A stretch of 64,000 bases of DNA from the NCBI GenBank assembly GCA_047967505.1, contig CM106538.1; one strand, written 5' to 3'. Positions within the stretch are counted from its first letter, which is position 1; each line of letters starts with the position of its first letter. Below the pieces are notes generated by a model that did not search any database, was not told where the DNA came from, and saw nothing but the letters and a program-made list of their open reading frames with translations. Below, piece by piece: positions 1 through 64,000 of the stretch. Both the position numbers and the translations under genes were made by a program. Source of the stretch: Dipteris shenzhenensis (taxonomy: Eukaryota).

Positions 1-3000
1 CTCCGTCGTCTAGAAATAAAGCCTCTGTGTAAGATCATCCTGCGGTGCTGCCGGATCATGTCATATGTACATCCTCGGGGTGGAACCATCGGTGCTCTCT
101 GGCAAGATGGGCTATCTCTGTGCTCATGGTCCTGCGCCTCGTCCTGCTCCTCATGAATAACCAGGTCTCTGACAGGGATGCGACGGTGCTCTCTGAGGAA
201 TCTCTCTCTGTATCTGGTGATCTCCCTGATGAACAACGCTAAGCAATACTGATCCTCATACTCCATAATCCGAGAGAGAGGTCCAAATCCGTGCCCAAAT
301 AAACAGTGAAATCTGCCACGGATCTCATAATATAAAGGGCATCTGCAAACAAAGTGCTCCTCAGTCTCCACCTCCCCCATAGTGCAACAAGGGCATATCC
401 TAGTCTCTCGCCTGGGTCTATGTCCGGTAGCTGTACGACGCATCCTGCCGGCCTCAACGTCTAATCTGTGGGAAGATACCCTGAGCTGCTGGCCCAAGGC
501 AATCCTGAGTGAGTGCGACATATGAACACCGATATATCCTGGGGATATGATGAAGCCATCCTCTGAAATCCTGAGAAAATGGTCACGATATGTGGCCATC
601 TTCGTAGGAAGCTCCGTGGGATGAACCCAAGTGCGAAACGTCTGTAGCTGCAACAAATCTGCCCTGATAACCTGGCTGAGCTCATGTCGAGTGAGAGGGA
701 GGCGAGGGGCATCTATGCTGTATCGAAATGGTGGCAGCCTATCCATATCCAAGCCCAGCGAGGTGAGCCATGTGGAGAGTGTGTGGTACCAACAAAAAGT
801 ATGACCTCTCTCCGCTAACATCTGCGAGGATGTCAGTGCTAGCCACGGTAATCGTGCTCTGCCTACTGCTGAGTCTCCGAGCGCCCTGATCCTGTAACTG
901 ACTGAAATGCTGCATCTAGCGCTAGGGGTGTAGCTCCGAACTCTGCGAACGTAATCTGATGCGGTACCGTGGGCTTCGCTCTGATCAATCTGGAGAACAT
1001 GATGATCTGTAACCTCTCTACTCGTCTCCAATCTGCAACATTGAGATCTCCTGCCCAAAAGGGGCTAGCATACATGACTGCAGGTCTCACCAGCGTATCG
1101 AAAAGTAAGGACTTCGTGTCGGGATGCTGAAAATGTGACTGTGCACACTGCCTCTCGAGAAGAGCCAAGGCGGCATACCCTCTACTGATCCTATCTCGTG
1201 CTCCATGCGTCATGGTGAAGACTGGACCTCTAAATGTGGCACCCAAATATGTATACTCCCTGACTAGCTCCACCTCCTGCCCATCAAATGTGAAAGAGAA
1301 CTCGCCTCTCCTATAAACCTGGTATGACGTGTTAAGGACCATGACTTTAGTCTTCCCAAGGTTTACAGACAACCCTCTGTCCTGACAAAAGCTGTGGAGT
1401 GCATGGAGATGTGCCTGTAAACCCTGCTGGGAGGAAGAAATAAGAACCACGTCATCTGCATAGAGGAGAATCGGTATCGTGGATCCTGCCAGTAAAGAAC
1501 CAGTACCACCCATCCTCTGTATGTACATCTCTAACTCATCGATATAGAGACCAAAGAGTGTCGAAGACAAAGGACACCCCTGCTTCACCCCTATCGTACT
1601 GCGTACTTCCGCCGACAGCCCCGCCCGTGTCCTGACTCTACCTGTGACTCTCTCATACAAGGCCATGATCGCCCATTGAATCTCCCCATTGAATCCCAAG
1701 TCACGAAGTCGCTGGAAGAGTCTGAAACGCGGCACAGTGTCAAATGCCTTTCTGAAGTCCACGAAGCAACAATAGAGCCGTTGCTTACGTGACTTCGCCT
1801 CCTCAATCAAAGCCCTGAGTGTGAAGATATGATCTAGAGTCGAGTGCTCTGCACGAAATCCTGCCTGCCCTCTAGCTCTCATGCCTGTCGCCTCGGCATG
1901 GTCATTTATATGTCCTTCTAGAATGGTCGCATAAATCTTGGCCATGACATGGCCAATCATAATGGTCCTGTAGTTCGACGCCTCCAAAGGATCCCCCGAC
2001 TTGTGTATGGGTACTATAGTATTTTCTAGCCAACTAGGTGGAAGACCTGTACAAATGGACTCGTTAAAAAGACGGGAGAGGACTGTAGCTAAGGCATCAA
2101 TCCCATGGATTACATACTCCGCTTGCAATCCATCATGGTCCTTAGCTCTCCCAGTCTTCAAACGATGAGCTGCTGCTCGGACACTATTGGATGAGAATAA
2201 GGCAGAGGAGGTGGGTCTAGGCACATGGGATAAGTCGATCTGTGGCTGGTCTGGAATATCATATAAAGTGGAAGTATAGGCAAGCCAAACCTGCGGGTCT
2301 GTAAGAGGAGTTTGAGATTTCAAGCGAAGGAATTTCTTCCAGAATTCCTTGGAATCACAGCTGAAAAGTAAACTTCTCAGCTCCTCCTCATTCCGGGCTA
2401 GAAATTGGCACTTTTTGCGTCACACCAAACGCTTGTAACTCTTTTTGGTCTCAATGAGGAGGGGAGACTTATCCTGTGTCTCAAGGCGAAGCTTCCTGCG
2501 GAGTTCTTTACACTCCTCATCATACCATCCATTACAAGGCACAAGACCGACTGGTGGAGGACGGGATGTGTGGCAAGTGACGGGGAAGGACTTGTGGGCT
2601 GCCGAGATGATGGAGGTATGTACAAGGTCCCACCGATCCTGTGTGGAGGGTAGGGCATCGAGAAGGTGCGGACGGAGAAGACCACTCAGGTGCTGGCTAT
2701 AAATATCATCAAACTGGTGGTCAAAATGAACCTCATAGTATGGCTGACGCTCATGATGTCTAGAAGGGGGGGCATGAGGAATCTGGGTAAGAATAAAGTG
2801 CAGACGTGCATGATCGGCTGAAGGCATAAAAGGGTCGACTGTGAGGTTATGTACAAAAGGGATTAAAGTCGGGGGACCCAAGACGTAATCAATGACGCTC
2901 GTACCACCACCCGCGAAGGGAAAACATGTGGCTGTGGATGAATGCGGCCACTGTCGAAGTCCATTATAAATGACCATGCCGTGCGATGAGAGAAGCTCCA

Positions 3001-3637
3001 ATAGGCGATGTCCCTGATCTGTCACCTCTACCCCTCTATCTGAAGATAAGCGTGGAAAACTCTCATCTGGGGCAGCTGGAACTAAGACTGGATCCTCAGC
3101 AAAGTCCAAAATCTCTGCCTGTCTGCCTGATGTCCTCGCGTTGAAGTCTCCTAAAAGGATGACCTCTCTGCGGCGTGAGTACTCCAATACATCGGCTGAC
3201 AAATCCTCAAAAGGTGACTGTCCTGGTCCATCTGAGGCATAACGAGACTGTCTCGGGGGAAAGTAGCATACTGCAATAAACAAGTCTCTCAGGGGGGGTC
3301 TCCTGATCCGTACCCAAAGATATCTGGCCCGATGGTCTCTCCTCATGACTGTGAGTATCGATCTGAGATGCTCTCTATAAAGAACTGCCACACCGCCAGA
3401 TCCTCTGACTCCTCCTGATCATCTAGTCTGCTGTCGAAAGACAGACTCCCAGGCATACCCTGTCACCTGCGGCAAGCCTCTCTCTGGGCTCTCATGGGTC
3501 TCTGTAAAGAAGACGATGTCCTGATCAAAAAAGGCCTCTCGTAAGTTGCCAGGCTGAGCTGTGAGGGAACCATTACAGTTCCAAACTGCGAAACTCAAGC
3601 TATCTGGCAGACTACGTGTCCCATAGGCCTCGTGTCG
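1..3637 (-). pseudogene. LINE ORF2 (EN-RT-CCHC), disrupted
   Basis: One frame from 3637 to about 895 with in-frame TGA at 3419-3421 and 2420-2422 (both compatible with CGA>TGA). A frameshift follows near 895, and the C-terminal region runs off the window at position 1. Confidence 0.88.
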
Positions 3638-4462
3638 TCAACTATGGGCTCCAGCCGGTCTAGATCGCATAGCTCCTATCAAAAGTCTGCCCTCTCTTAT
3701 CACGGCCCACTTGCCCTCACGACGGGCAACATCCCTCTGTGCAATGAGACGTCTATGCTCCTCCCACTGAAGAGTTGTAAGGTCCTCATCCATGTGAATC
3801 TGTGGATGGTCCCTCAATCTGGATCTCCTTCGTAATACTGTGAGACGGGCCTCAGCATCTCTGAATCTGATGATAAGTGGCTGGTGCCGTGCTGGATCCC
3901 GGCCCACTCGATATGCAGCTACTATGCCATGATCCTGAACTCCGAGTGTCCCAGATATGAAATCTGTCGCCTGATCCATGGCTGATCTCGTATCTGATCG
4001 CTCAACTCCGCGGATGCGGATGTTGAGGGCCTTCTGAGCTCGCCGCTGACTCTCGGCAATAGTCTCAGAGACTGTGGTCTGCTGGGCCTGTGGGGCTCTA
4101 CGCACAACGTCCACCCACTCTGAGGTCTTCTGTACCTCTGTCTGCAGTGTGGCCAACCTCTCCTCAACTGCTGCACTAGCTGGAGGAGCTACATGCAGCT
4201 GCTGGAGGCGATCATCGCATGCCACAACATGCTCCTGAATGCGTGCCTCCAGCTGCACTATGCGCTCAGCATGTGTCCGTAACTGGATGTCCCGATCAAT
4301 ATCTCTGGTATGAAGCTGGCGAATATGGGAGTCCTGATCACATCTATGACTCTCAACTGTCGATAGCTGATCAGTCAGTGTGTGTATCTGTGCTGTGAGA
4401 GACTGAATCGCAGCGCCCTGAAGTCTGCAAGTCTCCATGCACTGCATAACTAAATCTCTCAA
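3638..4462 (-). CDS. LINE ORF1 (coiled coil plus RRM/CTD-like nucleic-acid-binding domain), possibly 5'-truncated
   Basis: Heptad-rich N-half, then NIRIRGV, PLIIRF, IHMDEDLT and WAVIREG, typical of LINE ORF1 proteins. It lies directly upstream of the EN-RT frame. Confidence 0.8.
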   Translation of the reverse strand: MRDLVMQCMETCRLQGAAIQSLTAQIHTLTDQLSTVESHRCDQDSHIRQLHTRDIDRDIQLRTHAERIVQLEARIQEHVVACDDRLQQLHVAPPASAAVEERLATLQTEVQKTSEWVDVVRRAPQAQQTTVSETIAESQRRAQKALNIRIRGVERSDTRSAMDQATDFISGTLGVQDHGIVAAYRVGRDPARHQPLIIRFRDAEARLTVLRRRSRLRDHPQIHMDEDLTTLQWEEHRRLIAQRDVARREGKWAVIREGRLLIGAMRSRPAGAHS

Positions 4463-4464
4463 TC

Positions 4465-4466
<2 letters not shown>

Positions 4467-4508
<42 letters not shown>
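4467..4508. repeat. (AG)n microsatellite at the LINE 5' junction
   Basis: Perfect AG dinucleotide run, read directly. Confidence 0.98.
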
Positions 4509-4509
<1 letters not shown>

Positions 4510-4539
4510 CTTGATGATTGGATTCTTGGTTCCCCAGGT

Positions 4540-5040
4540 TTGTCAGCCTATCCCTTGAAGCCGTCTCACATTACGATATCTTCTTTGTATAAAGTTTTGC
4601 TGCCCCCAACTTGGGCTTCAGATAAGGCAAATCAACTCTAGCGCATGAATCGCCGAGCAAAGTGGTGGCAGAAGAGATTGCGGTAGCTTTGGACTTCCAA
4701 AGTTCCTCTTCGGCAGCAAGTTTTCTTGTGGCGGGTGAGGCTAGGGGTTTTTCCATCTAGACAGCTCTTGGCAAGAAGACATTGCTCTAGTTGCTTGTCA
4801 CAGATGTATGGCTCCATGGGAATCTGTGCCTCATCTCCTTTGGCATTGTCCACACACCTGTGATTTCTTGGGTCTTCTTCGACAGCGCTTGAGAGCTAGA
4901 TTTCCTACTACTACCTTTGGGAAGCATTTGTGGCTTTTTGGGATTCACCCATGCAGACCAAGGTTTGAGTTGTTCTTCACTTGGGTTCGTTACTGGGCCC
5001 TCTGGACTCTATGAAAGAATAGAAATCATGGAGTCTTTGG
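4540..5040 (+). mobile_element. L1-type LINE 3' fragment (zf-RVT region)
   Basis: Translates to LWTSKVPLRQQVFLWRV and CHRCMAPWESVPHLLWHCP, the zf-RVT pattern of plant L1 ORF2. Confidence 0.65.
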
Positions 5041-5619
5041 TGATCCACTTTTTCTATTTTCCCTTTTTTCAGGCGCTCTCTGCAACAATCTTTTTTTTAA
5101 TTGTCTGTAAACCAAATACATAGACTACGATGTATATTTGTCATATAGTGAAATCTTCAGCTGATGTACTTTTGCGCTCGCCATTCTACAATTTCCACCC
5201 AAAAAAAAAAGTGTGTTTCAATCACATTATTTTCGTTCAAGCTCTAACTTTTCGTGAAGACCATACAATTTCATTTTAGTCTCTCCCAAGCGAATCTAAG
5301 AACAAAAAAGAAACTTAGACAATCTAGATGATAGGCTGACGCACCACTTAAGATATCCTCTTCATCTACTGAGGATCCTTTGCCAACCTAGCAGACTGTT
5401 GACGAGTAAATATGCCGACCTTCCACTGACCAACTGACCCACATCTAGGGCCAGCCTGTGCATAGTCTGCCGCAACTGCAACCTGCTCCAGGCCCTGCAA
5501 AACCTCCATATCTTCTGCTATTGCTGACATACTATTGGAGATTCTCTTTGGCTGCCATGTGAATGTCCTCCACCCAGCTAGATGCTTAGGAGACACGTGC
5601 ACTTGCTAATATTAAAACC

Positions 5620-6610
5620 GATTTTGCTCATGTATTTCCTTCCAAGTTACTGCTTGGTCTACCACCCCTTGGGACAGCAAGTAATCAAACAGAATTAGTT
5701 CCAAGAGCTCAGCCTGTAAGCATGGCACCTTATAGGATGAGTCAAATGGAAGAGGATGTGATATCTCAACAATTCTCGGACGATTGGGGCGAATTAGAAA
5801 AAGTAAATCTCTCGGGGGTGTTACGATGCTATTAAAGCACAAAAAGGATGGAAGCTGGAGGATGTGCGTAAATTACAAAAAAGTTGAATAAAATTCCAAT
5901 CAAGAATCAATATTCCCTTCCTAGGGTGTAGAGGGATGACTTGATTAATAGGCTGCAAGGAGCTACCTATATTACGAAGATTGACCTTCGTACTAGCTAC
6001 CACTAGATACACATAACTGAGGAAGACGTCTATAAGACGGGATTTCAGACTAGGTGTGGCCATAATGAGTTCTTAGTACTCTCTTTTGGACTCATTAATG
6101 CTCCTGCGACCTTCCAGCATATGATGAAAGATGGTTTTTGTGAATATCTGGGAAAATTTTTAGTGAATTATATTTTGGTAAACAGTCATTCAATTGATGA
6201 GTATGTTGAACATCTCTGCATTGTGTTAGCAACACTAAAGCATGAGAAGTTGTATGCAAGGAGTCTTAAGAGCGAGTTCTTTCTAAAGAACTCATGTAGA
6301 TTGGACATAAAATTTCCCAAGACGGCATGAGCATTGACATGGTTAAAAACTTGGCGGCATTATCTATATGGAGCCAAGTCTGTTGTATTGATGAACCATG
6401 AGTCTATCAAATACATATGAAATGTGGTGAAATGCCAGCACTGTCAAATAATAGCACCTTAGGGCTAGAGGATTGTTGCATTTTCTATACATCCCTAGAA
6501 ATAAATGGAAAAGTATTTCCATGGACTTCATTGTTACCAGGCACCTAGCAGGGCCATGGTGCTCTTTGTGTTGTGGTAGATAGATTGACGAAGGTGGCTA
6601 TTTTACCACA
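5620..6610 (+). mobile_element. Decayed Ty3/gypsy pol fragment (RT plus integrase pieces)
   Basis: KKDGSWRMCVNY, KIDLRTSYH, FGLINAPATFQ, WKSISMDFIV and VVVDRLTK motifs, with stops and frameshifts. Confidence 0.8.
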
Positions 6611-6823
6611 AAGATAGCTGCAAAGGCTGGCTCATCAGTTTCAGTTGTCCAAGCTATATGGGTTGGGAATAAGTAACGACTCAATTTACAGGTGTATGCT
6701 ATACATATCTGCTTTTACCATTTTCAAATACTAAGGAAAGTTGATGAGATCTAAGGAACTGAGCATCTACTGACCAAATGAAGCAACCTATACATAAACC
6801 ATTCGATTTTAACACAAGCTCAC

Positions 6824-7017
6824 CTGCCACGAGTAAGAACCATTGGACACAGACAATCTCTTGTCAAGGACATTGTGAAACTTTGCAAGATCACAGGATT
6901 GAAATTCAAAAGCTTTGGGTACAAGTCTATTGGGCTCAAGGTCCCTGAGGTTATAATGACAGATTGAAATCGCTCAAAGACAGGCTTGATTGCAAGAGAT
7001 GCATCAAGGCAACTAAG
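6824..7017 (-). CDS. XPD: XPD coding exon 4 (194 nt); later exons lie beyond position 1
   Basis: A pyrimidine-rich acceptor tgtgcag| gives [34 protein letters not shown]...CPMVLTRG (helicase motif III, TSGTL) and ends GGC AG|GTGAGC. The expected next peptide (SDQLPVSTKF) was not found in 1-6823. Confidence 0.95.
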
Positions 7018-7619
7018 CTGCACATTGCACACAAAGAACAAAAAAACTGCATCAGTTCTGGAGTCATAACAATCACCTGAACTGAATGTGGAGCTTCTGC
7101 AGTAACAGGAATGCAAAATTATAAACTAGAAGCTTACAAAGCCTCATACGACAGAATCTTCCAAAATTCCCAAATTAATCTTTCTTAGATAATAAAAGAA
7201 ATTAGAAACCATGAAAACTCTCACAGTGTGCATTACAAGTACAAAGCCTACAGCACAATTGAAAACGTGAAGTAGAGAGTGTTGTGAGAAGATGGACACC
7301 GTTTTGAGATTCCTGCTGGTTTCTTTTTCTTTTCAGACATCACAGTATTATCACAGTTACAAAGATTTACTACTTTCTAAATCGATGGCACCTAATGGAC
7401 ATTGTTCACCCTAAATATACCTTGACATTGAATCTTCCCAGACTTACCATGAGAATAAAAAGTGCAGTTTCCAACTAAACACATTTACCCACATGCTCTG
7501 CAATTCAGGATAAATCATATATGGACATGTCCTGGAAAAAACATGCAGATTTGATCATCCTCGTATGACAAAGTGCTAGACAAACACATTCCTCATGTGG
7601 ATAGCAAGTGTTGTCAGCC

Positions 7620-9905
7620 CGTAATGATGCTGGGGTCTCTTTCCTGAAAAGAGAGTTGACTCATACTCATATGGTCTGTGTCTGGGCACCTCACTAAACT
7701 TCAGGATTTGAGAGAGCAATTGTTGAACATTGATGAGATCATTTTTCCCTTCAAGAAGGATGGTGCAGTACGAGCTGTTGCCAAGGTTGAGAATGAAACA
7801 AGCCTCCTACGCACAGATAGAGGGGGGGAGTATATGTCTCATGAATTTGAGGCTTATTTGAAAGAGAAAGGCATCACACATCAGCTTACAGTGAGGCTTA
7901 CCCCTCAGCAAAATGGCAAAGCTGAGCGAAAGAATAGACTTCTTATGGAGATGGATAGATGCATGCTCACAAGCGAAAAATTGCCTCACACGGCTTGGTT
8001 TGAGGGTCTCTCGTATGCAAACTATATTTTGAAGCGGGCTCCCACTAAGGCTTTGAAAACAAAGACTCCTTATGAAGTTTGGCATGGGAGAAAACCTTCA
8101 GTGGAACATTTTCGTGCCTTTGGATGTGTTCAATACGCCCATGTGCCTATTGAGTTTTGACAGAAGCTGTCCGACAAGGCCACTAAGTGCATATTTGTTG
8201 GCTATAGTGCACAGAGCAAAGGTTACCGTCTCTACAATCCTACTTCACGCAACGTTTTTGTCAGCAGAGATGTAATCTCTTCAGAAAATTCAGCACATAC
8301 ACAAGCTGAATTTAATGTGCCTGCTTCTTCTACATCAAGTGATGTTTTTGAGGGATTAATACCCATTGCTTTGGGTTCCGCTTCTGACATCCTTGCTGAA
8401 AATCAGAATTTGCAGCAAGCTCCTCAAGTTCCACATGCCCAAATTCAACCACTGGCTGATTTAGTTCCTCCACAGGCAGTAGAAGATGCTGTCAGGCAAG
8501 AGATTACAGAAATACACGCAGTCAAATCGGTTCCCAATTGGCTGCTCCAAACTCTCAGGGAGAATAAGCTTGATGCTCCTTTGCCTAGCAGAACTCATAG
8601 TGCAGCAAGGGAAGAAGGGGGGGCTCTTTCTATTGAATCGGCTTATGCAGGTACTCTTCTTCATGAGGAAGAGCTTGATACTTTTGAAGAAGCTAAGGAC
8701 AATGTGCATTGAATGAATGCCATGCAAGATGAGTTGCAGTCCATTGAGAAAATTCAGACCTGGAATCTTGTGGATTTGCCACCGTGCAAGAATGCCATAG
8801 GTATCAAATGGGTTTTCAAAGTTAAAAGAAAATCAGATGGATCCATTGACAGGTACAAGGCATGGCTGGTTGCAAAAGGCTATGCTCAAAAAAAGGGTAT
8901 TGATTATGAGGAGACATTTGCTCCTACTTCTAGGATGACCACTATCAGATCAGTTATTGCTATGGCTGCCCATTTTGATTGGAATGTTCATCAATTGGAT
9001 ATAAAAACAACTTTTCTTAATGGAGACTTGTTGGAAGAGGTCTATGTCAAACAACTTCTTGGCTTTGAAATTTCGGGTAATGCACATAAAATTTGCAAGC
9101 TAAATAAAGCTTTGTATGGGCTGAAACAAGCCCACTCCAAGATTGATGCCTTTCTGTCCAGCAAGGGGCTTCATAACAGTCCAACTGAAAGTACCCTCTA
9201 CATCAAGAAGGATGGGGGGGGATATTTTGGTCATCATTCTTTATGTAAATAACATGTTGTTCACAGGGTCACATGAAGAAAAAATTGCAGATTTCAAAGC
9301 TGAATTGAAAGCTATATTTGACATGTCAGATTTGGGCATGTTATACTTTTATTTGGGGATCTAGTTTATTGTCTCAATCCAAGTATGTGTAAAAGCTCTT
9401 GGATCGGTTCAACATGCACGATTGCAAGCTTATAGCCACTCCCATGGACCTAGGGCTGAAGCTTACTATGTATGATGCAGGTGAATCAATAGATGCCACA
9501 CTCTACAGCCAGGCTATTGGATGCCTCATTTACTTGTGCAAACATGGCCCGATATTCAGTTTGCAGTATCTCACGTGAGCAAGTATATGCAAAGCCCAAA
9601 GACAGCACATTGGCAAGCTGTAAAACGCAAGGCACAAAGTCCTATGGCTTGATGTTTCCAGGGGGGGTGACTTGCAAATGCATGCTTAAAACGATTCAGA
9701 TTGGGCTGGAGATTATGACACGAAGCAGTCCACAAGTGGTAATTGTTTCTTTTTGTTGTGGCTACTTCCTCATGTGAAGCTGAGTATAGGACAGCTTTCA
9801 CAGCAATAGTTGAAAGTGTATGGCTACGCCGCTTATTTGCTGATCTTCACCTATCATTGGAGGGTACTTCTCCAATTCTCACTGATAGTCAGAGTGCTAT
9901 AGTAT
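7620..9905 (+). mobile_element. Decayed, internally deleted Ty1/copia (family A)
   Basis: Integrase LRTDRGGEY/PQQNGKAER, RT YKAWLVAKGYAQ/HQLDIKT/LYGLKQA and RNase H SSCEAEY, with multiple stops, frameshifts and deletions. Confidence 0.88.
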
Positions 9906-9909
9906 TCAG

Positions 9910-10560
9910 GCCTTTGTTGGTCCTGAGCCTGCTTGAATCTCTCCTAGCATTCCCGGACTAACCGTTATGTCTTTGCCAGGTGTTTCTTTTCAATGGTTGG
10001 GTCGGCGTATTCATTTTGGCCAACTGGCTTATGTCTCATCTACGGTGCTGTGTTTCACCTACCCTAACCTTATCCTCAAGCCATGGCATGGTGGGGTTTA
10101 TGATAGACCATGTAGGACCTAATGAGGCTAAGGTGGAGACCGTTGCAGTCTCTTCATCCAAACCACTCTAGATGACAACCCGCCGATCTAAACTTTTTCC
10201 TACCTTAACTGTACTAGCTACGCCTTTGCCCTCAGATTGGGAGGCAATTGCCTTCCTCATGGGGAAATCCTTATACAGATGATCCGCCCCACAACCAGAA
10301 CACAAAGGAGTACTTCAATTGGGTGCGGTAGGCTCAGGCACAAGTTGATCATCCTTGTATGGGTAGTCTTTAAGGAAGTGAGGTCCTTGACATTTATCAC
10401 ACGCTATAGCCTGGTTGGCAGTTGCTTTGTATGGACGCTCACTAGCGTGGTGCGAACGTTGTCCAGTATAACATTGAATTTTCGATCTGCGATTCACGAT
10501 GTTCATGTCTCTCACTCGCTGCATTGTAGGAGCCGTTTGATACAACCAATGTGAGTTTGT
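9910..10560 (-). mobile_element. Probable retrotransposon gag fragment
   Basis: Degenerate zinc-knuckle-like CDKCQGPHFLKDYP; otherwise weak. Confidence 0.35.
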
Positions 10561-10599
10561 TGCCCCTGTGCCCAACCAATGTGAGTCCGTTGCCCGAGC

Positions 10600-11008
10600 A
10601 TACGTCCCTCTTGATCTCTGACCTCTAGGTGCCACATAAGGGACTGGCGCTCAAACTGGTCTCTGCATCTCAGCAAAGCACGAATGAGACCCCCTGCTAG
10701 TCTCTGCCAAACCCTGTGAAGACTCCTCATTAGGGGGGAGTCCTTCCCCGTAAGGGGGGCCTCTAAGAAGATCCATCTATGTGAAGGCTGCCACTGTCCC
10801 CCGGTGCGTGGGGTGTTCCTCAGAAGCCCTCATTGTAAGAGGAGCTTCCAAGGCTCTACACCTGGGGTGAGGCCACGAACCACCAACTTGCCCAGAAGGG
10901 CCCTACTCTGCATCTCCGAATCAATGATACCCAAGCCTCCCAATGCCTGCGGCATGATCACCGTCTGCCAAGCTACTCGAGCCCTAGTGTTTCTCGTGCC
11001 GTCTGAAC
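10600..11008 (-). mobile_element. L1 LINE ORF2, 3' part (split by the copia insertion)
   Basis: RARVAWQTVIMPQALGGLG motif. The frame continues from NLLWAGS on the other side of the copia. Confidence 0.85.
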
Positions 11009-11744
11009 TGTTGAGAATAGGCATCTCCAGGAGTGGCTGGCCGACCAGCTCCCACGCAGCAAGGGGGGCCAGAGGGGGTAGGCTGGCCGACCAGCCAGGC
11101 TTTGGCCGACCAGCTGGTCGGCCCAGTTGGCTGACCGACCAGGCTGGTCGGTCTAGGCAATCTGGCCGACTCCCCCATGGCCTGCCCTATAAAAGGGACT
11201 CCTTCCCTTCACTTCCTTTACCACTCCTTGCAGCTCCTCAAGGCTCCAGCACACAGCCTGCTCCTGACCATCCCCTCAGAGCCCCCTCTCAGCTGCTCAG
11301 TTGGCTGCCCACACTCCCGCAGCAGATCTTGCCTCTTCAGGGCTCTTGCCTCCTCGCTCCAGGCCTCTACAGTTCCCTTGTTCCAAGGTTCCTGCCTCTT
11401 CACCCAGGCTCCTTCAGCCTCCTCTTCTCTAGGCTCTTGCCTCCTCAGTTCAGGCTCCTCTAGCCTCTTCACTCCAGGCCCCTGCCTCTTCGTTTCAGGC
11501 TTCTCCTGCCTCCGTGCTCTCAGGCTTCAGCTTTCTTGTGCCCCCCCTTTCCTTTGCTTCAGTTCAGCCTCTCCTGCAGCTCCTGTTTTCTTATCTTATT
11601 CAAGATATCTTGTATTTCAGTTGCTGCCCTGGTTTAAGGGCTGATTTACAGCAGATCAATTGTGGCACATTTTGTTATCTCTAGTGTTCTCTGTATGGCT
11701 CTATAATTTCAGTTTGTTTGCATCTTCCGCTGCCATTTTTAATA
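11009..11744 (+). repeat. 5' LTR of the young copia
   Basis: Starts TGTTG, ends TTAATA, and is followed by the PBS. Confidence 0.95.
11040..11194 (+). promoter_or_regulatory. LTR promoter: cluster of seven RCCGAC (DRE/CRT-like) cores plus TATA box
   Basis: RCCGAC at 11040, 11086, 11105, 11117 (rev), 11134, 11147 (rev) and 11165; TATAAAA at 11188-11194. Repeated in the 3' LTR. Function is inferred. Confidence 0.6.
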
Positions 11745-11975
11745 TGGTATCAGAGCACCAGAATACTCTCTGATCTGGGAACTTCTATATTGATGAAGTT
11801 GAAGAAGTTTGTCCTCGTCAGCAACTCTCCTTCCCACTGACTACAGAGCTCTCTTCTCCCCTCCCTATATATATTTTTTTTTGCTGCCTGTCGGCAGCCC
11901 TGTTCTAGACCTTGATCTTTTCACCAGCCCCGTTCTCTTCAGCCCCTTGTTGCTGTCCACTCCCTGGTTTCAGTT

Positions 11976-14900
11976 ATGGCTGATGAAACAAAGGATTCTA
12001 CTCCGGATCGTCGCGTATCCCCTATGTCCAGTTTCTTTCAAGAGTCTGACAAGCCTGTACGTATTCCCACTCTTCCTACATTTCCAGATGCTCGGCAGTT
12101 AGATGGGACCAACTATTCTCTTTGGAAAATTCAGATGGCGTCTGTATTGGAATCTTATGATCTTGCTGAGTTTGTTGATCCCGGGATCCCTCGTCCGTCA
12201 CCTAAGGAGGAGCCACATGCTTCTCTTATCTGGGATAAATTGAATGCTCGTGTACGCTCGTTCATCTTTCTCAATTGTCAACCAGGGGTTCTCAATCATA
12301 TCAAGCATCTTACTTCTGCACGTGCTATTTGGGAATTTCTTGATGGCATGTATCTTCGCGTCACACCCATGAAACGTATTTCCTTGGAAGTTCAGCTTCG
12401 TCGCCTCGATCCGACTACTTCCCCTTCCATACGGGACCACATCAACAAAATGCAGAGCATGCATCAGGACATCCTCCATGCAGGCAAGGCTATCTCCTCC
12501 GAAGATATGGCTATTACTCTCTTATCTCATGTTATTACTGACAGTCGATATGCAGCATTCTATTCTTCTCTTATTACCTCTGGCCGCCTCAGCACCATCA
12601 CTTGGGAGGAACTTGTCCCCATGATGATGGATCAGGAGGAACAGTTCACTAAAACCTCTGATGGTTCTTCTGAGGCTCTTGTGGCTCACCGTCCCAAATC
12701 ACGATCCAAGAATGCCCCGTCCTCTGCCAATAACTCATCTCCTTCAGATCCCTCCAGTGACCGTCCTGCTCCCAAAGGTAATTGCAATCACTGTGGCACT
12801 CCTGGCCATTATTGGCGCAATTGTCCCTACCGCAAACACAAACGAGCTGACGCACCCCTGGCCGCTGCGGCTGATGCTTCCCTTACCCCTACTCCTGCAT
12901 TTGTTCACCTTGAGCTCTTGAATTCGGTACCCCTTCCTGCAGCAGAGTCATTGGCTCTCCATGGCTCTGATGCTCGTGAATGGATTGTTGATAGTGGGGC
13001 CTCTCGGCATATGACCCCCTCCTCCTCACTGCTCAAGGATCTCACTCCTCATCCTGGTCGTGTCTGCATCGGTGATAAGCACTCTATTCCTGTTCATTCA
13101 GAGGGCTCTCTTGATATTATTCCTGATGGCAAAGGGGGTAAACACTCTTCTCGTGTTCTTTATGTTCCGTCTCTCGGCTTTCATCTCCTTTCGGTTCATC
13201 AGATTTGTCAAAACAATATGAAAGTTGAGTTTGAAGCGGCCTCTGTCACCATCCGCGATTGTGCCACCGGACAGCCGGTTTGGACCGACCATTCTACTAA
13301 TGGTATCTACAAGCTTGTCGCCCTTCCCTCCCTTACAGGAACCTCTCTTGGCGACCTTTGGCATTATCGGTTTGGTCATCTACACATTGATGCTCTCCAT
13401 CGTGCTTTCCGTGATCAGCTTGTCCTCGGCCTCCCTAACGTCGGCACTCGCCAAGGTCTCTGTCCCTCTTGCATATTGGGCAAACAACATCGCGAGCCGT
13501 TCGTCCATCATGCCTCTCGCCGTGCCACTGTTCCGCTTGGTCTTGTTCACCTCGACTTATGTAGCCCTATGCAGATTATGTCACTTGGGGGAGCCTCGTA
13601 CTACATGCTCCTTGTTGATGATTTCAGTCGCTATTCTTGGATCTATTTTCTTTCCCACAAGGATCTGGCTTTCAGTCGTTTCCAGACCTGGCTAGCCATG
13701 GTGGAAAAAGAATCCAATCACTCCCTCAAAATTCTTCGTGCTGATAAAGGTGGTGAATTCACCTCTCTCGAGTTTGATCGGTTCTTGAGTAGTCATGGTG
13801 TCAAACGGGAATTTGCCAACACAGGTACCCCTTCTGATAATGGCGTGGTTGAACGTAAACATCGTACCGGTGTTGAAATGGCTCGGACCATGCTCACTCA
13901 CAGTCAACTCCCTCAGTCTCTCTGGGCCGAGGCCATGATGACCGCCATCCATACTCTTAACCGCTCTCCGACATCAGCAGTCCCAGGCATGACCCCTTAT
14001 CAGGCTTACTATGGATCTAAGCCCGATGTTTCCCATTTTCGGGTATTTGGCTGTGATGCTTATGTTCATATTCCTAAATCTGATCGTGGAAAGCTTGATC
14101 CTAAGTCCCACAAGCTCTTGTTCGTAGGCTACAACTCCGTCTCCACTGGCTATCGCCTCTATGATCCTCGCCGCCGCATTATCTCCGTGAGCAGGGATGT
14201 CCTTTTCGACGAGCAGGTCCTTCCGCCATCCTCCGACTCTCCTCCTATTCTTGGAGATCCGTCCGATGCCCCGGAGCCCTCTCTCCCTCCACCTGCCTCG
14301 TCCCCCGTTACATCACCTCCTATTCTCTCTCCTCCGCCTCCTTCTCCAGCTCCACCCTCGTCTGCTCCTCCTTTGGAACCCCGCTCGGTACGTGTTCCGC
14401 GATGGCTCATTGATACTCTCCGCTCCTCCGGTCTTGAGGATCCCTACTCCGAACCACACCCTGATGATGGGCCTCGTCGCTCTCGTCGCCATCTCCCACC
14501 GTCCTCTTCTGATCCCCTTCATGTCAATTACGCCCTTATGTCTCGCATCCTCGCCACTCGTGAGCCCACTACCGTTCCTCAGGCTCTGGCCCAGCCTCAT
14601 TGGAAACAGGCTATGGAAGCGGAAATGCATGCTCTTCTTCGGAACCACACCTGGGACCTTGTCCCTCGTCCCTCACATCGTTCCGTCATTGGTGTCCGGT
14701 GGATTTTCAAAACAAAATACACCTCTGATGGTTCTGTCGACAAGGTTAAAGCTCGGCTGGTGGCTAAAGGCTATGCCCAACGACCCGGCATCGACTATGG
14801 GGAGACCTTTGCACCTACCGCCCGGATGAGCACCATCCGAACGATCCTCGCTCTTGCAGCCCACCATCAGTGGCCCATCTTTCAAATGGACGTCAAATCT

Positions 14901-16121
14901 GCATTTTTGAATGGTGATCTTCATGAAGAGGTATATGTGGATCAGCCACCTGGCTTCATTAATTCTCGTTCTCCTTTCATGGTCTGTCGCCTTCGCAAGG
15001 CCCTCTACGGTCTCAAGCAAGCTCCTCGGGCCTGGAATCAGCGTATTGATACCCTCTTCTGCCGCCAAGGACTTCTTCGCTCTCTGGCTGATCCCAATCT
15101 TTATCTTTTTCATGAAGGACAGCTTCATACCTTCATCATTCTTTATGTGGATGATTTAATCCTCACCGGGAGTCATACCAATCATATCCTTGCCATTAAA
15201 GTTGCTCTTCAAACTGAATTTGAGATGACAGACATGGGCCTTCTCCATTTTTTCTTGGGTCTTGAGATTTGGCGGACTAAGAGGGGGTATTTTGTCTCTC
15301 AGCAACGCTATGTTCACGAGCTCCTCGAAACTTTCCACATGGCTGACTGTCGGCCCATCACTTCTCCCATGGATCCCAACTCTAAACTCTCTGCTTCTGG
15401 GTCCACTGCTTATCCTGATGCCTCCCTCTACCGCCAGCTTGTTGGATCTCTTCTCTGGCTACTTAACACTCGACTGGATCTCGGCTTCTCTGTCGGCACC
15501 CTCAGTACCTTCATGCAAACCCCTTCACTTTCTCATTGGCAAGCTGCTCGACGTCTCCTCCGCTATCTTCAGGGGACCTCTACTTTCGGGCTCTTATATG
15601 CTGCCGGTGGATCCTCTCCTTCCCCACTCACTCTCCGAGGTTGGAGTGACTCCGATTGGGCTGGCGACCCCGATTCTCGCCGCTCTACCACGGGCTATGT
15701 TTTCTCCTTTGGCTCTGCGGCTATCTCCTGGTCCAGTAAACGCCAACCCACGGTCGCCCTATCTTCCACCGAGGCTGAGTATCGGGCTATGTGTAGTGCC
15801 ACCTGTGAGGCTGTGTGGCTTCGGCGCCTTCTTCTCGATTGTGGTTTTCAGCAACCCACTTCTACCACACTTTTTTGTGACAATCAAAGCTGTATTGCCC
15901 TTGCTCGCAATCCGGTTTTCCATGCTCGGACAAAACACATTGAAATTCAGTACCACTACACGCGAGAGAAGGTTCTTGACGGTACCATTGTGCTCCTATT
16001 CAGCACCACTTCCGACAACGTCGCCGACATATTTACCAAACCTGTTTCTCCTCCCCTTCTCCAACGTCATACCAGCTCTCTGGGTCTTGTGCCACACCCT
16101 AGAGCTGAGAGGGGGTGTTGA
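11976..16121 (+). CDS. Copia gag-pol polyprotein, 1381 aa
   Basis: Gag with CNHCGTPGHYWRNC knuckle, protease WIVDSGAS, integrase (WHYRFGH, CPSC, DDE), RT (ARLVAKGY, YVDD) and RNase H (SDSDWAG, TKHIEIQYHY), in copia order. Confidence 0.97.
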   Translation: MADETKDSTPDRRVSPMSSFFQESDKPVRIPTLPTFPDARQLDGTNYSLWKIQMASVLESYDLAEFVDPGIPRPSPKEEPHASLIWDKLNARVRSFIFLNCQPGVLNHIKHLTSARAIWEFLDGMYLRVTPMKRISLEVQLRRLDPTTSPSIRDHINKMQSMHQDILHAGKAISSEDMAITLLSHVITDSRYAAFYSSLITSGRLSTITWEELVPMMMDQEEQFTKTSDGSSEALVAHRPKSRSKNAPSSANNSSPSDPSSDRPAPKGNCNHCGTPGHYWRNCPYRKHKRADAPLAAAADASLTPTPAFVHLELLNSVPLPAAESLALHGSDAREWIVDSGASRHMTPSSSLLKDLTPHPGRVCIGDKHSIPVHSEGSLDIIPDGKGGKHSSRVLYVPSLGFHLLSVHQICQNNMKVEFEAASVTIRDCATGQPVWTDHSTNGIYKLVALPSLTGTSLGDLWHYRFGHLHIDALHRAFRDQLVLGLPNVGTRQGLCPSCILGKQHREPFVHHASRRATVPLGLVHLDLCSPMQIMSLGGASYYMLLVDDFSRYSWIYFLSHKDLAFSRFQTWLAMVEKESNHSLKILRADKGGEFTSLEFDRFLSSHGVKREFANTGTPSDNGVVERKHRTGVEMARTMLTHSQLPQSLWAEAMMTAIHTLNRSPTSAVPGMTPYQAYYGSKPDVSHFRVFGCDAYVHIPKSDRGKLDPKSHKLLFVGYNSVSTGYRLYDPRRRIISVSRDVLFDEQVLPPSSDSPPILGDPSDAPEPSLPPPASSPVTSPPILSPPPPSPAPPSSAPPLEPRSVRVPRWLIDTLRSSGLEDPYSEPHPDDGPRRSRRHLPPSSSDPLHVNYALMSRILATREPTTVPQALAQPHWKQAMEAEMHALLRNHTWDLVPRPSHRSVIGVRWIFKTKYTSDGSVDKVKARLVAKGYAQRPGIDYGETFAPTARMSTIRTILALAAHHQWPIFQMDVKSAFLNGDLHEEVYVDQPPGFINSRSPFMVCRLRKALYGLKQAPRAWNQRIDTLFCRQGLLRSLADPNLYLFHEGQLHTFIILYVDDLILTGSHTNHILAIKVALQTEFEMTDMGLLHFFLGLEIWRTKRGYFVSQQRYVHELLETFHMADCRPITSPMDPNSKLSASGSTAYPDASLYRQLVGSLLWLLNTRLDLGFSVGTLSTFMQTPSLSHWQAARRLLRYLQGTSTFGLLYAAGGSSPSPLTLRGWSDSDWAGDPDSRRSTTGYVFSFGSAAISWSSKRQPTVALSSTEAEYRAMCSATCEAVWLRRLLLDCGFQQPTSTTLFCDNQSCIALARNPVFHARTKHIEIQYHYTREKVLDGTIVLLFSTTSDNVADIFTKPVSPPLLQRHTSSLGLVPHPRAERGC

Positions 16122-16851
16122 GAATAGGCATCTCCAGGAGTGGCTGGCCGACCAGCTCCCACGCAGCAAGGGGGGCCAGAGGGGGTAGGCTGGCCGACCA
16201 GCCAGGCTTTGGCCGACCAACTGGTCGGCCCAGTTGGCTGACCGACCAGGCTGGTCGGTCTAGGCAATCTGGCCGACTCCCCCCTGGCCTGCCCTATAAA
16301 AGGGACTCCTTCCCTTCACTTCCTTTACCACTCCTTGCAGCTCCTCAAGGCTCCAGCACACAGCCTGCTCCTGACCATCCCCTCAGAGCCCCCTCTCAGC
16401 TGCTCAGTTGGCTGCCCACACTCCCGCAGCAGATCTTGCCTCTTCAGGGCTCTTGCCTCCTCGCTCCAGGCCTCTACAGTTCCCTTGTTCCAAGGTTCCT
16501 GCCTCTTCACCCAGGCTCCTTCAGCCTCCTCTTCTCTAGGCTCTTGCCTCCTCAGTTCAGGCTCCTCTAGCCTCTTCACTCCAGGCCCCTGCCTCTTCGT
16601 TTCAGGCTTCTCCTGCCTCCGTGCTCTCAGGCTTCAGCTTTCTTGTGCCCCCCCTTTCCTCTCCTTCAGTTCAGCCTCTCTTGCAGCTCCTGTTTTCTTA
16701 TCTTATTCAAGATATCTTGTATTTCAGTTGCTGCCCTGGTTTAAGGGCTGATTTACAGCAGATCAATTGTGGCACATTTTGTTATCTCTAGTGTTCTCTG
16801 TATGGCTCTATAATTTCAGTTTGTTTGCATCTTCCGCTGCCATTTTTAATA
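16116..16851 (+). repeat. 3' LTR of the young copia
   Basis: Preceded by the PPT and followed by TSD TGAAC. Confidence 0.95.
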
Positions 16852-19110
16852 TGAACCTGCCCAGAGGAGGTTGCGTACCAACTATCGGAGCTGCCCAATG
16901 CATCCTTTGTGAAAGCACCAGCAGGAGGCTATATACCAGGCCGTGGCAAGAGGGACTTAGTTTGCCACTAAGGCGCGACCTGTGAGGGAGAGTTTGGCCG
17001 AGCTCCAATAGAGAAGCTTGCGCCAAAAACCCTCAAGGACCGGGGCAATCTACTGCTCTGCTGTGATGTCAACACCCACGTGGCATCTGAGGTATCTCGC
17101 TGTCTGGCCACGTGGTATCCATCTGAAACCAAAGTCACTCCCCCACTCACAGATCTCCTCTGTCTCCTCAAAGCCCATGAAGAAGCCTATGGATTTCGTC
17201 CAGTTGATCCGTGCCCCCGAGGCCTCACAATAGATAGCCACGGTGCCTCTGACTCTCTCTAGACTCGCTGTGGTGCCCTCAACATACAAGGCTGTGTCAT
17301 CTGCAAACTCCAAGTCAAGGAGCTCCTCCTCCTGTCTGATTGTGAGCCTCAACCCTGTGAGACCTGCCACCTGTGATCTCAAATGGTAGTTCAGAGCCTT
17401 CGCTACAAATAAGAAGAGAAAGGGAGCTAGTGGACATCCCTGGCGGCCGAGTGAGAGAGAGAAAAGGCCTCGCCTGCGTGTCCTCTGATAAGCATCTGAC
17501 TACAGCTCCCTGCGTATAGCGCTGAAACTCCTCTGACCCATCTGTCTGAGAAACCCAATCTCCTCATAGTGCCCTCTAGGAAAGACCAATCCACCCTGTC
17601 ATAGGCCTTCTCAAAGTCCAAGAGAAGGACGGCGGCCAACGACTGTGCCTCCTCCCTAGACCAATCCACTGCCTCCCAGAACGTGAAGATGTTGTCCAAG
17701 ATGCTACGCTCATGGACAAACCCAGTCTGTGTGTCGTGGATAATGTCGGTAAGATGAGGCCGTAACCGCAAACTCAAGACCTTGGCGAGGACCTTGTATG
17801 CAGTATCAAGCAGAGTGATCGACCTCCACTGTCGGATATCTGACCTATCTCCCCCTTTCGTGATCAAACAGATCCACCCCCTGCTCAAGGACTAAGGGAG
17901 AAGGCCTATGTCAAAAATCTCCTAGCAAGCTAAACGGAAAGGGGTGGAGATAATCTCCCAGAACTTCCGGAAGAAGGCCGGAGTCAAGTCATCATCCCCC
18001 GGGCACTTCTGGGTCGGGAGCCTTAAGGGCTTCCCAGAGCTCCTCATCTTTGAAAGGCTCTTCAAGTCTGCTACATAAGTCCTGCGAGACTACTATCAGA
18101 ACGTGATCCCAAACTAGCTCTCAGGCCACAAGACCAGCTGGGGTCATTCTCTCTGTCTGAAAAAGCTGGTTGTAAAAGCCGGTGGTCATGTCAAGAATCT
18201 CCTGCGGGTCAATGTGCATGATACCCTGCGAGTCCCGGAGACGCTGTAGCTGTGTGCCTGTCGATCGGGGCCCAGTGGTCTGAAAGAACTCCTTCGTAAT
18301 CCTGCCCCCCTGCTGTACCCATCGGGCCTGGGAGGAGTGGTAGGAGAACACAGCCTGTCACAGCTCCGTGTCCTGAAGCTCGAGACGAGCGCTCTCAAAT
18401 CCATCACTAAGCCACTGAGAAGCTGGGTCCTGCTCCTAAGCCTCTCAATGGAGGCAAGGTCTCTCCTCAAAGCCCATTCGCGCTCCTGAAGGGTCCTCCT
18501 CCTAAGGGCGTGAGCCTGCAGCTCCACACTGCTCCATTGGATCGCATCGATCACCCACGCAGCCCAACCCTCACTCGGTGCCATCTCTGATTGCTCCCAG
18601 ATCTCTACCATAACCTGTTGCATCTCCTCGTCCTGCAAGAGGTCCTCTGGAATGCGGACCCCTTTCTGGGAGAGACCTTGACAGGGCTGATCCAAGTGAA
18701 GTACCACTGGAGAGTGGTCGAACATCGTGGTACCTGCCATAATCCCGGTAGATCCGCCTCTGTGTAATGCCTAGTCCCCAACATAGAAGCAGTCTAATCT
18801 CTCGAGCAATCCGTCGTGTCTCCTCTATCCAAAGGAGAAGAGAAGGCAACCAGGAGTCCTCCTGAACTCTGGCTCTCTCCACGGGTCTCTACCACTGATC
18901 ATGAAAATGAAATGCTCCCACGTACTACGCTCTGCTGCTGGCATCTCAGAGAACGAGGCGCCGCCCTGCTTGTCTTCCCCAAACTCCAGGTTGTTGAAGT
19001 CCCCTTCAACAATCCAGGAGTCAACATCCGGAAGACACTCTGACAGCCTTCTCCAAAAGGTCGGGCGGTGATGTCTACACGCTGGGGCATACATGTTTAG
19101 GATCCCAAAT
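16852..19110 (-). mobile_element. L1 LINE ORF2, EN and RT part, decayed
   Basis: YAP, GDFN and FDHSPV (EN); WRSITLLDTAYKVLAK, DFEKAYDRVDW and FADD (RT). Several frameshifts and stops. Confidence 0.9.
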
Positions 19111-19129
19111 AAAAATACATGTTACACCA

Positions 19130-19675
19130 TATATAATAATATTTTAATGTCTACTAATCATGGATTAATGATTTCTCTTCTCGTGACACTCCCTCCTGCT
19201 TGAACGGGCAGAAGTACATATGTACACCTATAGCAGTGCATAAACGGAGGGCTTTAGCCTCACTTCGCACCCGATCACACCAGCTGCAAATAGAAACAGG
19301 GGGATGGAAAAAGATGCCAAGGGAGAGTAGAATATGCCAACTATGTGATCAAGGTATGGTTGAAACAGAAGAACACATGGTAATGATATGCCCTCACTAT
19401 GCACACATTAGGGAAGAGTTCAATCACCTCCTTGAGGGACATAACAAACTGGCTGATTTGCTGCATAAAGGGTCACCTTCAGCTTTAGGAACATTTGTGT
19501 ATAAGCTCTTCAAGCATAGGAATCCACCTGAATCCTAGAAGGTGGTTTCTCTTTCCACCCTCCCATCTTCGGGAGGAGCTTTCATGTACTTGTGATATTG
19601 TATTGCCCAGGTCCCATAGGCCGGTTTTGGTCTTCAGAGGACGATAATATATTCTTCTTCTTCTTCTTCTTCTTG
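19130..19675 (+). mobile_element. 5'-truncated LINE 3' end (CCHC region, terminal hairpin, (TTC)n tail)
   Basis: LRTRSHQLQIETG...RICQLC...ETEEHMVMICP is homologous to the C-terminus of the LINE at 1-4466. Hairpin motif at 19611-19649. Confidence 0.85.
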
Positions 19676-20137
19676 TCCCTTTCGCTTACGTACGCTTTTC
19701 TCTTTTACTTCTGCATTTGCATCTCCTCTTCACAATCTACAAATAATCTTCTATTGGTAGTATGCGATCTTTTCATAATCAAAACTTAAATCTCATCTTC
19801 AAGTTCTGGTTTCTCTTGATGCTGAATATTCAAAATGCAAAAGTACCACTGCACTGCCTCTTCACTATCTCTTCATGCTCAAATCCTCTTCAGAATACCA
19901 AGCTGCTGAAATCTCTTTATAGTAACTTGCTCAATAAGATGAAACATATTCTCAACAAACTGGTCAGTATTAAAACGATTCTCTCACCCAAATATTTCAT
20001 TAAACTAGGTGGACCTTGACTATAGATGATTTTGCGACGAAGAGCTTCTTAATCTATAGAAACTATAGATCATCAATCTCTTTTTCCAACTCTTCTATTT
20101 CAGCCCTATTCATCCTATAAGATGCTCTACATGGAGG

Positions 20138-20290
20138 AGAAAGAAAGAAAGAAAGAAAGAAAGCCTATTAACGTCCACGAGAGACCAAGAGGTCTATGGG
20201 ACAACATGAAAGCCGTCTAGTACATCAGCTTAGGGAGGGCGCAGGGCAACTCCCAAGGAGTGCAAAAGCAGCTCCTTTATTGTCTGTCCA
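20138..20290 (-). mobile_element. Short 3'-end copy related to the ORF1-only element at 33000-34179
   Basis: About 120 bp align by eye with 34020-34140 (ttttgcactccttgg...ccctccctaa...gtactag...gtcccatagacc...gttaata), followed by a (TTTC)n tail. Confidence 0.8.
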
Positions 20291-21344
20291 TACTCTACAA
20301 TGAGTATGCCTACTCTCTATTCAGTTCACACATCCATACACCAGTGTTGGCTGAATGGATAGCATTTACTCTTGGTTCTATTTTCATTGTAGAAGCCTCA
20401 CCCTCCTGCTTGGATGCTTTGCCTTTTCCTTTTTTTGGCAATTTTGGTTAATAGAGTAGGACATTTAGGCCATGGATGCCCTGGCTTATGCTTCTTACAT
20501 CCGAAACATTTACCCTCCTTCATTAGCTTTTTCTTCTCATCGTCAATCATGGAAGGATATGGTATCCATCCAGAACGTGTTTGGCTATTAACAATTTGTA
20601 TAATAGCTTTCTCCTTTCCTTTGTTGAAGGGTTTACGAGGATTTAATTTCCTCTAGCAATCTCGGCCAATTTAGTGAGGCCTTTCCGTGTGGTTGGGTTG
20701 AACATTTTAATCTCATGCCTCACATTCGGACTTAGGGCTGCTAAATACTTCTTCCTTCTATCATCCTCACTCTTCTAGAACCTAGCTATAAATTCAACAT
20801 GAGACCCAACACGCAGAGAGTAGACCGATCCCCCCTCCACCGCAATACTGCAAAGAGCAAATCCAACTATCCAACACCTCCCGTGTGATAGTGGCTTCTC
20901 AGTCAGCTTGCACCCGGCAAGGGCAAACCATCACTCGTCATCCCTCCTTACTTTGAACTGGGTGGTCAATACCATCAACCAAAGTAAAAGACAATACAAT
21001 CATTTTTTGGGAGACAACCCAAGGCAAAGTACCTCTTATTGACTCCAAATACATTCAATTTAGAGGGACAACTCGAGACTCAAAACCTTTATTTGACTCA
21101 ACATAAACACACATAGCATAGGGGCCTAGAAAGCCCAACCCTGGTCAAATGGATCCTCGTCATCAAGAGAGAGGCCATGAACCTCTGCTGTAGCTGCATG
21201 TATCTCCTCTAGGGGCTCTTCAGGTTCAGCTTCGTCTTCAACCAAAAGATTGGCATGATGCTTCTCTTATTCATGTGCTTTCTTCTTGAAGCAATGGGCT
21301 TCAATGTGTCCTTTTCTCTTGCAAAACCTGCAAATAATGTTCTT

Positions 21345-21760
21345 GTTGCGTGCTTAAGCCCGGTGGTGGGTGAGTGGTGGCTAGTAAACTGCTAGCCCGG
21401 TGGAATCGTAGCCACAACAGACGTGGCTGTAATCATTCATTACCATGCACTCTAGTACTCTACTGAGCATGTGAGCCTGGTGATTGGTAATTTTTACTGC
21501 ACTCGTAGTGATCATACATGCTTAAGCCCAGTGGTGGGTGAGCGGTTGCTGGTAATTTTAACTGCCATCCCGATGGAATTGTAGCCACGACAGACGTGGC
21601 TGATGAGAGCCACCACCACCGGGCAGTAATTCCCACAAAAGTAAATCATGAAGCCTAATCACCTCTAATCCCTCATTACCATGCACTCTGAGCATGCAAG
21701 CTCGGTGACTGGTAATTTACTGCACTCGTAGTAATCATGCATGCAAGCCCAATGGTGGTA
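21345..21760. repeat. Diverged tandem duplication (about 170-240 bp units)
   Basis: The blocks gcttaagccc.gtggtgggtgag, gtagccac.acagacgtggctg and cattaccatgcactct...ctgcactcgtagt each occur twice. Confidence 0.75.
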
Positions 21761-21799
21761 ACTGAGAGCACAAACTGCATATACAGCTTCTACATCTAA

Positions 21800-22350
21800 C
21801 TTTGTCATGCAGGATGAAAAGTGCCAGGTTTGGGCACGTGAACTTTGGAAGTCTTATGCTATTGCAGAAATTTCAGATGGTGGATGCCTTGCCTCATTTA
21901 GAAGCCCCTCCTAAGCACACATGTGAGGACTGTATTCTAGGTAAAATGTATAGGTTCTCATTCCCTACGAATAGTGCAGTCCAAGCTGCAAAGAAATTGC
22001 AGCTCGTTCACAGTGATGTTTGCAGTTCTATGTGCACACAATCTCTTGAGAGTCACTTCTGTTTTGTCACTTTTCATAGATGATGTCACACGTTTTCCTT
22101 GGGTGTTTACAAAAATCAGGAGTGAACATTGTGTTGAAGCCCTGGTGGAGAATCAGTCTAGATGCAGAATACAGACTCTACATTCGATGAGAGCAGGGGA
22201 GTACATGTCCAAGGAGTTAGCAAACTTCTTGGCTGAGAAAGGCATCGAACATAAATGCACACTCCACTATACTCCTCAACATAATGGAGTAGGTGAGCGG
22301 AAGAACAAATCATTCATGGAGATGGGGAGGTGCATGATCAAGGCCAAAGT
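21800..22350 (+). mobile_element. Copia integrase fragment
   Basis: RFGHVNF, CEDCILGK, LVHSDVC and PQHNGVGERKN motifs. Confidence 0.8.
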
Positions 22351-25221
22351 ACTGCTACTGCTTGTCGAATTACCCTCAGGCCAAAGGATTTGGTCGAGCT
22401 CTCTCAAGATTGTCACCAAGGATCCATCGATGAGCTCACCAGCCTTCCTCATCGGTTCACTTGTTGAGATATCCTTCAGGCCCCCCCTCCAACTCAGTAG
22501 CACCAGGACAACGGTTGACAGACAATTTCCAGCATCACAGCCTGGGATATCCAGGTGGCTCAGTCTTGTGATGGGGGGGGGCAGCAGACTCGATGTGCAA
22601 CCACCCTCGTCAGTATCTAGCATGATATCATATATACTCTGCAAGCTATCTAGAAGCAGGGTACGGAAGATTCCAAAAAGACCAATGAAAGGCATGATCC
22701 CCTCTGCAAGGCTTGCATCTTCTATGTTGTCGCAATCGAGGTATCCATTGATTGTATACCCCACCCCCCCCCCCTGTTGTGTTTGTCCCCTTCTGGGGTA
22801 CTCTAGCAATGAGCTGAGAACCTGAGAAGCAGGCCGCAGGACAGCCAGCACTTGTTTTTTCAGTCCCTTGCAGATTGCTGAATTTGTATTTTTTCAAAGG
22901 AAACAAAAAACAAAAAAGCAAGCTGCTTATGGGTCCAAACTTAAGGGAAGAGGCAACATATTCTTAGGTATGTTGACCTGGCTATAAAATGTTTTCAGTG
23001 CTCTCCCAGTTCTCCATAGCCATCTCAGTCCAATTTAAGGAACATTTCTATATACATTTCTATATAGTTACTCTATACATTTCTATATAGTTACTCTCTT
23101 TACCAAATGCTCAAACGGCAAGCTCAAATGATAATCAGCAAAGCCTGCCTCTGTAACTGTTCCGCAAAAGCATTCACATGGTTAGAGAGTCCAGACTGTC
23201 AAATGACCCAATTCTCCTTCCTAAATATGCACAATAACATCAAAATACTATTTTCTGCCTCTACACGCACTGGACATGGATCTCCTCTCAGCTAGGGGAA
23301 AATGTTGTTCCAAAGAGGACCCAGTCTGCACATCTCCAAATGGGGCATTGACAAACTCAAGTTCAATGGTCTTACTTGGTCAGGATCACCCGGGTCAGCT
23401 CCACATTTTTACACAATTGTCTGTGTATTATGTCTGGATAATTCAAAGATATTCCCTGCAAGCAAAGGAGCTATGTCTTATTTGAAGTAGGAAAAGTGGA
23501 ATCAGAAACACACTTCCCTTACTAGGTTTGATTTAATTTAAATCAGTGCTCCGCTTTATTTCCACTTTGCAATGTTCTTGAAAACCCCCGTCCACATTAA
23601 TGAGATCCTTCTATATTCAGATCAGCCAACATCATGTGCCCTTCTTGTCGTAAACATGCATATATGGGGAACTCTTCACTCATGAAAAATATTGGAATTT
23701 AAAGTATAATGCACAACAGAAGCTTACACAGGCCCTCATTCACATTGCCGAGTCCTAACTTCCTCTTGCGGACGGTGGACCCCTCAAAAGGAGGGAAGAG
23801 CTTACAATAGCCTCTCTATGATGATGATGAGCACTTAAACTTTTGACCATTGCACCTCTGCTGCTCTTCATCATGCTTTCATTTGTCATCTAGAGATACT
23901 TACTTTGTTCTTGTCTGCAATCCAAACTAGACATATTTTGTATTCCTTTAGTTGACACTCCAAAAATTTTGTAAATATTATTGATCTTTTCGTTCTTTTG
24001 CTCCTCTTCTTGTGTGCATGTACAAATGTTACATCTAGTTATTCTTTGCCACTTACCTACACTTAGATCTACTCATATCTATTATTTCTATATTCCTGTT
24101 TCTTCCACCATTGTGGAATTCCCAGGCAACACCTGGAGACAAAATCTTTGATTGCGGCCAAAGGTGCTTCACAGCATGGAGTCAGTTCAACATTGCAATT
24201 GGGGTTGCAGAGAAACCCATAGGATCTGGCAGGGCATTGCACACCTGATTGGCAAATGAGCACAGGTACTTGCTACAGCACCTAGGGATCCGTCGCCTAG
24301 GCTAACACAACCAGGACCTCTGGACTTTTACAAGGGCGTATGGCTTTCTTCACCAGGGAGGACGTCCCTCAGATTATCACACTAGATGCAGTGGCAGTTA
24401 CTGTGTCTAGGCCTGATTCTCCATCTTAGATTCAGCCTGGGAGATAATTGCTAGTTTCACTCCTGGCAAATGTGGTGTTTCATATATACGAAGGCTATCG
24501 ATGGGATTCAAAGTATTACCTTGCAGGATATCATTCACACCCGTCGTCACCATTTGGGGCAGGATTTAAAATTCCTCACAGGCTGCTGTGGTGAGGAGAG
24601 CGTCCTCTAAGAGGGAGTGGAACCACTATTTTATTTCCACATACACTGCCACAGGGCCTTCATGGTATTTGCACTTTCCGGATTGGTTGCAACAGCCTCG
24701 TATCTTGTCTACATGATTTTGTATGAGGTTCTCACAGGAGTTATCATGGTCATACTTAATAGAAGTTTCTATATTTTGGTCATACTTAAAAGACTTTCTC
24801 CTTTGAAGAGACAGGGAGGGGGCATGCAGGTTTTTTGGGGGCGAAGGGGGGAGACCATCCTTCCAGTACTACAATCAAAACTCCTTGTATAATATTGGCC
24901 CACATATATCTTTGGTAGGCCCTTCAAGTCCTTGTGAACACTGAGGCGTTCCTCTTTCTTTCGTTTTTTGCATATGTAAATGAACATATTTTCACGCACG
25001 TGCACACACATTAAACGCATCCATCCAAACACAAACACACAAAAGAGATCTCTGCTATGTAAATCAACAGCAGAGAAACATTCTATGGTTTCACAGACTT
25101 TCAGCTCTCGCATACTGATACACTTAAGTTCTCTCTTTAAAGAAAGCAAGTTGGCATTGAGTGACAACATGCTCAAAGGGATGGGATGGGGGGAGGGGGG
25201 CCGAGAGAGAGAGAGAGAGAC

Positions 25222-25625
25222 CTGCAGGACAGGATCAGGAATATGTGGCATCCGCTCATCAAATGGCTCAATAATGATAGAAAAACCACGGGTATAGGTG
25301 CCGATCAGTGTAGCAAAGTTGCAGACAGTTTGTATATGCAAAAACTCATCAGTGTCTGTGATCTCAAGCGTGAGCAGAAGAGAATGCAGTCTATCATAAC
25401 AAAACTTCAGTGTCTTTTGATCAATTCCTGCCTGCGAGTTCAATGACATAACAAAAGAGACAGGCCCCTCACTCTCAACTTTATCTGTTTGGAGCCTGTT
25501 CTTGAGATATTGCAATAGTCTTTTCAGAAAAGAAACAAAATGCTCAGCCCGCCTGATATTTCCAGGTACAGCTTCTTTTAATATGTCATCAGGCAAAGCA
25601 GGGTTGGCAAGCCAGACGTTGGAGC
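25222..25625 (-). CDS. XPD: XPD coding exon 3 (404 nt)
   Basis: tttgcag|GC TCC AAC GTC TGG gives GSNVWLANPALPDDILKEAVPGNIRRAEHF...EPFDERMPHIPDPVLQ|gt. Phase 1 in, phase 0 out. Confidence 0.95.
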
Positions 25626-25869
25626 CTGCAAATAGAAGCGTAAGATGTGAGTATCAGGGCAATTAAAGCAGAAAAAACTTGAAACCAACTAAAATCATAC
25701 CACCTTAGCGAGGCCATTAAACTAGCACATTCCATGCCATTCTACATTAGCAAATGCGTGTAACAGCATGACCAGCCAAGCATGTTCAAGTTCCAAGAAG
25801 CAAGCTGGCATTTCAATAATGCACCATCCAAATACATGCCCATGAAGCACTGGCCTAAAGATCAATATC

Positions 25870-26353
25870 TGTTAATCCTCCTCATTAAGTGAATAAATAT
25901 TGAAGGAATGCAATGAGAGCAAGGTGAGCAAGGTAAGCAAGATTATGCAAGAAAGGAGAGCACACACAGTTGTATTGGAATAAGATAAGAAAACAATACA
26001 AGATTGGGGGTTTTGTCTATGTGACAAAACCTAACCAACCCACTAATTATAGTTAGGGGGAAAAACCTCTAATGAGGGAAAGTGCCCCTAACCCACTTAT
26101 TAGTCATACATTGTGTTGAAATGTGAGATTCAAAGGGAGCAGGAAGCAAGAGTGAGAGCAAGAGCAAAACGTAGTGTGCAATAGAAGAAGATAAGATCAG
26201 TACAAGTGTGAGGATAGTTTTGTCGAAGTGACAAAACTATACTAACCCACTAACTGTGATTAGGGGAAAAAACCTCCTAGTGAGGGAAAAGTGTCCCTAA
26301 CTCACTTATTAATTACATTGGCCACTGCCTAGAATATGCCAATAATTCTAACA
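25870..26353 (-). repeat. 3' LTR region of a minus-strand copia; two related ~220-bp LTR-like units in tandem
   Basis: PPT AAGGGGG then TG at 26353 (minus strand). The motif gtgacaaaac...aacccactaa...gagggaaa...cacttatt occurs twice. Confidence 0.65.
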
Positions 26354-28000
26354 CCCCCTTGCAGTGCCAATGTGATGTACAAGGAAGTGATCAATCACCA
26401 AAAGGAGTTAAGTTCAAGGCACTGCGAAATGCCTCAAACTTCTCACGTGAAAGTGCTTTGGTGAAGATGTCTGCAACATTGTCATGTGTTGACACATAGA
26501 TCATACTGATCTCTCCTGCATGCAACTTCTCTCTGACATAATGATAATGAACCTCGATGTGCTTCGTGCGAGCATAAAACACAGGATTCTTTGCCACTGC
26601 TATAGCACTCTGACTATCAGTGAGAATTGGAGAAGGGCCCTCCAATAAAAAATGAAGATCAGCAAACAAACGACGCAACCAAACACATTCAACTGTCGCT
26701 GTGAAAGCTGCCCTGTACTCAGCTTCACATGAGGAAGTAGCCACAGTAGATTGTTTCTTGCTCAGCCAAGAAATGCAAGCTTTGCCCAAAAAGAAACAAT
26801 TACCACTAGTGGACTACCTAGTGTCATAATCTCCAACCCAATCTGAGTTACTATAAGCCTGCATCTGCAAGTCAATCCCCCTGGGAAACATCAAGCCATA
26901 GGACTTTGTGCCTTGCAAATAATGAAAGATGTGTTTTACAGCCTGCCAATGTGTTGTTTTTGAGCTGTGCATATACCTGCTCACCTGAGATACTGCATAC
27001 TAAATATCGCGCCGTGTATTGCACAAATAAATGAGGCATCCAACATCCTGGCTGTAAAGTGTGACATCCATTGATTCACCAGCATCATACATAGTAAGCT
27101 TCAGCCCCAGCTCCATGGAGTGGCTATAGGCTTACAATCTTGCATGTTGAACCTATCCAAGAGCTTTTGCACATACTGGGATTGAGACATAACAATGCCA
27201 CACTTGTCTTGTATGAACTGGACCCCCAAATAGAAATTTGACATGCCCAAATCTGTCATGTCGAAAATTCAGCCTTGAAATCTGCAATTATTTCCTCATT
27301 TGACCCTGTGAGCAGCATGTCATCTACATAAAGAATGATGACCAAAATATCCCCTCCATCCTTCTTGACGTAGAGGGTGCTTGCCGTGGGACTATTGTGT
27401 AACCCCTTACTTGCCAGGAAGGCATCAATCTTGGCATACTATGCACATGGGGCTTGTTTCAGCCCATATAAAGCTTTATTCAGCTTGCAAACTTGAAGTG
27501 CGTTGCCTGAAAGTTCAAATCCAGGAGGTTGTTTGACATAAACCTCTTCCTGCAAGTCTCCATTAATGAAAGCTGTTTTTATGTCCAACTGATGGACATT
27601 CCATACAAAATTTACAACCATGGCAATAACTCACCTTATGGTGGTCATCCGAGAAGTAGGAGCAAAAGTCTCCTCATAATTTATGCCCTTTTTCTTTTGA
27701 GGATAGCCTTTGGCAACCAGCCGTGCCTTGTACCTATGAATGGACCCATCTGGCTTCCTTTTCACTTTGAAAACACATTTGGTACCAATGGCATGTTCCC
27801 CTAGTGGCAAATCCACAACATCCCAAGTTTGATTTTTCTCAATGGACTGCAATTCATTGTGCATGGCATGCATCCAATGCACATTATCCTTGGCTTCTTC
27901 AAAAGAGTCACGTTCTTCTTCATCAAGAAGAGTACCAGCATAAGCTGTCTCAACAAAAAGAGCCCCCCCTGCGTGCCTTACTGCACTATGAGTCCTGCAA
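26354..28000 (-). mobile_element. Copia family A RT-RNase H, decayed
   Basis: Same family as 7620-9905 (AYAGTLL.EEE.D.FEEAKDNVH; SSCEAEYR.AFTA; TKHIEVHYHY). Confidence 0.88.
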
Positions 28001-28019
28001 AGGTGCCTCAAGCCTACTC

Positions 28020-31000
28020 TCCCTGAAGTAGCAACTGTACTTTGCTTCTTGCTGAACCAAGAAATGCATGAAATACCAAGCATGAAACAGTGGCCACTAT
28101 GTGACACACAGGTGTCCGAACAACCAACCCAATCACGATCAGTGAATCCGTGCATAGAATCAGCCTCATAAAGAAGGCCCAAATGCTGAGTGCCTTTGAG
28201 ATACCTCAAGATACGCTTCACGGCATGCCAATGGTGCGTAGAGGGGCTGTGCATATATCTGCTTAAATGTGAGACAGCATACTGAAGATCAGGTCTCGTA
28301 CGGCATAAATAAATCAAACAACCAATTGCCTGCTCAGTACTGATAGAGAGTGACATCACATGCAATGCTGCCATCCTCAAAAGAGAAGTGAAAACCAGGC
28401 TCTAATGGTGTGGATATTGGCTTGCAATCCTCAAACTGAAACACTACAAAAGCTGTCCAATATACTTCGATTGTGACATCAAAATGCCCCCTCACTGCTA
28501 GCAGACTAAATGCCCAGATAGTAATGAAAAAGACCAAGATCAGACATAGCAAATGTCTTCTGCAAGTCAAAGCTTAAAAGCTTCAATTTGCTCAGCATGT
28601 GTCCCAATCACAAGCATGTCATCCACATAGAGCACTAAAATCAGCAAATCTGTCCCACTCTTGCGGATGTAAAGGGTAGCCTTTGTAGGGCTGTTCTGAA
28701 AGCCAAGTGTGAGTAAATGGGCATAAATCCTGGAATACCAAGCCTGAGGTGCCTGCTTCAATTCATAGAGGGCTTTCTTTAAGCGGCATACCTTGCTTTC
28801 AGAACCTTCAACCTCAAAGCTTGGAGGTTGGGAAACATATACGTCTTCTTGCAAAGGCCCATGCACGAAAGGTGTCTTGATATCAAGCTAATGTACCTCC
28901 CAATGAAAGTGGGCAGCAAAGGCAATAACAATATGGATAGTAGTGATCTGGGAAGCAAGGGCAAAAGTATCCTCAAAGTCAATGCCCTGCTCATTAGCAA
29001 CAAGACGGGCTTTGTAACGGTCCACTGAACCATCAGCTTTCCGTTTAATCTCATAAACCAACTTAGTTCGAATGGCATTCTCGCCAGGAGGCAAGTCACA
29101 CAACTCCCAAGTGTTATTCTGATAAATAGAATCCAATTCAGCTTGCATAGCCTTCAACCAACAATCATTCTGAAAGGCATCCTTATGGCATAATGGTTCT
29201 TTATTGCATGATGTAGCAACCAATGCGCAAGTGTCAAGCAACCAAATTAGCATGCTCTTTCCAGACAGCTGCTCTAGTATGGGCTGGCAGAGGACTATCC
29301 TATTTGCTGTCTTTTAATGTGTTAAGGAGCCAACGGGGGACCTTCCTGGGCTCTTGGATTTTCACCTCTTTCCTGGTCAAGAGCCCTGTGCATAATGTCC
29401 TAATCAAGCTGAGGCACCGCAGGCTGTAAATGAGGCTGAATATCATGCTGCATATATGGCTGCAAATGACCAACAGATGAAGGAGGAGAAACCTCAAATG
29501 TGACATCATCATGAGCATCTGACGGAAACAAAAGCATTAAGCTGTCAAAGAGATATGGGGCATCAACAACGGGCTTTTTTGACAGTCCAGGAAAGGCATA
29601 GTGGAGGATTCATCAAATACAACATCCCTACTCACAAAACACTTGCCCATGCGGGGCTGGTAGAGCTTGTAGCCCTTGCTCTCTGAGCTATACCCAATAA
29701 AAATGCATTTGACAGCTTTATCGTCCAACTTGGTGCGTGTCTGAGAAGGCACATGGGCATATGCGAAGCATCCAAAAGTCCTCTTCTGAGAAATCTGAGG
29801 CTTATGAACTGTCCAAGCCTCATAAGGTGTGATGGTCTTCAATGCCTTTGTAGGACATCTGTTCAAAATGTAATTAGCACACATAATGGCATCCAATCGC
29901 AACTTGTTAGGCAAGTGCTTGCCTTTCAACCTACACCTAGCCATCTCCATCACTGATCTATTCTTCCGCTCAGACACGGGATTCTATTGCGGAGTGTGAG
30001 GCCGTGCACTGATGATGAATGCCACGTAAGGCAAAAAAAACAGCAAATTCCTTTGACATATATTCACCCCCAAGCCAATAAAATGCCGGAAGCATGTAGA
30101 AACTTCAAATTTGGATTTCAAAGCAAAAATCCAAGTAAACGTGGTGAAGTCATCAAGAGCTGCAACCCGCATGGGTCCACAAACATCACTATGAACCAAA
30201 TAAAGCTTGCGTGAGATACCAACTCTCCCATCCTTGGGAAATGCAGAATGGCGCATCTTATGAAGCAAGCACGGTTCACATGAACCATGCTTTGGAGGCA
30301 TATGCATTTTGGGAAGATCAACAGCCATACCATCCTTATATAGCTTCACCAAAGCCCCAAAGTTGAGGTGTCCAAACCTCTCATGCCACAAATGGGTATC
30401 TACTATGGTAGAGGAATCAACAGCAAAGGCATGCGCATCTGCAAGTGCAGCATCATCCAAACATCTGTCATAAGCATCAAGTCTATACAGACCTCTAGTC
30501 AATGTGCCAGTCAAGACATTGGTAAAGGCATGTGTAGTATCATACACTGCGCACCGAATACCATAAAAAAGAACCTGATAGCCACATGTAGCTATGGCTG
30601 AAATAGAATGAGGTTCTTGCAAATGCCTGGAACATAAAGGACATTCTCTTAAGAGCAAGTTGCCCAACACCTTTCACTGTATATGATGCATTATTGGCAC
30701 ATGTTACATTGCTCCCCTTAGATGTATGCTCAAGTGAGCTGAATAACTTCCTGCAGGAAGTAATGTGCTTGCTAGCACCACTATCAAAGAACCAGGCATC
30801 AGATACATTAGAAATTGTCATGCAGGCATCATAAACATCAGGATTATACTGACCAGGAAAGCCCAATGCTGGTCTTGTGCAAAATTAGCTAACTCATGTC
30901 GATATGCTGGAGGAGGACAGTCAAAAACCGCAAGACCAAACTCTTTCTTCTTCTTTTCAGATGCAATTCTCTTCTTGCATTCAGAGATATCATGCCGAGG

Positions 31001-31820
31001 TTTCTTGCAATAGTTACATCTCTTCTTCTTCTTGTTATCCCTTGAAGAAGAGGCACCATGAGAGTGACCAGCATGTGAATGAGGGGGTTTACCATCTGAA
31101 ACCTTGCCTTTGCCTTTGTTTTTATGTTGGGCAGCAAAGGCTTAATCACTGGCCATAGAAGCATTGCCATTTGCACAACTTTGTTCCTCCTGAAGTAGAA
31201 GAGCAACCAGCTGGTCTAAAGAATAATGGTTGGCAGTAGCAAAGCCTTGATAAGAGTCAGGCAACCCATCAAGGGTATTAGAACATCACCTCATCAATAT
31301 TAGCCAATTGCTCTTTCAAATCCTTCACATTAGTAAGATAAGCATCCATATTACCACCCTCTTCAAGCTTCAAGTCCTTCAATTGCTTGCGGAGATAGGC
31401 AACCCTCGCCTCATTCCACACCTGATATAAGGATGCAAGCTAATCCCACGCAATGCAAACGGAATATGAGGGATAATGACCCTTTTCACTGAAAGATCAA
31501 TCAAGGCATGGGCTATGGCATCACAACCATCCCACTGAATTTGCTCCTGTGTAGGAGGCAAAGTATCTGTACTAGAAAATGTAGCTGCTCTAGAAGTAGC
31601 ATTAGACCCATCACTTGAAGTAGTACCAGAGGCAGGAGGTGGAGCACTAGAAGCTGCATTACGTGTAGGCCTGGTCTCAGAGCCAGAAACAATGTGCCAC
31701 AAATTCTTGGCAACCAATACATGCCCCATCATGTATGATCACATGGGGTAGTTTGTGCCATCAAGCTTGTCATCAGCCCCAAGCATCCCAAACAAATCAT
31801 TTTTATTGCTAGCCATTGTG
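28020..31820 (-). mobile_element. Copia family B gag-PR-INT-RT-partial RNase H, decayed, joined to family A
   Basis: KLDGTNY gag, WFFDSGASKH protease, WHERFGH/LVHSDVCGP integrase, LYVDD RT, and SWFSKKQSTVATS, after which the sequence switches abruptly. Confidence 0.88.
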
Positions 31821-32999
31821 CCAAAAATGCAAGGCAAAAGCACCAATCTAACAATGCAAATGAGAGGAAAGCAACCTCGCAAAATCAAGTGGCAAAATTC
31901 TGCTCAAGCTTCAAAGCTTATCACTGCAAAAGATTCTCTTGTCCCAAGGTGTACCTGCTGCAAAAATTTCCTAAAAGGCAACACGAGACCTTCCAAGGCA
32001 ACACAGGGCCTTTCCAAATGCGAATGAAGTAGAAATTGGAAAGAACGAATGCAACAAAGGCTTACCCAATGATGTAGCCCGTAAATACAGCAGGAAAAGG
32101 CTCTGAATGTGAGTAGAAGAATTCACCCTTGAAGGAGAGGTGAAAATGAGAGCAAATGGCAATGAGAAATGCCAAGAGAGGGCTGGAAATGAGAATTACA
32201 GCAACAGAAAGTGCTCCTAGGAGGAGGAGAGCACTTGGAAATGAGAGAAGAATGATCCAATGGAGGGGTACTCATAGCCCGAGGCATGATAAGCCAAAAG
32301 AGAAGGAATGGCCTCAAGAAGAGGCCTCCGGATTGATTCAACAACCTCCAAATGTCTTCAACAACCGGCACGCAGCACTAGACAGGTCCAAAATGCTGAA
32401 AAAAGCTTCACATTGGTTGGCACGAACCCCGAGACAGACCGTATAGCATTAAGTGCACCGAAACAGGTCCATACTGCAGTAAACGCGCTGCACAATGGCT
32501 TTAAATGCACCATACACCACCCAAAACAGTCCATACAGGTCAAGACAGCAGCAAACAGGCCTGCCCAGCGCTGTCCGTACTGCAATTAATGCCATCTCCT
32601 AACCGTACAGGCTGTACGAAATCCATAGTCACATGTGTGAGGCGGTACAGGCCGTATAGCAGCTGCAGCAGCAATAAATGCACCAATTTTTGTAGTAGGT
32701 GCTCCAAAATGCAGATTTCCTGCGCAAAAATGCAGACTTCCCGCGACGGAAATGCTTGGAGTAGCTTCGTGTGTTCACACACGTGAAGAAAACCTTGAGA
32801 AATGAGCAAACCAGCAGTAGAATAGGCTGTCAAACAGCTCCCAACAGTTCCAAGAGCACTCAAGGTGGTTGGAAATGGCTAGAGGGTAAACCTAAACTAT
32901 AAGATGGAAACACTTAGCCTACTGTTCTCCAGTGGGTACTAGTGAACAAGAACTGACTACTGACTTGACCTAAGGCTGAGAGACTGACCTACGTAGCTT

Positions 33000-34140
33000 G
33001 TGCCTGACTGTCCCTGGACAAGGGCTCACAAAGGGGTCACAGCATATGACAAAATCTCCTATCTGGGAACTATAATGCACTTGTCGATGTAGCCAGCGTG
33101 TCACCTTGCACCCAAGTGGAGGGGTGCATGTGACATGATCTATATAAGACTGCTGCTCCTCCTGATCCCCGTACTCCACCTGTCTCCCTCATCTCCTCCC
33201 TATAGGTTGACTCCCAAGTGTGTCCCCCTCAACTCCCTCAACTCCTTCAACATCCATCAAAACTCAGTACTCTATAGTTGCAGTTATCTGCAGCAGGCAA
33301 TGACAGAGCTACGATTGGAACTGGCAGAAGTAAAGGCTCGACTTCACATTCTGGAAGGGCCTCGTAAGCAGGCAGTAATTGATGAGGCTGTAAAATCTTG
33401 TAAGGATTCCCCCCTTACCCTGCAGCTAGTCTCTACAGTCAAAGATCTTGTTCACATTGAAGTACAAACTGCTAAGAAGGAAATGATTGTGGAAGTGGAC
33501 ACCAAAGCATGTAAGTCTGATATTCAAGCAGAGATTAAAGAACACGAAGCTAGATGTGATAATGCGCTGAAGATTAGAATAGGGGGACTCCCAGAAGATT
33601 GATACAAAGAGGAGGATACATATAGTGAGATATTGACAAAGATCAAAGCAAGCTTGCCCAACATTGAATGGGTGGATGATGATGAGCAAGATGATGACGA
33701 CTCTAGGCCAGCTTCTATTTTGCACTATAAAGGTCATGCAATCCTTACACTGAAGTCAAAAGATATGCAAATCAAGCTTCTTCGACAATCTTACAAGTTG
33801 AAGGGCACCAAAGTATGGATAGCAGAGGAGCTTACACAAGCTCAACTTAAGATTAAGGCAACTGAATTAGCTAAAGTCAGGGCTGCCAGAAAGGATGGAA
33901 AATGGACAGTTTACCGTGAAGGCGTAGCACTAATCAGAGAGTTCAAATCAAAACCAAAAGACTCTCAATCTTAAACTGATGTATGGCTGTTTACTCTTCC
34001 ATACTATCATGTAGGTACTCTAAATAATGTGGGTTGCTTTTTGCACTCCTTGGAAGCTGCCATGTGCCCTCCCTAAAGCAAATGTACTAGAGGGTTCCTT
34101 GCTGTCCCATAGACCTTTTGGTCTCCAGTGGATGTTAATA

Positions 34141-34179
<39 letters not shown>
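33000..34179 (+). mobile_element. ORF1-only non-autonomous LINE derivative (half-LINE-like)
   Basis: ORF1-like frame 33300-33974 with one in-frame TGA at 33600 (IRIGGL, KVWIAEELT, GKWTVYREG). No EN/RT follows. A ~165-nt 3' UTR ends in the shared hairpin and a (TC)n tail. TATATAA lies near 33141. The 5' boundary is approximate. Confidence 0.72.
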
Positions 34180-34185
<6 letters not shown>

Positions 34186-34203
34186 GAGGTCTCCCAAAGA
34201 CGT

Positions 34204-34265
<62 letters not shown>

Positions 34266-35039
34266 CTCTCCTCTCCACCACGCTAGCATCTGCTCAGCCG
34301 CTCAACCTCCAGTTAGCCCATCCAGTTAGCCTCCGCTCAGCCTCGCCAAACTACACTTTGCCCCTCCGTTCGCCTCGCTCAGCCTCTATCCGTTAGCCGC
34401 TCATCCACCTCTTCGTTCAGCCTGCTTAGCCCCCGCATTTAGCCCGTTCAAGTCGTTGTCGTCAAGCAAGCCGCAGGAGAGTAAACCCCAAGTAACCCCG
34501 GGCTGGGCTGAACCCTTTGGCCCAGCTTGGGGGTTAGTCTTAGGAAAGGGGCTCCCTACACAGGCCACCAAATCAAGTTCCCTAAAACCAAACTATTTGC
34601 TACAACCCCAGCCAACAAGAAGCCCTTCTACGCTTCCATAACTTCAACACCATCCCCTATGCCTTGACCTACCATAGATTCCAGGGTAAATTTGATCCAC
34701 GTGAGCAGATCTATTTTCTACAGCAAGAACTCAGCGATGCAAGACTTCGCATTGCCTCTGGAGAAGATAGTTGCAGAAATGAAAAACAAGGGCGCCATTG
34801 CGATAGTAGGAGAAGTTGGTGATGGCTCCCATGTTGGTGAGAAGAGAATGTTCAACTCCTCAATAGGTTTTGGTGACTGGGGCAGAGTCATTTCTTGTTC
34901 CTGTAGCTCTTTATTGATGATTACAGCCAATACATTGGCCTGATGAACCATCAAGTTTTTTTGTGAAGAAGATGAAGTGCTGGATCTAGTCTTGCTTTAG
35001 CTTCCTACTTAGTAAAACAAATGTGCGGAGTGGAAGGGA

Positions 35040-35764
35040 ACAATTCTTGTAATTCAAGAAGTTCTACGGCAATGCAATACAGCAGCCCCCGCACCAGAGC
35101 TTGTGACCAAGGTACAAGAATTGGTTACGACTCAGCTCAAGTCTATTAAAGAGGAATTTACAGCAACTATGAATACCAAGATGAACAAGTGTGATGTCTA
35201 TGAGGAGGTGAAAGAGCAAGAAACCAAAGCTCGAAATAACCGGATTATACGCATAGGGGTCTAACCGAGACTACACTCTAGAATGTGGAAGTATGAAAAT
35301 AAAGACTGAATATCTCAAGAAAACAATTCCCCGGATTGAAAGGGATCCAGAAGAGATAGATTTTGCCCACCAAAAGGGGGAACAAGCAAGAGTAATCTTT
35401 CAAGACAAGACACCAAGGAACAAAGTCCTCAGACAAACCAACAAGCTGAGAGGTACTAGAATATGGGATTCAGAGGAGCTCACGCCGACTCAAAATCGAC
35501 AAAAGTAAAAGAAGCTCTGTTTCTTGAGATGGTATAGCACTAATGAAAGACTTCAATCCTAGACCCAAAGATTCTCAGTCTTAAAATGATGTAATGACGG
35601 CCACTTTACAATAGTATTAGACTTTAGTAGTTTGCTACATAATTCGAGCTGAGATGCCTTACGCACTCTTCAACTCTCTCTAGCACTCAGAGATGTAAGT
35701 ATTTCCCTTTTTGGAATGTGTAATTTGTCTCATAGTCCCATGAGAAATTCTGCCGACGTTAGTA

Positions 35765-35797
<33 letters not shown>

Positions 35798-35810
35798 CTC
35801 TCTCTCTCTA
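35040..35810 (+). mobile_element. Second, more decayed ORF1-only element
   Basis: LRQTNKLRGTRIWDSEELT and the same C-terminus PKDSQS* as the first copy. Short 3' UTR, degenerate gtcccat...gacgttag motif, and a (TTTC)n/(TC)n tail. Confidence 0.68.
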
Positions 35811-35845
35811 TTAAAGCAGGCATGCAAATAGAACAATGTACATAC

Positions 35846-35928
35846 CAGGTAAATTCCCTTGTTGTGCCAATCCCTCCACAAGCCTATTATATTCTTGACG
35901 CAATCGATTGGCGTCTGTGGCCTTGAAC
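35846..35928 (-). CDS. XPD: XPD coding exon 2 (83 nt, absent from the ORF track)
   Basis: Manual minus-strand translation: aag|G TTC AAG GCC ACA GAC GCC AAT CGA ... TTA CCT G|gtatg = (K)FKATDANRLRQEYNRLVEGLAQQGNLP(G). This matches the plant XPD segment FKATDAGRLRAEYNRLVEGLA. Its phases (2 in, 1 out) join exons 1 and 3 exactly. Confidence 0.93.
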
Positions 35929-36749
35929 CTTCGCAATCATCCATGCAAGACATAATTTGCTTCAATAAGCCGCACAAACAGCAACATGACATTTTTCACA
36001 TCAGCTTTCTCAAACAAAAGACACTAATTGTTCTTTATTTCCAGCACACCATCTTTTTCCCTTCCATTATTTAAATTTAAACTACTATACATCTCTACAT
36101 TATGTGCAATCTTCCATATTCAGAATTATAGTGAGTGAAAAGACCAAGAGAGGGTTGGGGATGGAAAGAGAGAAAGATCTTCATAATAACACAATTTCAA
36201 GACAAGAAAATACTAAGCAAGCAAGCTAATCCTTCTTGTCATTGGTAAACCCAAGTACAGCCTGTAGTAAGGTTTCAAAAAAATAAAAACCTTTTGGGCA
36301 AAACAAGTAAGAAAGTTGCAAACGAGTGCGCCCGTGTGTGTGTGTGTGTGTGTGTGTGGTTCATATATATATATATATATATATAAATCCTTCAACTAAG
36401 GGTAGTTTTTTTTCCTTCTATTAAGGAAATGATTCCTACAAGTGAGGAAACACTTACTTGTTATTGAAACCTTCAAATAGCTCTTGGTATACTTCCACAT
36501 GAGAAAATTCCAACTATTGAGAGAGTTTCCACCTTGAAATAGGCAAGAATAGCAAGGAGGGTCAGCACCTCCAAAATAACAATATAAGTATAGAGGGAAA
36601 TGGATTTCTCATGACTCCCAACCCCTCCTTCATAATCCCCTACAATTTATAGCTCTCCCTTTCTGGGATAGCTTTTTTTGTAATATAATGAGTCAAAGAT
36701 TCCACAAAAAATGTGTGTGTGTGTGTGTGAGAGAGAAAGAAATAAAGGA

Positions 36750-38575
36750 AGAGGTATTAACGTCTTTCGGAGGCCTCACGCACAATCACAAAAGTAACCC
36801 ATACAAGCCAGTGTCCATAGTTGCACGAAACGCCGTTTCTTGCGGCCAAAAACGCCAACCGTTTCTGAAAATGGCGAAACAGCATTTCTAGCTGCCTTTT
36901 TTTTTGAAATATTTTACATTTTTTTTTTTAATATACTTTTTCTAGGGCTTTTGTAAAACACCCTCCAACCTCTCCATTCTCCTCTACCCTCTCCTACTCT
37001 AGCCTCTCCACTCCCCTACCCTCTCCATTCTCTTACTCTAGCCTCTCCACTCTCTTACGCTCTCCTACTCTAGCCTCTCCACTCTCCTACCCTAGCCTCT
37101 CCATCCTCGTGCTCCTCTCCTCATTCTCTTGCTCTCCCTCCTCTTTCTCCCCATACTCTCCCTCATCCTCCCAAGTCCCCATAGTCTCCCCCCCTCCTCT
37201 GCATACACTTCGTCCTCCACCTCCTCCTCCTGTCCATCCTCCTCCTTGAGTCCTCCTCCTACTACTCCTCATACTCTCCCTCCCCCTTCTCCTCATAAAT
37301 TTATTTTCACATAACTATACCGTATTGTCGTTTCTCATTTCGCCGTTTTGGATCGGCTCGAAACTTCGTTTTTGGCGTTTCTGCCACTTTCGTTTCGGCA
37401 TGCTACTATGCCACTGTCGGCTGAAGCAAAGGGCTTGCTAAGACCTTCGTTGAGTACTGAGCTAAAACAAATACAACAAAAACTAGTACGCAAACTCAAG
37501 GTCAAAATACAAAGCCCGGTTCTACGGTGGCTCTCCTATGAGCTGCAAAAATATATCATCTCTGTATCTGTTGGGTCGTCTCTCTAGGCGTTGGGGGACG
37601 TGGTCTCCGTGATCTCTATATTCGACGGCCCATGTCGATATTGGTCCCTTTGATCGGGTGATCCCCTCCGAATATGGCTGTGATGGGCTGACCCTCCATC
37701 GTGCGTGCCCTAGTCCGTCTTTGCATCTCTGGCTACGTCTCTCCACAACGTCGTCTCATCCTGCCCCACTCAGCCCTTATGTCATCTATCTCCTCCTCCT
37801 CAACTCCGCTCTGTCCAAGGGTAGACTCGAAAGTGTTCAAAATCTGTAGCATTTCCTTGGGCTCAATCTAGCTCGGTCCCACATGCCACTGTCTCCTCCT
37901 GCTCTCTAATGCGGCTCATCAAGGCCTATCTATGTCGTTGCATCTCCATCAAATAGAGACTAATGCAAACCTCATGCTGGAAGTGAATCAGCCATGAGAG
38001 AGGCCCAAACCATGTCCCTCCTAAAATAAGCAATAGTATCGTCCTCATATCTCATCGTAGACAGGGCAAGTACATAGGAAGTGCTCACCTCCTCCAAGGT
38101 GCATTGCCTACAGATCCATTGCTCTCTGGGTGTACCTGTGGCTCTCCCTACCTCAATCCTCAATCGATGGGACAAGACCCACATCTGTCCGATGGCGATC
38201 CTCAATGCGTGAGACTCGTCTATCCTTCAAGTACCGAGGTGTCTGATACCCACTCCATCCATCGATACTCTAAGGAATGATCACGGTAGAATCGGATCTT
38301 GGTGGGGAACTCCTGCCCTCCCCAAAGTCCGCGACGTGTGGATCTGAAGTAGGTCCAACCGTATGACACAGTTGATCTCATCCCGTGGAATCAGGTGGTC
38401 AAGAGCATCTAAGCTGTACTGAAAGGGGGAAGACTGTCCACCCGGATGTCCTAGCTGCGAAACCATTTGGATTTGCATGCGTACCAAGCCATGCTCATTC
38501 CCTCTCAGCTAGGCATATAGACGACTCTAGTGCCAATCTCAACAATCTCCTGTCGGAAGTGCAACGGATCTTGAC
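36750..38575 (-). mobile_element. 5'-truncated, decayed LINE of the same type as 1-4466
   Basis: RIAIGQ..VLSHRLRIEVGR...ICRQC C-terminal region, and a partial terminal motif at 36755-36780. Confidence 0.78.
36816..37410. mobile_element. MITE with 8-bp TSD (hAT-like), inserted in a LINE 3' UTR
   Basis: Termini CATAGTTGCACGAAAC / GTTTCGGCATGCTACTATG are imperfect TIRs. Flanks are CCAGTGTC (36808-36815) and CCACTGTC (37411-37418). Removing it restores similarity to 38695-38760. Confidence 0.8.
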
Positions 38576-38588
38576 AGAAATGGGGGGG

Positions 38589-38590
<2 letters not shown>

Positions 38591-38624
<34 letters not shown>

Positions 38625-39360
38625 TAGATGTATTAACGTCTGCAAGAGGCCTCGCGGGCCTATAAGACAAAGTGCAAAACTAAAAGGTAGCTTATACAAG
38701 CCACTGAGGACTGAAGTAAAGGGTTCACTAAGACCCTTACTGAAAACTGAAAGCTAAAGTGCTAAACTAGTGGACAAAATACTTAGCAAAATAACATAAG
38801 AGTGTCAGGTGCTCACGGCTAGCATTTCTAGTACATGCTCAAGTTCCACATATCCAGGTACCCTAGTGGCTCTCTGATGAGATGTGAGAAGCTCTCGTAC
38901 TGTGTATGTCGAGTTGTCTTGCGACGTGGGGAAGGGCGTGGTCTCCTCGATCTCTCGATCCGGTGGGCTACATCAAGGGTGATGCCTCGTCTTCGGCGGT
39001 CGCCTCTGAGAAGGGCTGAGATCTCGATCGTGCGTGCTCCAGGCTCTCTCCATGTCGCACGTGGAGCGTGTCCCTCGTCTGGCAGCATCATTGGACACTC
39101 CTACTGCTAATTATGATGCTCTCATCTCATCAAGCTCCTCTCCCTCAGCCACACCAACAGCTGACTCAGATGGATAGAAGTCTGTAACAAAAGTATGTGA
39201 TCTGTCAACGATGACCTGTGGCATCAGTCCATGCTGCTCTCTGGTCTGTTGCATCAATGTGTCTCTCTGTTGACGCATCTCAATCAAGTAGAGCCCAACA
39301 TAGACCTGATCGTGAAAATGTATCAGCCGTGTATGAGTGGACCAAAGCAATGCCCCTCCT
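38591..39360 (-). mobile_element. 5'-truncated LINE 3' end bounded by (TC)n on both sides
   Basis: Terminal hairpin at 38631-38668, 3' UTR similar to 37420-37470, and AG runs at 38591-38622 and 39367-39390. Confidence 0.72.
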
Positions 39361-39399
39361 GAGAGTGAGAGAGAGAGAGAGAGAGAGAGAACCTCACGC

Positions 39400-40173
39400 G
39401 CACACAAAACTGGAAAGCAAAGAAAGAGATGAGAGAACTGCAAGTGATCTCAAGACAAAACCCCCGTCCAGTGGGGAAAACCTTGCTGAATAGATAGGCA
39501 ACCGTGCTCCACAATGAGATGCCAAACAATGAGGGAAGGGGGCCTATATATAGCCTGACCCCCCCCCCCTCCCTAGTCGACAATAGCAATAGGCCGCCCC
39601 CTAGCCCTAGGTGGCCGACTCCTGCCCTTAGGTGGGCCGACTTGGCCTGCTCCATGAAGGGGCTGCTGCACAGCCCTATAAAAGGGTTGTAGCCCCTGCC
39701 TCTTGGCCCGACTATCCCCCTACAAGGGCCGACCCCTACAACCCTACCATGGGCCGACCAACAAGCCTACCTCAGGCTATAAAACGATGTTGGTGCCTAG
39801 CAAAACAGCCCTAAAGGTGGCCCCTCCTGGCATCCATAGTGTGCAGCAAGGGAGCTGCCTATGCAGCACATAAGTAGGCCCACCAGGGCGCCGAGCTGCA
39901 AGGGATCTGTGCCATACTAACTGGCACAGATCTTGGCGAAGCCTCCAAGTAGGCTGATCAACCCAGGCACATGCCTGACTCCACTACCAGAACATGGCCC
40001 AGGTATGCATCCATCCCCCCTCCTACTCTACCCTCTTAGGGGGCGGGCACACCCACAACAAAGGCCCTCACTCAACCTAGCCTGCCTCTTACTGGGCGGG
40101 CACACCCACAAGCAAGGCCCTCTCTCTCTACAGTAACATCAGGAGATGTTGAACTCCAACACCCCCTCTCAGC
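39400..40173 (-). mobile_element. Copia-type LTR with PPT, related to the young copia
   Basis: The minus strand reads GCTGAGAGGGGG-TGTTG at 40173-40157, the same PPT/LTR start as 16104-16120. It is similar to 44837-45622 at both ends. Confidence 0.7.
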
Positions 40174-40448
40174 GCCTAGATGGAACACGGGCAACAGGGA
40201 GCTGGGTGTGCCGCTGGAACAACTGGAGGAATCCATTGTGTGATGCTCCATCGCTGAAGACTATCACAAGTACTACCAAAGAAGCCCCCTCTTGGCATGA
40301 ACCGCCTGAGAACGATCACTGGAAACCTAGTATTGTTGCTCCTAGGCCATAGGTGCTAGATAGTCAACTGGTACAACAATCCAATTGATACTACCATCGG
40401 TGCAAGGTATGCTTCCCTGCATGGGCACCTGTATCTCAGAGCTATACA

Positions 40449-41045
40449 GCCCCTTCTGAAGCCCTCTCTCAGGTCCAAACTAATAGAGGCTAGAGTTAGA
40501 GAATGGAGACAATAGGTGAGTGGAGAGGCTAGAGTAGGAGAGTGCAAAGGGTGGAGAAGAATGGAGAGGCTGGAGAGTGTTTTATAAAAGTCCCAAAAAA
40601 AGTATTTAAAAATAAAAAATTAAAAATAAGCAGGCAACCAGAGACACCGTTTCGGTAACGGCTGGCATTTCTGTTTTCGGCCGCAAGAAACGGCATTTGT
40701 GCAACTATGGTATATATCTAGATGAATCCAGGAACATGCCCAAACTCATCCCCTTCTGAAGCCCTCTCTTAGGTTCAAACTAATGGAGGCTAGAGTAAGA
40801 GAATGGAGACGGTAGGGGAGTGGAGAGGCTAGAGTAGGAGAGTGAAGAGGGTAGAGGAGAATGGAGAGGCTGGAGGGTGTTTTAGAAAAGTCCAAATTTT
40901 ATTTTATTTTTTAATATTCAACATTTTTAAACAAAACAGGCAGCCAGAAATGCTGTTCCAAAACGGCTGGCATCTCCATTTCCGTTTTGGCTGCAAGAAA
41001 CGGCGTTTCGTGCTGAATCCAGGAACATGCCCAAACTCATCCTCT
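40449..41045. repeat. Tandem pair (about 300 bp) of partial copies of the 36816-37410 MITE, inverted
   Basis: gaggctagagtaggagag repeats and a TIR end gtgcaactatg at 40709; gaatccaggaacatgcccaaactcatcc occurs twice. Confidence 0.78.
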
Positions 41046-41754
41046 AAATACACAAAATAGTGCAGTTTCAATCTCATGATAGTCACTCATAAGGTTGAAA
41101 CCATAAACTCCATCATGCATAGTAGGGACTAGCTGCTATGACATCCCCACTGACGTCATCAGCACCCAGCAGGTCTATATGTAGTGGATCTTGTCTGACT
41201 CAGTTTGAGGCGCAGTCCCATAATAGGCATTGTGCTGAAATTGAGCTGATGCACTGCTGTTTCAACTTTTCCTGCCTGGCACATTACTTGAGGCACCAAA
41301 ATCTACATGAAATGTCTTATTTTTATCCAACTTTATACAAATCAGAAGAATATCTGCAATTTCAAGACTGATTCAACACGTGAAATTAGTTTCGATTTTC
41401 TAAGCAAATTTCTACGAGTTCAAACTCACATATGTGAATTTACGCCTACAATTAGGGTTCTGACTAGACTGTACGAAGATCGTATGTAATGCTCGAGAAA
41501 GCTAATTTTACCTATATAGGGTATTTGTCTTGAACATCTACATTTCACATCAGCTTTGCAATTGTGCAAAAAAATGATGAGGAATTTGCAAAAACAAAGA
41601 GAAAAGTGCAAAGTATTGAACAACTTTTGTAAGAGCAGAGCTTGGGCGTCCAAGAATCCATGTATACTCCTGTTGGATCCTCCACTCCTAGATCAAATAT
41701 GAATTGCAAATCTGAGATTGTTTCTCAGCTACAATTCCACATCTCCCCACAATT

Positions 41755-41772
41755 GCTTTGATACCATATTAA
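41755..41772 (-). other. tRNA-iMet-type PBS and LTR end of another decayed LTR element
   Basis: The minus strand reads ...TTAATA TGGTATCAAAGC. Confidence 0.55.
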
Positions 41773-43768
41773 GAGAAAGGAAAAATCAGCCCAGATTTCA
41801 TCAAATTCCTCACATTTCAGAGAGGGACTGCATGTACAAATGTGTGAAAGAAACACACAGGACTAGGCTTATGTAGTACAAATTATGGTTTCTGATGTGG
41901 CAATGTCATGTGGCATGCCACAATCTTATTAACCCATTCTGTTCATAATGATGTCAAAATTTAAGACAACCACTAATTCGTCCAACCTTGACACCAAACA
42001 GGTCATTAAATGTGAGTATTCACTCTTATCACTTTTAAAGCCGTCTCTGGCCCTTTCCAGGAATACTTGCTGACCTTGGGAGCTCAAGGCTAGCAACCAT
42101 ATAGGACTATTCGTCATCATGGTAGTATATAGATATTATGTCATCTCCAAATTCCACATGTGGGTTAAGTGCCTTCACACTGCTACCACTCTTTTCTCCA
42201 TATAAGCATTTTGATTACAAGTACAATGAGTGAGTTCCAGCTCCCTCCCCTCAAAAGTGAAGTGAGCATGTTTTTTGTGTGTTCCACTAACCGCACGGAT
42301 ATTTTTTGGCAATGCTCCATTCTATGCTCAAAAATTTACAAAAATCCCCCAATACAATGCAAGTATCCCCGTGGGTCACTCTCATCCTTGGGAAAAACAC
42401 TATGTCATCTACCTATAGCAATAGGAGAAGAATATGACCAACGATTTGGATCTTCATGCCACTGTGTGATTACATCCACTCACCTTGTTCGACTGCAATG
42501 ACAGTACTCATTGACCCAATCATAACCAATATGCAGAAGTCTTCCAAATTTCACCTTCATATAGCCTATAAGTAGCTTCTACTTGTTCTTCAAAAACCTT
42601 TAGCTTTGTCAATATTTCCTATAGCCTCTCTTTACGCACAATGCCATCCTGAAGCCCACAAGCAACAAGGCATGCTTGCGTTGAGGGCCTGTTTGTGATG
42701 GCAATCTAGCTCCATTATCTTCTAACCATTGATTGTTTTGTTCCTCTGTCATAGTTGGCAATTAAACTGCTCATCATGTTTGTGAGTAATATTTGTATTT
42801 CTTACCCCCCTCCTTCAAAAATTGAGGCTATTTCTTTTTTTGTAATTTTCAAATCCTTCTTATGCCTCCTTCGAAACTTAGGCTATTTAATCAGTTTGCA
42901 TTCTTCTCATAAGCTTTCTTCTATTGCTATCTTAGGCTTTAATTCTGAAGGATGCCACAAAGGATGTGATCCTCCCAAGTATGAGTTACTTGGGTCAGCA
43001 AGAGATGTTTCAAATGAAACTGTTCAATAATTAAATTATGAACTATACAAAGCAGTCATTTCCAAGCAACGGCAAGTATCTAGTGACTCTAATAATCCAT
43101 GTGTTCATGGGATCATTGAAGGATAGTGACTACCTGTCATGCATACCTTGATTAGAACATCGTTGCATTCGCTTTGTAGAAGAATAGCACTGCATTTAGA
43201 GTGCATTTTCTCATGATTTCAAATGAATCAAGTACCTTTGACTTAACAGCGGGGTAGACTTTCATAAAACCTCTATTTGGTATGCATATCATATTAGAGG
43301 TTTCAGAGCCACAAATGCCTGGTGTCAGCATGTTAGCCATATCGAATTGAGGCTTCACTTCAGCTCATTATAAAAGCCTGAAAATAACCTAATTTTGTCC
43401 TCCTAACATTTGGATTTTCAGACATTTATCCGTTCCAAACTTCTTGTGATTTTCAGAAAGTCTGAGTGATCCCAACCTAGCAGTGGTATCCGAGCGAGCT
43501 ACTCACACCTGTAACCTTAAGTGGGCTGTCGTCTTGCAACAAGAGCAAGGGCAAAGAATCCCAACTCAGCATTCCTGTGAGGCAAGGGCATACCCTGCCC
43601 GCCACCATTTCTCAGCTCTTTGAGCAGTTTCGTTGCAAGAAATCACTTAAGCCCCACGACACGCACTACAAGGAAAAGAGCTGCAGCAAATTACATCAAA
43701 TTTGAGGTACATCAAATATGAGGTGTTTGTGTGGCTGTAGGCTGCAAAAGACAAACGAATAGCAAAAG

Positions 43769-44797
43769 TAGGTCAGTCTCTCAAGCCTTAGATCAGTCCT
43801 TGGTCACTGGTACCCACTGGAGAACTCAGTAGGTTAGTGTTTCCATCTTAGGGTTTAGCTAGGTCTAGGTATCAGCCTAGGGTAGAAGGGCCCCCAAGAG
43901 CTGGACCAAGAGAAGAGGAACAGGAGCAGCCAAGATAGGAGGCCCAAAGGGCCCCCTGAGGCAGCTCCACATCAAGGGAAAAGGGCTGGGGGAAGGCACC
44001 TTTTATAGGCTGCCTTCTGCCCCTCCCTAGGCAGCCTGAAGGGCTGGTTTTGAGGGCCAACCAGCCAATTGGCTGGTCGGCTATTTAGGCTGGTGGGCCA
44101 GCCAACCAACCCCCTCCAGCCCCCTATTTAAAGGGGGGCTGGCAGCCTCATTTCTCAACCAGCTCCCCTCCCTCTCTAGCCCCGGAGCAGCCTCTAGCCC
44201 CTCCAAAGTTCCCTGCAGGACAGCAGCATACTCAGCAGTCCCTTTGGTGATTCCAGGAGGGTCTCTAGGCAGCACCATAGCCAGGGCTCAGAGTAGAGGT
44301 TTGGGGTTCTGTTTCAGCAGCTTTCCTTTTCCCATTTTCAGCTCTTTCTTAGCTCTTTCTCAGCTCTCTTTAGCTCCACATCTCTCAGCTTCCACAGTTT
44401 TCTCAAGCTCCATACTCTCAGATTCTGTCCTCCCTTCGCGCCTCACTCACGCAACTCTGCTACATGCCCGGGGACAGCACAAACCTCTCTGATAGCCTTG
44501 CATAGTGGCCTACATTTACCGTGTGGGCAGCATCAGGCCTTGGTCAAGATTGGGTTGTTTTCTCAGGCATTCGTGGGTCAACTCTCAATGTCGGAGGGTC
44601 ATTCTTGGAGTTGCATTCCATGCTCTCTTAAAGAGTGTCGGTTGTATTTCACGTATAAAGCAAATTCTCCCCTATTTGGGGAAGAAGGCCCTGCCTGAGC
44701 ACTGGATACAGGGACCCAATCTGGTGTAGTCTACATTTCTCTAACCCTAAAACTCTCTCTCTCTTCCTCTCTGTGGTGCATACGCATACGCCTCACA
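43769..44797 (+). mobile_element. Probable solo LTR or other interspersed repeat; its start recurs inverted at about 32890-32993
   Basis: gtaggtcagtctctca.gccttag...tacccactggagaac...gtgtttccatctta is shared with the reverse complement of 32890-32993. The block is GC-rich, has a TATA-like element and ends in CA. No TSD found. Confidence 0.5.
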
Positions 44798-44836
44798 ATA
44801 AGGTTTAAAGAAGGTCTTGCTGCAATTACACGATCA

Positions 44837-45622
44837 TTAATTGTTGCATGTTACATAAGCATAAACCTGCTGCACGAAAATGAGAACTGCAAGTGATCTC
44901 TGGAGAAAACCCGGCTACAACTGGGGAAAACCTCGGAAACAACGGGCTGCTCAAGAGCTCAGAACACACAGCTCAGCAACCAGAAGAACGGGAGCACGAG
45001 GGAGTGGATGAACTGCTCCACTACCCTGCTCCTCAAGTGATGCTGTGGGCTGGCTTTGCGCCTCTGCCAGGCTCCACATGGACTGAACTGTCCCACAAGA
45101 GATGCACAACAGGGCTCGCTCTGCTCCTCTGCCAGGCCCTCCAATGTGTGATGAAATGAGGGCTGAGGGTGGGCCTATAAATAGGCCCCACCCCCTCCCT
45201 AGTCGGCTGCTAGACTAGGGCCAACCCCTGCTGGTAGGTGGGCCGACTGCAGCACCTAGGGCTGGGCACACAGCCCTATATGAAGGGCACACCCCTCTAT
45301 GACTAGGGGGCCTACTCAGCAGGCCCTACCTACCAGGCTGCTACTCCCCTATATAAGGGGCCCACTCCCTCCAGCATACAAAGGGGCTGCCTCTGGCCGA
45401 CATGGCCTGGAGATAGGCCGACCCAGCACCCTATAAGAGGGACTGCTGGGGCCTAGTCTCCTGTCCAAAACACCTGCCAGCCTACGTAGATCTATCCTCA
45501 CGGGGGCAGGCACACCCATAACAAAAGCCCTCTGCCTACCCTAACCTCACACTGGGCGGGCACACCCACAAACAGTGGCCCTCTCTCACTAAAGTGACAT
45601 CAGGAGATGTTCAACTCCAACA
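44837..45622 (-). mobile_element. Solo LTR (copia-type)
   Basis: Starts TGTTGGAGTTGAACATCTCCTGATG on the minus strand, like 40161. It is flanked by GATCA at 44832-44836 and 45623-45627 (candidate TSD). Confidence 0.65.
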
Positions 45623-45657
45623 GATCAAGCTCCCAAACCACTGCATTTTTATTCACT

Positions 45658-46015
45658 TTCCAAAAACAAGGTGAGTTTTATTGAAAAAAAGGTTAGGTTT
45701 ATCGAAGTCGAGCTCATCTTGTGATGTGAATGATCTCTCGGTTCTTGGTCACTAGGGCTACAACAGCCGTTGAGCTTGTTGAGTTTTTTGATGACACCTA
45801 GTCATGCTACATGGCTTTGGCATGTGAGGGAAAGGAAATCGGGGGGAGGTAGTCCAACTTTTATAGCCACTAAAAACTTTTCTAAGGAAGAGAGACTATG
45901 TAGCCACTAATGTTAGCTAAGGTTGCAAAGTAGTGAAGGAACTTGTGAGTGCACAAGGCCCACTTTTCTATAATTTGAGAAATTTTACTACTATTCTGAG
46001 TAGCCCCATCCAAAG
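45658..46015 (-). pseudogene. Diverged tandem duplicate of the XPD exon 1 3' end and intron 1 start
   Basis: LDGATQNSSKISQIIE(K) versus LDGASRNLSKITQTIQ(K). The flanking intron aligns with 46071-46313. Confidence 0.85.
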
Positions 46016-46313
46016 CCATCTCAGCAGAGAGGCAGCAGACTTTATCTTCTTCAGCATCAGGCCTAACGCTTTCAAAAAACAAGGTTAGGTACTATCGAAG
46101 TCGAGCTCCTTTTGTGGCGTGTATGATTTCAAAACTGGTTTCCGATCCTTCCTTCAGCAAAGCTACATGGCTTTGGCAAGCGAGGAAAAGGAAATCAAGA
46201 GTAGCTAGTCCAAATTTTATAGGCACTAAAATTTTTATAAGAAAGAGATACTATGTAACTACTTATGTTAGCTAAGGTTGCAGGAAAGTAATGAAGGAGC
46301 TTGTGAGACTTAC

Positions 46314-47122
46314 TTCTGTATAGTTTGAGTAATTTTGCTTAGATTCCGACTAGCCCCGTCCAAAGTTTGCTGCCGAAGATTAACACTCAAAGCTTCGATG
46401 CAAACATTATCGATATTGTGTGCTTCGTCAAAGACAACAATGCACTCCTTTTGCATCTCTCGTGAAATGATACCCGAAACCTTGGGATCCAGGAGGTATT
46501 GATAATTGTAAACAACCACATTGGCGAACTGTATCATATGCCTCGCAAGAAAGTAAGGACACCAACTCTTCTCTTTACCATAGTTCCTAAGGTCTTGCAG
46601 CGTGTACACCCCAGAGGGGAGGAGAGCATCAGCACCCTTCTTTTCATAAGCTTCGAAGAATGGACACAACTCTATATCCGGATTATCAACTGCCGCTGCT
46701 CTCACCCATGAAGCGGTGAGTTTTCGGCACCCAGCATCAACACTCTCCCTGGAACCTTCCGCACTGACTTTAGGATGAATGCACAGATTTTTACGAGAGC
46801 TCAAGCCAAGGGCGAGGATTTTGGCACCTTTACCAAGTTCCTTTTCTTGGTAAGCCTGAAGGGTCCGAAGCTCATCAAGCACCTTCTCCATCTCGTGCAC
46901 GGTGCGAGTGCAGTAGATCAATTTGCCGGTTGGGTTAGCGAGCTGGTAGCTTGTGATGAGGGAGAGCAAGGTGATGGTCTTACCAGTGCCAGTGGGCATC
47001 TCCAGGAGGCAGTGACCTTTGGCATCGAGGGCACGCTTGAGCTCCAGCATGTACTGATGCTGTTCTGGGTATATGAACTCGTAAGGGAAGTAAACTGTAA
47101 GACCTTCGATCTTGAACTTCAT
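46314..47122 (-). CDS. XPD: XPD/ERCC2 (UVH6/RAD3) TFIIH DNA helicase, coding exon 1
   Basis: ATG at 47122 gives MKFKIEGLTVYFPYEFIYPEQ. It contains Walker A EMPTGTGKT, four Fe-S cysteines (NLCIHP, AGCRKLTAS, ELCPFF, WCPYF) and the DEAH box VFDEAHNIDN. It ends ATA CAG AA|GTAAGT (phase-2 donor at 46313). Confidence 0.96.
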
Positions 47123-47169
47123 GGTGACCCAAACACAAGAATGCCAAACTCTAACTTGCACCAATTTAT

Positions 47170-47267
47170 AGGGGGGGGGGAGAGAGAGACAGAGAGAGGA
47201 TGATGATGATGATGACGACGATGATGATGATGACGATGACTAACGATGATGATGATAAGGGGGGGGG

Positions 47268-47329
<62 letters not shown>

Positions 47330-47432
47330 CGATGACGATGACTACAACGACGACAATGATGATGATAAGGGGGGGGGGAGAGAGAGAGAGAGAGATGATG
47401 ATGACGACAATGACGACCATGATGATGATGAT
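47170..47432. repeat. Compound microsatellite, three units of Gn-(AG)n-(ATG/ACG)n, just upstream of the XPD ATG
   Basis: Read directly; units start near 47171, 47259 and 47369. Confidence 0.95.
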
Positions 47433-47471
47433 TTTTGGCATGGAAAAGACAAATGCCTTAAGAGTTTGTTT

Positions 47472-47690
47472 TGCCTTTCTCTAGAGATCTATGGGGATTC
47501 TCCAAGAGCTTTAAATCAATGCTATCATGATGTTAATGCCTTTCTCTAGATATCTATAGGGATTCTCTAAGGGCCTTAAATCAATGCTATCATGGAAGGA
47601 TAACATCAGAGACGATTTAAAGGTTGTCCTTAAATGAATGCTATCATGGAAGGATAACGGGGGACAGGATTTAAAGGTTGTCCTAATCTA
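47472..47690. repeat. Short tandem repeats (about 55-65 bp) upstream of XPD
   Basis: ttaaat.aatgctatcatg occurs three times; gcctttctctaga.atctat.gggattctc twice; atttaaaggttgtcct twice. Confidence 0.8.
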
Positions 47691-47741
47691 AGGCTGACCT
47701 TGTCCCATCTCCTTTGGCACACCTAGTGAAATTTTCACCTT

Positions 47742-47948
47742 GTTTTAATTTATTGTTTATTACCCACCCGTGGTCCTATTGAGTCGCACCCACCCTGCAC
47801 CAGTCGGCATAGGGTCCACAGCTATGGCAAACTCACACACACACCCCTAACCACATCCACTACACTAGACTACAACCTTCGGAGATTTTAACCTATGACC
47901 TGAGATTGGAAGGCCAATGCCTAAACTACTAGGCCAAAGCCTTGGAGG
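47742..47948 (-). mobile_element. Possible tRNA-derived SINE
   Basis: The minus strand has an A-box-like TGGCCTAGTAG (47936-47926) and a B-box-like GGTTAAAATCTCC (47893-47881) at tRNA spacing, plus an A-rich 3' end. Both boxes are degenerate. Confidence 0.4.
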
Positions 47949-48399
47949 CAATGAGTACTATCATTACATGACCAAGATTGGGAATTCTCAAAGGACAATA
48001 AGCCAGTGTCAAGCATGTGTCATCATGCTAATGGTTGAAATAAAACCGCATAGAAAGTTGATTAAAGCACGGAAGCAAATAGAAAGGTATAGAAAATGGC
48101 CGCTTTAATTAGAACATGGCTCTATAAAAATATATAGTATCTAGACTACCTCACAACAGTATCCAAGAGCATCGTCAATTCCATCAATCGCCAAGTAGTT
48201 TCTAAGTTGCTTCAGGATGTAGGTACTACAGATCACATTGGTGCAAGATTACCAAAGGGACTTAGTCATCATAAGACTCTTAGACACTTTGGAGGTACTT
48301 GATCTTGCCGCCAACTAGTGCAACTTTACCATCTTGCAAAGGGATTTAAGTAGCTTGTTGAGGTTTTATCGAGATTGTAGCTAAAGGTACGTGGCAGAA

Positions 48400-51300
48400 T
48401 GTAATTGCTAGTAGTCACAAAGCTCTTTGCCACGAAGGCCTTATAATGCCATAATGTTCGCATTGCAAGCTCGGGATATATACAGTATCGACCAAGGCTG
48501 TAGCATCCATCATCTCACAACACTTGACAGATAGCCCATTCGACTTGATGGGCACTGCCAAACCATAGAATTCATACTCTGTCTTGGAGAATATGATAGT
48601 TGCAACCACACAAATGCAATACCAAAAAGGAAACACGCACGAGATAGCCATAGTGTTCTTGAGAGTGATTGGCCATCAATCAGCCTCTGACATTCTACAC
48701 AAGCGGGCGTCCGTCAATAAACTCTACTTGTGTCGACTTGTCAATAAAGATTGCATTGTTTCCATTCCTATTTCTATTTGGACATGGCCCATATGATAGG
48801 TGCATCTTGTTCACCGACTACCTGAAGATGCGGACATGGTGCATCTTGTTCGTTGACTACCTAAAGATGTGCATCAGGACATTATTCTTTGTATACACAT
48901 TGTATAAGCCATATAGGCTACTCATGTACCAACTAAAGCAAGCTGTGCATATCAAAAATAGCACCAAGATGGTCTACTTACGAAGAGAGATCAATAGCTT
49001 CAAGAAGACCAACCATAATGCTACCGAGCAAGACGTGTAAATAAATATTCTCAAGTACAGGTTACCTGTGACGTTGCCTAGATTGCCATCATGTCCCATC
49101 AAAATCTAAAGGACATGATCATGATGATGGTTGATAGGTGGGGCTTGCCAAACCTATTTCTCACTCTTATAGCAGCCGGCAAAGTCATGATGACACACTA
49201 GCTCGAGATCAACAACATTGAGGTGTTGTCGCATCTATAAACCCAAACTCGACTTGGAGGGATTGCTCGGTTGAGTATGTGGTCCTCTTCTACTATCGGT
49301 TAAATATGTTCATGCAACATCACACCTCAAAGCATCATCTCACCCGATACAAGATCAAGAACCACGGGTTGCTACACGTATGCATCATGATGTGGGTATA
49401 CACAGATGACATTGATAGGATTGCCACAAGATAGTGACTCACATACCAAGGAACAATGCTAGAAATCCATGCCGCTCATATCTATTGCAAGCTCTCCCAC
49501 ATGACCTAGTGATGATGAGATAGAACCACGTCTATCGAAAATCATGCATCAAGGAGCCAACTAGCCAAAAATGCAAGTACGGGTTCCACTTCAACACATA
49601 GCCAAACCATTTTGCAACAATCAACAAAAAGACATAGCGATGGCCATACCAATGGCTAGGATATGATCATCAAAATGTCGTCCCATATTACTTCAACATG
49701 TTACTGCTCTAGGGCATGCATATGAATGTCCAATTCATCCACAAACTGTGGTATCTCGAACTACCTTCAGAAGTATGCCATGAAGATGGAGCTAATGGGC
49801 CTAATCAAACTCAATATTGATAATGCAAGTCACCTGGGCCTAAATAACCTAGGGTTCTAGACCCAATCAAGCCAAATATTGTCTCTGCCTTCATGTTGAC
49901 TAAGCCAACATTCCCTACTGAGGCGACACTAAACTACTAGTAAATCTTTCTCATTGAGCGGAGCGAAGTAGTCCACTACATAAACTCATCGCCGCCTGTA
50001 CTTTGGCAAAAGATTATGACAATGCATGGACACATTGTTATGCATCCAATAAACTTGTATTGTGCACAGCCGAATGAGATGATTACTAAGTGCCCATTTC
50101 TACGATCTGACATTATGACGTCACTTGAGGTCAACGAGATGAATGATGTAGACCCGTTGCATGATTGTTGGGGCTACTTCATGAGTTCAAATTGATGGAA
50201 CATGCCAACTTGATGCCAAAGCAATGATGCATATACAATGAGATCATCTCAAAAGGCAGTGAACTCCACATCATTTGTGGGATGCTAGGTACAAGGAGAA
50301 CATTCTTGACCAAGTACATGCAACATCACCTATCATCTTGTCAAGTATGATAAGTCCGCAATATTACTATGACCATTGGTGGAGTAGCAACACCCTCAGT
50401 TGCATTGCCATGACTATTCATCATTAGTTCAAGATCACAAAGTACTCGTAGCTATAACCCCTCCTTCATTCTTGAGATGGATGAGCGACACTATGTGCTC
50501 ATGCAAGCTGATGTCATCATCATCTATGAGATATCCATGATATTGAGAGTGACATTCGATCTTGTCAGCCGATAGTTGTGTGAGTCACATCGCAGTCCAT
50601 CCATAGCCTGTTTGAAAAGGAGCTCGTGCCACTATTTAGAGACCTCGCACAACCATTTGCAATATATAAACACTAGGTGGACTTTTGCCAAATGTGCCAT
50701 ATCAAAAACTTGCCACATAGGTAGCCTAACACAATATACAACATGAAACACTACATCCGTCACATGATTGACAATGACTTCCTCCAATTCTTGAACATCA
50801 TACAAACGTGAAAGCCAACAACCGATGTGATACAGTGCTACCTTGGTGGGGATCATCATTAACAAAGAGCAAGTAGAACAATACTTGGATAAAAACACAA
50901 CAATCATTTGCTTGCATAGCCTCAATGCCAAGGAATACAATTGGAAGATGCTAGACATGGTCTTTTCACCAAACAAAATACAATCAGTCGAGTTAATCAC
51001 AAAATGCGAGAGATGAAATAACATTACAAGAATGGCTGGAAGATGAGATATTTCATGAGCTCAATGAGATTGCAAAAGGAGATAGGATAATGATCATTAA
51101 AAAACTCAACCTGACTATAGGAGCAGCCAATGACACTGCAATTGTGCCACAATCATTAGCATCTAGCACTCGTCTCTAAGCAACAATCACATCATGGCTA
51201 TCCATGTAGTCATCAAACATAATGTCATAGCCAATTGTCCTGCACAAAAGTAGACATATGAGAAAACCCATCAACGGCCAATGGTACCACAAGAAAACAT

Positions 51301-51450
51301 TTTCTATCACAATTGCCTATGTTGTCACAAGCCACAAGGCACAAGGGTGCACAATCTCAACCAAAGCCATGGTGGTAATTCAAGAAGCATTCACACCCAT
51401 TTAGCATATGTTATGCTATCCAGATTCACAATATGACACAACCTTTGTAT
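48400..51450 (+). mobile_element. Decayed Helitron Rep-helicase
   Basis: Rep motifs in order: LFPFLF.FGHG, GLPNLFLTL, HGLLHV, CKYGFP, YLQKYAMKME. Pif1-like motifs follow: GMLGTRRT, IIIYEISM, GDRIMIIKKLN..GAAN, IAYVVTSHKAQG, YVMLSR. Many stops and frameshifts. A possible 3' end CTAG|T lies at 53389-53393. Confidence 0.8.
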
Positions 51451-53407
51451 TGTGGGACAATTAACACTAGACACCATCCAATTGTAAAATCTCATATTAG
51501 AAGAAGTAACAATATTTTCCACAAATTCCTTACTTTGATTCTACACGTACAAATCAGCCGTCTTGTTTTGACACGTGCTATTAACTACATCATCAACCAT
51601 GGACCCAAACCAAGTAATAGATAGAAACCACCATTTTTATCTCGTTCAATTCAATGAAATTATGATCAAACACTCCAGATAAACAAAAAATGTCTACTTA
51701 TCAACAACCCAGATGAAGCTGGCAAATAATGCAAGTAGAGAGCCCATTGCATACATCCGAGGGTTCCCTTCATATGGAAATTGAATGAGTTCATGAAAGC
51801 AACAACTAGCCAAAAAGGACAATTCTGACCGATTTGCAAATGGTAATGTCAGTAACTATCATGATGAATCGACTATAACTATTGCAAAAATAGAGTTTTA
51901 CTAACAATTGTCTAATGAATTGATTTGCAAGCCTTGTGAAATGGGTGAATTGGTGGATGTGATACTCAGACAGTAACGGAAGTGCCGAACATTGAAGACT
52001 ACCCAACCAAAGGTGACAAAGAGGAACAAAAGAAAGCACAAGGAAGCTATACATAAATATCATCAAGCCTAATCTATACATGTTGCAAGGAAAAGCACAA
52101 GAGGTATTCAATAGTAAAGCAAATGAGATCTCTTACTACTGCTTCGAGTTGTTGCACTACGGGTTCAATGTCATGGTTGATCCTTGCTGCCAATGTCATG
52201 GTTGATCCTTGGCAGGTAGCATTAGATCGGAAGACAAGTGCTGATATTTTGAACAATTTTATGGATGAGTTTGGATACAAGTACTCAAATGACAAAACTA
52301 TATTGACAATAGAAAAGGTAACCAAATTAATAGCACTTGATCTAGCAGACGAGCTATATGGCGAACCAAAGATAGACCTGCCGTTCACCCAAAAAAATAA
52401 AGGTATGCAAGTAATGCTACCTTGGTGCATAATTCTACCAAGAAAATAATTGTCCATTGTTATTTTTAAAACAAAAACCATGAAATAAATAGTCCTTGGT
52501 TGTTGCCTTGCTAGTCTAGAGAGCAAAGCCACCCATGATCATGGATATGACACACACCCGACAAAGTAGCTTGTAATAGCAAAAGCAACCATGTGGTCTA
52601 CTGCATAACTTGCAAGCATATTAAAAAAATACATCGACCACACCATCAATCTGGCAACATGCATTCAAACCCACAAACATCGACCACTAGCTAGGATGAG
52701 ATCAAATGTAGAAGAATATACCTTTTGATGAAAGCTTTAGTGTAGACATTCTAGCAAACATAGAAAATGTAGATAATGCAATCACCTTAGAACAAAAATA
52801 CATAGTTGAGTTTGATACGAATGGCAATAGAGGATACAACAATCTCAAAGGATACCCTCCTTGTGAGAAAAAATATTACTACTTAAAACACTGCCACATT
52901 AAATAGACCATCCATGGGATTTTTTAAAGAGCATTTTTCTTAAGTATTTCTTGTGACTATTGTGAGTAATCACTATAACATGTAGCTATACTTTTGCTCA
53001 TGATGTTTTTATTACACTACATATCCATCAGTTTTATCGTTTTTAATAATCAATAGAAATTGAACTTTGAAATTAGATAAAACTAAGCATGACTCAACAA
53101 TTGTAAGCTAAGACTCTTCGTCATGCTGAATCGCAAAACAAGGACATCAATGTGTAACCACAGATTTTAATTTATAATCTCACATCGATCTTTTACTTAG
53201 GCATGCTTCGATATACAATTTTGAAAAATAATTTTGCTTAAGTACTTGTTATGTCGATTCCAAAGGTATGTTGTAAGCTGTAGTTCTACTTTTGTAAAAT
53301 AATCTCTTGTGCAATATTTTTGTTATTTTTAATAACCAATAAAATGCAATTTCAAAAGCAGATTGCGGGAAGGGTTGGTCATATGCTGCTAGTTATTATT
53401 ACTATTT

Positions 53408-53411
<4 letters not shown>

Positions 53412-53474
<63 letters not shown>

Positions 53475-53510
53475 TAAAGTCTTCGAAAGACTATTGGGCC
53501 TATGAGATTG
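53412..53510 (-). mobile_element. LINE-family terminal hairpin with long (TC)n tail
   Basis: The minus strand reads atctcat aggcc caata gtctt tcga agac tttaata, followed by the GA run at 53412-53470. Confidence 0.6.
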
Positions 53511-53586
53511 TAACAAGCTTGATACAACAAAAGCTGAAAGGGTGGAAATTATAAGTTAGCATGACACCCATGATACATAGTATAGG

Positions 53587-53765
53587 CTACTAAGACTACT
53601 ATGATCATTGATGATGACGATGATGATGGGAATGCTTGCCCCAAAAGGCACACCGGGATTATTTTCCAACATAGGAACACTACTAAGACTACTATGATCA
53701 TTGATGATGATGATGAGAATCTTTTCCACGAAAGGCACATTGGGATTATTTTCCAACATAGGAAC
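53587..53765. repeat. Tandem duplication, about 93-bp unit
   Basis: ctactaagactactatgatcattgatgatga...gggattattttccaacataggaac occurs twice. Confidence 0.9.
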
Positions 53766-54667
53766 GTTGATTTGAGGCTCAATCTTGCAAATCCATGTTT
53801 ACAAAGAGATGCAAAGTAAAACAAGAGTGCACAAGCAAGTGTGGCACTACCTCCTACTGTAGTGGTAAAGCAAGCACTTTTGTATGCACAAGAGAAAGAA
53901 AACAATTTTTAAAAGGGAGTTTGGCTATTAAGAGGCAAATTTTGTAAGAAAATATCCATGAATTCTAATTTCAAACACACCGCTTAATTAAACTTACAAA
54001 TGGAATTCACAAAGGAGTTAGACAAAAGTGTTTGATTCTTCCACTAGTCTTATAATGCATTTGGATTGATGGTTTGATGCTTGATATAGGCACATCAACC
54101 TTCTTGGTTTGAGGAGAGTTGGATGTTCCCTCACTTGACTTCGACATCACAAGTTGTTTTTTAAGCTTGAGATACATCCACAAGTTGTCTAGTCTTCATA
54201 CATATCTCTCACATTTGTTCAACTATGTCATTTGACTATTCTAATGAAGGCACATCATTCTTTTTGGTTTGAGGAGAGTTGGATGTTCCCTTACTATTGT
54301 AATGTCATGGGTGATTAAAGTCTATTCCTCATATATACCCTCCACAAGATCTCCAATTTGCTCAACTAAATAATCCAACTTTTCTAACTCCTTGTCTAGA
54401 GTATCATTCAAATGCCCTCATCACTATAAATTGTGTTTTCCTTTTGCATTTATTCAAAGATAACTTTCAAATTGAAAAACATATCTTATTGGTTGTCAAA
54501 TTGTACAACTTGCATGCCTTTCATCCTAATGAACATACAGTTCTTACTTCATGATCCAAAATTTTCCCTTTCATCTATATTTATATGGGCATATACTAGT
54601 AAACCAAATATTTAAAGATGTGTCACCATTGGTTTCCCTTCTATCAATGCCTATTCTAGTGTTATAT

Positions 54668-57600
54668 TGTTGACTGCCACAACGATTAACAATTCATGTA
54701 CCATGATGAGAAAACAAAAATGTAGCAAGGAGTAGAAAATGACAATTCCCTTGGGGCCCAAGTGGTTGTAAAACAAGAGAAGAGAGGTACATGAGAGTAC
54801 AAGGGTTAGCCCTCCCTTCAAAACGTGGATATGTATATAAGGCCAAAAGTTCAATTTTGGTCTTCATTGTGTACTTACAAGATTGGAATAGAAGCTCTCT
54901 TCTTCTCCTCATTCTCTCACATTGAGTTTTTTGCTCTTTCTTGTTAAGTTGCCTTGTGATGCCACTCTCCCCCTCCCCCGATCTTTTCTCCCTGCTGCTC
55001 TGACTCCCATCACCCTCCTTCCTCCCCTCTCTTCTCTTCCTTCGTGGAATTACTTGCACATGATCTGGTAGATGCTTAGGTGATAAAAGTGGATGGTTTG
55101 TGCATATAGAGCTCTCACAAGGAGTTGTTTGAGAGTAGGGGCCTCAACGACATTCCCCGAAGATGCCACAACACGTGAGTCATCGTCGGACTTCACATTT
55201 TTGGCACCATTCCAGGGAGTTCAAGGTATGCTTATGTATTGCACAAGCTTTCTATCATTACCCCTCCATTATCCACCCATTGCACAATGCTTCTATCTTA
55301 TCTAGAGGTGTTGTTAGTGGAGTATAGGCTGGTTTTGAAGGAGGACAATGTGAGTCTTGAGTAGGAAAAGTAGAAACTTCCACTTCCATCACAGGGTGCT
55401 TTTTGCACATTTGAGCTTGTTTTTTTTGTTGTCACATTGTGGGAGTAGCTAGTAGGGATGATTGCTAAGGTGTGTGTGGTGTCGCATTTCACTTGCAAAC
55501 ACTAAAAAATGAGTTTGAATTAGTTCAAGTTGACACATGAGTGTGTTCTCATCACCCACCTTTAAAAATCCCCCATTTGATGCTTTTAATTGGTTGTTTT
55601 TTGTGCTTTTTTAATTTGAGTAGGTAGAGTAGGTAGTATAGCACCCATTTGTGGTCACAGACTTTGAACTAACACTCTAGAATTCTCATTGAGCACCAAA
55701 AACCAATCGGCGACTAAGCTAGACTAGGAGTCATTGATGCTATAAAATTAACGTAGCGACTCAACCAGTCTCGTTGCTATATAATGCAGCAACGGCTGAC
55801 TCGTGGATTGCCAGTTGGCCACCCACCCCCAACCACCTCACCTAACCTCATGTGGTAGGTAATGAACTCACAACTGTCACTTCAGAGGTCAACCCCCACT
55901 TTAAGGCTAACGCAACGACTTGTGACCCATTGCTTTATCCAGTCGTCATCACTGCTATAATGAGTCATTGCTATATTTACCCTATACACATCGTTGCTGA
56001 CATGTTGCTTGTGTTGCTGAGCCATTGCTTTATGTAGTTAAAACTATAGTCAGCTATGCCAGTCGTCGTTGCTTTATTAAAGCCAAAATTTCTGTGCTCA
56101 CCCATTGCTTTAATAGGTCCCTATATAAACAACCTGCCTCATTCTCCAGGATCTCACTTGTTTTCTCACCAAAACTTTGATAGGTTTTTTTCGAATTCCC
56201 ACAGCCTCCACATGCTCGCGCAATCACTTCTTCCCCTCCCTAGTCTACATGTCCACCATCTCTTCGCACTCCCTAAGTGCTCATGACCTCTTCTCCATCG
56301 AGGAACCCATTGGTGAGATTTCATCGGCCCTTCCTCATTCAGGCACACCTTCCTCATCCTGTATGATCTTCATGCCACTACTTGGCCAAATGGAGCAAGA
56401 GCAGTTTGAGGAATCCTCAGCTCAACACTCCACTACATGCTCACTCTACAAACACTGCATTTAGGACACTACAAAAGCACAAAACTTTTCCAAGCATGTA
56501 GTGCAAGCTATGAGGTTTTCACCTCTTGGCCAAGAGTAGCTTGAATAGCTCTAGGGTGTCAACTACACTCACAGTTCAAGTGCAATGCCAAGGACTATAG
56601 ACTCTATTATCACAATGCGGTAGTGTACGAGGCATTCCAGGACCTCGATGTGGTGCCATACATCCAATCCATGGGATTGCAATCGGTTGCAGATAGGTTC
56701 CCATGCCACCTCAACCTCTACCATGCGGTGGAGTTTATCAATCATTACAATAAGGGGACACACACCACAAGTTGGCTACATGCCGATGGTGAGTATCATT
56801 ACTACCAATTTACGGTAGTAACTGTCTAGTGCACATTCAACCTCCCAAAAATCTCCCAACCTTTTGCAATGCTGTAGGAAATAGAAAAGTGGTTAGCAAC
56901 AGTGGTCCCCTATAACTCAAAGATACATCGAGGAGGGTACCCATTAGTCTTATTGAGAATCGGTCACTGGCTAAGGCAGCTCGGGTAATCACACTGCTCA
57001 CCCAGATTCAACTAACAGAACACCATAGTGTTGTGATCCCCAACTTCATAGCATGACTCATCAAGCCTGAGAAAACAAACTGGGCTAGTTATTTCTATGA
57101 GGATATACTCAACATGTCCAAGTCATGATGATCAACAACAGCATGTCCAAGTCATGGAGGAGAAAAGAGCGCTTGAACTTCAAGGGCAATAATAGGCCGT
57201 GTTGGTCGAGCAGCTACATATAGCCGCACAACAATGGGAACAAGTATTGGCACTCCAAGTGGACCTGCAAGTGGCCAGATCTTCATCCCCTCCAGAACAA
57301 GCACAATATCTTCTCCATGAGAGGTTGCAGGATGCATCATCCCATATGCCTCCACACTTTATTTCACCTAATGCACCGTTCATGACACCTACACTTACTT
57401 CTTGCACACACTAGCCACCGCCCTTCTTCCACACAATATCCTTTTTGAAAACACTGTTACACTGCACGACCTCAATGAGGCCTTGCACTACACAACCGTC
57501 CAAGCCCATCCACTCATAGTAATGGCGTATTTTCATGAAAGATATAGTTTTGGAAGTCGACATGTATATCTAGGCCCGCTATTACTCCTCCATTACCACC

Positions 57601-59290
57601 CCATTATATATAATTTCATGGCATGGACTAGAGTGCTTCAAGAATCCATCAACTTCTTAATGACTATGCCTCTTCTCGTTGTCAAGCCCTCTCCCTTAGA
57701 AGACCTACCCTACACTCCCAAAATTCTCTAGTGCAGTCTCAAATGGATGCAAGGGTAGCTCATTTTCCATCGCATATTTAGGGTAGCAAGTGAGAAATAT
57801 CCCCCTACTGGCATCATTGTACTATATAGTAATATAGTCCAAGTCCTATAGAACATGATTCCAATTGGCATAAGCCAGTTTGATGATTCACATGTGGCCT
57901 ACCCTACCGAAGTCCAACCTCATGATATGGATCTGGCTTGGAATATTATTTATGACACCCCACAACCACCCCCATCCAACTTAGCACCTGGCAATAGAGG
58001 CCCAAGCTCCATAATCATAGGCACACACATGAGCACAGGCCCAACCACACAACCTTCCACCTCACAGCACGTCACCACGGACACGCATCAATAACCTATC
58101 AAAGGAGAGGGACAAGAAGTCATGGGCACCAAGCAATGGTACTACATCCTTAAACCCAATGTGCTCTTCTCTAACCTAGAGGGGGGCTGGCTGTATCCAC
58201 CCTATGCTCGCTGATCATGCTCGTCACCATTTACAAAAGCTACATTGTATGAGGCCATTTGAGAGATCTCACCTCCATTATGTCCTTACAGGTGAGATGA
58301 AATATCTGTAGCTTTCCTTTCCATCTATTTACATCCACCACATCCTTGATTGTTATGAATGAAGTGATCGCTTTGTATGCTTGAGAGTGGATTCCTGCGG
58401 GGCGGCGGCTACTAATCTTCTTCATCTAGTAGGTGATGGGCTACTTCTTCTTCAGGTTCCTCTTCATAAGGTAACTACAACAAAGTACCCCCGAGCTGAT
58501 GGTGATGTTGGTCTTTAACCTCAGTGTGGTAGGTTACATTTTTGATACACATAGCATTTGGAGAACCTACTGCTATGTGGGGATCGAACGGCAGCTTGAC
58601 CCCATATACATGCCATTGCACTAACGTTGGACTTGGCTAGATTTTGAAAAGATGAGGGAAGTAGACCCAAATATCGCATATAACTTCCCTTAGTTTTGAC
58701 TTCTTGGAAGTTGGCACTTCCTTAGCTTTGGCCACCCAGATGAAGGAGTTCAACACTGCATTCGCATTAGTCCAAGATCTAGTAGTTGTGGCCACTATGC
58801 ATTTCTTTTGACTACTCATCATTTTGCTTCGAGACCTCCCCAATCTCAATCTACCAGTAGAAGAACATTACCGGTGACGGTTGCACACCGAAATTGTATT
58901 TGATTTAAACGAGGTCTCTTTATTCCCTCAAGTGATGCACTTGTATGTGCGTGTCTAAAATCTTCATGGTCATCACATCCAAACCTTCGAGGACATGTTT
59001 GAGAAACATTTTAGAAGCCGCTACATCCATTTTGTTGGATCTCCCATAGAACATTCGAGCACTACATAATCATGAACAAGGTCCTCAAATCAAACATCAT
59101 GCACCTAGGACACATGGATAGATTGTGAATAGGAAGGGGGGCATGTTAACCACTGCCATAATGGTTAACAGTTCATGTACCATGATGAGAAAGCGAAAAT
59201 GTAGGAGAGAGAGCGAGGAGTAGTAGATGATAATTCTCTTGGAGTTGAATGGCCCCAAGTGGTTGTAAAACAAGAGGAGTCAGCATCAAC
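54668..59290 (+). mobile_element. Decayed Athila-like LTR element with no recognisable pol
   Basis: Direct repeats start at 54668 and 59144 (ttcatgtaccatgatgagaaa...gccccaagtggttgtaaaacaagag). CA-tttt-TGGCACCATTCCAGGGA at 55196-55218 resembles the Athila tRNA-Asp PBS. PPT AGGAAGGGGGG at 59131-59141. Confidence 0.55.
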
Positions 59291-59399
59291 ATCAGCATCA
59301 TCATCATCCTCAGTAACATCAGAATCAGCAAAGACATGATCCTTGATATATTGACAGCAGTGCATCATCTCACATAACAAATCATCAAGAATGGTTCAT

Positions 59400-62394
59400 A
59401 GAAATGAAACCATTAGAAGGACAGAAGAATGCCATCTACACACTAGGCAATACATCAAATCTAGTTCAAGCGATAGGTGTTATCCCTATGAACAATTTCA
59501 TTGGTACGAAAGGATTGGTGAAAGATGTGCTCTATGTTCCGAAGCTCAGCAAAGAACCTCTTGTCAGTAGGTCAAATGATGGAACACAACTATAGAGTCA
59601 TCTTCGATGGTGATAAATGCACTATCAGAGATAAATCCAAAAGATGCCAACTAGTAGCAAAAGGTGTCAAGGAAGGACGCTTATATAGAATGCTAGCTAT
59701 AGTACCAGATAAGCATGCCATGTTAGTTCAATTGCAACAGATGCCACTATCTACAAAATGGCACAAGAGATATGGTCATGTCAACTTCAAGTACTTGTTA
59801 GATCTCAGGAATCAGAATATGGCAATTGGGATTCCGAAGCTACAGTTTCTTGGAAAAGTTTGTGAAGCATGCTGCTTCAGCAAACAAAAGCGAACCAACT
59901 TTGGCAGAAGTACCTCTCGTGCACTAGGTATTCTTGATTTGATTCATATAGATGTATGGGGTTATGCCTAGACCCGCAGCATCAATGGTTCACTTTACTA
60001 CTTGACTTTCATTGATGACTACAACAGATATTGTTGGGTCTACTTTTTGAAAGAGAAATCTGAAGTGTTTTCCAGATTTCAAGAATTCAAAGCCATGGTA
60101 GAAAACCAGATAGGCAAAAAGATCAAGGTCATGAGATCAAATAGAGGAGCTGAATACATGTCTTCAGCATTCATGAACTTTTGCAAAAATCACAGCATTC
60201 GAAGACAATTCACATGTGCGAATACTCCTCAGTAGAATGCAAGAGCCGAAAGGAAGAATGGGACTTTAGTGGGACAGTGCTAGAGTAATGCTTAGTGAGA
60301 AGCATCTTCCGAATCAGTATTGGGCAGAAGCAATAGCTGCTGCAAACTATTTGCTTGATCGGCTTCCTACTGAACTGATACAGGGTATGACTCCTTATGA
60401 AGCATTCACTGGACATAATCCACACATTGGGCATCTCCGCATATTTGGTTGCATAGCGTATGCCCACATACATGAATGATCATTGTAGAAAATTGGATGT
60501 GAAGTCATGCAAATGCATCATGGTTGGCTACAATGAAGAAAACAAAGCATACAAATTGTATGATCCCATCAACCACAAGGTCATTATCTCTAGAGATCTA
60601 ATCTTTGATGAGGAATCTGAATGGAAAACCTCACCTACATAGGAGATAGAAGCATCGACTTCACAGTCATCTACAAAACAGGTTGATGAAGAAGAGCAAG
60701 AATTTCCAGCAACACCCCAAGTAGAGCGATAGCGGCTCAGATGGTCTACTAGGGAAAGCAGACCTCTAACAAGATTAACATATGCTTAGAAAGGCAAAGC
60801 AATTCAGGTGGAAACCACCAACTATGCTCTTATGACTACCATCATGGCTATAGAAGAGCCAGTGTACTTCGAAGATGCAGTAGACAAACCAGAATGGCAA
60901 ATTGCTATGAATGAAGAAATGGATGATTTGTATAAGAATAATACTTGGAAATTATGTGACCTTTCACCAGGAAAGAAGGCCATAGCAAACAAATGGGTAT
61001 ACAAAGTGAAGTACAATCCAGATGGTAGCATTCAAAGATACAAAGCCAGACTAGTTGTGCAAAAGGATTTGCACAACAATATGGTCAGGACTATGATGAG
61101 ACTTATGCTCCAGTAGTAAAGATGAATTTCATATGGTTCTTGATATCACTAGCGACACTCACCAGATGGAATGTGTATCAGCTCGACAAGAATGCATTTC
61201 TCAATGGTTATCTAGATGAGGAAGTCTACATACAACAACCAGTAGGTTATGGTGAGCCAGGAAATGAGAATAAGGTTTGCCATCTCAAGAAAAGTCTCTA
61301 CGGCTTAAAGCAAGCACCCAGAAGTTGGTACAACAGAATTAACAAGTATTTTGCTAATCTGGGATACATGAAATCCAATGCAAATCATACTTTCTACTAC
61401 AAAGTTCAAGGGAAAGACATTACTATTGCACTATTATACGTAGATGATCTGATTGTGACATGAAGCAAGGTAGCTTCATCAAAAAACTAAAACAAGATTT
61501 ATCTGTAGAGTTTGACATGAAAGATCCTAGACTTATGTACTATTGTCTTGGAATTGAGTTCTGGAGAGATTCAGATAGCACATTCATGAGTCAACTCAAG
61601 TATCTTGACAGTCTCCTGAAGAAGTTTCATATGGTAGACTGCAAGATTGCAGCCACTCCCATGGAATAGAGTTTGAAACTTACTAAAGATTTAGAAAAGC
61701 CTACAGTGAATGACAGGTACTACATGCAGATCATCGGATCTCTTATATATCTGACTATCACTCAGCCAGATATTTGTTATGCAATAAGCTCACTAGCATA
61801 GTTTATGGTAAATCCAAAATAGTCTCACTAGAATGCAGCCAAAAAAGTCTTGAGATACATCAGAGGTACAAGATAGTTTGTGATAGAATACAGAGGAAGT
61901 CATCCACGATTGCATGGGATACTATGACAGTGACTATGTTGGAGATCATGAGACTAGGAGATCGACATAGGGATATGCATTTTTTCTTGATCAAGGTGCT
62001 ATATCATGGTTGTCAAACAAATAGCCAATTGTTTCTTTGTCTTTGACTGAAGCAGAATATAGAGCACTCACTACAAGTGCATGTGAGGCTATATGGCTCA
62101 GAAGACTATTGTAAAAAATAGATTACTTTGATGAGTCAAAGCCAACAACAATATACTGTGATAATCAATCAGCTCAAGCATTGGCCAAGAATCCAGTATA
62201 TCACTTCAGGACAAAGCACATTGACATCAGAGAGCACTTCATTAGAGAAAGAGTGTTATTTGGTGACATCACACTGTAGCATTGTGATAGCAAAGAGAAT
62301 GTTGCAGACATCTTTAGCAAACCACTCAGTAAAGAGCTATTCGAGAAACATCGACTAGGTTTGTCTCACAGGAAGGACATTCCCATTAAAGGGG
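59400..62394 (+). mobile_element. Decayed Ty1/copia pol (INT-RT-RNase H) ending at a PPT
   Basis: [42 protein letters not shown] and RTKHID motifs; AAAGGGG-TG at 62388-62396. Confidence 0.88.
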
Positions 62395-62879
62395 TGTGAC
62401 GGAATGTAATGTTCAGTCCTTCTTCGATTCCCCAGAATCATCATCTTGAGGGAAGGCCTACTTCATGATGTTGATCTTGAGGAAGGTGTTGAGAGTTCAT
62501 GCTCAACATCATGTGATCACGTGAGCACCATCATCTGATCATATGTGCATAGCACTATAATACAAGCTCAGGGAGTTTTTGAGCCCCAAATATCCCAGGA
62601 ACAAAGATTGCAAGCAAGGGCACAAGTTGTAGGTTCCAGCTCATAGGTTGTAGGTTCCAACTGCAAGCTGCAGTTAAGTGTCTCGTAGGAGTTAAGCCTC
62701 ACTACTCCAAGTTTTGAGCCTCATATAGGGGGTTTGAACCCCAAATAGTTCAACCTAAATTCCTAGATGTTAGCACATGCTAGGACTACTCTAATCACCA
62801 CATCCCACCTCCAAAACATAGATCAATAACATGAGCATTTGATCTCCTTCATACCAATTTAATCTCTCCACGAAATCCC

Positions 62880-63500
62880 TCAATTTGAAAGAGTTTCTTA
62901 TTAAATCTATAAGCACATTAGAGGACCTTCCCACCTAACCCGGTAAGGAAAAATACTATACAATTGACAAATGATCCAAAAGATGTGGTAGAAATAGCCA
63001 AGGCCCACCCATTGGGCACACATCAACCAAGCCTCATCTAAAACATAGAATTGATCCAGCCTACTTGCTCTAAACCCCTCTCCCTTATTTCTATTAAAGG
63101 AAACCCCCAAGCCTTTCGAATCGAATTCTACACAATCAATGAGACTGTTCTCCAAACAAAATTCCTCCCAATCATTCGATCCCTCATCCAAAATCCCCCT
63201 ATTGGATTGCAATCTATTCTCATAATGCTCAACAATATTTCTACCCCCTCCCAACACCCATCGACTACCTGACACTATCATTAAGATCCTTCCAAACACT
63301 CCCCATGTTCCTCCAACCCATTTGGAGCATAAACATTCACTAAATTGAACTTAGAAATTAAGGTTGCAATGAATAGACCATCATCCTCCTGAAACAACTT
63401 AGTAACAATTCATAAATGCTTCACCAAATTAGCAACCCCCTCTTTTACCAATAAATTGACAAAAGAATTGTAACCAGTCTAGCCAAATGCCATTTACAAA
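62880..63500 (-). mobile_element. L1 endonuclease fragment
   Basis: VNVYAPNG, WVLGG and SRLDQFYV motifs. Confidence 0.65.
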
Positions 63501-63539
63501 CCATCATCAGAGCCACACTGAAGCTCTTACAATAGTACA

Positions 63540-64000
63540 ATGTCAATATTAGAATTGCAGATGTCATTATTTATTGGGTTATTAATTTATTTTTTTAATC
63601 TGGATCATCAGGATTTATTATATCTTATCAATAAAACTATCATTCAAGGTAGATTGGTAAGGCGGATAATTTTGTTGCAAGAGCTCAGTTTCAAAATTAG
63701 CCACAAGATTGGTAAATTGCATGCTATAGCTAATTATTGATCCTATCTTCCATAATAAAAATCCAAACTACTAAGCTTCTTGATGCCAATTTATTTGCTA
63801 TTGGTTTTAATGAAGTTGAGTATGCCGACTTACTGCAATATTTGTCTTTTCTGAACACATGCCTAGAATAAGTGCATGTAGATAGCTATTAAGGCTTGGA
63901 TATACACCTTGATTGTTGGTCAATTGTATCACCAATGTGCTGATGGTATATTACGCAAATGGGTATTACCCCTTGAGCAAGTTATAATTCTCATTGAGGC
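63540..64000 (+). mobile_element. Ty3/gypsy RNase H-region fragment
   Basis: DHQDLLYL...GRLVRRIILLQELSFKISHKIGKLHAIANY resembles gypsy GRLARW..LQEF.F.I.H..GK. Confidence 0.65.

Follow-up and report, generated by a model that had tools for sequence, protein, structure and literature searches.

A short hairpin motif followed by a TC-type repeat recurs in the 64-kb stretch of DNA analysed here (the window), which raises the question of what kind of element ends in this way and whether the repeat belongs to it. The first-pass annotation had taken the motif for the 3' end of a plant LINE family outside L1, with two covarying stems, diverse mobilised partners and a link to TC microsatellites. The LINE 3' end, the covariation, the affiliation outside typical L1 and the TC link are borne out, while only part of the claim of diverse partners stands. 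The motif is very probably a conserved module at the 3' terminus of APE-type LINEs of one family in a non-seed streptophyte genome. It is an element end of a known kind, found in a little-studied plant LINE group of non-seed plants, and the tandem-repeat tail is in all likelihood part of the element.

Copies of the motif in the window

Each of the eight sites claimed previously was inspected and found to be present at the positions given, five of them as full copies and three as partial or decayed ones:

19611..19649, plus strand: full hairpin and box, variant GATAATA (covariance model, 43.4 bits; proposed fold at -11.7 kcal/mol)
20166..20202, minus strand: full hairpin and GTTAATA (covariance model; proposed fold)
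34104..34140, plus strand: full hairpin and GTTAATA, with a G-U pair due to the outer 3' strand GGAT (covariance model; proposed fold)
34181..34208, plus strand: fragment of about 29 nt, partial copy limited to the box and the hairpin's 3' half (box match; covariance model, E = 2.7)
35735..35765, plus strand: decayed hairpin, outer stem kept and inner stem lost, and GTTAGTA (covariance model, 33.6 bits)
36753..36799, minus strand (copy 36755): decayed hairpin, 5' strand deleted, and GTTAATA, terminating LINE copy Y (covariance model, 28.7 bits; alignment with the corresponding 3' end of X)
38631..38668, minus strand: full hairpin and GTTAATA, the 3' end of LINE copy X (covariance model; proposed fold)
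53472..53508, minus strand: full copy, hairpin with one mismatch per stem, and TTTAATA (covariance model, 34.6 bits)

The box GACGTTAATA, searched on both strands of the window with at most one mismatch, gave 8 matches compared to 1.39 expected (sd 1.28), which are precisely these eight sites; none of 100 dinucleotide shuffles contained 8 or more. A covariance model trained on seven window copies and run over the whole window with filters off recovered all seven of these at E ≤ 1e-4 and, at the E-value given above, the half copy (34181). No additional copies were found by this model in the whole window, the next two matches having E > 8, and a second covariance model recovered the same seven copies. 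Departures from the earlier consensus are the box at 19643 (GATAATA), the outer 3' strand at 34128 (GGAT) and both stems of copy 53472 (outer ATCT/AGAC, inner AGGCC/AGTCT).

LINE identity and partners

The elements to which the hairpin copies belong, together with a nearly full-length LINE at the start of the window, are as follows:

1..4466, minus strand: LINE A, nearly full-length (Pfam, tblastn)
19164..19538, plus strand: ORF2 C-terminal coding remnant with CCHC motif (tblastn, translation)
33261..33974, plus strand: ORF1 homologue with one internal stop (ORFs, BLASTP, tblastn)
35016..35530, plus strand: second ORF1 homologue of the same ORF1-only family, more decayed (tblastn, DNA alignment)
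36800..38572, minus strand: LINE copy Y, 5'-truncated (tblastn, alignments)
38669..39360, minus strand: LINE copy X, 5'-truncated and decayed, homologous to Y in the ORF2 end and the 3' UTR (blastn, alignment)

The reading of the motif as a LINE 3' end is supported by ORF2 C-terminal coding sequence immediately upstream of three copies and by related RT-coding loci with the module 3' of ORF2. Copy 19611 forms the 3' end of a LINE copy that is truncated at its 5' side. In tblastn, 32 related RT proteins matched 19164..19538 with their final ~100 residues; the translation of this segment contains CQLC...H....C and reaches a stop at 19538, 72 nt before the hairpin. Two copies close the 5'-truncated LINEs X and Y, which share 61% identity across 562 nt (blastn). 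In Y, the C-terminal part of ORF2 occupies 37914-38572, and an insertion of ~590 nt splits the 3' UTR at about 36816-37405. LINE A comprises ORF1 (3638-4466), endonuclease (2420-3418) and RT (863-2419) domains; its ORF2 C-terminus runs past the window start, the window does not contain its 3' end, and no hairpin motif was found in positions 1-300.

RT homologues were taken from metagenome contigs, and 80 loci were kept of 480 confirmed. In 20 of these 80 loci encoding related RTs, the module was detected by covariance models. All 23 matches of model R1 (E ≤ 1) and all 21 locus matches of model R2 (E ≤ 0.1) were on the RT strand, 19 of the latter downstream of the RT match, and with the exception of three in L044 all module matches were located downstream of ORF2. 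The module lies on the sense strand, 30-110 nt 3' of the ORF2 stop codon; its distance from the end of the RT match is 520-1070 nt in 19 loci, to which L051, with a shortened RT match, is additional. Among the loci with at least 1150 nt of downstream room, 17 of 31 contained the module and 14 did not, at least one of these 14 (L020) having a different ending. The ORF2 of L004 (1127 aa with EN, RT and CCHC) ends at 4453 and is followed by the hairpin at 4489-4536 and by (CAAAT)6, while that of L005 ends at 4708, with the hairpin at 4740-4789. As an indirect hint at the 3' end of LINE A, L002, which encodes the closest RT (59% identity), ends in the motif and (TTTC)3. The module is retained across relatives with RTs only 31-59% identical.

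In line with the earlier placement outside L1, the family is neither typical plant L1 nor RTE. Poly(A) and (TTG)n tails are both absent, no zf-RVT or RNase H was found in this LINE by Pfam, and its RT is no nearer to human L1 than to R2; the assignment is based on tail type, Pfam domains and RT distances and on comparison with PMC3747384.

Two further hairpin copies close ORF1-only derivatives. The ORF1 homologue at 33261..33974 contains a coiled coil, an 'ALKIRIGGL' motif and a C-terminal domain, and the 3' UTR/hairpin follows 130 nt after it with no ORF2 in between. It matched the ORF1 of LINE A (3638-4570) with 32% identity across 82 aa (BLASTP, E = 2e-9), in addition to a weaker N-terminal match to the LINE ORF1. 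The second homologue is 34-36% identical to the ORF1 of the 34104 element (tblastn), and the 34104 and 35735 elements match at 66-76% on the DNA level through the ORF1 end and the 3' UTR. The ORF2-less derivative (ORF1, 3' UTR and module) is thus present in at least two diverged copies with a common ORF1-end/3'-UTR junction. Similar derivatives of mammalian L1, termed HAL1 (half-L1), keep ORF1 and the 3' end and lack ORF2. The derivative described here shares with HAL1 the retention of ORF1 and 3' end, the absence of ORF2 and the presence of more than one copy, but belongs to a different clade and host and is represented by just two decayed copies and one 3' fragment.

The 'diverse partners' proposed earlier reduce to the family's own 5'-truncated copies and the ORF1-only derivative. 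The window yielded neither a SINE nor any foreign partner (ARAGORN 0 tRNA-like genes, Rfam 0 matches). The absence of tRNA-like heads and Rfam families from the window also speaks against a SINE or other non-autonomous family with a borrowed LINE tail, to which the nearby LINE fragments would be coincidental neighbours. Such a family would fit the observations that most copies have just 40-120 nt in common and that no LINE identity was assigned upstream of copy 53472, but it is very improbable, as ORF2 or ORF1 coding lies in register upstream of five of the eight copies and the matches in the relatives follow the RT in strand (21/21) and order (19/21).

A Helitron-type 3' terminal hairpin has a negligible probability. 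The short GC-containing hairpin near the element end is reminiscent of it, but the motif lacks the CTRR terminus that characterizes Helitron 3' ends, its position 3' of the LINE ORF2 on the sense strand contradicts such an origin, and a scan of the large ORFs turned up no Helitron helicase/Rep. As a separate observation, the only helicase matches in these ORFs belong to the host XPD gene.

Structure and covariation of the hairpin

The module of the LINE family consists of an outer stem GUCN/NGAC, a 3-nt internal loop ending in AU on the 5' side, an inner stem of 5 bp with a loop of 4-6 nt and, on the 3' side, a 5-nt internal loop; 3' of the hairpin, the unpaired box GUUAAUA and a short-unit tandem repeat follow. 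This two-stem hairpin is the minimum-energy fold in four of the five full copies (-10.6 to -12.1 kcal/mol); it is not the computed fold of copies 53472 and 35735. Folding z-scores are modest (-1.5 to -2.6 for window copies, -0.15 for L004).

The claim that both stems covary is true within the window, where copies are few, and becomes much stronger with the relatives added. In the alignment of 28 sequences, standard pairs were found in 84.3% of the cells (26-58% with slid partners), with a covariation score of 0.401 (≤0.143 in slid controls) and 41 double-change cells (≤11 in slid controls), cell counts that overstate independent events because the sequences were aligned by fitting to the model and include many close relatives. 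Another covariation analysis led to a similar result. Inner-stem pairing is lowered to 73% by a family whose rows are shifted by one alignment column. The observed percentage paired, double-change cells and covariation score were each reached in 0 of 500 column shuffles, while two of the five covariation measures did not exceed the shuffles, namely pairs changed on both sides (observed value reached in 80 of 500) and further pair types (141 of 500).

The latter two measures and the modest z-scores would also be compatible with a linear motif, i.e. a protein-binding or priming site GUC...GAC GUUAAU, in which the hairpin is incidental. The same is true for the most conserved letters (GUC, AU, GAC and GUUAA), which cannot covary because they are fixed, and for pairs 10-55 and 11-54, which are nearly invariant. 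Nevertheless, a linear motif is quite improbable in view of the compensatory substitutions in the stems. Changes on both sides were found at six of nine pairs, outer pair 4 occurs in four types (A-U 9, U-A 7, U-G 6, C-G 5), and the letters of the inner stem vary between families with pairing kept (AGACC/GGTCT, GGGTC/GGCCC, GGATC/GGTCC, GGACT/GGTCC and AGGCT/AGCCT). Moreover, sliding the partners by one column reduces pairing from 84% to 37-58%.

TC-type tails and possible integration sites

Every site is followed by a TC-type repeat, as described previously. These tails and the tracts at LINE 5' ends are:

4467..4508, minus strand: (CT)21 tract immediately at the 5' end of LINE A, without hairpin upstream
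19652..19674, plus strand: (TTC)7.7 tail of copy 19611 (TRF)
20138..20163, minus strand: (TTTC)6.5 tail of copy 20166, AGAA on the plus strand (TRF)
34143..34178, plus strand: (CT)18 tail of copy 34104
34207..34262, plus strand: (CT)n tail after the 29-nt fragment
35767..35809, plus strand: (TCTT)n(TC)n tail of copy 35735
38581..38622, minus strand: (TC)16 C10 tail of X; Y starts immediately after (TRF)
39361..39390, minus strand: (TC)15 tract bordering X on its 5' side; X starts immediately after
53414..53470, minus strand: (TC)28 tail of copy 53472 (TRF)

Of the 14 TC-type arrays in the window, seven are tails and two more abut LINE 5' ends. Each of the seven has the box immediately 5' of it on the TC strand; a script flagged six, and at the seventh, 34207, the box runs into the array. 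The tail of copy 36755 is impure and TC-rich and was uncounted by the array regex. A TC tract adjoins the 5' end in four cases (LINE A, X, Y and the 29-nt fragment), such tracts making up 0.64% of the window; the fragment is from a different subfamily and sits within the CT tract. No TC tract was found at the 5' junction of copies 19611 and 20166. The elements thus bear TC-type tails and also sit at TC tracts, in line with the earlier claim, and the four LINE 5' junctions suggest integration into TC tracts.

The same junctions could mean that the TC-type tracts were microsatellites already present at the target rather than tails, the element ending at GTTAATA as a microsatellite-specific LINE similar to Kibi and Koshi. 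According to PMC3812793, these APE-type LINEs are located at (TC)n (Kibi) and (TTC)n (Koshi) microsatellites of fishes. The tail unit also varies between similar copies: the last ~119 nt of copy 20166 are 82% identical to the 3' UTR of copy 34104, but the tails are (TTTC)n and (TC)n, a difference not predicted by a strictly templated tail. Still, pre-existing targets are an unlikely explanation. Copies 19611 and 20166 have a tail without a TC-type repeat at the 5' junction, and three of the four 5'-junction tracts may themselves be tails or remnants of older copies. The (TC)15 tract at 39361..39390 may be such a remnant, because the ~20 nt upstream of it are similar, as judged by eye, to the 5' flank of hairpin 36755. 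In the relatives, each family has a tail of its own, such as (GAAA)n, (GTAA)n or (CAAAT)n, the unit being constant within a family with just 4-6 units. (GAAA/AAAG)4-5 was found in five loci, all of one family, (GTAA)4-6 in four and TAAACA-like repeats in six, and in those relative loci that extend 6 kb upstream the tail repeat was absent on the 5' side. The present family therefore resembles Kibi and Koshi as an APE-type LINE at TC microsatellites, but differs from them in that the repeat is also an element-borne tail.

The closest known systems are UnaL2 of eel and ZfL2-1/ZfL2-2 of zebrafish. ZfL2 ORF2p is reported to bind its cognate 3' stem-loop (PMC4176376), the UnaL2 stem with internal loop to be required for retrotransposition (PMC1636434), and the UnaL2 tail repeats, (TGTAA)n, are thought to serve template slippage (PMC3747384). 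An internal-loop stem at the extreme RNA 3' end followed by short tandem repeats, and a tail common to the LINE and a non-autonomous partner, are shared with the family described here. Unlike these vertebrate LINEs, it has a host from a non-seed plant lineage, an invariant GUC/GAC outer stem and GUUAAU box, TC-type tails in this genome, and an ORF1-only derivative instead of a tRNA-derived SINE as partner; 'L2-clade-like' denotes an analogy of mechanism for a family known from sequence alone. A conserved 3' hairpin (~45 nt) with compensatory changes is also described in PMC3747384 for a stringent-type lineage of plant L1 (monocot 1a / LINE1-1_ZM with ZmSINE2/3). This lineage belongs to the L1 clade and has a poly(A) end, a CGAG flank and a UCU loop, whereas poly(A) is absent from the present family, the RT of which is no nearer to human L1 than to R2.

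By analogy with the 'stringent' LINEs of the L2 clade (UnaL2, ZfL2), the hairpin is probably the recognition and priming signal of ORF2p. In such stringent recognition, ORF2p would bind the hairpin of the RNA that encodes it. The repeat tail would anneal to the nicked target and prime reverse transcription, and the ORF1-only derivative would be mobilised in trans via the same hairpin signal. TC-type tracts, including the tails of older copies, may be preferred landing sites, as indicated by the four 5' junctions abutting TC tracts and by two head-to-tail arrays. If so, the family would generate TC microsatellites as well as use them.

Hairpin copies in the window and conservation of their structure

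The window holds streptophyte DNA that is rich in TEs, and in it the first-pass annotation had named eight sites sharing a 3'-terminal hairpin. The module comprises an outer and an inner stem and an unpaired box of the GUUAAUA type, and is followed by a tail of short-unit repeats. All eight sites were read in the window, five as full copies with a module of approximately 40 nt and three as partial copies, designated here by their start positions.

Hairpin copies in the window (start, strand, state)
19611, plus strand: full copy
20166, minus strand: full copy
34104, plus strand: full copy
34181, plus strand: partial copy, 3' half of the hairpin and the box, nothing else of the module
35735, plus strand: partial copy, inner stem gone
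36755, minus strand: partial copy, 5' strand gone
38631, minus strand: full copy
53472, minus strand: full copy

The eight-site motif proved to be real. The box GACGTTAATA, with at most one mismatch, was matched eight times in the window, precisely at these sites, compared to 1.39 expected matches, and none of 100 shuffles reached eight. Additional copies were not found in a covariance-model scan of both strands of the window with the filters off. Of the five full copies, four have the proposed two-stem hairpin as their minimum-energy fold (-10.6 to -12.1 kcal/mol); the exception is the copy at 53472, and the partial copy at 35735 does not yield this fold either. The folding z-scores of the window copies are modest (-1.5 to -2.6).

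In an alignment of 28 modules, which was fitted to the model and contains many rows from close relatives, standard pairs were formed in 84.3% of the cells, compared to 26-58% (maximum 58.3%) when the partners were slid by one to three columns. The covariation score (0.401 versus at most 0.143) and the number of cells changed on both sides (41 versus at most 11) likewise exceeded the slid controls, so that the covariation of the stems stated in the first-pass annotation is borne out. Three of five measures (percentage paired, covariation score and double-change cells) were not reached in any of 500 column shuffles. The other two did not stand out from the shuffles: the count of pairs with a double change was reached in 80 of 500, and that of further pair types in 141 of 500. 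The variants of outer pair 4 are A-U, U-A, U-G and C-G. The inner stem varies by family with pairing kept (AGACC/GGTCT, GGGTC/GGCCC, GGATC/GGTCC, GGACT/GGTCC and AGGCT/AGCCT); its pairing value goes down to 73% because the alignment of one family is shifted by one column. Nearly invariant letters are GUC, AU (5' internal loop), GAC and GUUAA, which indicates that contacts depend on the sequence as well as on the shape.

Several further features are located in the window. An XPD/UVH6 TFIIH helicase gene with HBB and DEAD_2 domains is represented by two exons, 24769-25653(-) and 46310-47239(-), and has its best named matches in the lycophyte Diphasiastrum (89%) and the liverwort Marchantia paleacea (87%). 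Since these exons are more than 20 kb apart and the sequence between them is filled with TEs, an intron of XPD contains most of the hairpin copies (33-39 kb). A Ty1/copia element at 11916-16121(+) is apparently intact, with an uninterrupted gag-pol ORF of 1401 aa, and has identical repeats with a 45-nt period on both sides (11386-11513 and 16493-16620), presumably inside the LTRs. Further copia fragments are found at 7660-9252(+) and 27631-30673(-).

LINE 3' ends in the window and in related loci

Three LINE copies on the minus strand are referred to by letter in the following.

LINE copies in the window (coordinates, strand, description)
1-4466, minus strand: LINE A, APE-type, nearly full-length, with ORF1, endonuclease and RT; 3' end past the window start
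39360 to 38631, minus strand: LINE copy X, 5'-truncated and more decayed than Y, its 3' end being the 38631 hairpin
38572 to approximately 36753, minus strand: LINE copy Y, 5'-truncated, with the C-terminal part of ORF2 at 37914-38572

When RT relatives were compared to the window by tblastn, an ORF2 C-terminus was detected at 19164-19523(+), directly upstream of the 19611 hairpin; its translation contains a C-x2-C...H-x4-C motif and ends at a stop at 19538. Copies X and Y are 61% identical over 562 nt. An insertion of some 590 nt breaks the 3' UTR of Y, which picks up again just before the decayed 36755 hairpin. This insertion (36816-37405, minus strand) is rich in tandem repeats of 22-39 nt (TRF 36969-37294), and its flanks, CAGTGGC and CACTGGC, may be a target-site duplication. 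The 20166 copy has only the last ~119 nt in common with the 34104 element (82% identity). A second, distant LINE RT fragment (17014-18023 and 18186-18770, both minus strand) is 25-31% identical to the same RT relatives; the truncated copy ending at 19611 seems to be inserted in it, and the copia element seems to have cut off the fragment's own 3' end.

From 480 confirmed loci on metagenome contigs encoding related RTs, 80 were kept. A search of these with the exact motif as a regular expression gave no true copy, and the module came to light via microsatellite-flanked ends and the covariance model: several loci end in a microsatellite approximately 620-790 nt past the RT match, and the sequence preceding it has the architecture of the window motif. 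A first covariance model, built from seven window copies and five locus ends, gave 23 matches in the 80 loci at E<=1, all 23 on the RT strand. A second model, built from the first matches, added none: its 21 matches at E<=0.1 were likewise confined to the RT strand. In 20 of the 80 loci, the module lies on the coding strand past the RT match, at a distance of 520-1070 nt in 19 of them; in the twentieth, L051, the RT match is shortened. Where the downstream sequence extends to at least 1150 nt (31 loci), the module is present in 17 and absent in 14. One of the loci lacking it, L020, has a clearly different end sequence.

Two of the loci harbor intact elements.

Intact related elements (locus, description)
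L004: ORF2 of 1127 aa (EN, RT, CCHC) with stop at 4453, preceded by a coiled-coil ORF1; hairpin at 4489-4536, followed by (CAAAT)6
L005: ORF2 stop at 4708; hairpin at 4740-4789

The stem-loop is thus located at the 3' end of a LINE, on the sense strand and downstream of ORF2, at 19611 as well as in L004 and L005. Together with the strand agreement of all 21 locus matches, this sustains the earlier view of the motif as a LINE 3' module of the recognition type, its function being inferred.

The nearest proteins to the RT of LINE A are from ferns (Adiantum and Ceratopteris, up to 57-63% identity), Taxus, Ginkgo and liverworts. The hairpin motif is absent from positions 1-300 of the window, on the LINE A side. 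The nearest RT among the loci, that of L002 (59% identity), belongs to an element ending in the module and (TTTC)3, 1072 nt past the RT. This spacing would put the module of LINE A about 200 nt outside the window edge and gives indirect support for its presence there. LINE A (window 1-1200) is also covered by contigs from three separate public studies of one organism and from one run labelled algae metagenome. These differ from the window by a 12-nt insertion after position 20, a 10-nt insertion after 892 and a 3-nt deletion at 485, and contigs from three runs reach 406, 397 and 266 nt beyond the window start. Among the RT relatives P0030 and P0034 (as well as P0035, P0038 and P0050 by precomputed Pfam) and P0014, some have a PHD finger about 250 residues past the RT; a Taxus gene model combines RT with a SASA esterase, which may be an annotation fusion.

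Affinity of the family and an ORF1-only derivative

In plant L1 elements, ORF2 typically has zf-RVT or RNase H C-terminal domains, and plant RTE elements are not known to have a substantial ORF1 or a C-terminal CCHC motif. In the family described here, only RVT_1 and Exo_endo_phos were found by Pfam on ORF2. The RT core gave 63-75 bits with human L1 and 65-99 bits with R2, and is no nearer to human L1 ORF2p than to R2. The endonuclease gave APE1-type matches only and no L1 endonuclease at E<=1. In contrast to plant RTE, the tails are of the TC type or of other units, and an ORF1 of more than 300 aa and the CCHC motif are present. A poly(A) end was found neither in any of the eight window copies nor in any locus match, unlike in plant L1, where poly(A) is typical: in Table 3 of the 2013 review PMC3747384, 224 of 233 L1 families of flowering plants have a poly(A) 3' end, and the RTE families of flowering plants end in (TTG)n or (TTGATG)n. 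For flowering plants, that review describes no ends other than these L1 and RTE ones, and for green algae it gives those of RandI/RTEX; according to its section 4.3, one L1 lineage of monocots already has a stringent hairpin (PMC3747384). The family is therefore not a typical plant L1 or RTE, in agreement with its description as not L1-like in the first-pass annotation. Protein searches, the protein Atlas and PDB sequence searches returned no named LINE clade; the family may be CR1/L2-like, Tx1-like or of another clade, weak leads towards L2/CR1 being sub-threshold PF14529 matches on the endonuclease and a protein Atlas cluster with PF09004 at rank 23. No description of the motif was found in the literature covered; Repbase reports and most subscription journals are outside this coverage, and a prior description is possible.

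Upstream of the 34104 and 35735 copies, an ORF1 homologue is encoded without ORF2. It is 32% identical to the ORF1 of LINE A over 82 residues (E=2e-9), and both have an 'AL(N/K)IRI.G' region in common. ORF1 itself has no Pfam or PDB match. The ORF1 stop is located 130 nt before the 34104 hairpin. Since the two copies have the same ORF1-end/3' UTR junction (66-76% identity) and are without ORF2, they stand for an ORF2-less derivative that multiplied in that form. When the 5' regions of LINE A and of both ORF1-only elements were compared at the DNA level, no common 5' end was found. The 'diverse partners' proposed for the hairpin were overstated: the tail is shared by this non-autonomous derivative, and no SINE was found in the 64 kb.

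Two other element types were considered for the copies. A SINE reading was rejected, as a pol III head is lacking (no tRNA-like head, with zero genes from ARAGORN in the window, and zero Rfam families at gathering scores). Helitrons encode a Rep/helicase and have a CTRR end just after their 3' hairpin. The Helitron reading was rejected as well: the end is GTTAATA plus repeat, with a LINE ORF2 upstream.

By its position, structure, tail and non-autonomous derivative, the module would work like the 3' tails of 'stringent' LINEs. In ZfL2, ORF2p binds its cognate stem-loop via the region between the EN and RT domains (PMC4176376), and for UnaL2 a stem with an internal loop is reported to be needed for retrotransposition (PMC1636434). 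By analogy with ZfL2 and UnaL2, ORF2p of the hairpin family would bind the stem-loop, and retrotransposition would probably need the stem. The (TGTAA)n repeats of UnaL2 are thought to serve template slippage (PMC3747384).

Repeat tails and TC tracts

Within a few bases 3' of all eight window copies, a TC-type tract is found, which is (TC)n, (TTC)n, (TTTC)n or impure TC-rich. TC-type arrays make up 0.64% of the window, and seven of the 14, read on the TC strand, follow directly after the box; the tie to TC microsatellites noted before is thus upheld. In the relatives, the repeat unit is short and constant within a family, being (GAAA/AAAG)4-5 in five loci, (GTAA)4-6 in four and TAAACA-like in six, and no tail repeat was seen at the 5' side in relatives with 6 kb of upstream sequence. 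A unit that is constant within a family and absent 5' indicates that the repeat belongs to the element, and the tail would accordingly be carried by the element itself. The window tails are of the TC type and longer than those of the relatives (7-30 units).

Four LINE 5' junctions in the window adjoin TC tracts.

LINE 5' junctions at TC tracts (element, tract)
LINE A: adjoins (CT)21, with no hairpin upstream of the tract
X: adjoins (TC)15
Y: adjoins (TC)16, the tail of X
29-nt fragment at 34181: within the (CT)n tail of the 34104 copy

In microsatellite-specific LINEs of the Kibi/Koshi type, one and the same microsatellite flanks the element on either side. Here, this arrangement is seen for the 29-nt fragment, X and Y but not for the 19611 and 20166 copies or for the relatives with long upstream sequence; for LINE A only the 5' side is in view. 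Since the 19611 and 20166 copies have no TC repeat at their 5' junctions, the tract is not simply a split target. Two head-to-tail arrays are formed, 39390-36712(-) and 33261-35809(+), and similar same-strand clusters occur in L044 and L020. L044 has modules with TC-type tails at 1864-1911 and 3267-3314, within 3 kb upstream of its RT (4407-5036) and on the same strand. The end of L020 (2340-2430) reads ...CACTCCCCAAA(TC)7, its last 28 nt plus (TC)8 being tandemly repeated, which is the same pattern of a tiny truncated copy in a tail as at 34181.

TC tracts, older tails included, may be favoured for landing, as pairing of the RNA tail with the nicked target is possible there. The same picture would result if templates were switched between two tailed RNAs in a single event. 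For the apparent preference for landing in TC tracts, the closest precedent is provided by the fish LINEs Kibi and Koshi, which target (TC)n and (TTC)n (PMC3812793).

Two further TC-rich stretches were observed. At the 5' junction of X, a TATATAGG box is located about 150 nt upstream of (TC)15, within 39391-39560(-), and the 20 nt before (TC)15 resemble the 5' flank of the decayed 36755 hairpin; the stretch may be what is left of a LINE, or else a promoter whose leader is CT-rich. Beside the XPD exon and on the same strand, a compound array with a 102-nt period (47180-47431) combines (TC)n with a C-run and (ATC)n/(GTC)n. Its (TC)n-C10 layout is like that of the X tail (38581-38622) but without a hairpin.

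The named protein relatives of the lineage are from ferns, liverworts and gymnosperms. In a broader reading, which we regard as possible but rather doubtful, this would be a lineage outside the usual plant L1/RTE clades that kept a GUC/GAC-clamped two-stem hairpin and GUUAAU box while its RT fell to 31-35% identity, and that homes into TC microsatellites by tail annealing, builds head-to-tail arrays, makes most intronic TC microsatellites and supports an ORF1-only parasite. No new principle is involved; what stands out is how deeply the module is conserved, together with the ORF1-only derivative and a preference that TC tracts appear to enjoy. At least nine of the 14 TC-type arrays of the window are explained by this LINE family. 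For a LINE group of non-seed plants, the module provides a concrete cis-signal, defined by structure, invariant letters and tail and kept across distant relatives, and the covariance model can flag true 3' ends of the group in ferns, lycophytes and bryophytes, whose genomes are large and rich in TEs. Stringent 3' recognition and tail-guided integration, as in fish L2 elements, can thereby be put to a direct test in plants.

Follow-up and report, generated by a model that had tools for sequence, protein, structure and literature searches.

The question raised by this locus is how an element that codes for an ORF1-like protein, lacks EN and RT and nevertheless ends like a LINE should be understood. 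Two neighbouring plus-strand copies of this kind, copy 1 (33284-34142) and copy 2 (~35049-35766), lie in the 64-kb stretch of DNA that we analysed as a whole and refer to as the window (Table 1). Both are dead, and they probably represent insertions of a non-autonomous element that derives from a LINE and is made up of a 5' part, ORF1 and a short 3' UTR. Below we consider the evidence for this reading, and how such ORF1-only elements might have arisen and persisted.

Table 1. Positions of the two ORF1-only copies and of LINE-derived sequences in the window.
Feature	Position	Strand	Remarks
LINE: ORF1, then directly ORF2 (EN, RT, Cys/His motif)	1-4447	-	ORF1 at 3638-4447
LINE 3' end	19200-19674	+	ORF2 C-terminus (Cys/His motif), 110-nt UTR, stem-loop, GACGATAATA, (TTC)n
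5'-truncated copy-1-type UTR	20137-20267	-	(CTTT)n tail
EN-domain fragment of another LINE	33139-33225	-	5' flank of copy 1, outside the element
Copy 1, ORF1-like coding part	33284-33974	+	ends with TAA 33972-33974
Copy 1, 3' UTR	33975-34142	+	168 nt, directly after the ORF1 stop
Copy 1, tail	34143-34179	+	(CT)n
LINE 3' end, ~28 nt, with its own (CT)n tail	34180-34262	+	LINE end at 34180-34207 (...GACGTTAAT)
Copy 2, decayed ORF1-like part	35049-35584	+	5' limit possibly ~34965
Copy 2, 3' UTR	35585-35766	+	degenerate terminal motif GACGTTAGTA at 35755-35764
Copy 2, tail	35767-35809	+	(TCTT)n(CT)n

Layout and decay of the two copies

The original prediction described an ORF1-like frame followed by a UTR, a terminal motif and a microsatellite, with no EN or RT, and this order is seen at both copies. 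The UTR, 168-185 nt long, begins directly behind the ORF1 stop, and neither an ORF1 HMM nor tblastn with the LINE ORF2 found EN or RT between stop and tail in either copy. The ORF1 HMM and tblastn detected no further ORF1 elsewhere in the 64-kb window, and the window has no Rfam match. At the nucleotide level the copies are 81% identical over 59 nt spanning the stop codon into the UTR; their proteins share 33-43% of amino acids in the two main aligned pieces and 56% over the last 18 codons.

Neither of the two ORFs is intact. In copy 1 a single frame runs across 33300-33974 and is interrupted by one TGA at 33600-33602. The N-terminal part of ORF1 is absent, the copy being 5'-truncated inside ORF1, so that the ATG at 33300 is internal. 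Its terminal structure at 34104-34142 reads GTCC..AGACC-tttt-GGTCT..GGAT, then GTTAATAGA. Copy 2 is more fragmented, with ORF1-like pieces in three different frames (35049-35267, 35314-35529 and 35501-35581), at least two in-frame stops (after ...IRIGV and after ...NRQK), frameshifts, a deletion and a shortened C-terminal domain; its UTR is missing the inner stem. The ORF of copy 2 ends in PKDSQS*, like that of copy 1, and this ending, which had been proposed to be shared with the LINE ORF1 as well, is indeed common to the two half-copies but absent from the LINE protein, which ends ...PAGAHS. Both copies in the window are dead, and because both are broken they do not themselves demonstrate present activity.

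An inverted EN-domain fragment lies in the 5' flank of copy 1. We considered whether it is part of the copy 1 element, or a twin-priming product, and rejected both possibilities, because contigs from public sequencing runs part from the window sequence at 33283/33284 in both directions, and because there is no EN-like sequence upstream of copy 2. The TATATAA at 33141, proposed earlier as the promoter of the element, falls within this minus-strand fragment of another LINE; given the contig breaks at 33283/33284 and a copy 1 that has no ORF1 N-terminus, we discard it as a promoter. The 28-nt LINE end that sits in the tail of copy 1, at 34180-34207, is an extreme 5' truncation and resembles the subtype found at 38631/36755.

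The ORF1 protein and the shared LINE 3' end

The protein is related to LINE ORF1, as had been predicted, and three kinds of evidence bear on this: similarity in BLASTP, the EN-RT neighbours of its relatives, and a fold match. The copy 1 ORF aligns with the ORF1 of the LINE in the window (3638-4447, minus strand) at 25% identity over 217 aa (BLASTP, E 1e-9), and the IRIxG and E(E/D)LT motifs, which had been noted as parallel between the two, fall into register in this alignment. A profile search returned 505 relatives at E<=1e-3, with an EN or RT domain fused in 9 of the 50 that were scanned. In 20 of 22 foreign loci EN-RT lies directly downstream of the homologue, as it does in the LINE at 1-4447. 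The AlphaFold (AF2) model of an intact ORF from a contig of another assembly, L001, has a pLDDT of 90.7 and helices at residues 26-76 and 81-107. A long N-terminal coiled-coil helix is present in this model, and relatives give weak coiled-coil-type Pfam matches. When the model was compared with solved structures by Foldseek, chains of the human L1 ORF1p trimer (2yko, 2ykp and 2ykq) took ranks 1-9, with E-values of 1.4e-5 to 8.4e-4 over 184-191 columns, and RRM proteins ranked next. Judged from these relatives and the predicted model, the ORF1-only protein is a LINE ORF1p of type II, with a coiled coil, an RRM and a CTD.

Searches by sequence family gave little. Copy 1 does not match Pfam Transposase_22 (PF02994), and no Pfam family reaches E<=1 in it; the L001 ORF has only chance-level Pfam matches at E<=0.1; and Transposase_22 is absent at E<=0.01 from the 50 relatives. 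A sequence search of the PDB, made with the LINE ORF1 (3638-4447, minus strand) rather than a half-element ORF, gave one unrelated match (E 0.37). A word-index protein search gave one near-length match (P0001, 49% identity) and no longer or fused relative, which is weak evidence, and a search of Atlas features returned only eukaryotic clusters (0.90-0.91). Intact relatives exist for both copy lineages, for example P0004, with 196 aa and the ending KPKDSQS. Type II ORF1 is found in the L1, CR1, L2 and R1 clades, according to the available text of PMC4120745, and plant ORF1p is described as type I variants in a survey of L1 elements (PMC5203782, available in part). The elements described here document an L1-ORF1p-like, type II protein in a plant LINE group.

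The non-L1 affiliation that the original prediction gave the associated LINE is putative. The fold of the ORF1p is of L1 type. Compared with solved proteins, its RT is about equally far from R2 (E 9e-27) and from human L1 ORF2p (E 1.4e-19), its EN has no L1 match among them, and neither zf-RVT nor another clade marker was found in it. The named relatives of its ORF2 belong to two genera, Adiantum, with 5 rows at 34-62% identity, and Taxus, with 2 rows at 41-42%; judged by these, the host looks like a plant. A fern genome paper annotates L1, L1-Tx1, L2, RTE-X, R1 and Jockey elements in its Table 2 (PMC6890710, available in part).

The ORF1-only elements carry a LINE-type 3' end, as the original prediction proposed: their stem-loop, GACGTTAATA box and microsatellite tail are also found at LINEs of the window. 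The LINE at 1-4447 has stops and a frameshift in its ORF2, and its 3' end runs off the window, so we used the LINE end at 19200-19674 on the plus strand for comparison. The last 45 nt of the copy 1 UTR are 80% identical to positions 19611-19655 of that end, downstream of the ORF2 C-terminus, and the UTR similarity to this single in-window LINE 3' end is confined to those 45 nt. By this resemblance, LINEs with this type of end are candidate partners of the ORF1-only elements. At one mismatch or fewer, GACGTTAATA occurs 8 times in the window against 1.39 expected, a count that none of 100 shuffles reached, and a microsatellite follows all 8 of these sites. A full LINE in L017/L020 ends in ...AGGCC..GGTCT..AACGTTAATA(ATC)n, and the tails across 3' ends are variously (CT)n, (TTC)n, (CTTT)n and (ATC)n. 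A third, 5'-truncated UTR copy, also predicted, was recovered at 20137-20267, where the sequence aligns with 34039-34169 (82.6% identity, 132 nt); its source could be an ORF1-only element or a LINE having the same UTR.

In a two-helix model of the 3' end built on eight sequences, pairing is possible in 84.8% of cells, a share that drops to 36-47% when the sequences are slid. Among these eight, both partners vary in two of the base pairs (AU/GC/GU/UA and CG/UA), and the covariation score was reached by 19 of 500 shuffles, so that support for compensatory change is modest. The hairpin is short, with z-scores of only -0.6 to -1.8 in single-sequence folding; taken together, the single-sequence z-scores run from 0 to -1.8 and are not significant. 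In L001 the inner stem has lost its 3' arm.

Some Tx1-group LINEs are (TC)n-specific in their targeting. We rejected microsatellite-targeted insertion here, because the 5' flanks at 33284 and ~20267 carry no microsatellite; the repeats are thus tails. Insertion into existing tails does happen, the LINE end at 34180-34207 being an example.

Recurrence, ancestry and possible origins

That the architecture is more than a one-off, as had been argued from the two copies, holds on a wider sample: it recurs in the diverged copy 1, copy 2 and L001, and in run contigs that are colinear across the junction. The L001 contig, 1,076 bp long, carries an intact 240-aa ORF1, a UTR of ~225 nt, GACGTTAATA and (CTTT)n. 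Over 133 aligned codons it is 49% identical to copy 1, and across copy 1, copy 2 and L001 the distance from stop to tail is 168-225 nt, without EN/RT. Three public runs (3 studies, 2 organism labels) yielded 166, 98 and 32 contigs matching the stretch. In run X1 the identity classes >=99, 95-99, 90-95 and <90% hold 8, 47, 50 and 61 contigs. Among the matches listed (24 of 310 pieces), two (records 13 and 24) span the ORF1 stop, with flanks of 31 nt or more to either side of it. In two others, records 8 and 14, the match takes in 127-143 nt of the UTR and 24 nt of ORF sequence. The junction between ORF1 stop and UTR is retained, again among the matches listed, in contigs whose identity to copy 1 is 81-95%. 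Positions 32500-32880, 34151-34404 and 35929-36300 have no run-contig cover, and copy 2 is sparsely covered.

This recurrence bears on whether the copies are chance debris, that is, unrelated and decayed 5' fragments of LINEs that came to lie beside LINE 3' fragments by nested insertion or deletion, with no ORF1-only transposition at all. The window is certainly crowded, with 8 LINE 3' ends in 64 kb, a 28-nt LINE end inside the tail of copy 1 and an inverted EN fragment abutting that copy. However, the succession of ORF1 stop, UTR and tail is found with an intact ORF in L001, in another assembly, and contigs of three runs are colinear across the junction of ORF1 stop and UTR; we regard such debris as a very improbable source of the copies.

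A second alternative is that a host gene was domesticated from ORF1, comparable to L1TD1 in mammals, and that the window copies are its pseudogenes. Public protein sets do contain intact ORFs of the clade, and pN is below pS, both of which a domesticated gene could account for. Against it, the ORF is immediately followed by a LINE 3' motif and a microsatellite tail, there is 5' truncation, the runs contain many diverged copies, and we saw neither an intron nor a host-gene context. Of the explanations considered here we give this one the least credence.

Between the ORF1s of copy 1, copy 2 and L001, synonymous change has reached saturation (pS 0.72-0.80) against a pN of 0.26-0.44, a value that the protein-guided alignment biases downward. 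The excess of pS could have built up while these lineages were still autonomous LINEs, with separate deletions coming later. In a tree of ORF1 with 51 rows, one branch (SH-aLRT 99) sets apart 20 rows, of which 2 come from ORF1-only elements and 18 are of unknown context; the 15 rows with a known ORF2 fall, without exception, on the other side of that branch. The 51 rows were our own choice from 120 candidates, with 8 EN/RT-fused rows added deliberately.

On the reading that we favour, a non-autonomous LINE derivative, the RNA of an ORF1-only element would be translated into its own ORF1p, which would coat the same RNA in cis. The 3' structure and tail would be recognised in trans by an ORF2p (EN-RT) whose source is an autonomous LINE with a 3' end of this group, and this protein would nick the target and reverse-transcribe from the tail, with frequent 5' truncation. 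By this route ORF1-only elements may persist as a separate lineage.

Going further, we speculate, tentatively, that the ORF1-only elements form an old, species-rich 'half-LINE' lineage in ferns and possibly other plants, which would have kept its own ORF1p by purifying selection through to the saturation of synonymous sites while borrowing ORF2p from LINEs with a common structured 3' end, as a long-lived two-component system.

It is also conceivable, if rather unlikely in our estimate, that they are recurrent by-products of full-length LINE RNAs that never became a self-sustaining lineage, formed by internal deletion, by RT template switching or by splicing out of ORF2, and then retrotransposed in trans. 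HAL1 arose independently several times in mammals, according to the available text of PMC5753468, and on this account the three ORF1-only copies would be as deeply diverged as they are because they mirror the divergence of LINE lineages. L001 is ~85 nt longer than copy 1 between the conserved stretch after the stop and the next common UTR block, so the limits of a deletion need not be identical. At least three run contigs also diverge 8-19 nt past the ORF1 stop (behind 33982 and 33993; 18 of 144 loose ends), and these could be ORF2-bearing relatives. Looking for an ORF2 remnant behind the ORF1 stop with a profile, we found none in copies 1 and 2; in L001 the stretch LLWNqCRESPL, set against ILSWNCRGFPW of LINEs, has a profile score of only 2.6 bits, which was exceeded by 13 of 1,800 shuffled frames. 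Against recurrent formation are the 81% identity that copies 1 and 2 show across the ORF1 stop and on into the UTR, the unchanged junction in listed run contigs that share 81-95% identity with copy 1, the lack of any ORF2-associated ORF1 among the 20 rows that hold the ORF1-only elements in the tree and, weakly, the lack of a fused relative in the search for longer proteins.

Relation to known systems

The ORF1-only family is HAL1-like, and we do not file it as HAL1 itself. HAL1 ('half-L1') of mammals is a non-autonomous LINE derivative that codes for ORF1p only (PMC5753468, available in part). Like the family described here, it has ORF1p alone, of the same fold type, with a coiled coil, an RRM and a CTD. 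HAL1 derives from mammalian L1, whereas this family resides in a fern-like plant, does not match Pfam Transposase_22, and is associated with LINEs whose RT is about as distant from human L1 as from R2. The 3' ends of HAL1 are L1-type and A-rich; those of this family instead have a conserved structure of two stems, the GACGTTAATA box and microsatellite tails of variable sequence.

HeT-A and other telomeric elements of Drosophila, members of the Jockey group, likewise encode only an ORF1/Gag-like protein, with RT supplied in trans. They are targeted to telomeres and their ORF1 has zinc knuckles, whereas the copies studied here are dispersed and interstitial, have a type II ORF1p and end in microsatellite tails. 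The expression 'ORF1 only' also appears in a preprint available to us in part (10.1101/2025.06.09.658640).

Stringent-type LINEs (L2/CR1-like) have a 3' stem-loop and a short-repeat tail in common with their SINE partners (PMC5135761 and PMC5786205, both available in part). Such pairs resemble the present system in that a conserved 3' stem-loop and a short-repeat tail are found on both the autonomous element and its dependant. The dependant here is protein-coding, however, rather than a SINE with a small-RNA head, and recognition of the 3' structure by RT is putative. TR-GAGs of plants are derivatives of LTR retrotransposons with gag only. They too are plant retroelement derivatives that kept the gene for a nucleic-acid-binding structural protein and lost the enzymes, and they differ in belonging to the LTR class, with an unrelated protein and another mode of replication.

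In the literature searched, which left most subscription journals and Repbase outside its scope, we found no description of an ORF1-only LINE derivative in plants. If these elements are an independent lineage, then combining one's own ORF1p with a borrowed ORF2p is a strategy that recurs across kingdoms and LINE types, and one that also works with the 'stringent' recognition of a 3' structure. In large fern genomes, annotation can mistake ORF1-only elements for LINE fragments or for host genes.

Two ORF1-only copies and the recurrence of their layout

This eukaryotic, transposon-rich window holds two plus-strand LINE derivatives that retain only ORF1, copy 1 (33284-34142) and, some 1.1 kb further downstream, copy 2 (~35049-35766). 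In copy 2 at least two in-frame stops interrupt the coding part and the C-terminal domain is shortened; its last residues are those of copy 1, PKDSQS*, and behind them come 182 nt of UTR and then a (TCTT)n(CT)n tail. An ORF1 profile, together with tblastn using ORF2 of the window LINE (the element at 1-4447 on the minus strand), detected no endonuclease (EN) or reverse transcriptase (RT) between ORF1 stop and tail in either copy, as the original prediction had observed, and no additional ORF1 elsewhere in the window. Both copies are dead elements, copy 1 being truncated as well. A third copy claimed earlier does exist: 20137-20267 (-) is 82.6% identical to 34039-34169 and carries a (CTTT)n tail.

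At 33283/33284, contigs from three public sequencing runs (3 studies, 2 organism labels) depart from the window sequence in both directions, and the consensus of their loose ends before 33284 continues in frame. Relatives of the copy 1 protein have an N-terminus about 50 residues longer, and the ATG at 33300 aligns within their coiled coil. TATATAA at 33141, proposed as the start signal of copy 1, sits instead in a minus-strand EN fragment of another LINE.

Table. Features of the window, with strand
Feature	Position	Strand	Remarks
Copy 1 ORF1-like frame	33300-33974	+	224 residues; one in-frame TGA at 33600-33602
Copy 1 stop	33972-33974	+	then 168 nt UTR, (CT)n from 34143
Copy 2 ORF1-like pieces	35049-35267, 35314-35529, 35501-35581	+	three frames
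EN fragment of another LINE	upstream of 33284	-	66% identity over 29 residues, E 4e-10
LINE 3' end, ~28 nt	34180-34262	+	38631/36755 subtype, own (CT)n; inside (CT)n tail of copy 1
Other LINE 3' end	19200-19674	+	ORF2 C-terminus with Cys/His motif, 110-nt UTR, ...CCCATAGGCCggttttGGTCTtcagagGACGATAATA, (TTC)n
Three more ends	36729-36814, 38591-38690, 53414-53531	-	GAC(G/T)TTAATA box and microsatellite tail
(CT)21 run	4467-4508	-	19 nt upstream of window LINE's ORF1 ATG
LINE ORF2 fragments	17191-17900, 38003-38501	-	28-42% identical to window LINE ORF2
Ty1/copia-type polyprotein ORF	11976-16121	+	intact, 1,381 aa

We regard the ORF1-only layout as probably that of a family because it recurs in the run contigs, in the comparison of the two copies and in L001, a 1,076-bp contig from another assembly. 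Across the whole stretch compared, the three runs gave 166, 98 and 32 contigs, numerous at 33262-34150, with identities from at least 99% to below 90%. Among the 24 pieces listed, records 13 and 24 span the stop of ORF1 with no less than 31 nt to either side of it and records 8 and 14 extend 127-143 nt into the UTR, but among the loose ends listed three contigs diverge 8-19 nt past the stop, which counts against such a family. The two copies match the predicted picture of strongly diverged ORFs with one architecture, their proteins being 33-43% identical over two main pieces (56% over the last 18 codons) and their DNA 81% identical over 59 nt spanning the stop into the UTR. L001 encodes an intact 240-codon ORF1, 49% identical to copy 1 over 133 aligned codons (73.8% in DNA over 149 nt), followed by a UTR of about 225 nt, the end GTCCCATGGGCCGACGTTAATACA and (CTTT)n; the contig contains no EN or RT, and a putative ORF2-start remnant behind its stop did not pass a shuffle control.

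Among copy 1, copy 2 and L001, pS is saturated at 0.72-0.80, except for 0.42 in the last 18 codons of copy 2, and pN is 0.26-0.44; intact relatives, such as P0004 from public protein sets, were found for both window lineages. In an ORF1 tree, the two ORF1-only rows fall together with 18 proteins lacking a known context on one side of a branch (SH-aLRT 99), with 15/15 rows of ORF2 context on the other. Its 51 rows were selected from 120 candidates and deliberately include 8 EN/RT-fused ones, so the tree is consistent with an old ORF1-only lineage and is not proof of it. The main rival, that ORF1-only copies form recurrently from full LINEs, would accommodate the contigs diverging past the stop and fits less readily with that branch; we consider it unlikely. 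Our best reading, which we hold to be probable and which was the core of the original prediction, is an ORF1-only, LINE-dependent family analogous to mammalian HAL1 ('half-L1'), likewise an ORF1-only LINE derivative. We found no report of ORF1-only LINE elements in plants in an incomplete literature search without Repbase.

The ORF1 protein

The copy 1 protein is 25% identical to the window LINE ORF1 (3638-4447, -) over 217 residues (E 1e-9), with the blocks KIRIGG/NIRIRG, AEELT/DEDLT and GKW.V.REG aligned; in that LINE, EN and RT lie directly behind ORF1. Pfam has no family for the protein. A profile run against 1.84 billion representatives recovered 505 relatives at E<=1e-3 and 54 at E<=1e-10. 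Nine of 50 scanned for domains are fused to EN or RT, one bears a PHD finger at its N-terminus and another is PARP14-like, with multiple RRMs; EN-RT lies directly behind the homologue in 20/22 loci fetched from metagenome contigs.

In an AlphaFold model of L001 ORF1 (pLDDT 90.7), two alpha/beta domains come after a long helix, and chains of the human L1 ORF1p trimer take the first nine places among its Foldseek matches, with RRM proteins next; on this modelled fold, the copy 1-type protein is a predicted type II-like ORF1p. Type II ORF1p has been reported in clades L1, CR1, L2 and R1 (PMC4120745), and plant ORF1p counts as variants of type I in one L1 survey (PMC5203782). ORF1p of this plant LINE group (window 1-4447 (-), L001:77-796) has a coiled coil together with an RRM and a CTD, as in human L1 ORF1p; despite this fold, it has no match to Pfam Transposase_22.

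A common 3' end and insertion into tails

Because the window LINE runs past the window edge, its own 3' end is out of view. Another LINE end (19200-19674) is 80% identical to copy 1 over the final 45 nt. With at most one mismatch, GACGTTAATA occurs at 8 sites in the window against 1.39 expected (reached in 0/100 shuffles), each followed by a microsatellite. Two stems, outer GUCC/GGAC and inner AGACC/GGUCU, fit the alignment of these eight ends: 84.8% of cells pair, against 36-47% with the partner slid, and two stem pairs change on both sides. The covariation score was reached by 19/500 shuffles and single-sequence folding z-scores are 0 to -1.8, so that support for the predicted structure is modest. 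In copy 2 the inner stem is gone, making its hairpin degenerate as described earlier. A full LINE of an AT-rich metagenome organism (L017:5839-9700, and L020) has AGGCC..GGTCT..AACGTTAATA and (ATC)n as its 3' end, so that conservation of the 3' box reaches well outside the genome of the window.

The LINE end nested in the copy 1 tail suggests that existing tails attract further insertions as landing sites, which may explain the tandem arrangement of copies 1 and 2. No LINE 3' motif precedes the (CT)21 run at 4467-4508, which may represent a microsatellite of the target site or belong to the 5' UTR. Upstream of the three further minus-strand ends no ORF1- or ORF2-like sequence was detectable; these are LINE copies with strong truncation or else SINE-like dependants.

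Other retrotransposons and the host

The two ORF2 fragments and 19200-19523 show at least three diverged LINE lineages in the window. Named relatives of the window LINE ORF2 come from Adiantum nelumboides (5 rows, at 34-62% identity) and from Taxus chinensis (2 rows), which suggests a fern or some other vascular plant without flowers as host; the best match of that ORF2, at 78% identity, lies outside this named set. Compared with solved proteins, the RT is no nearer to human L1 than to R2. The copia-type element probably carries in its two LTRs the 45-bp tandem repeats, identical to each other, at 11386-11513 and 16493-16620; if so, its insertion would be young.
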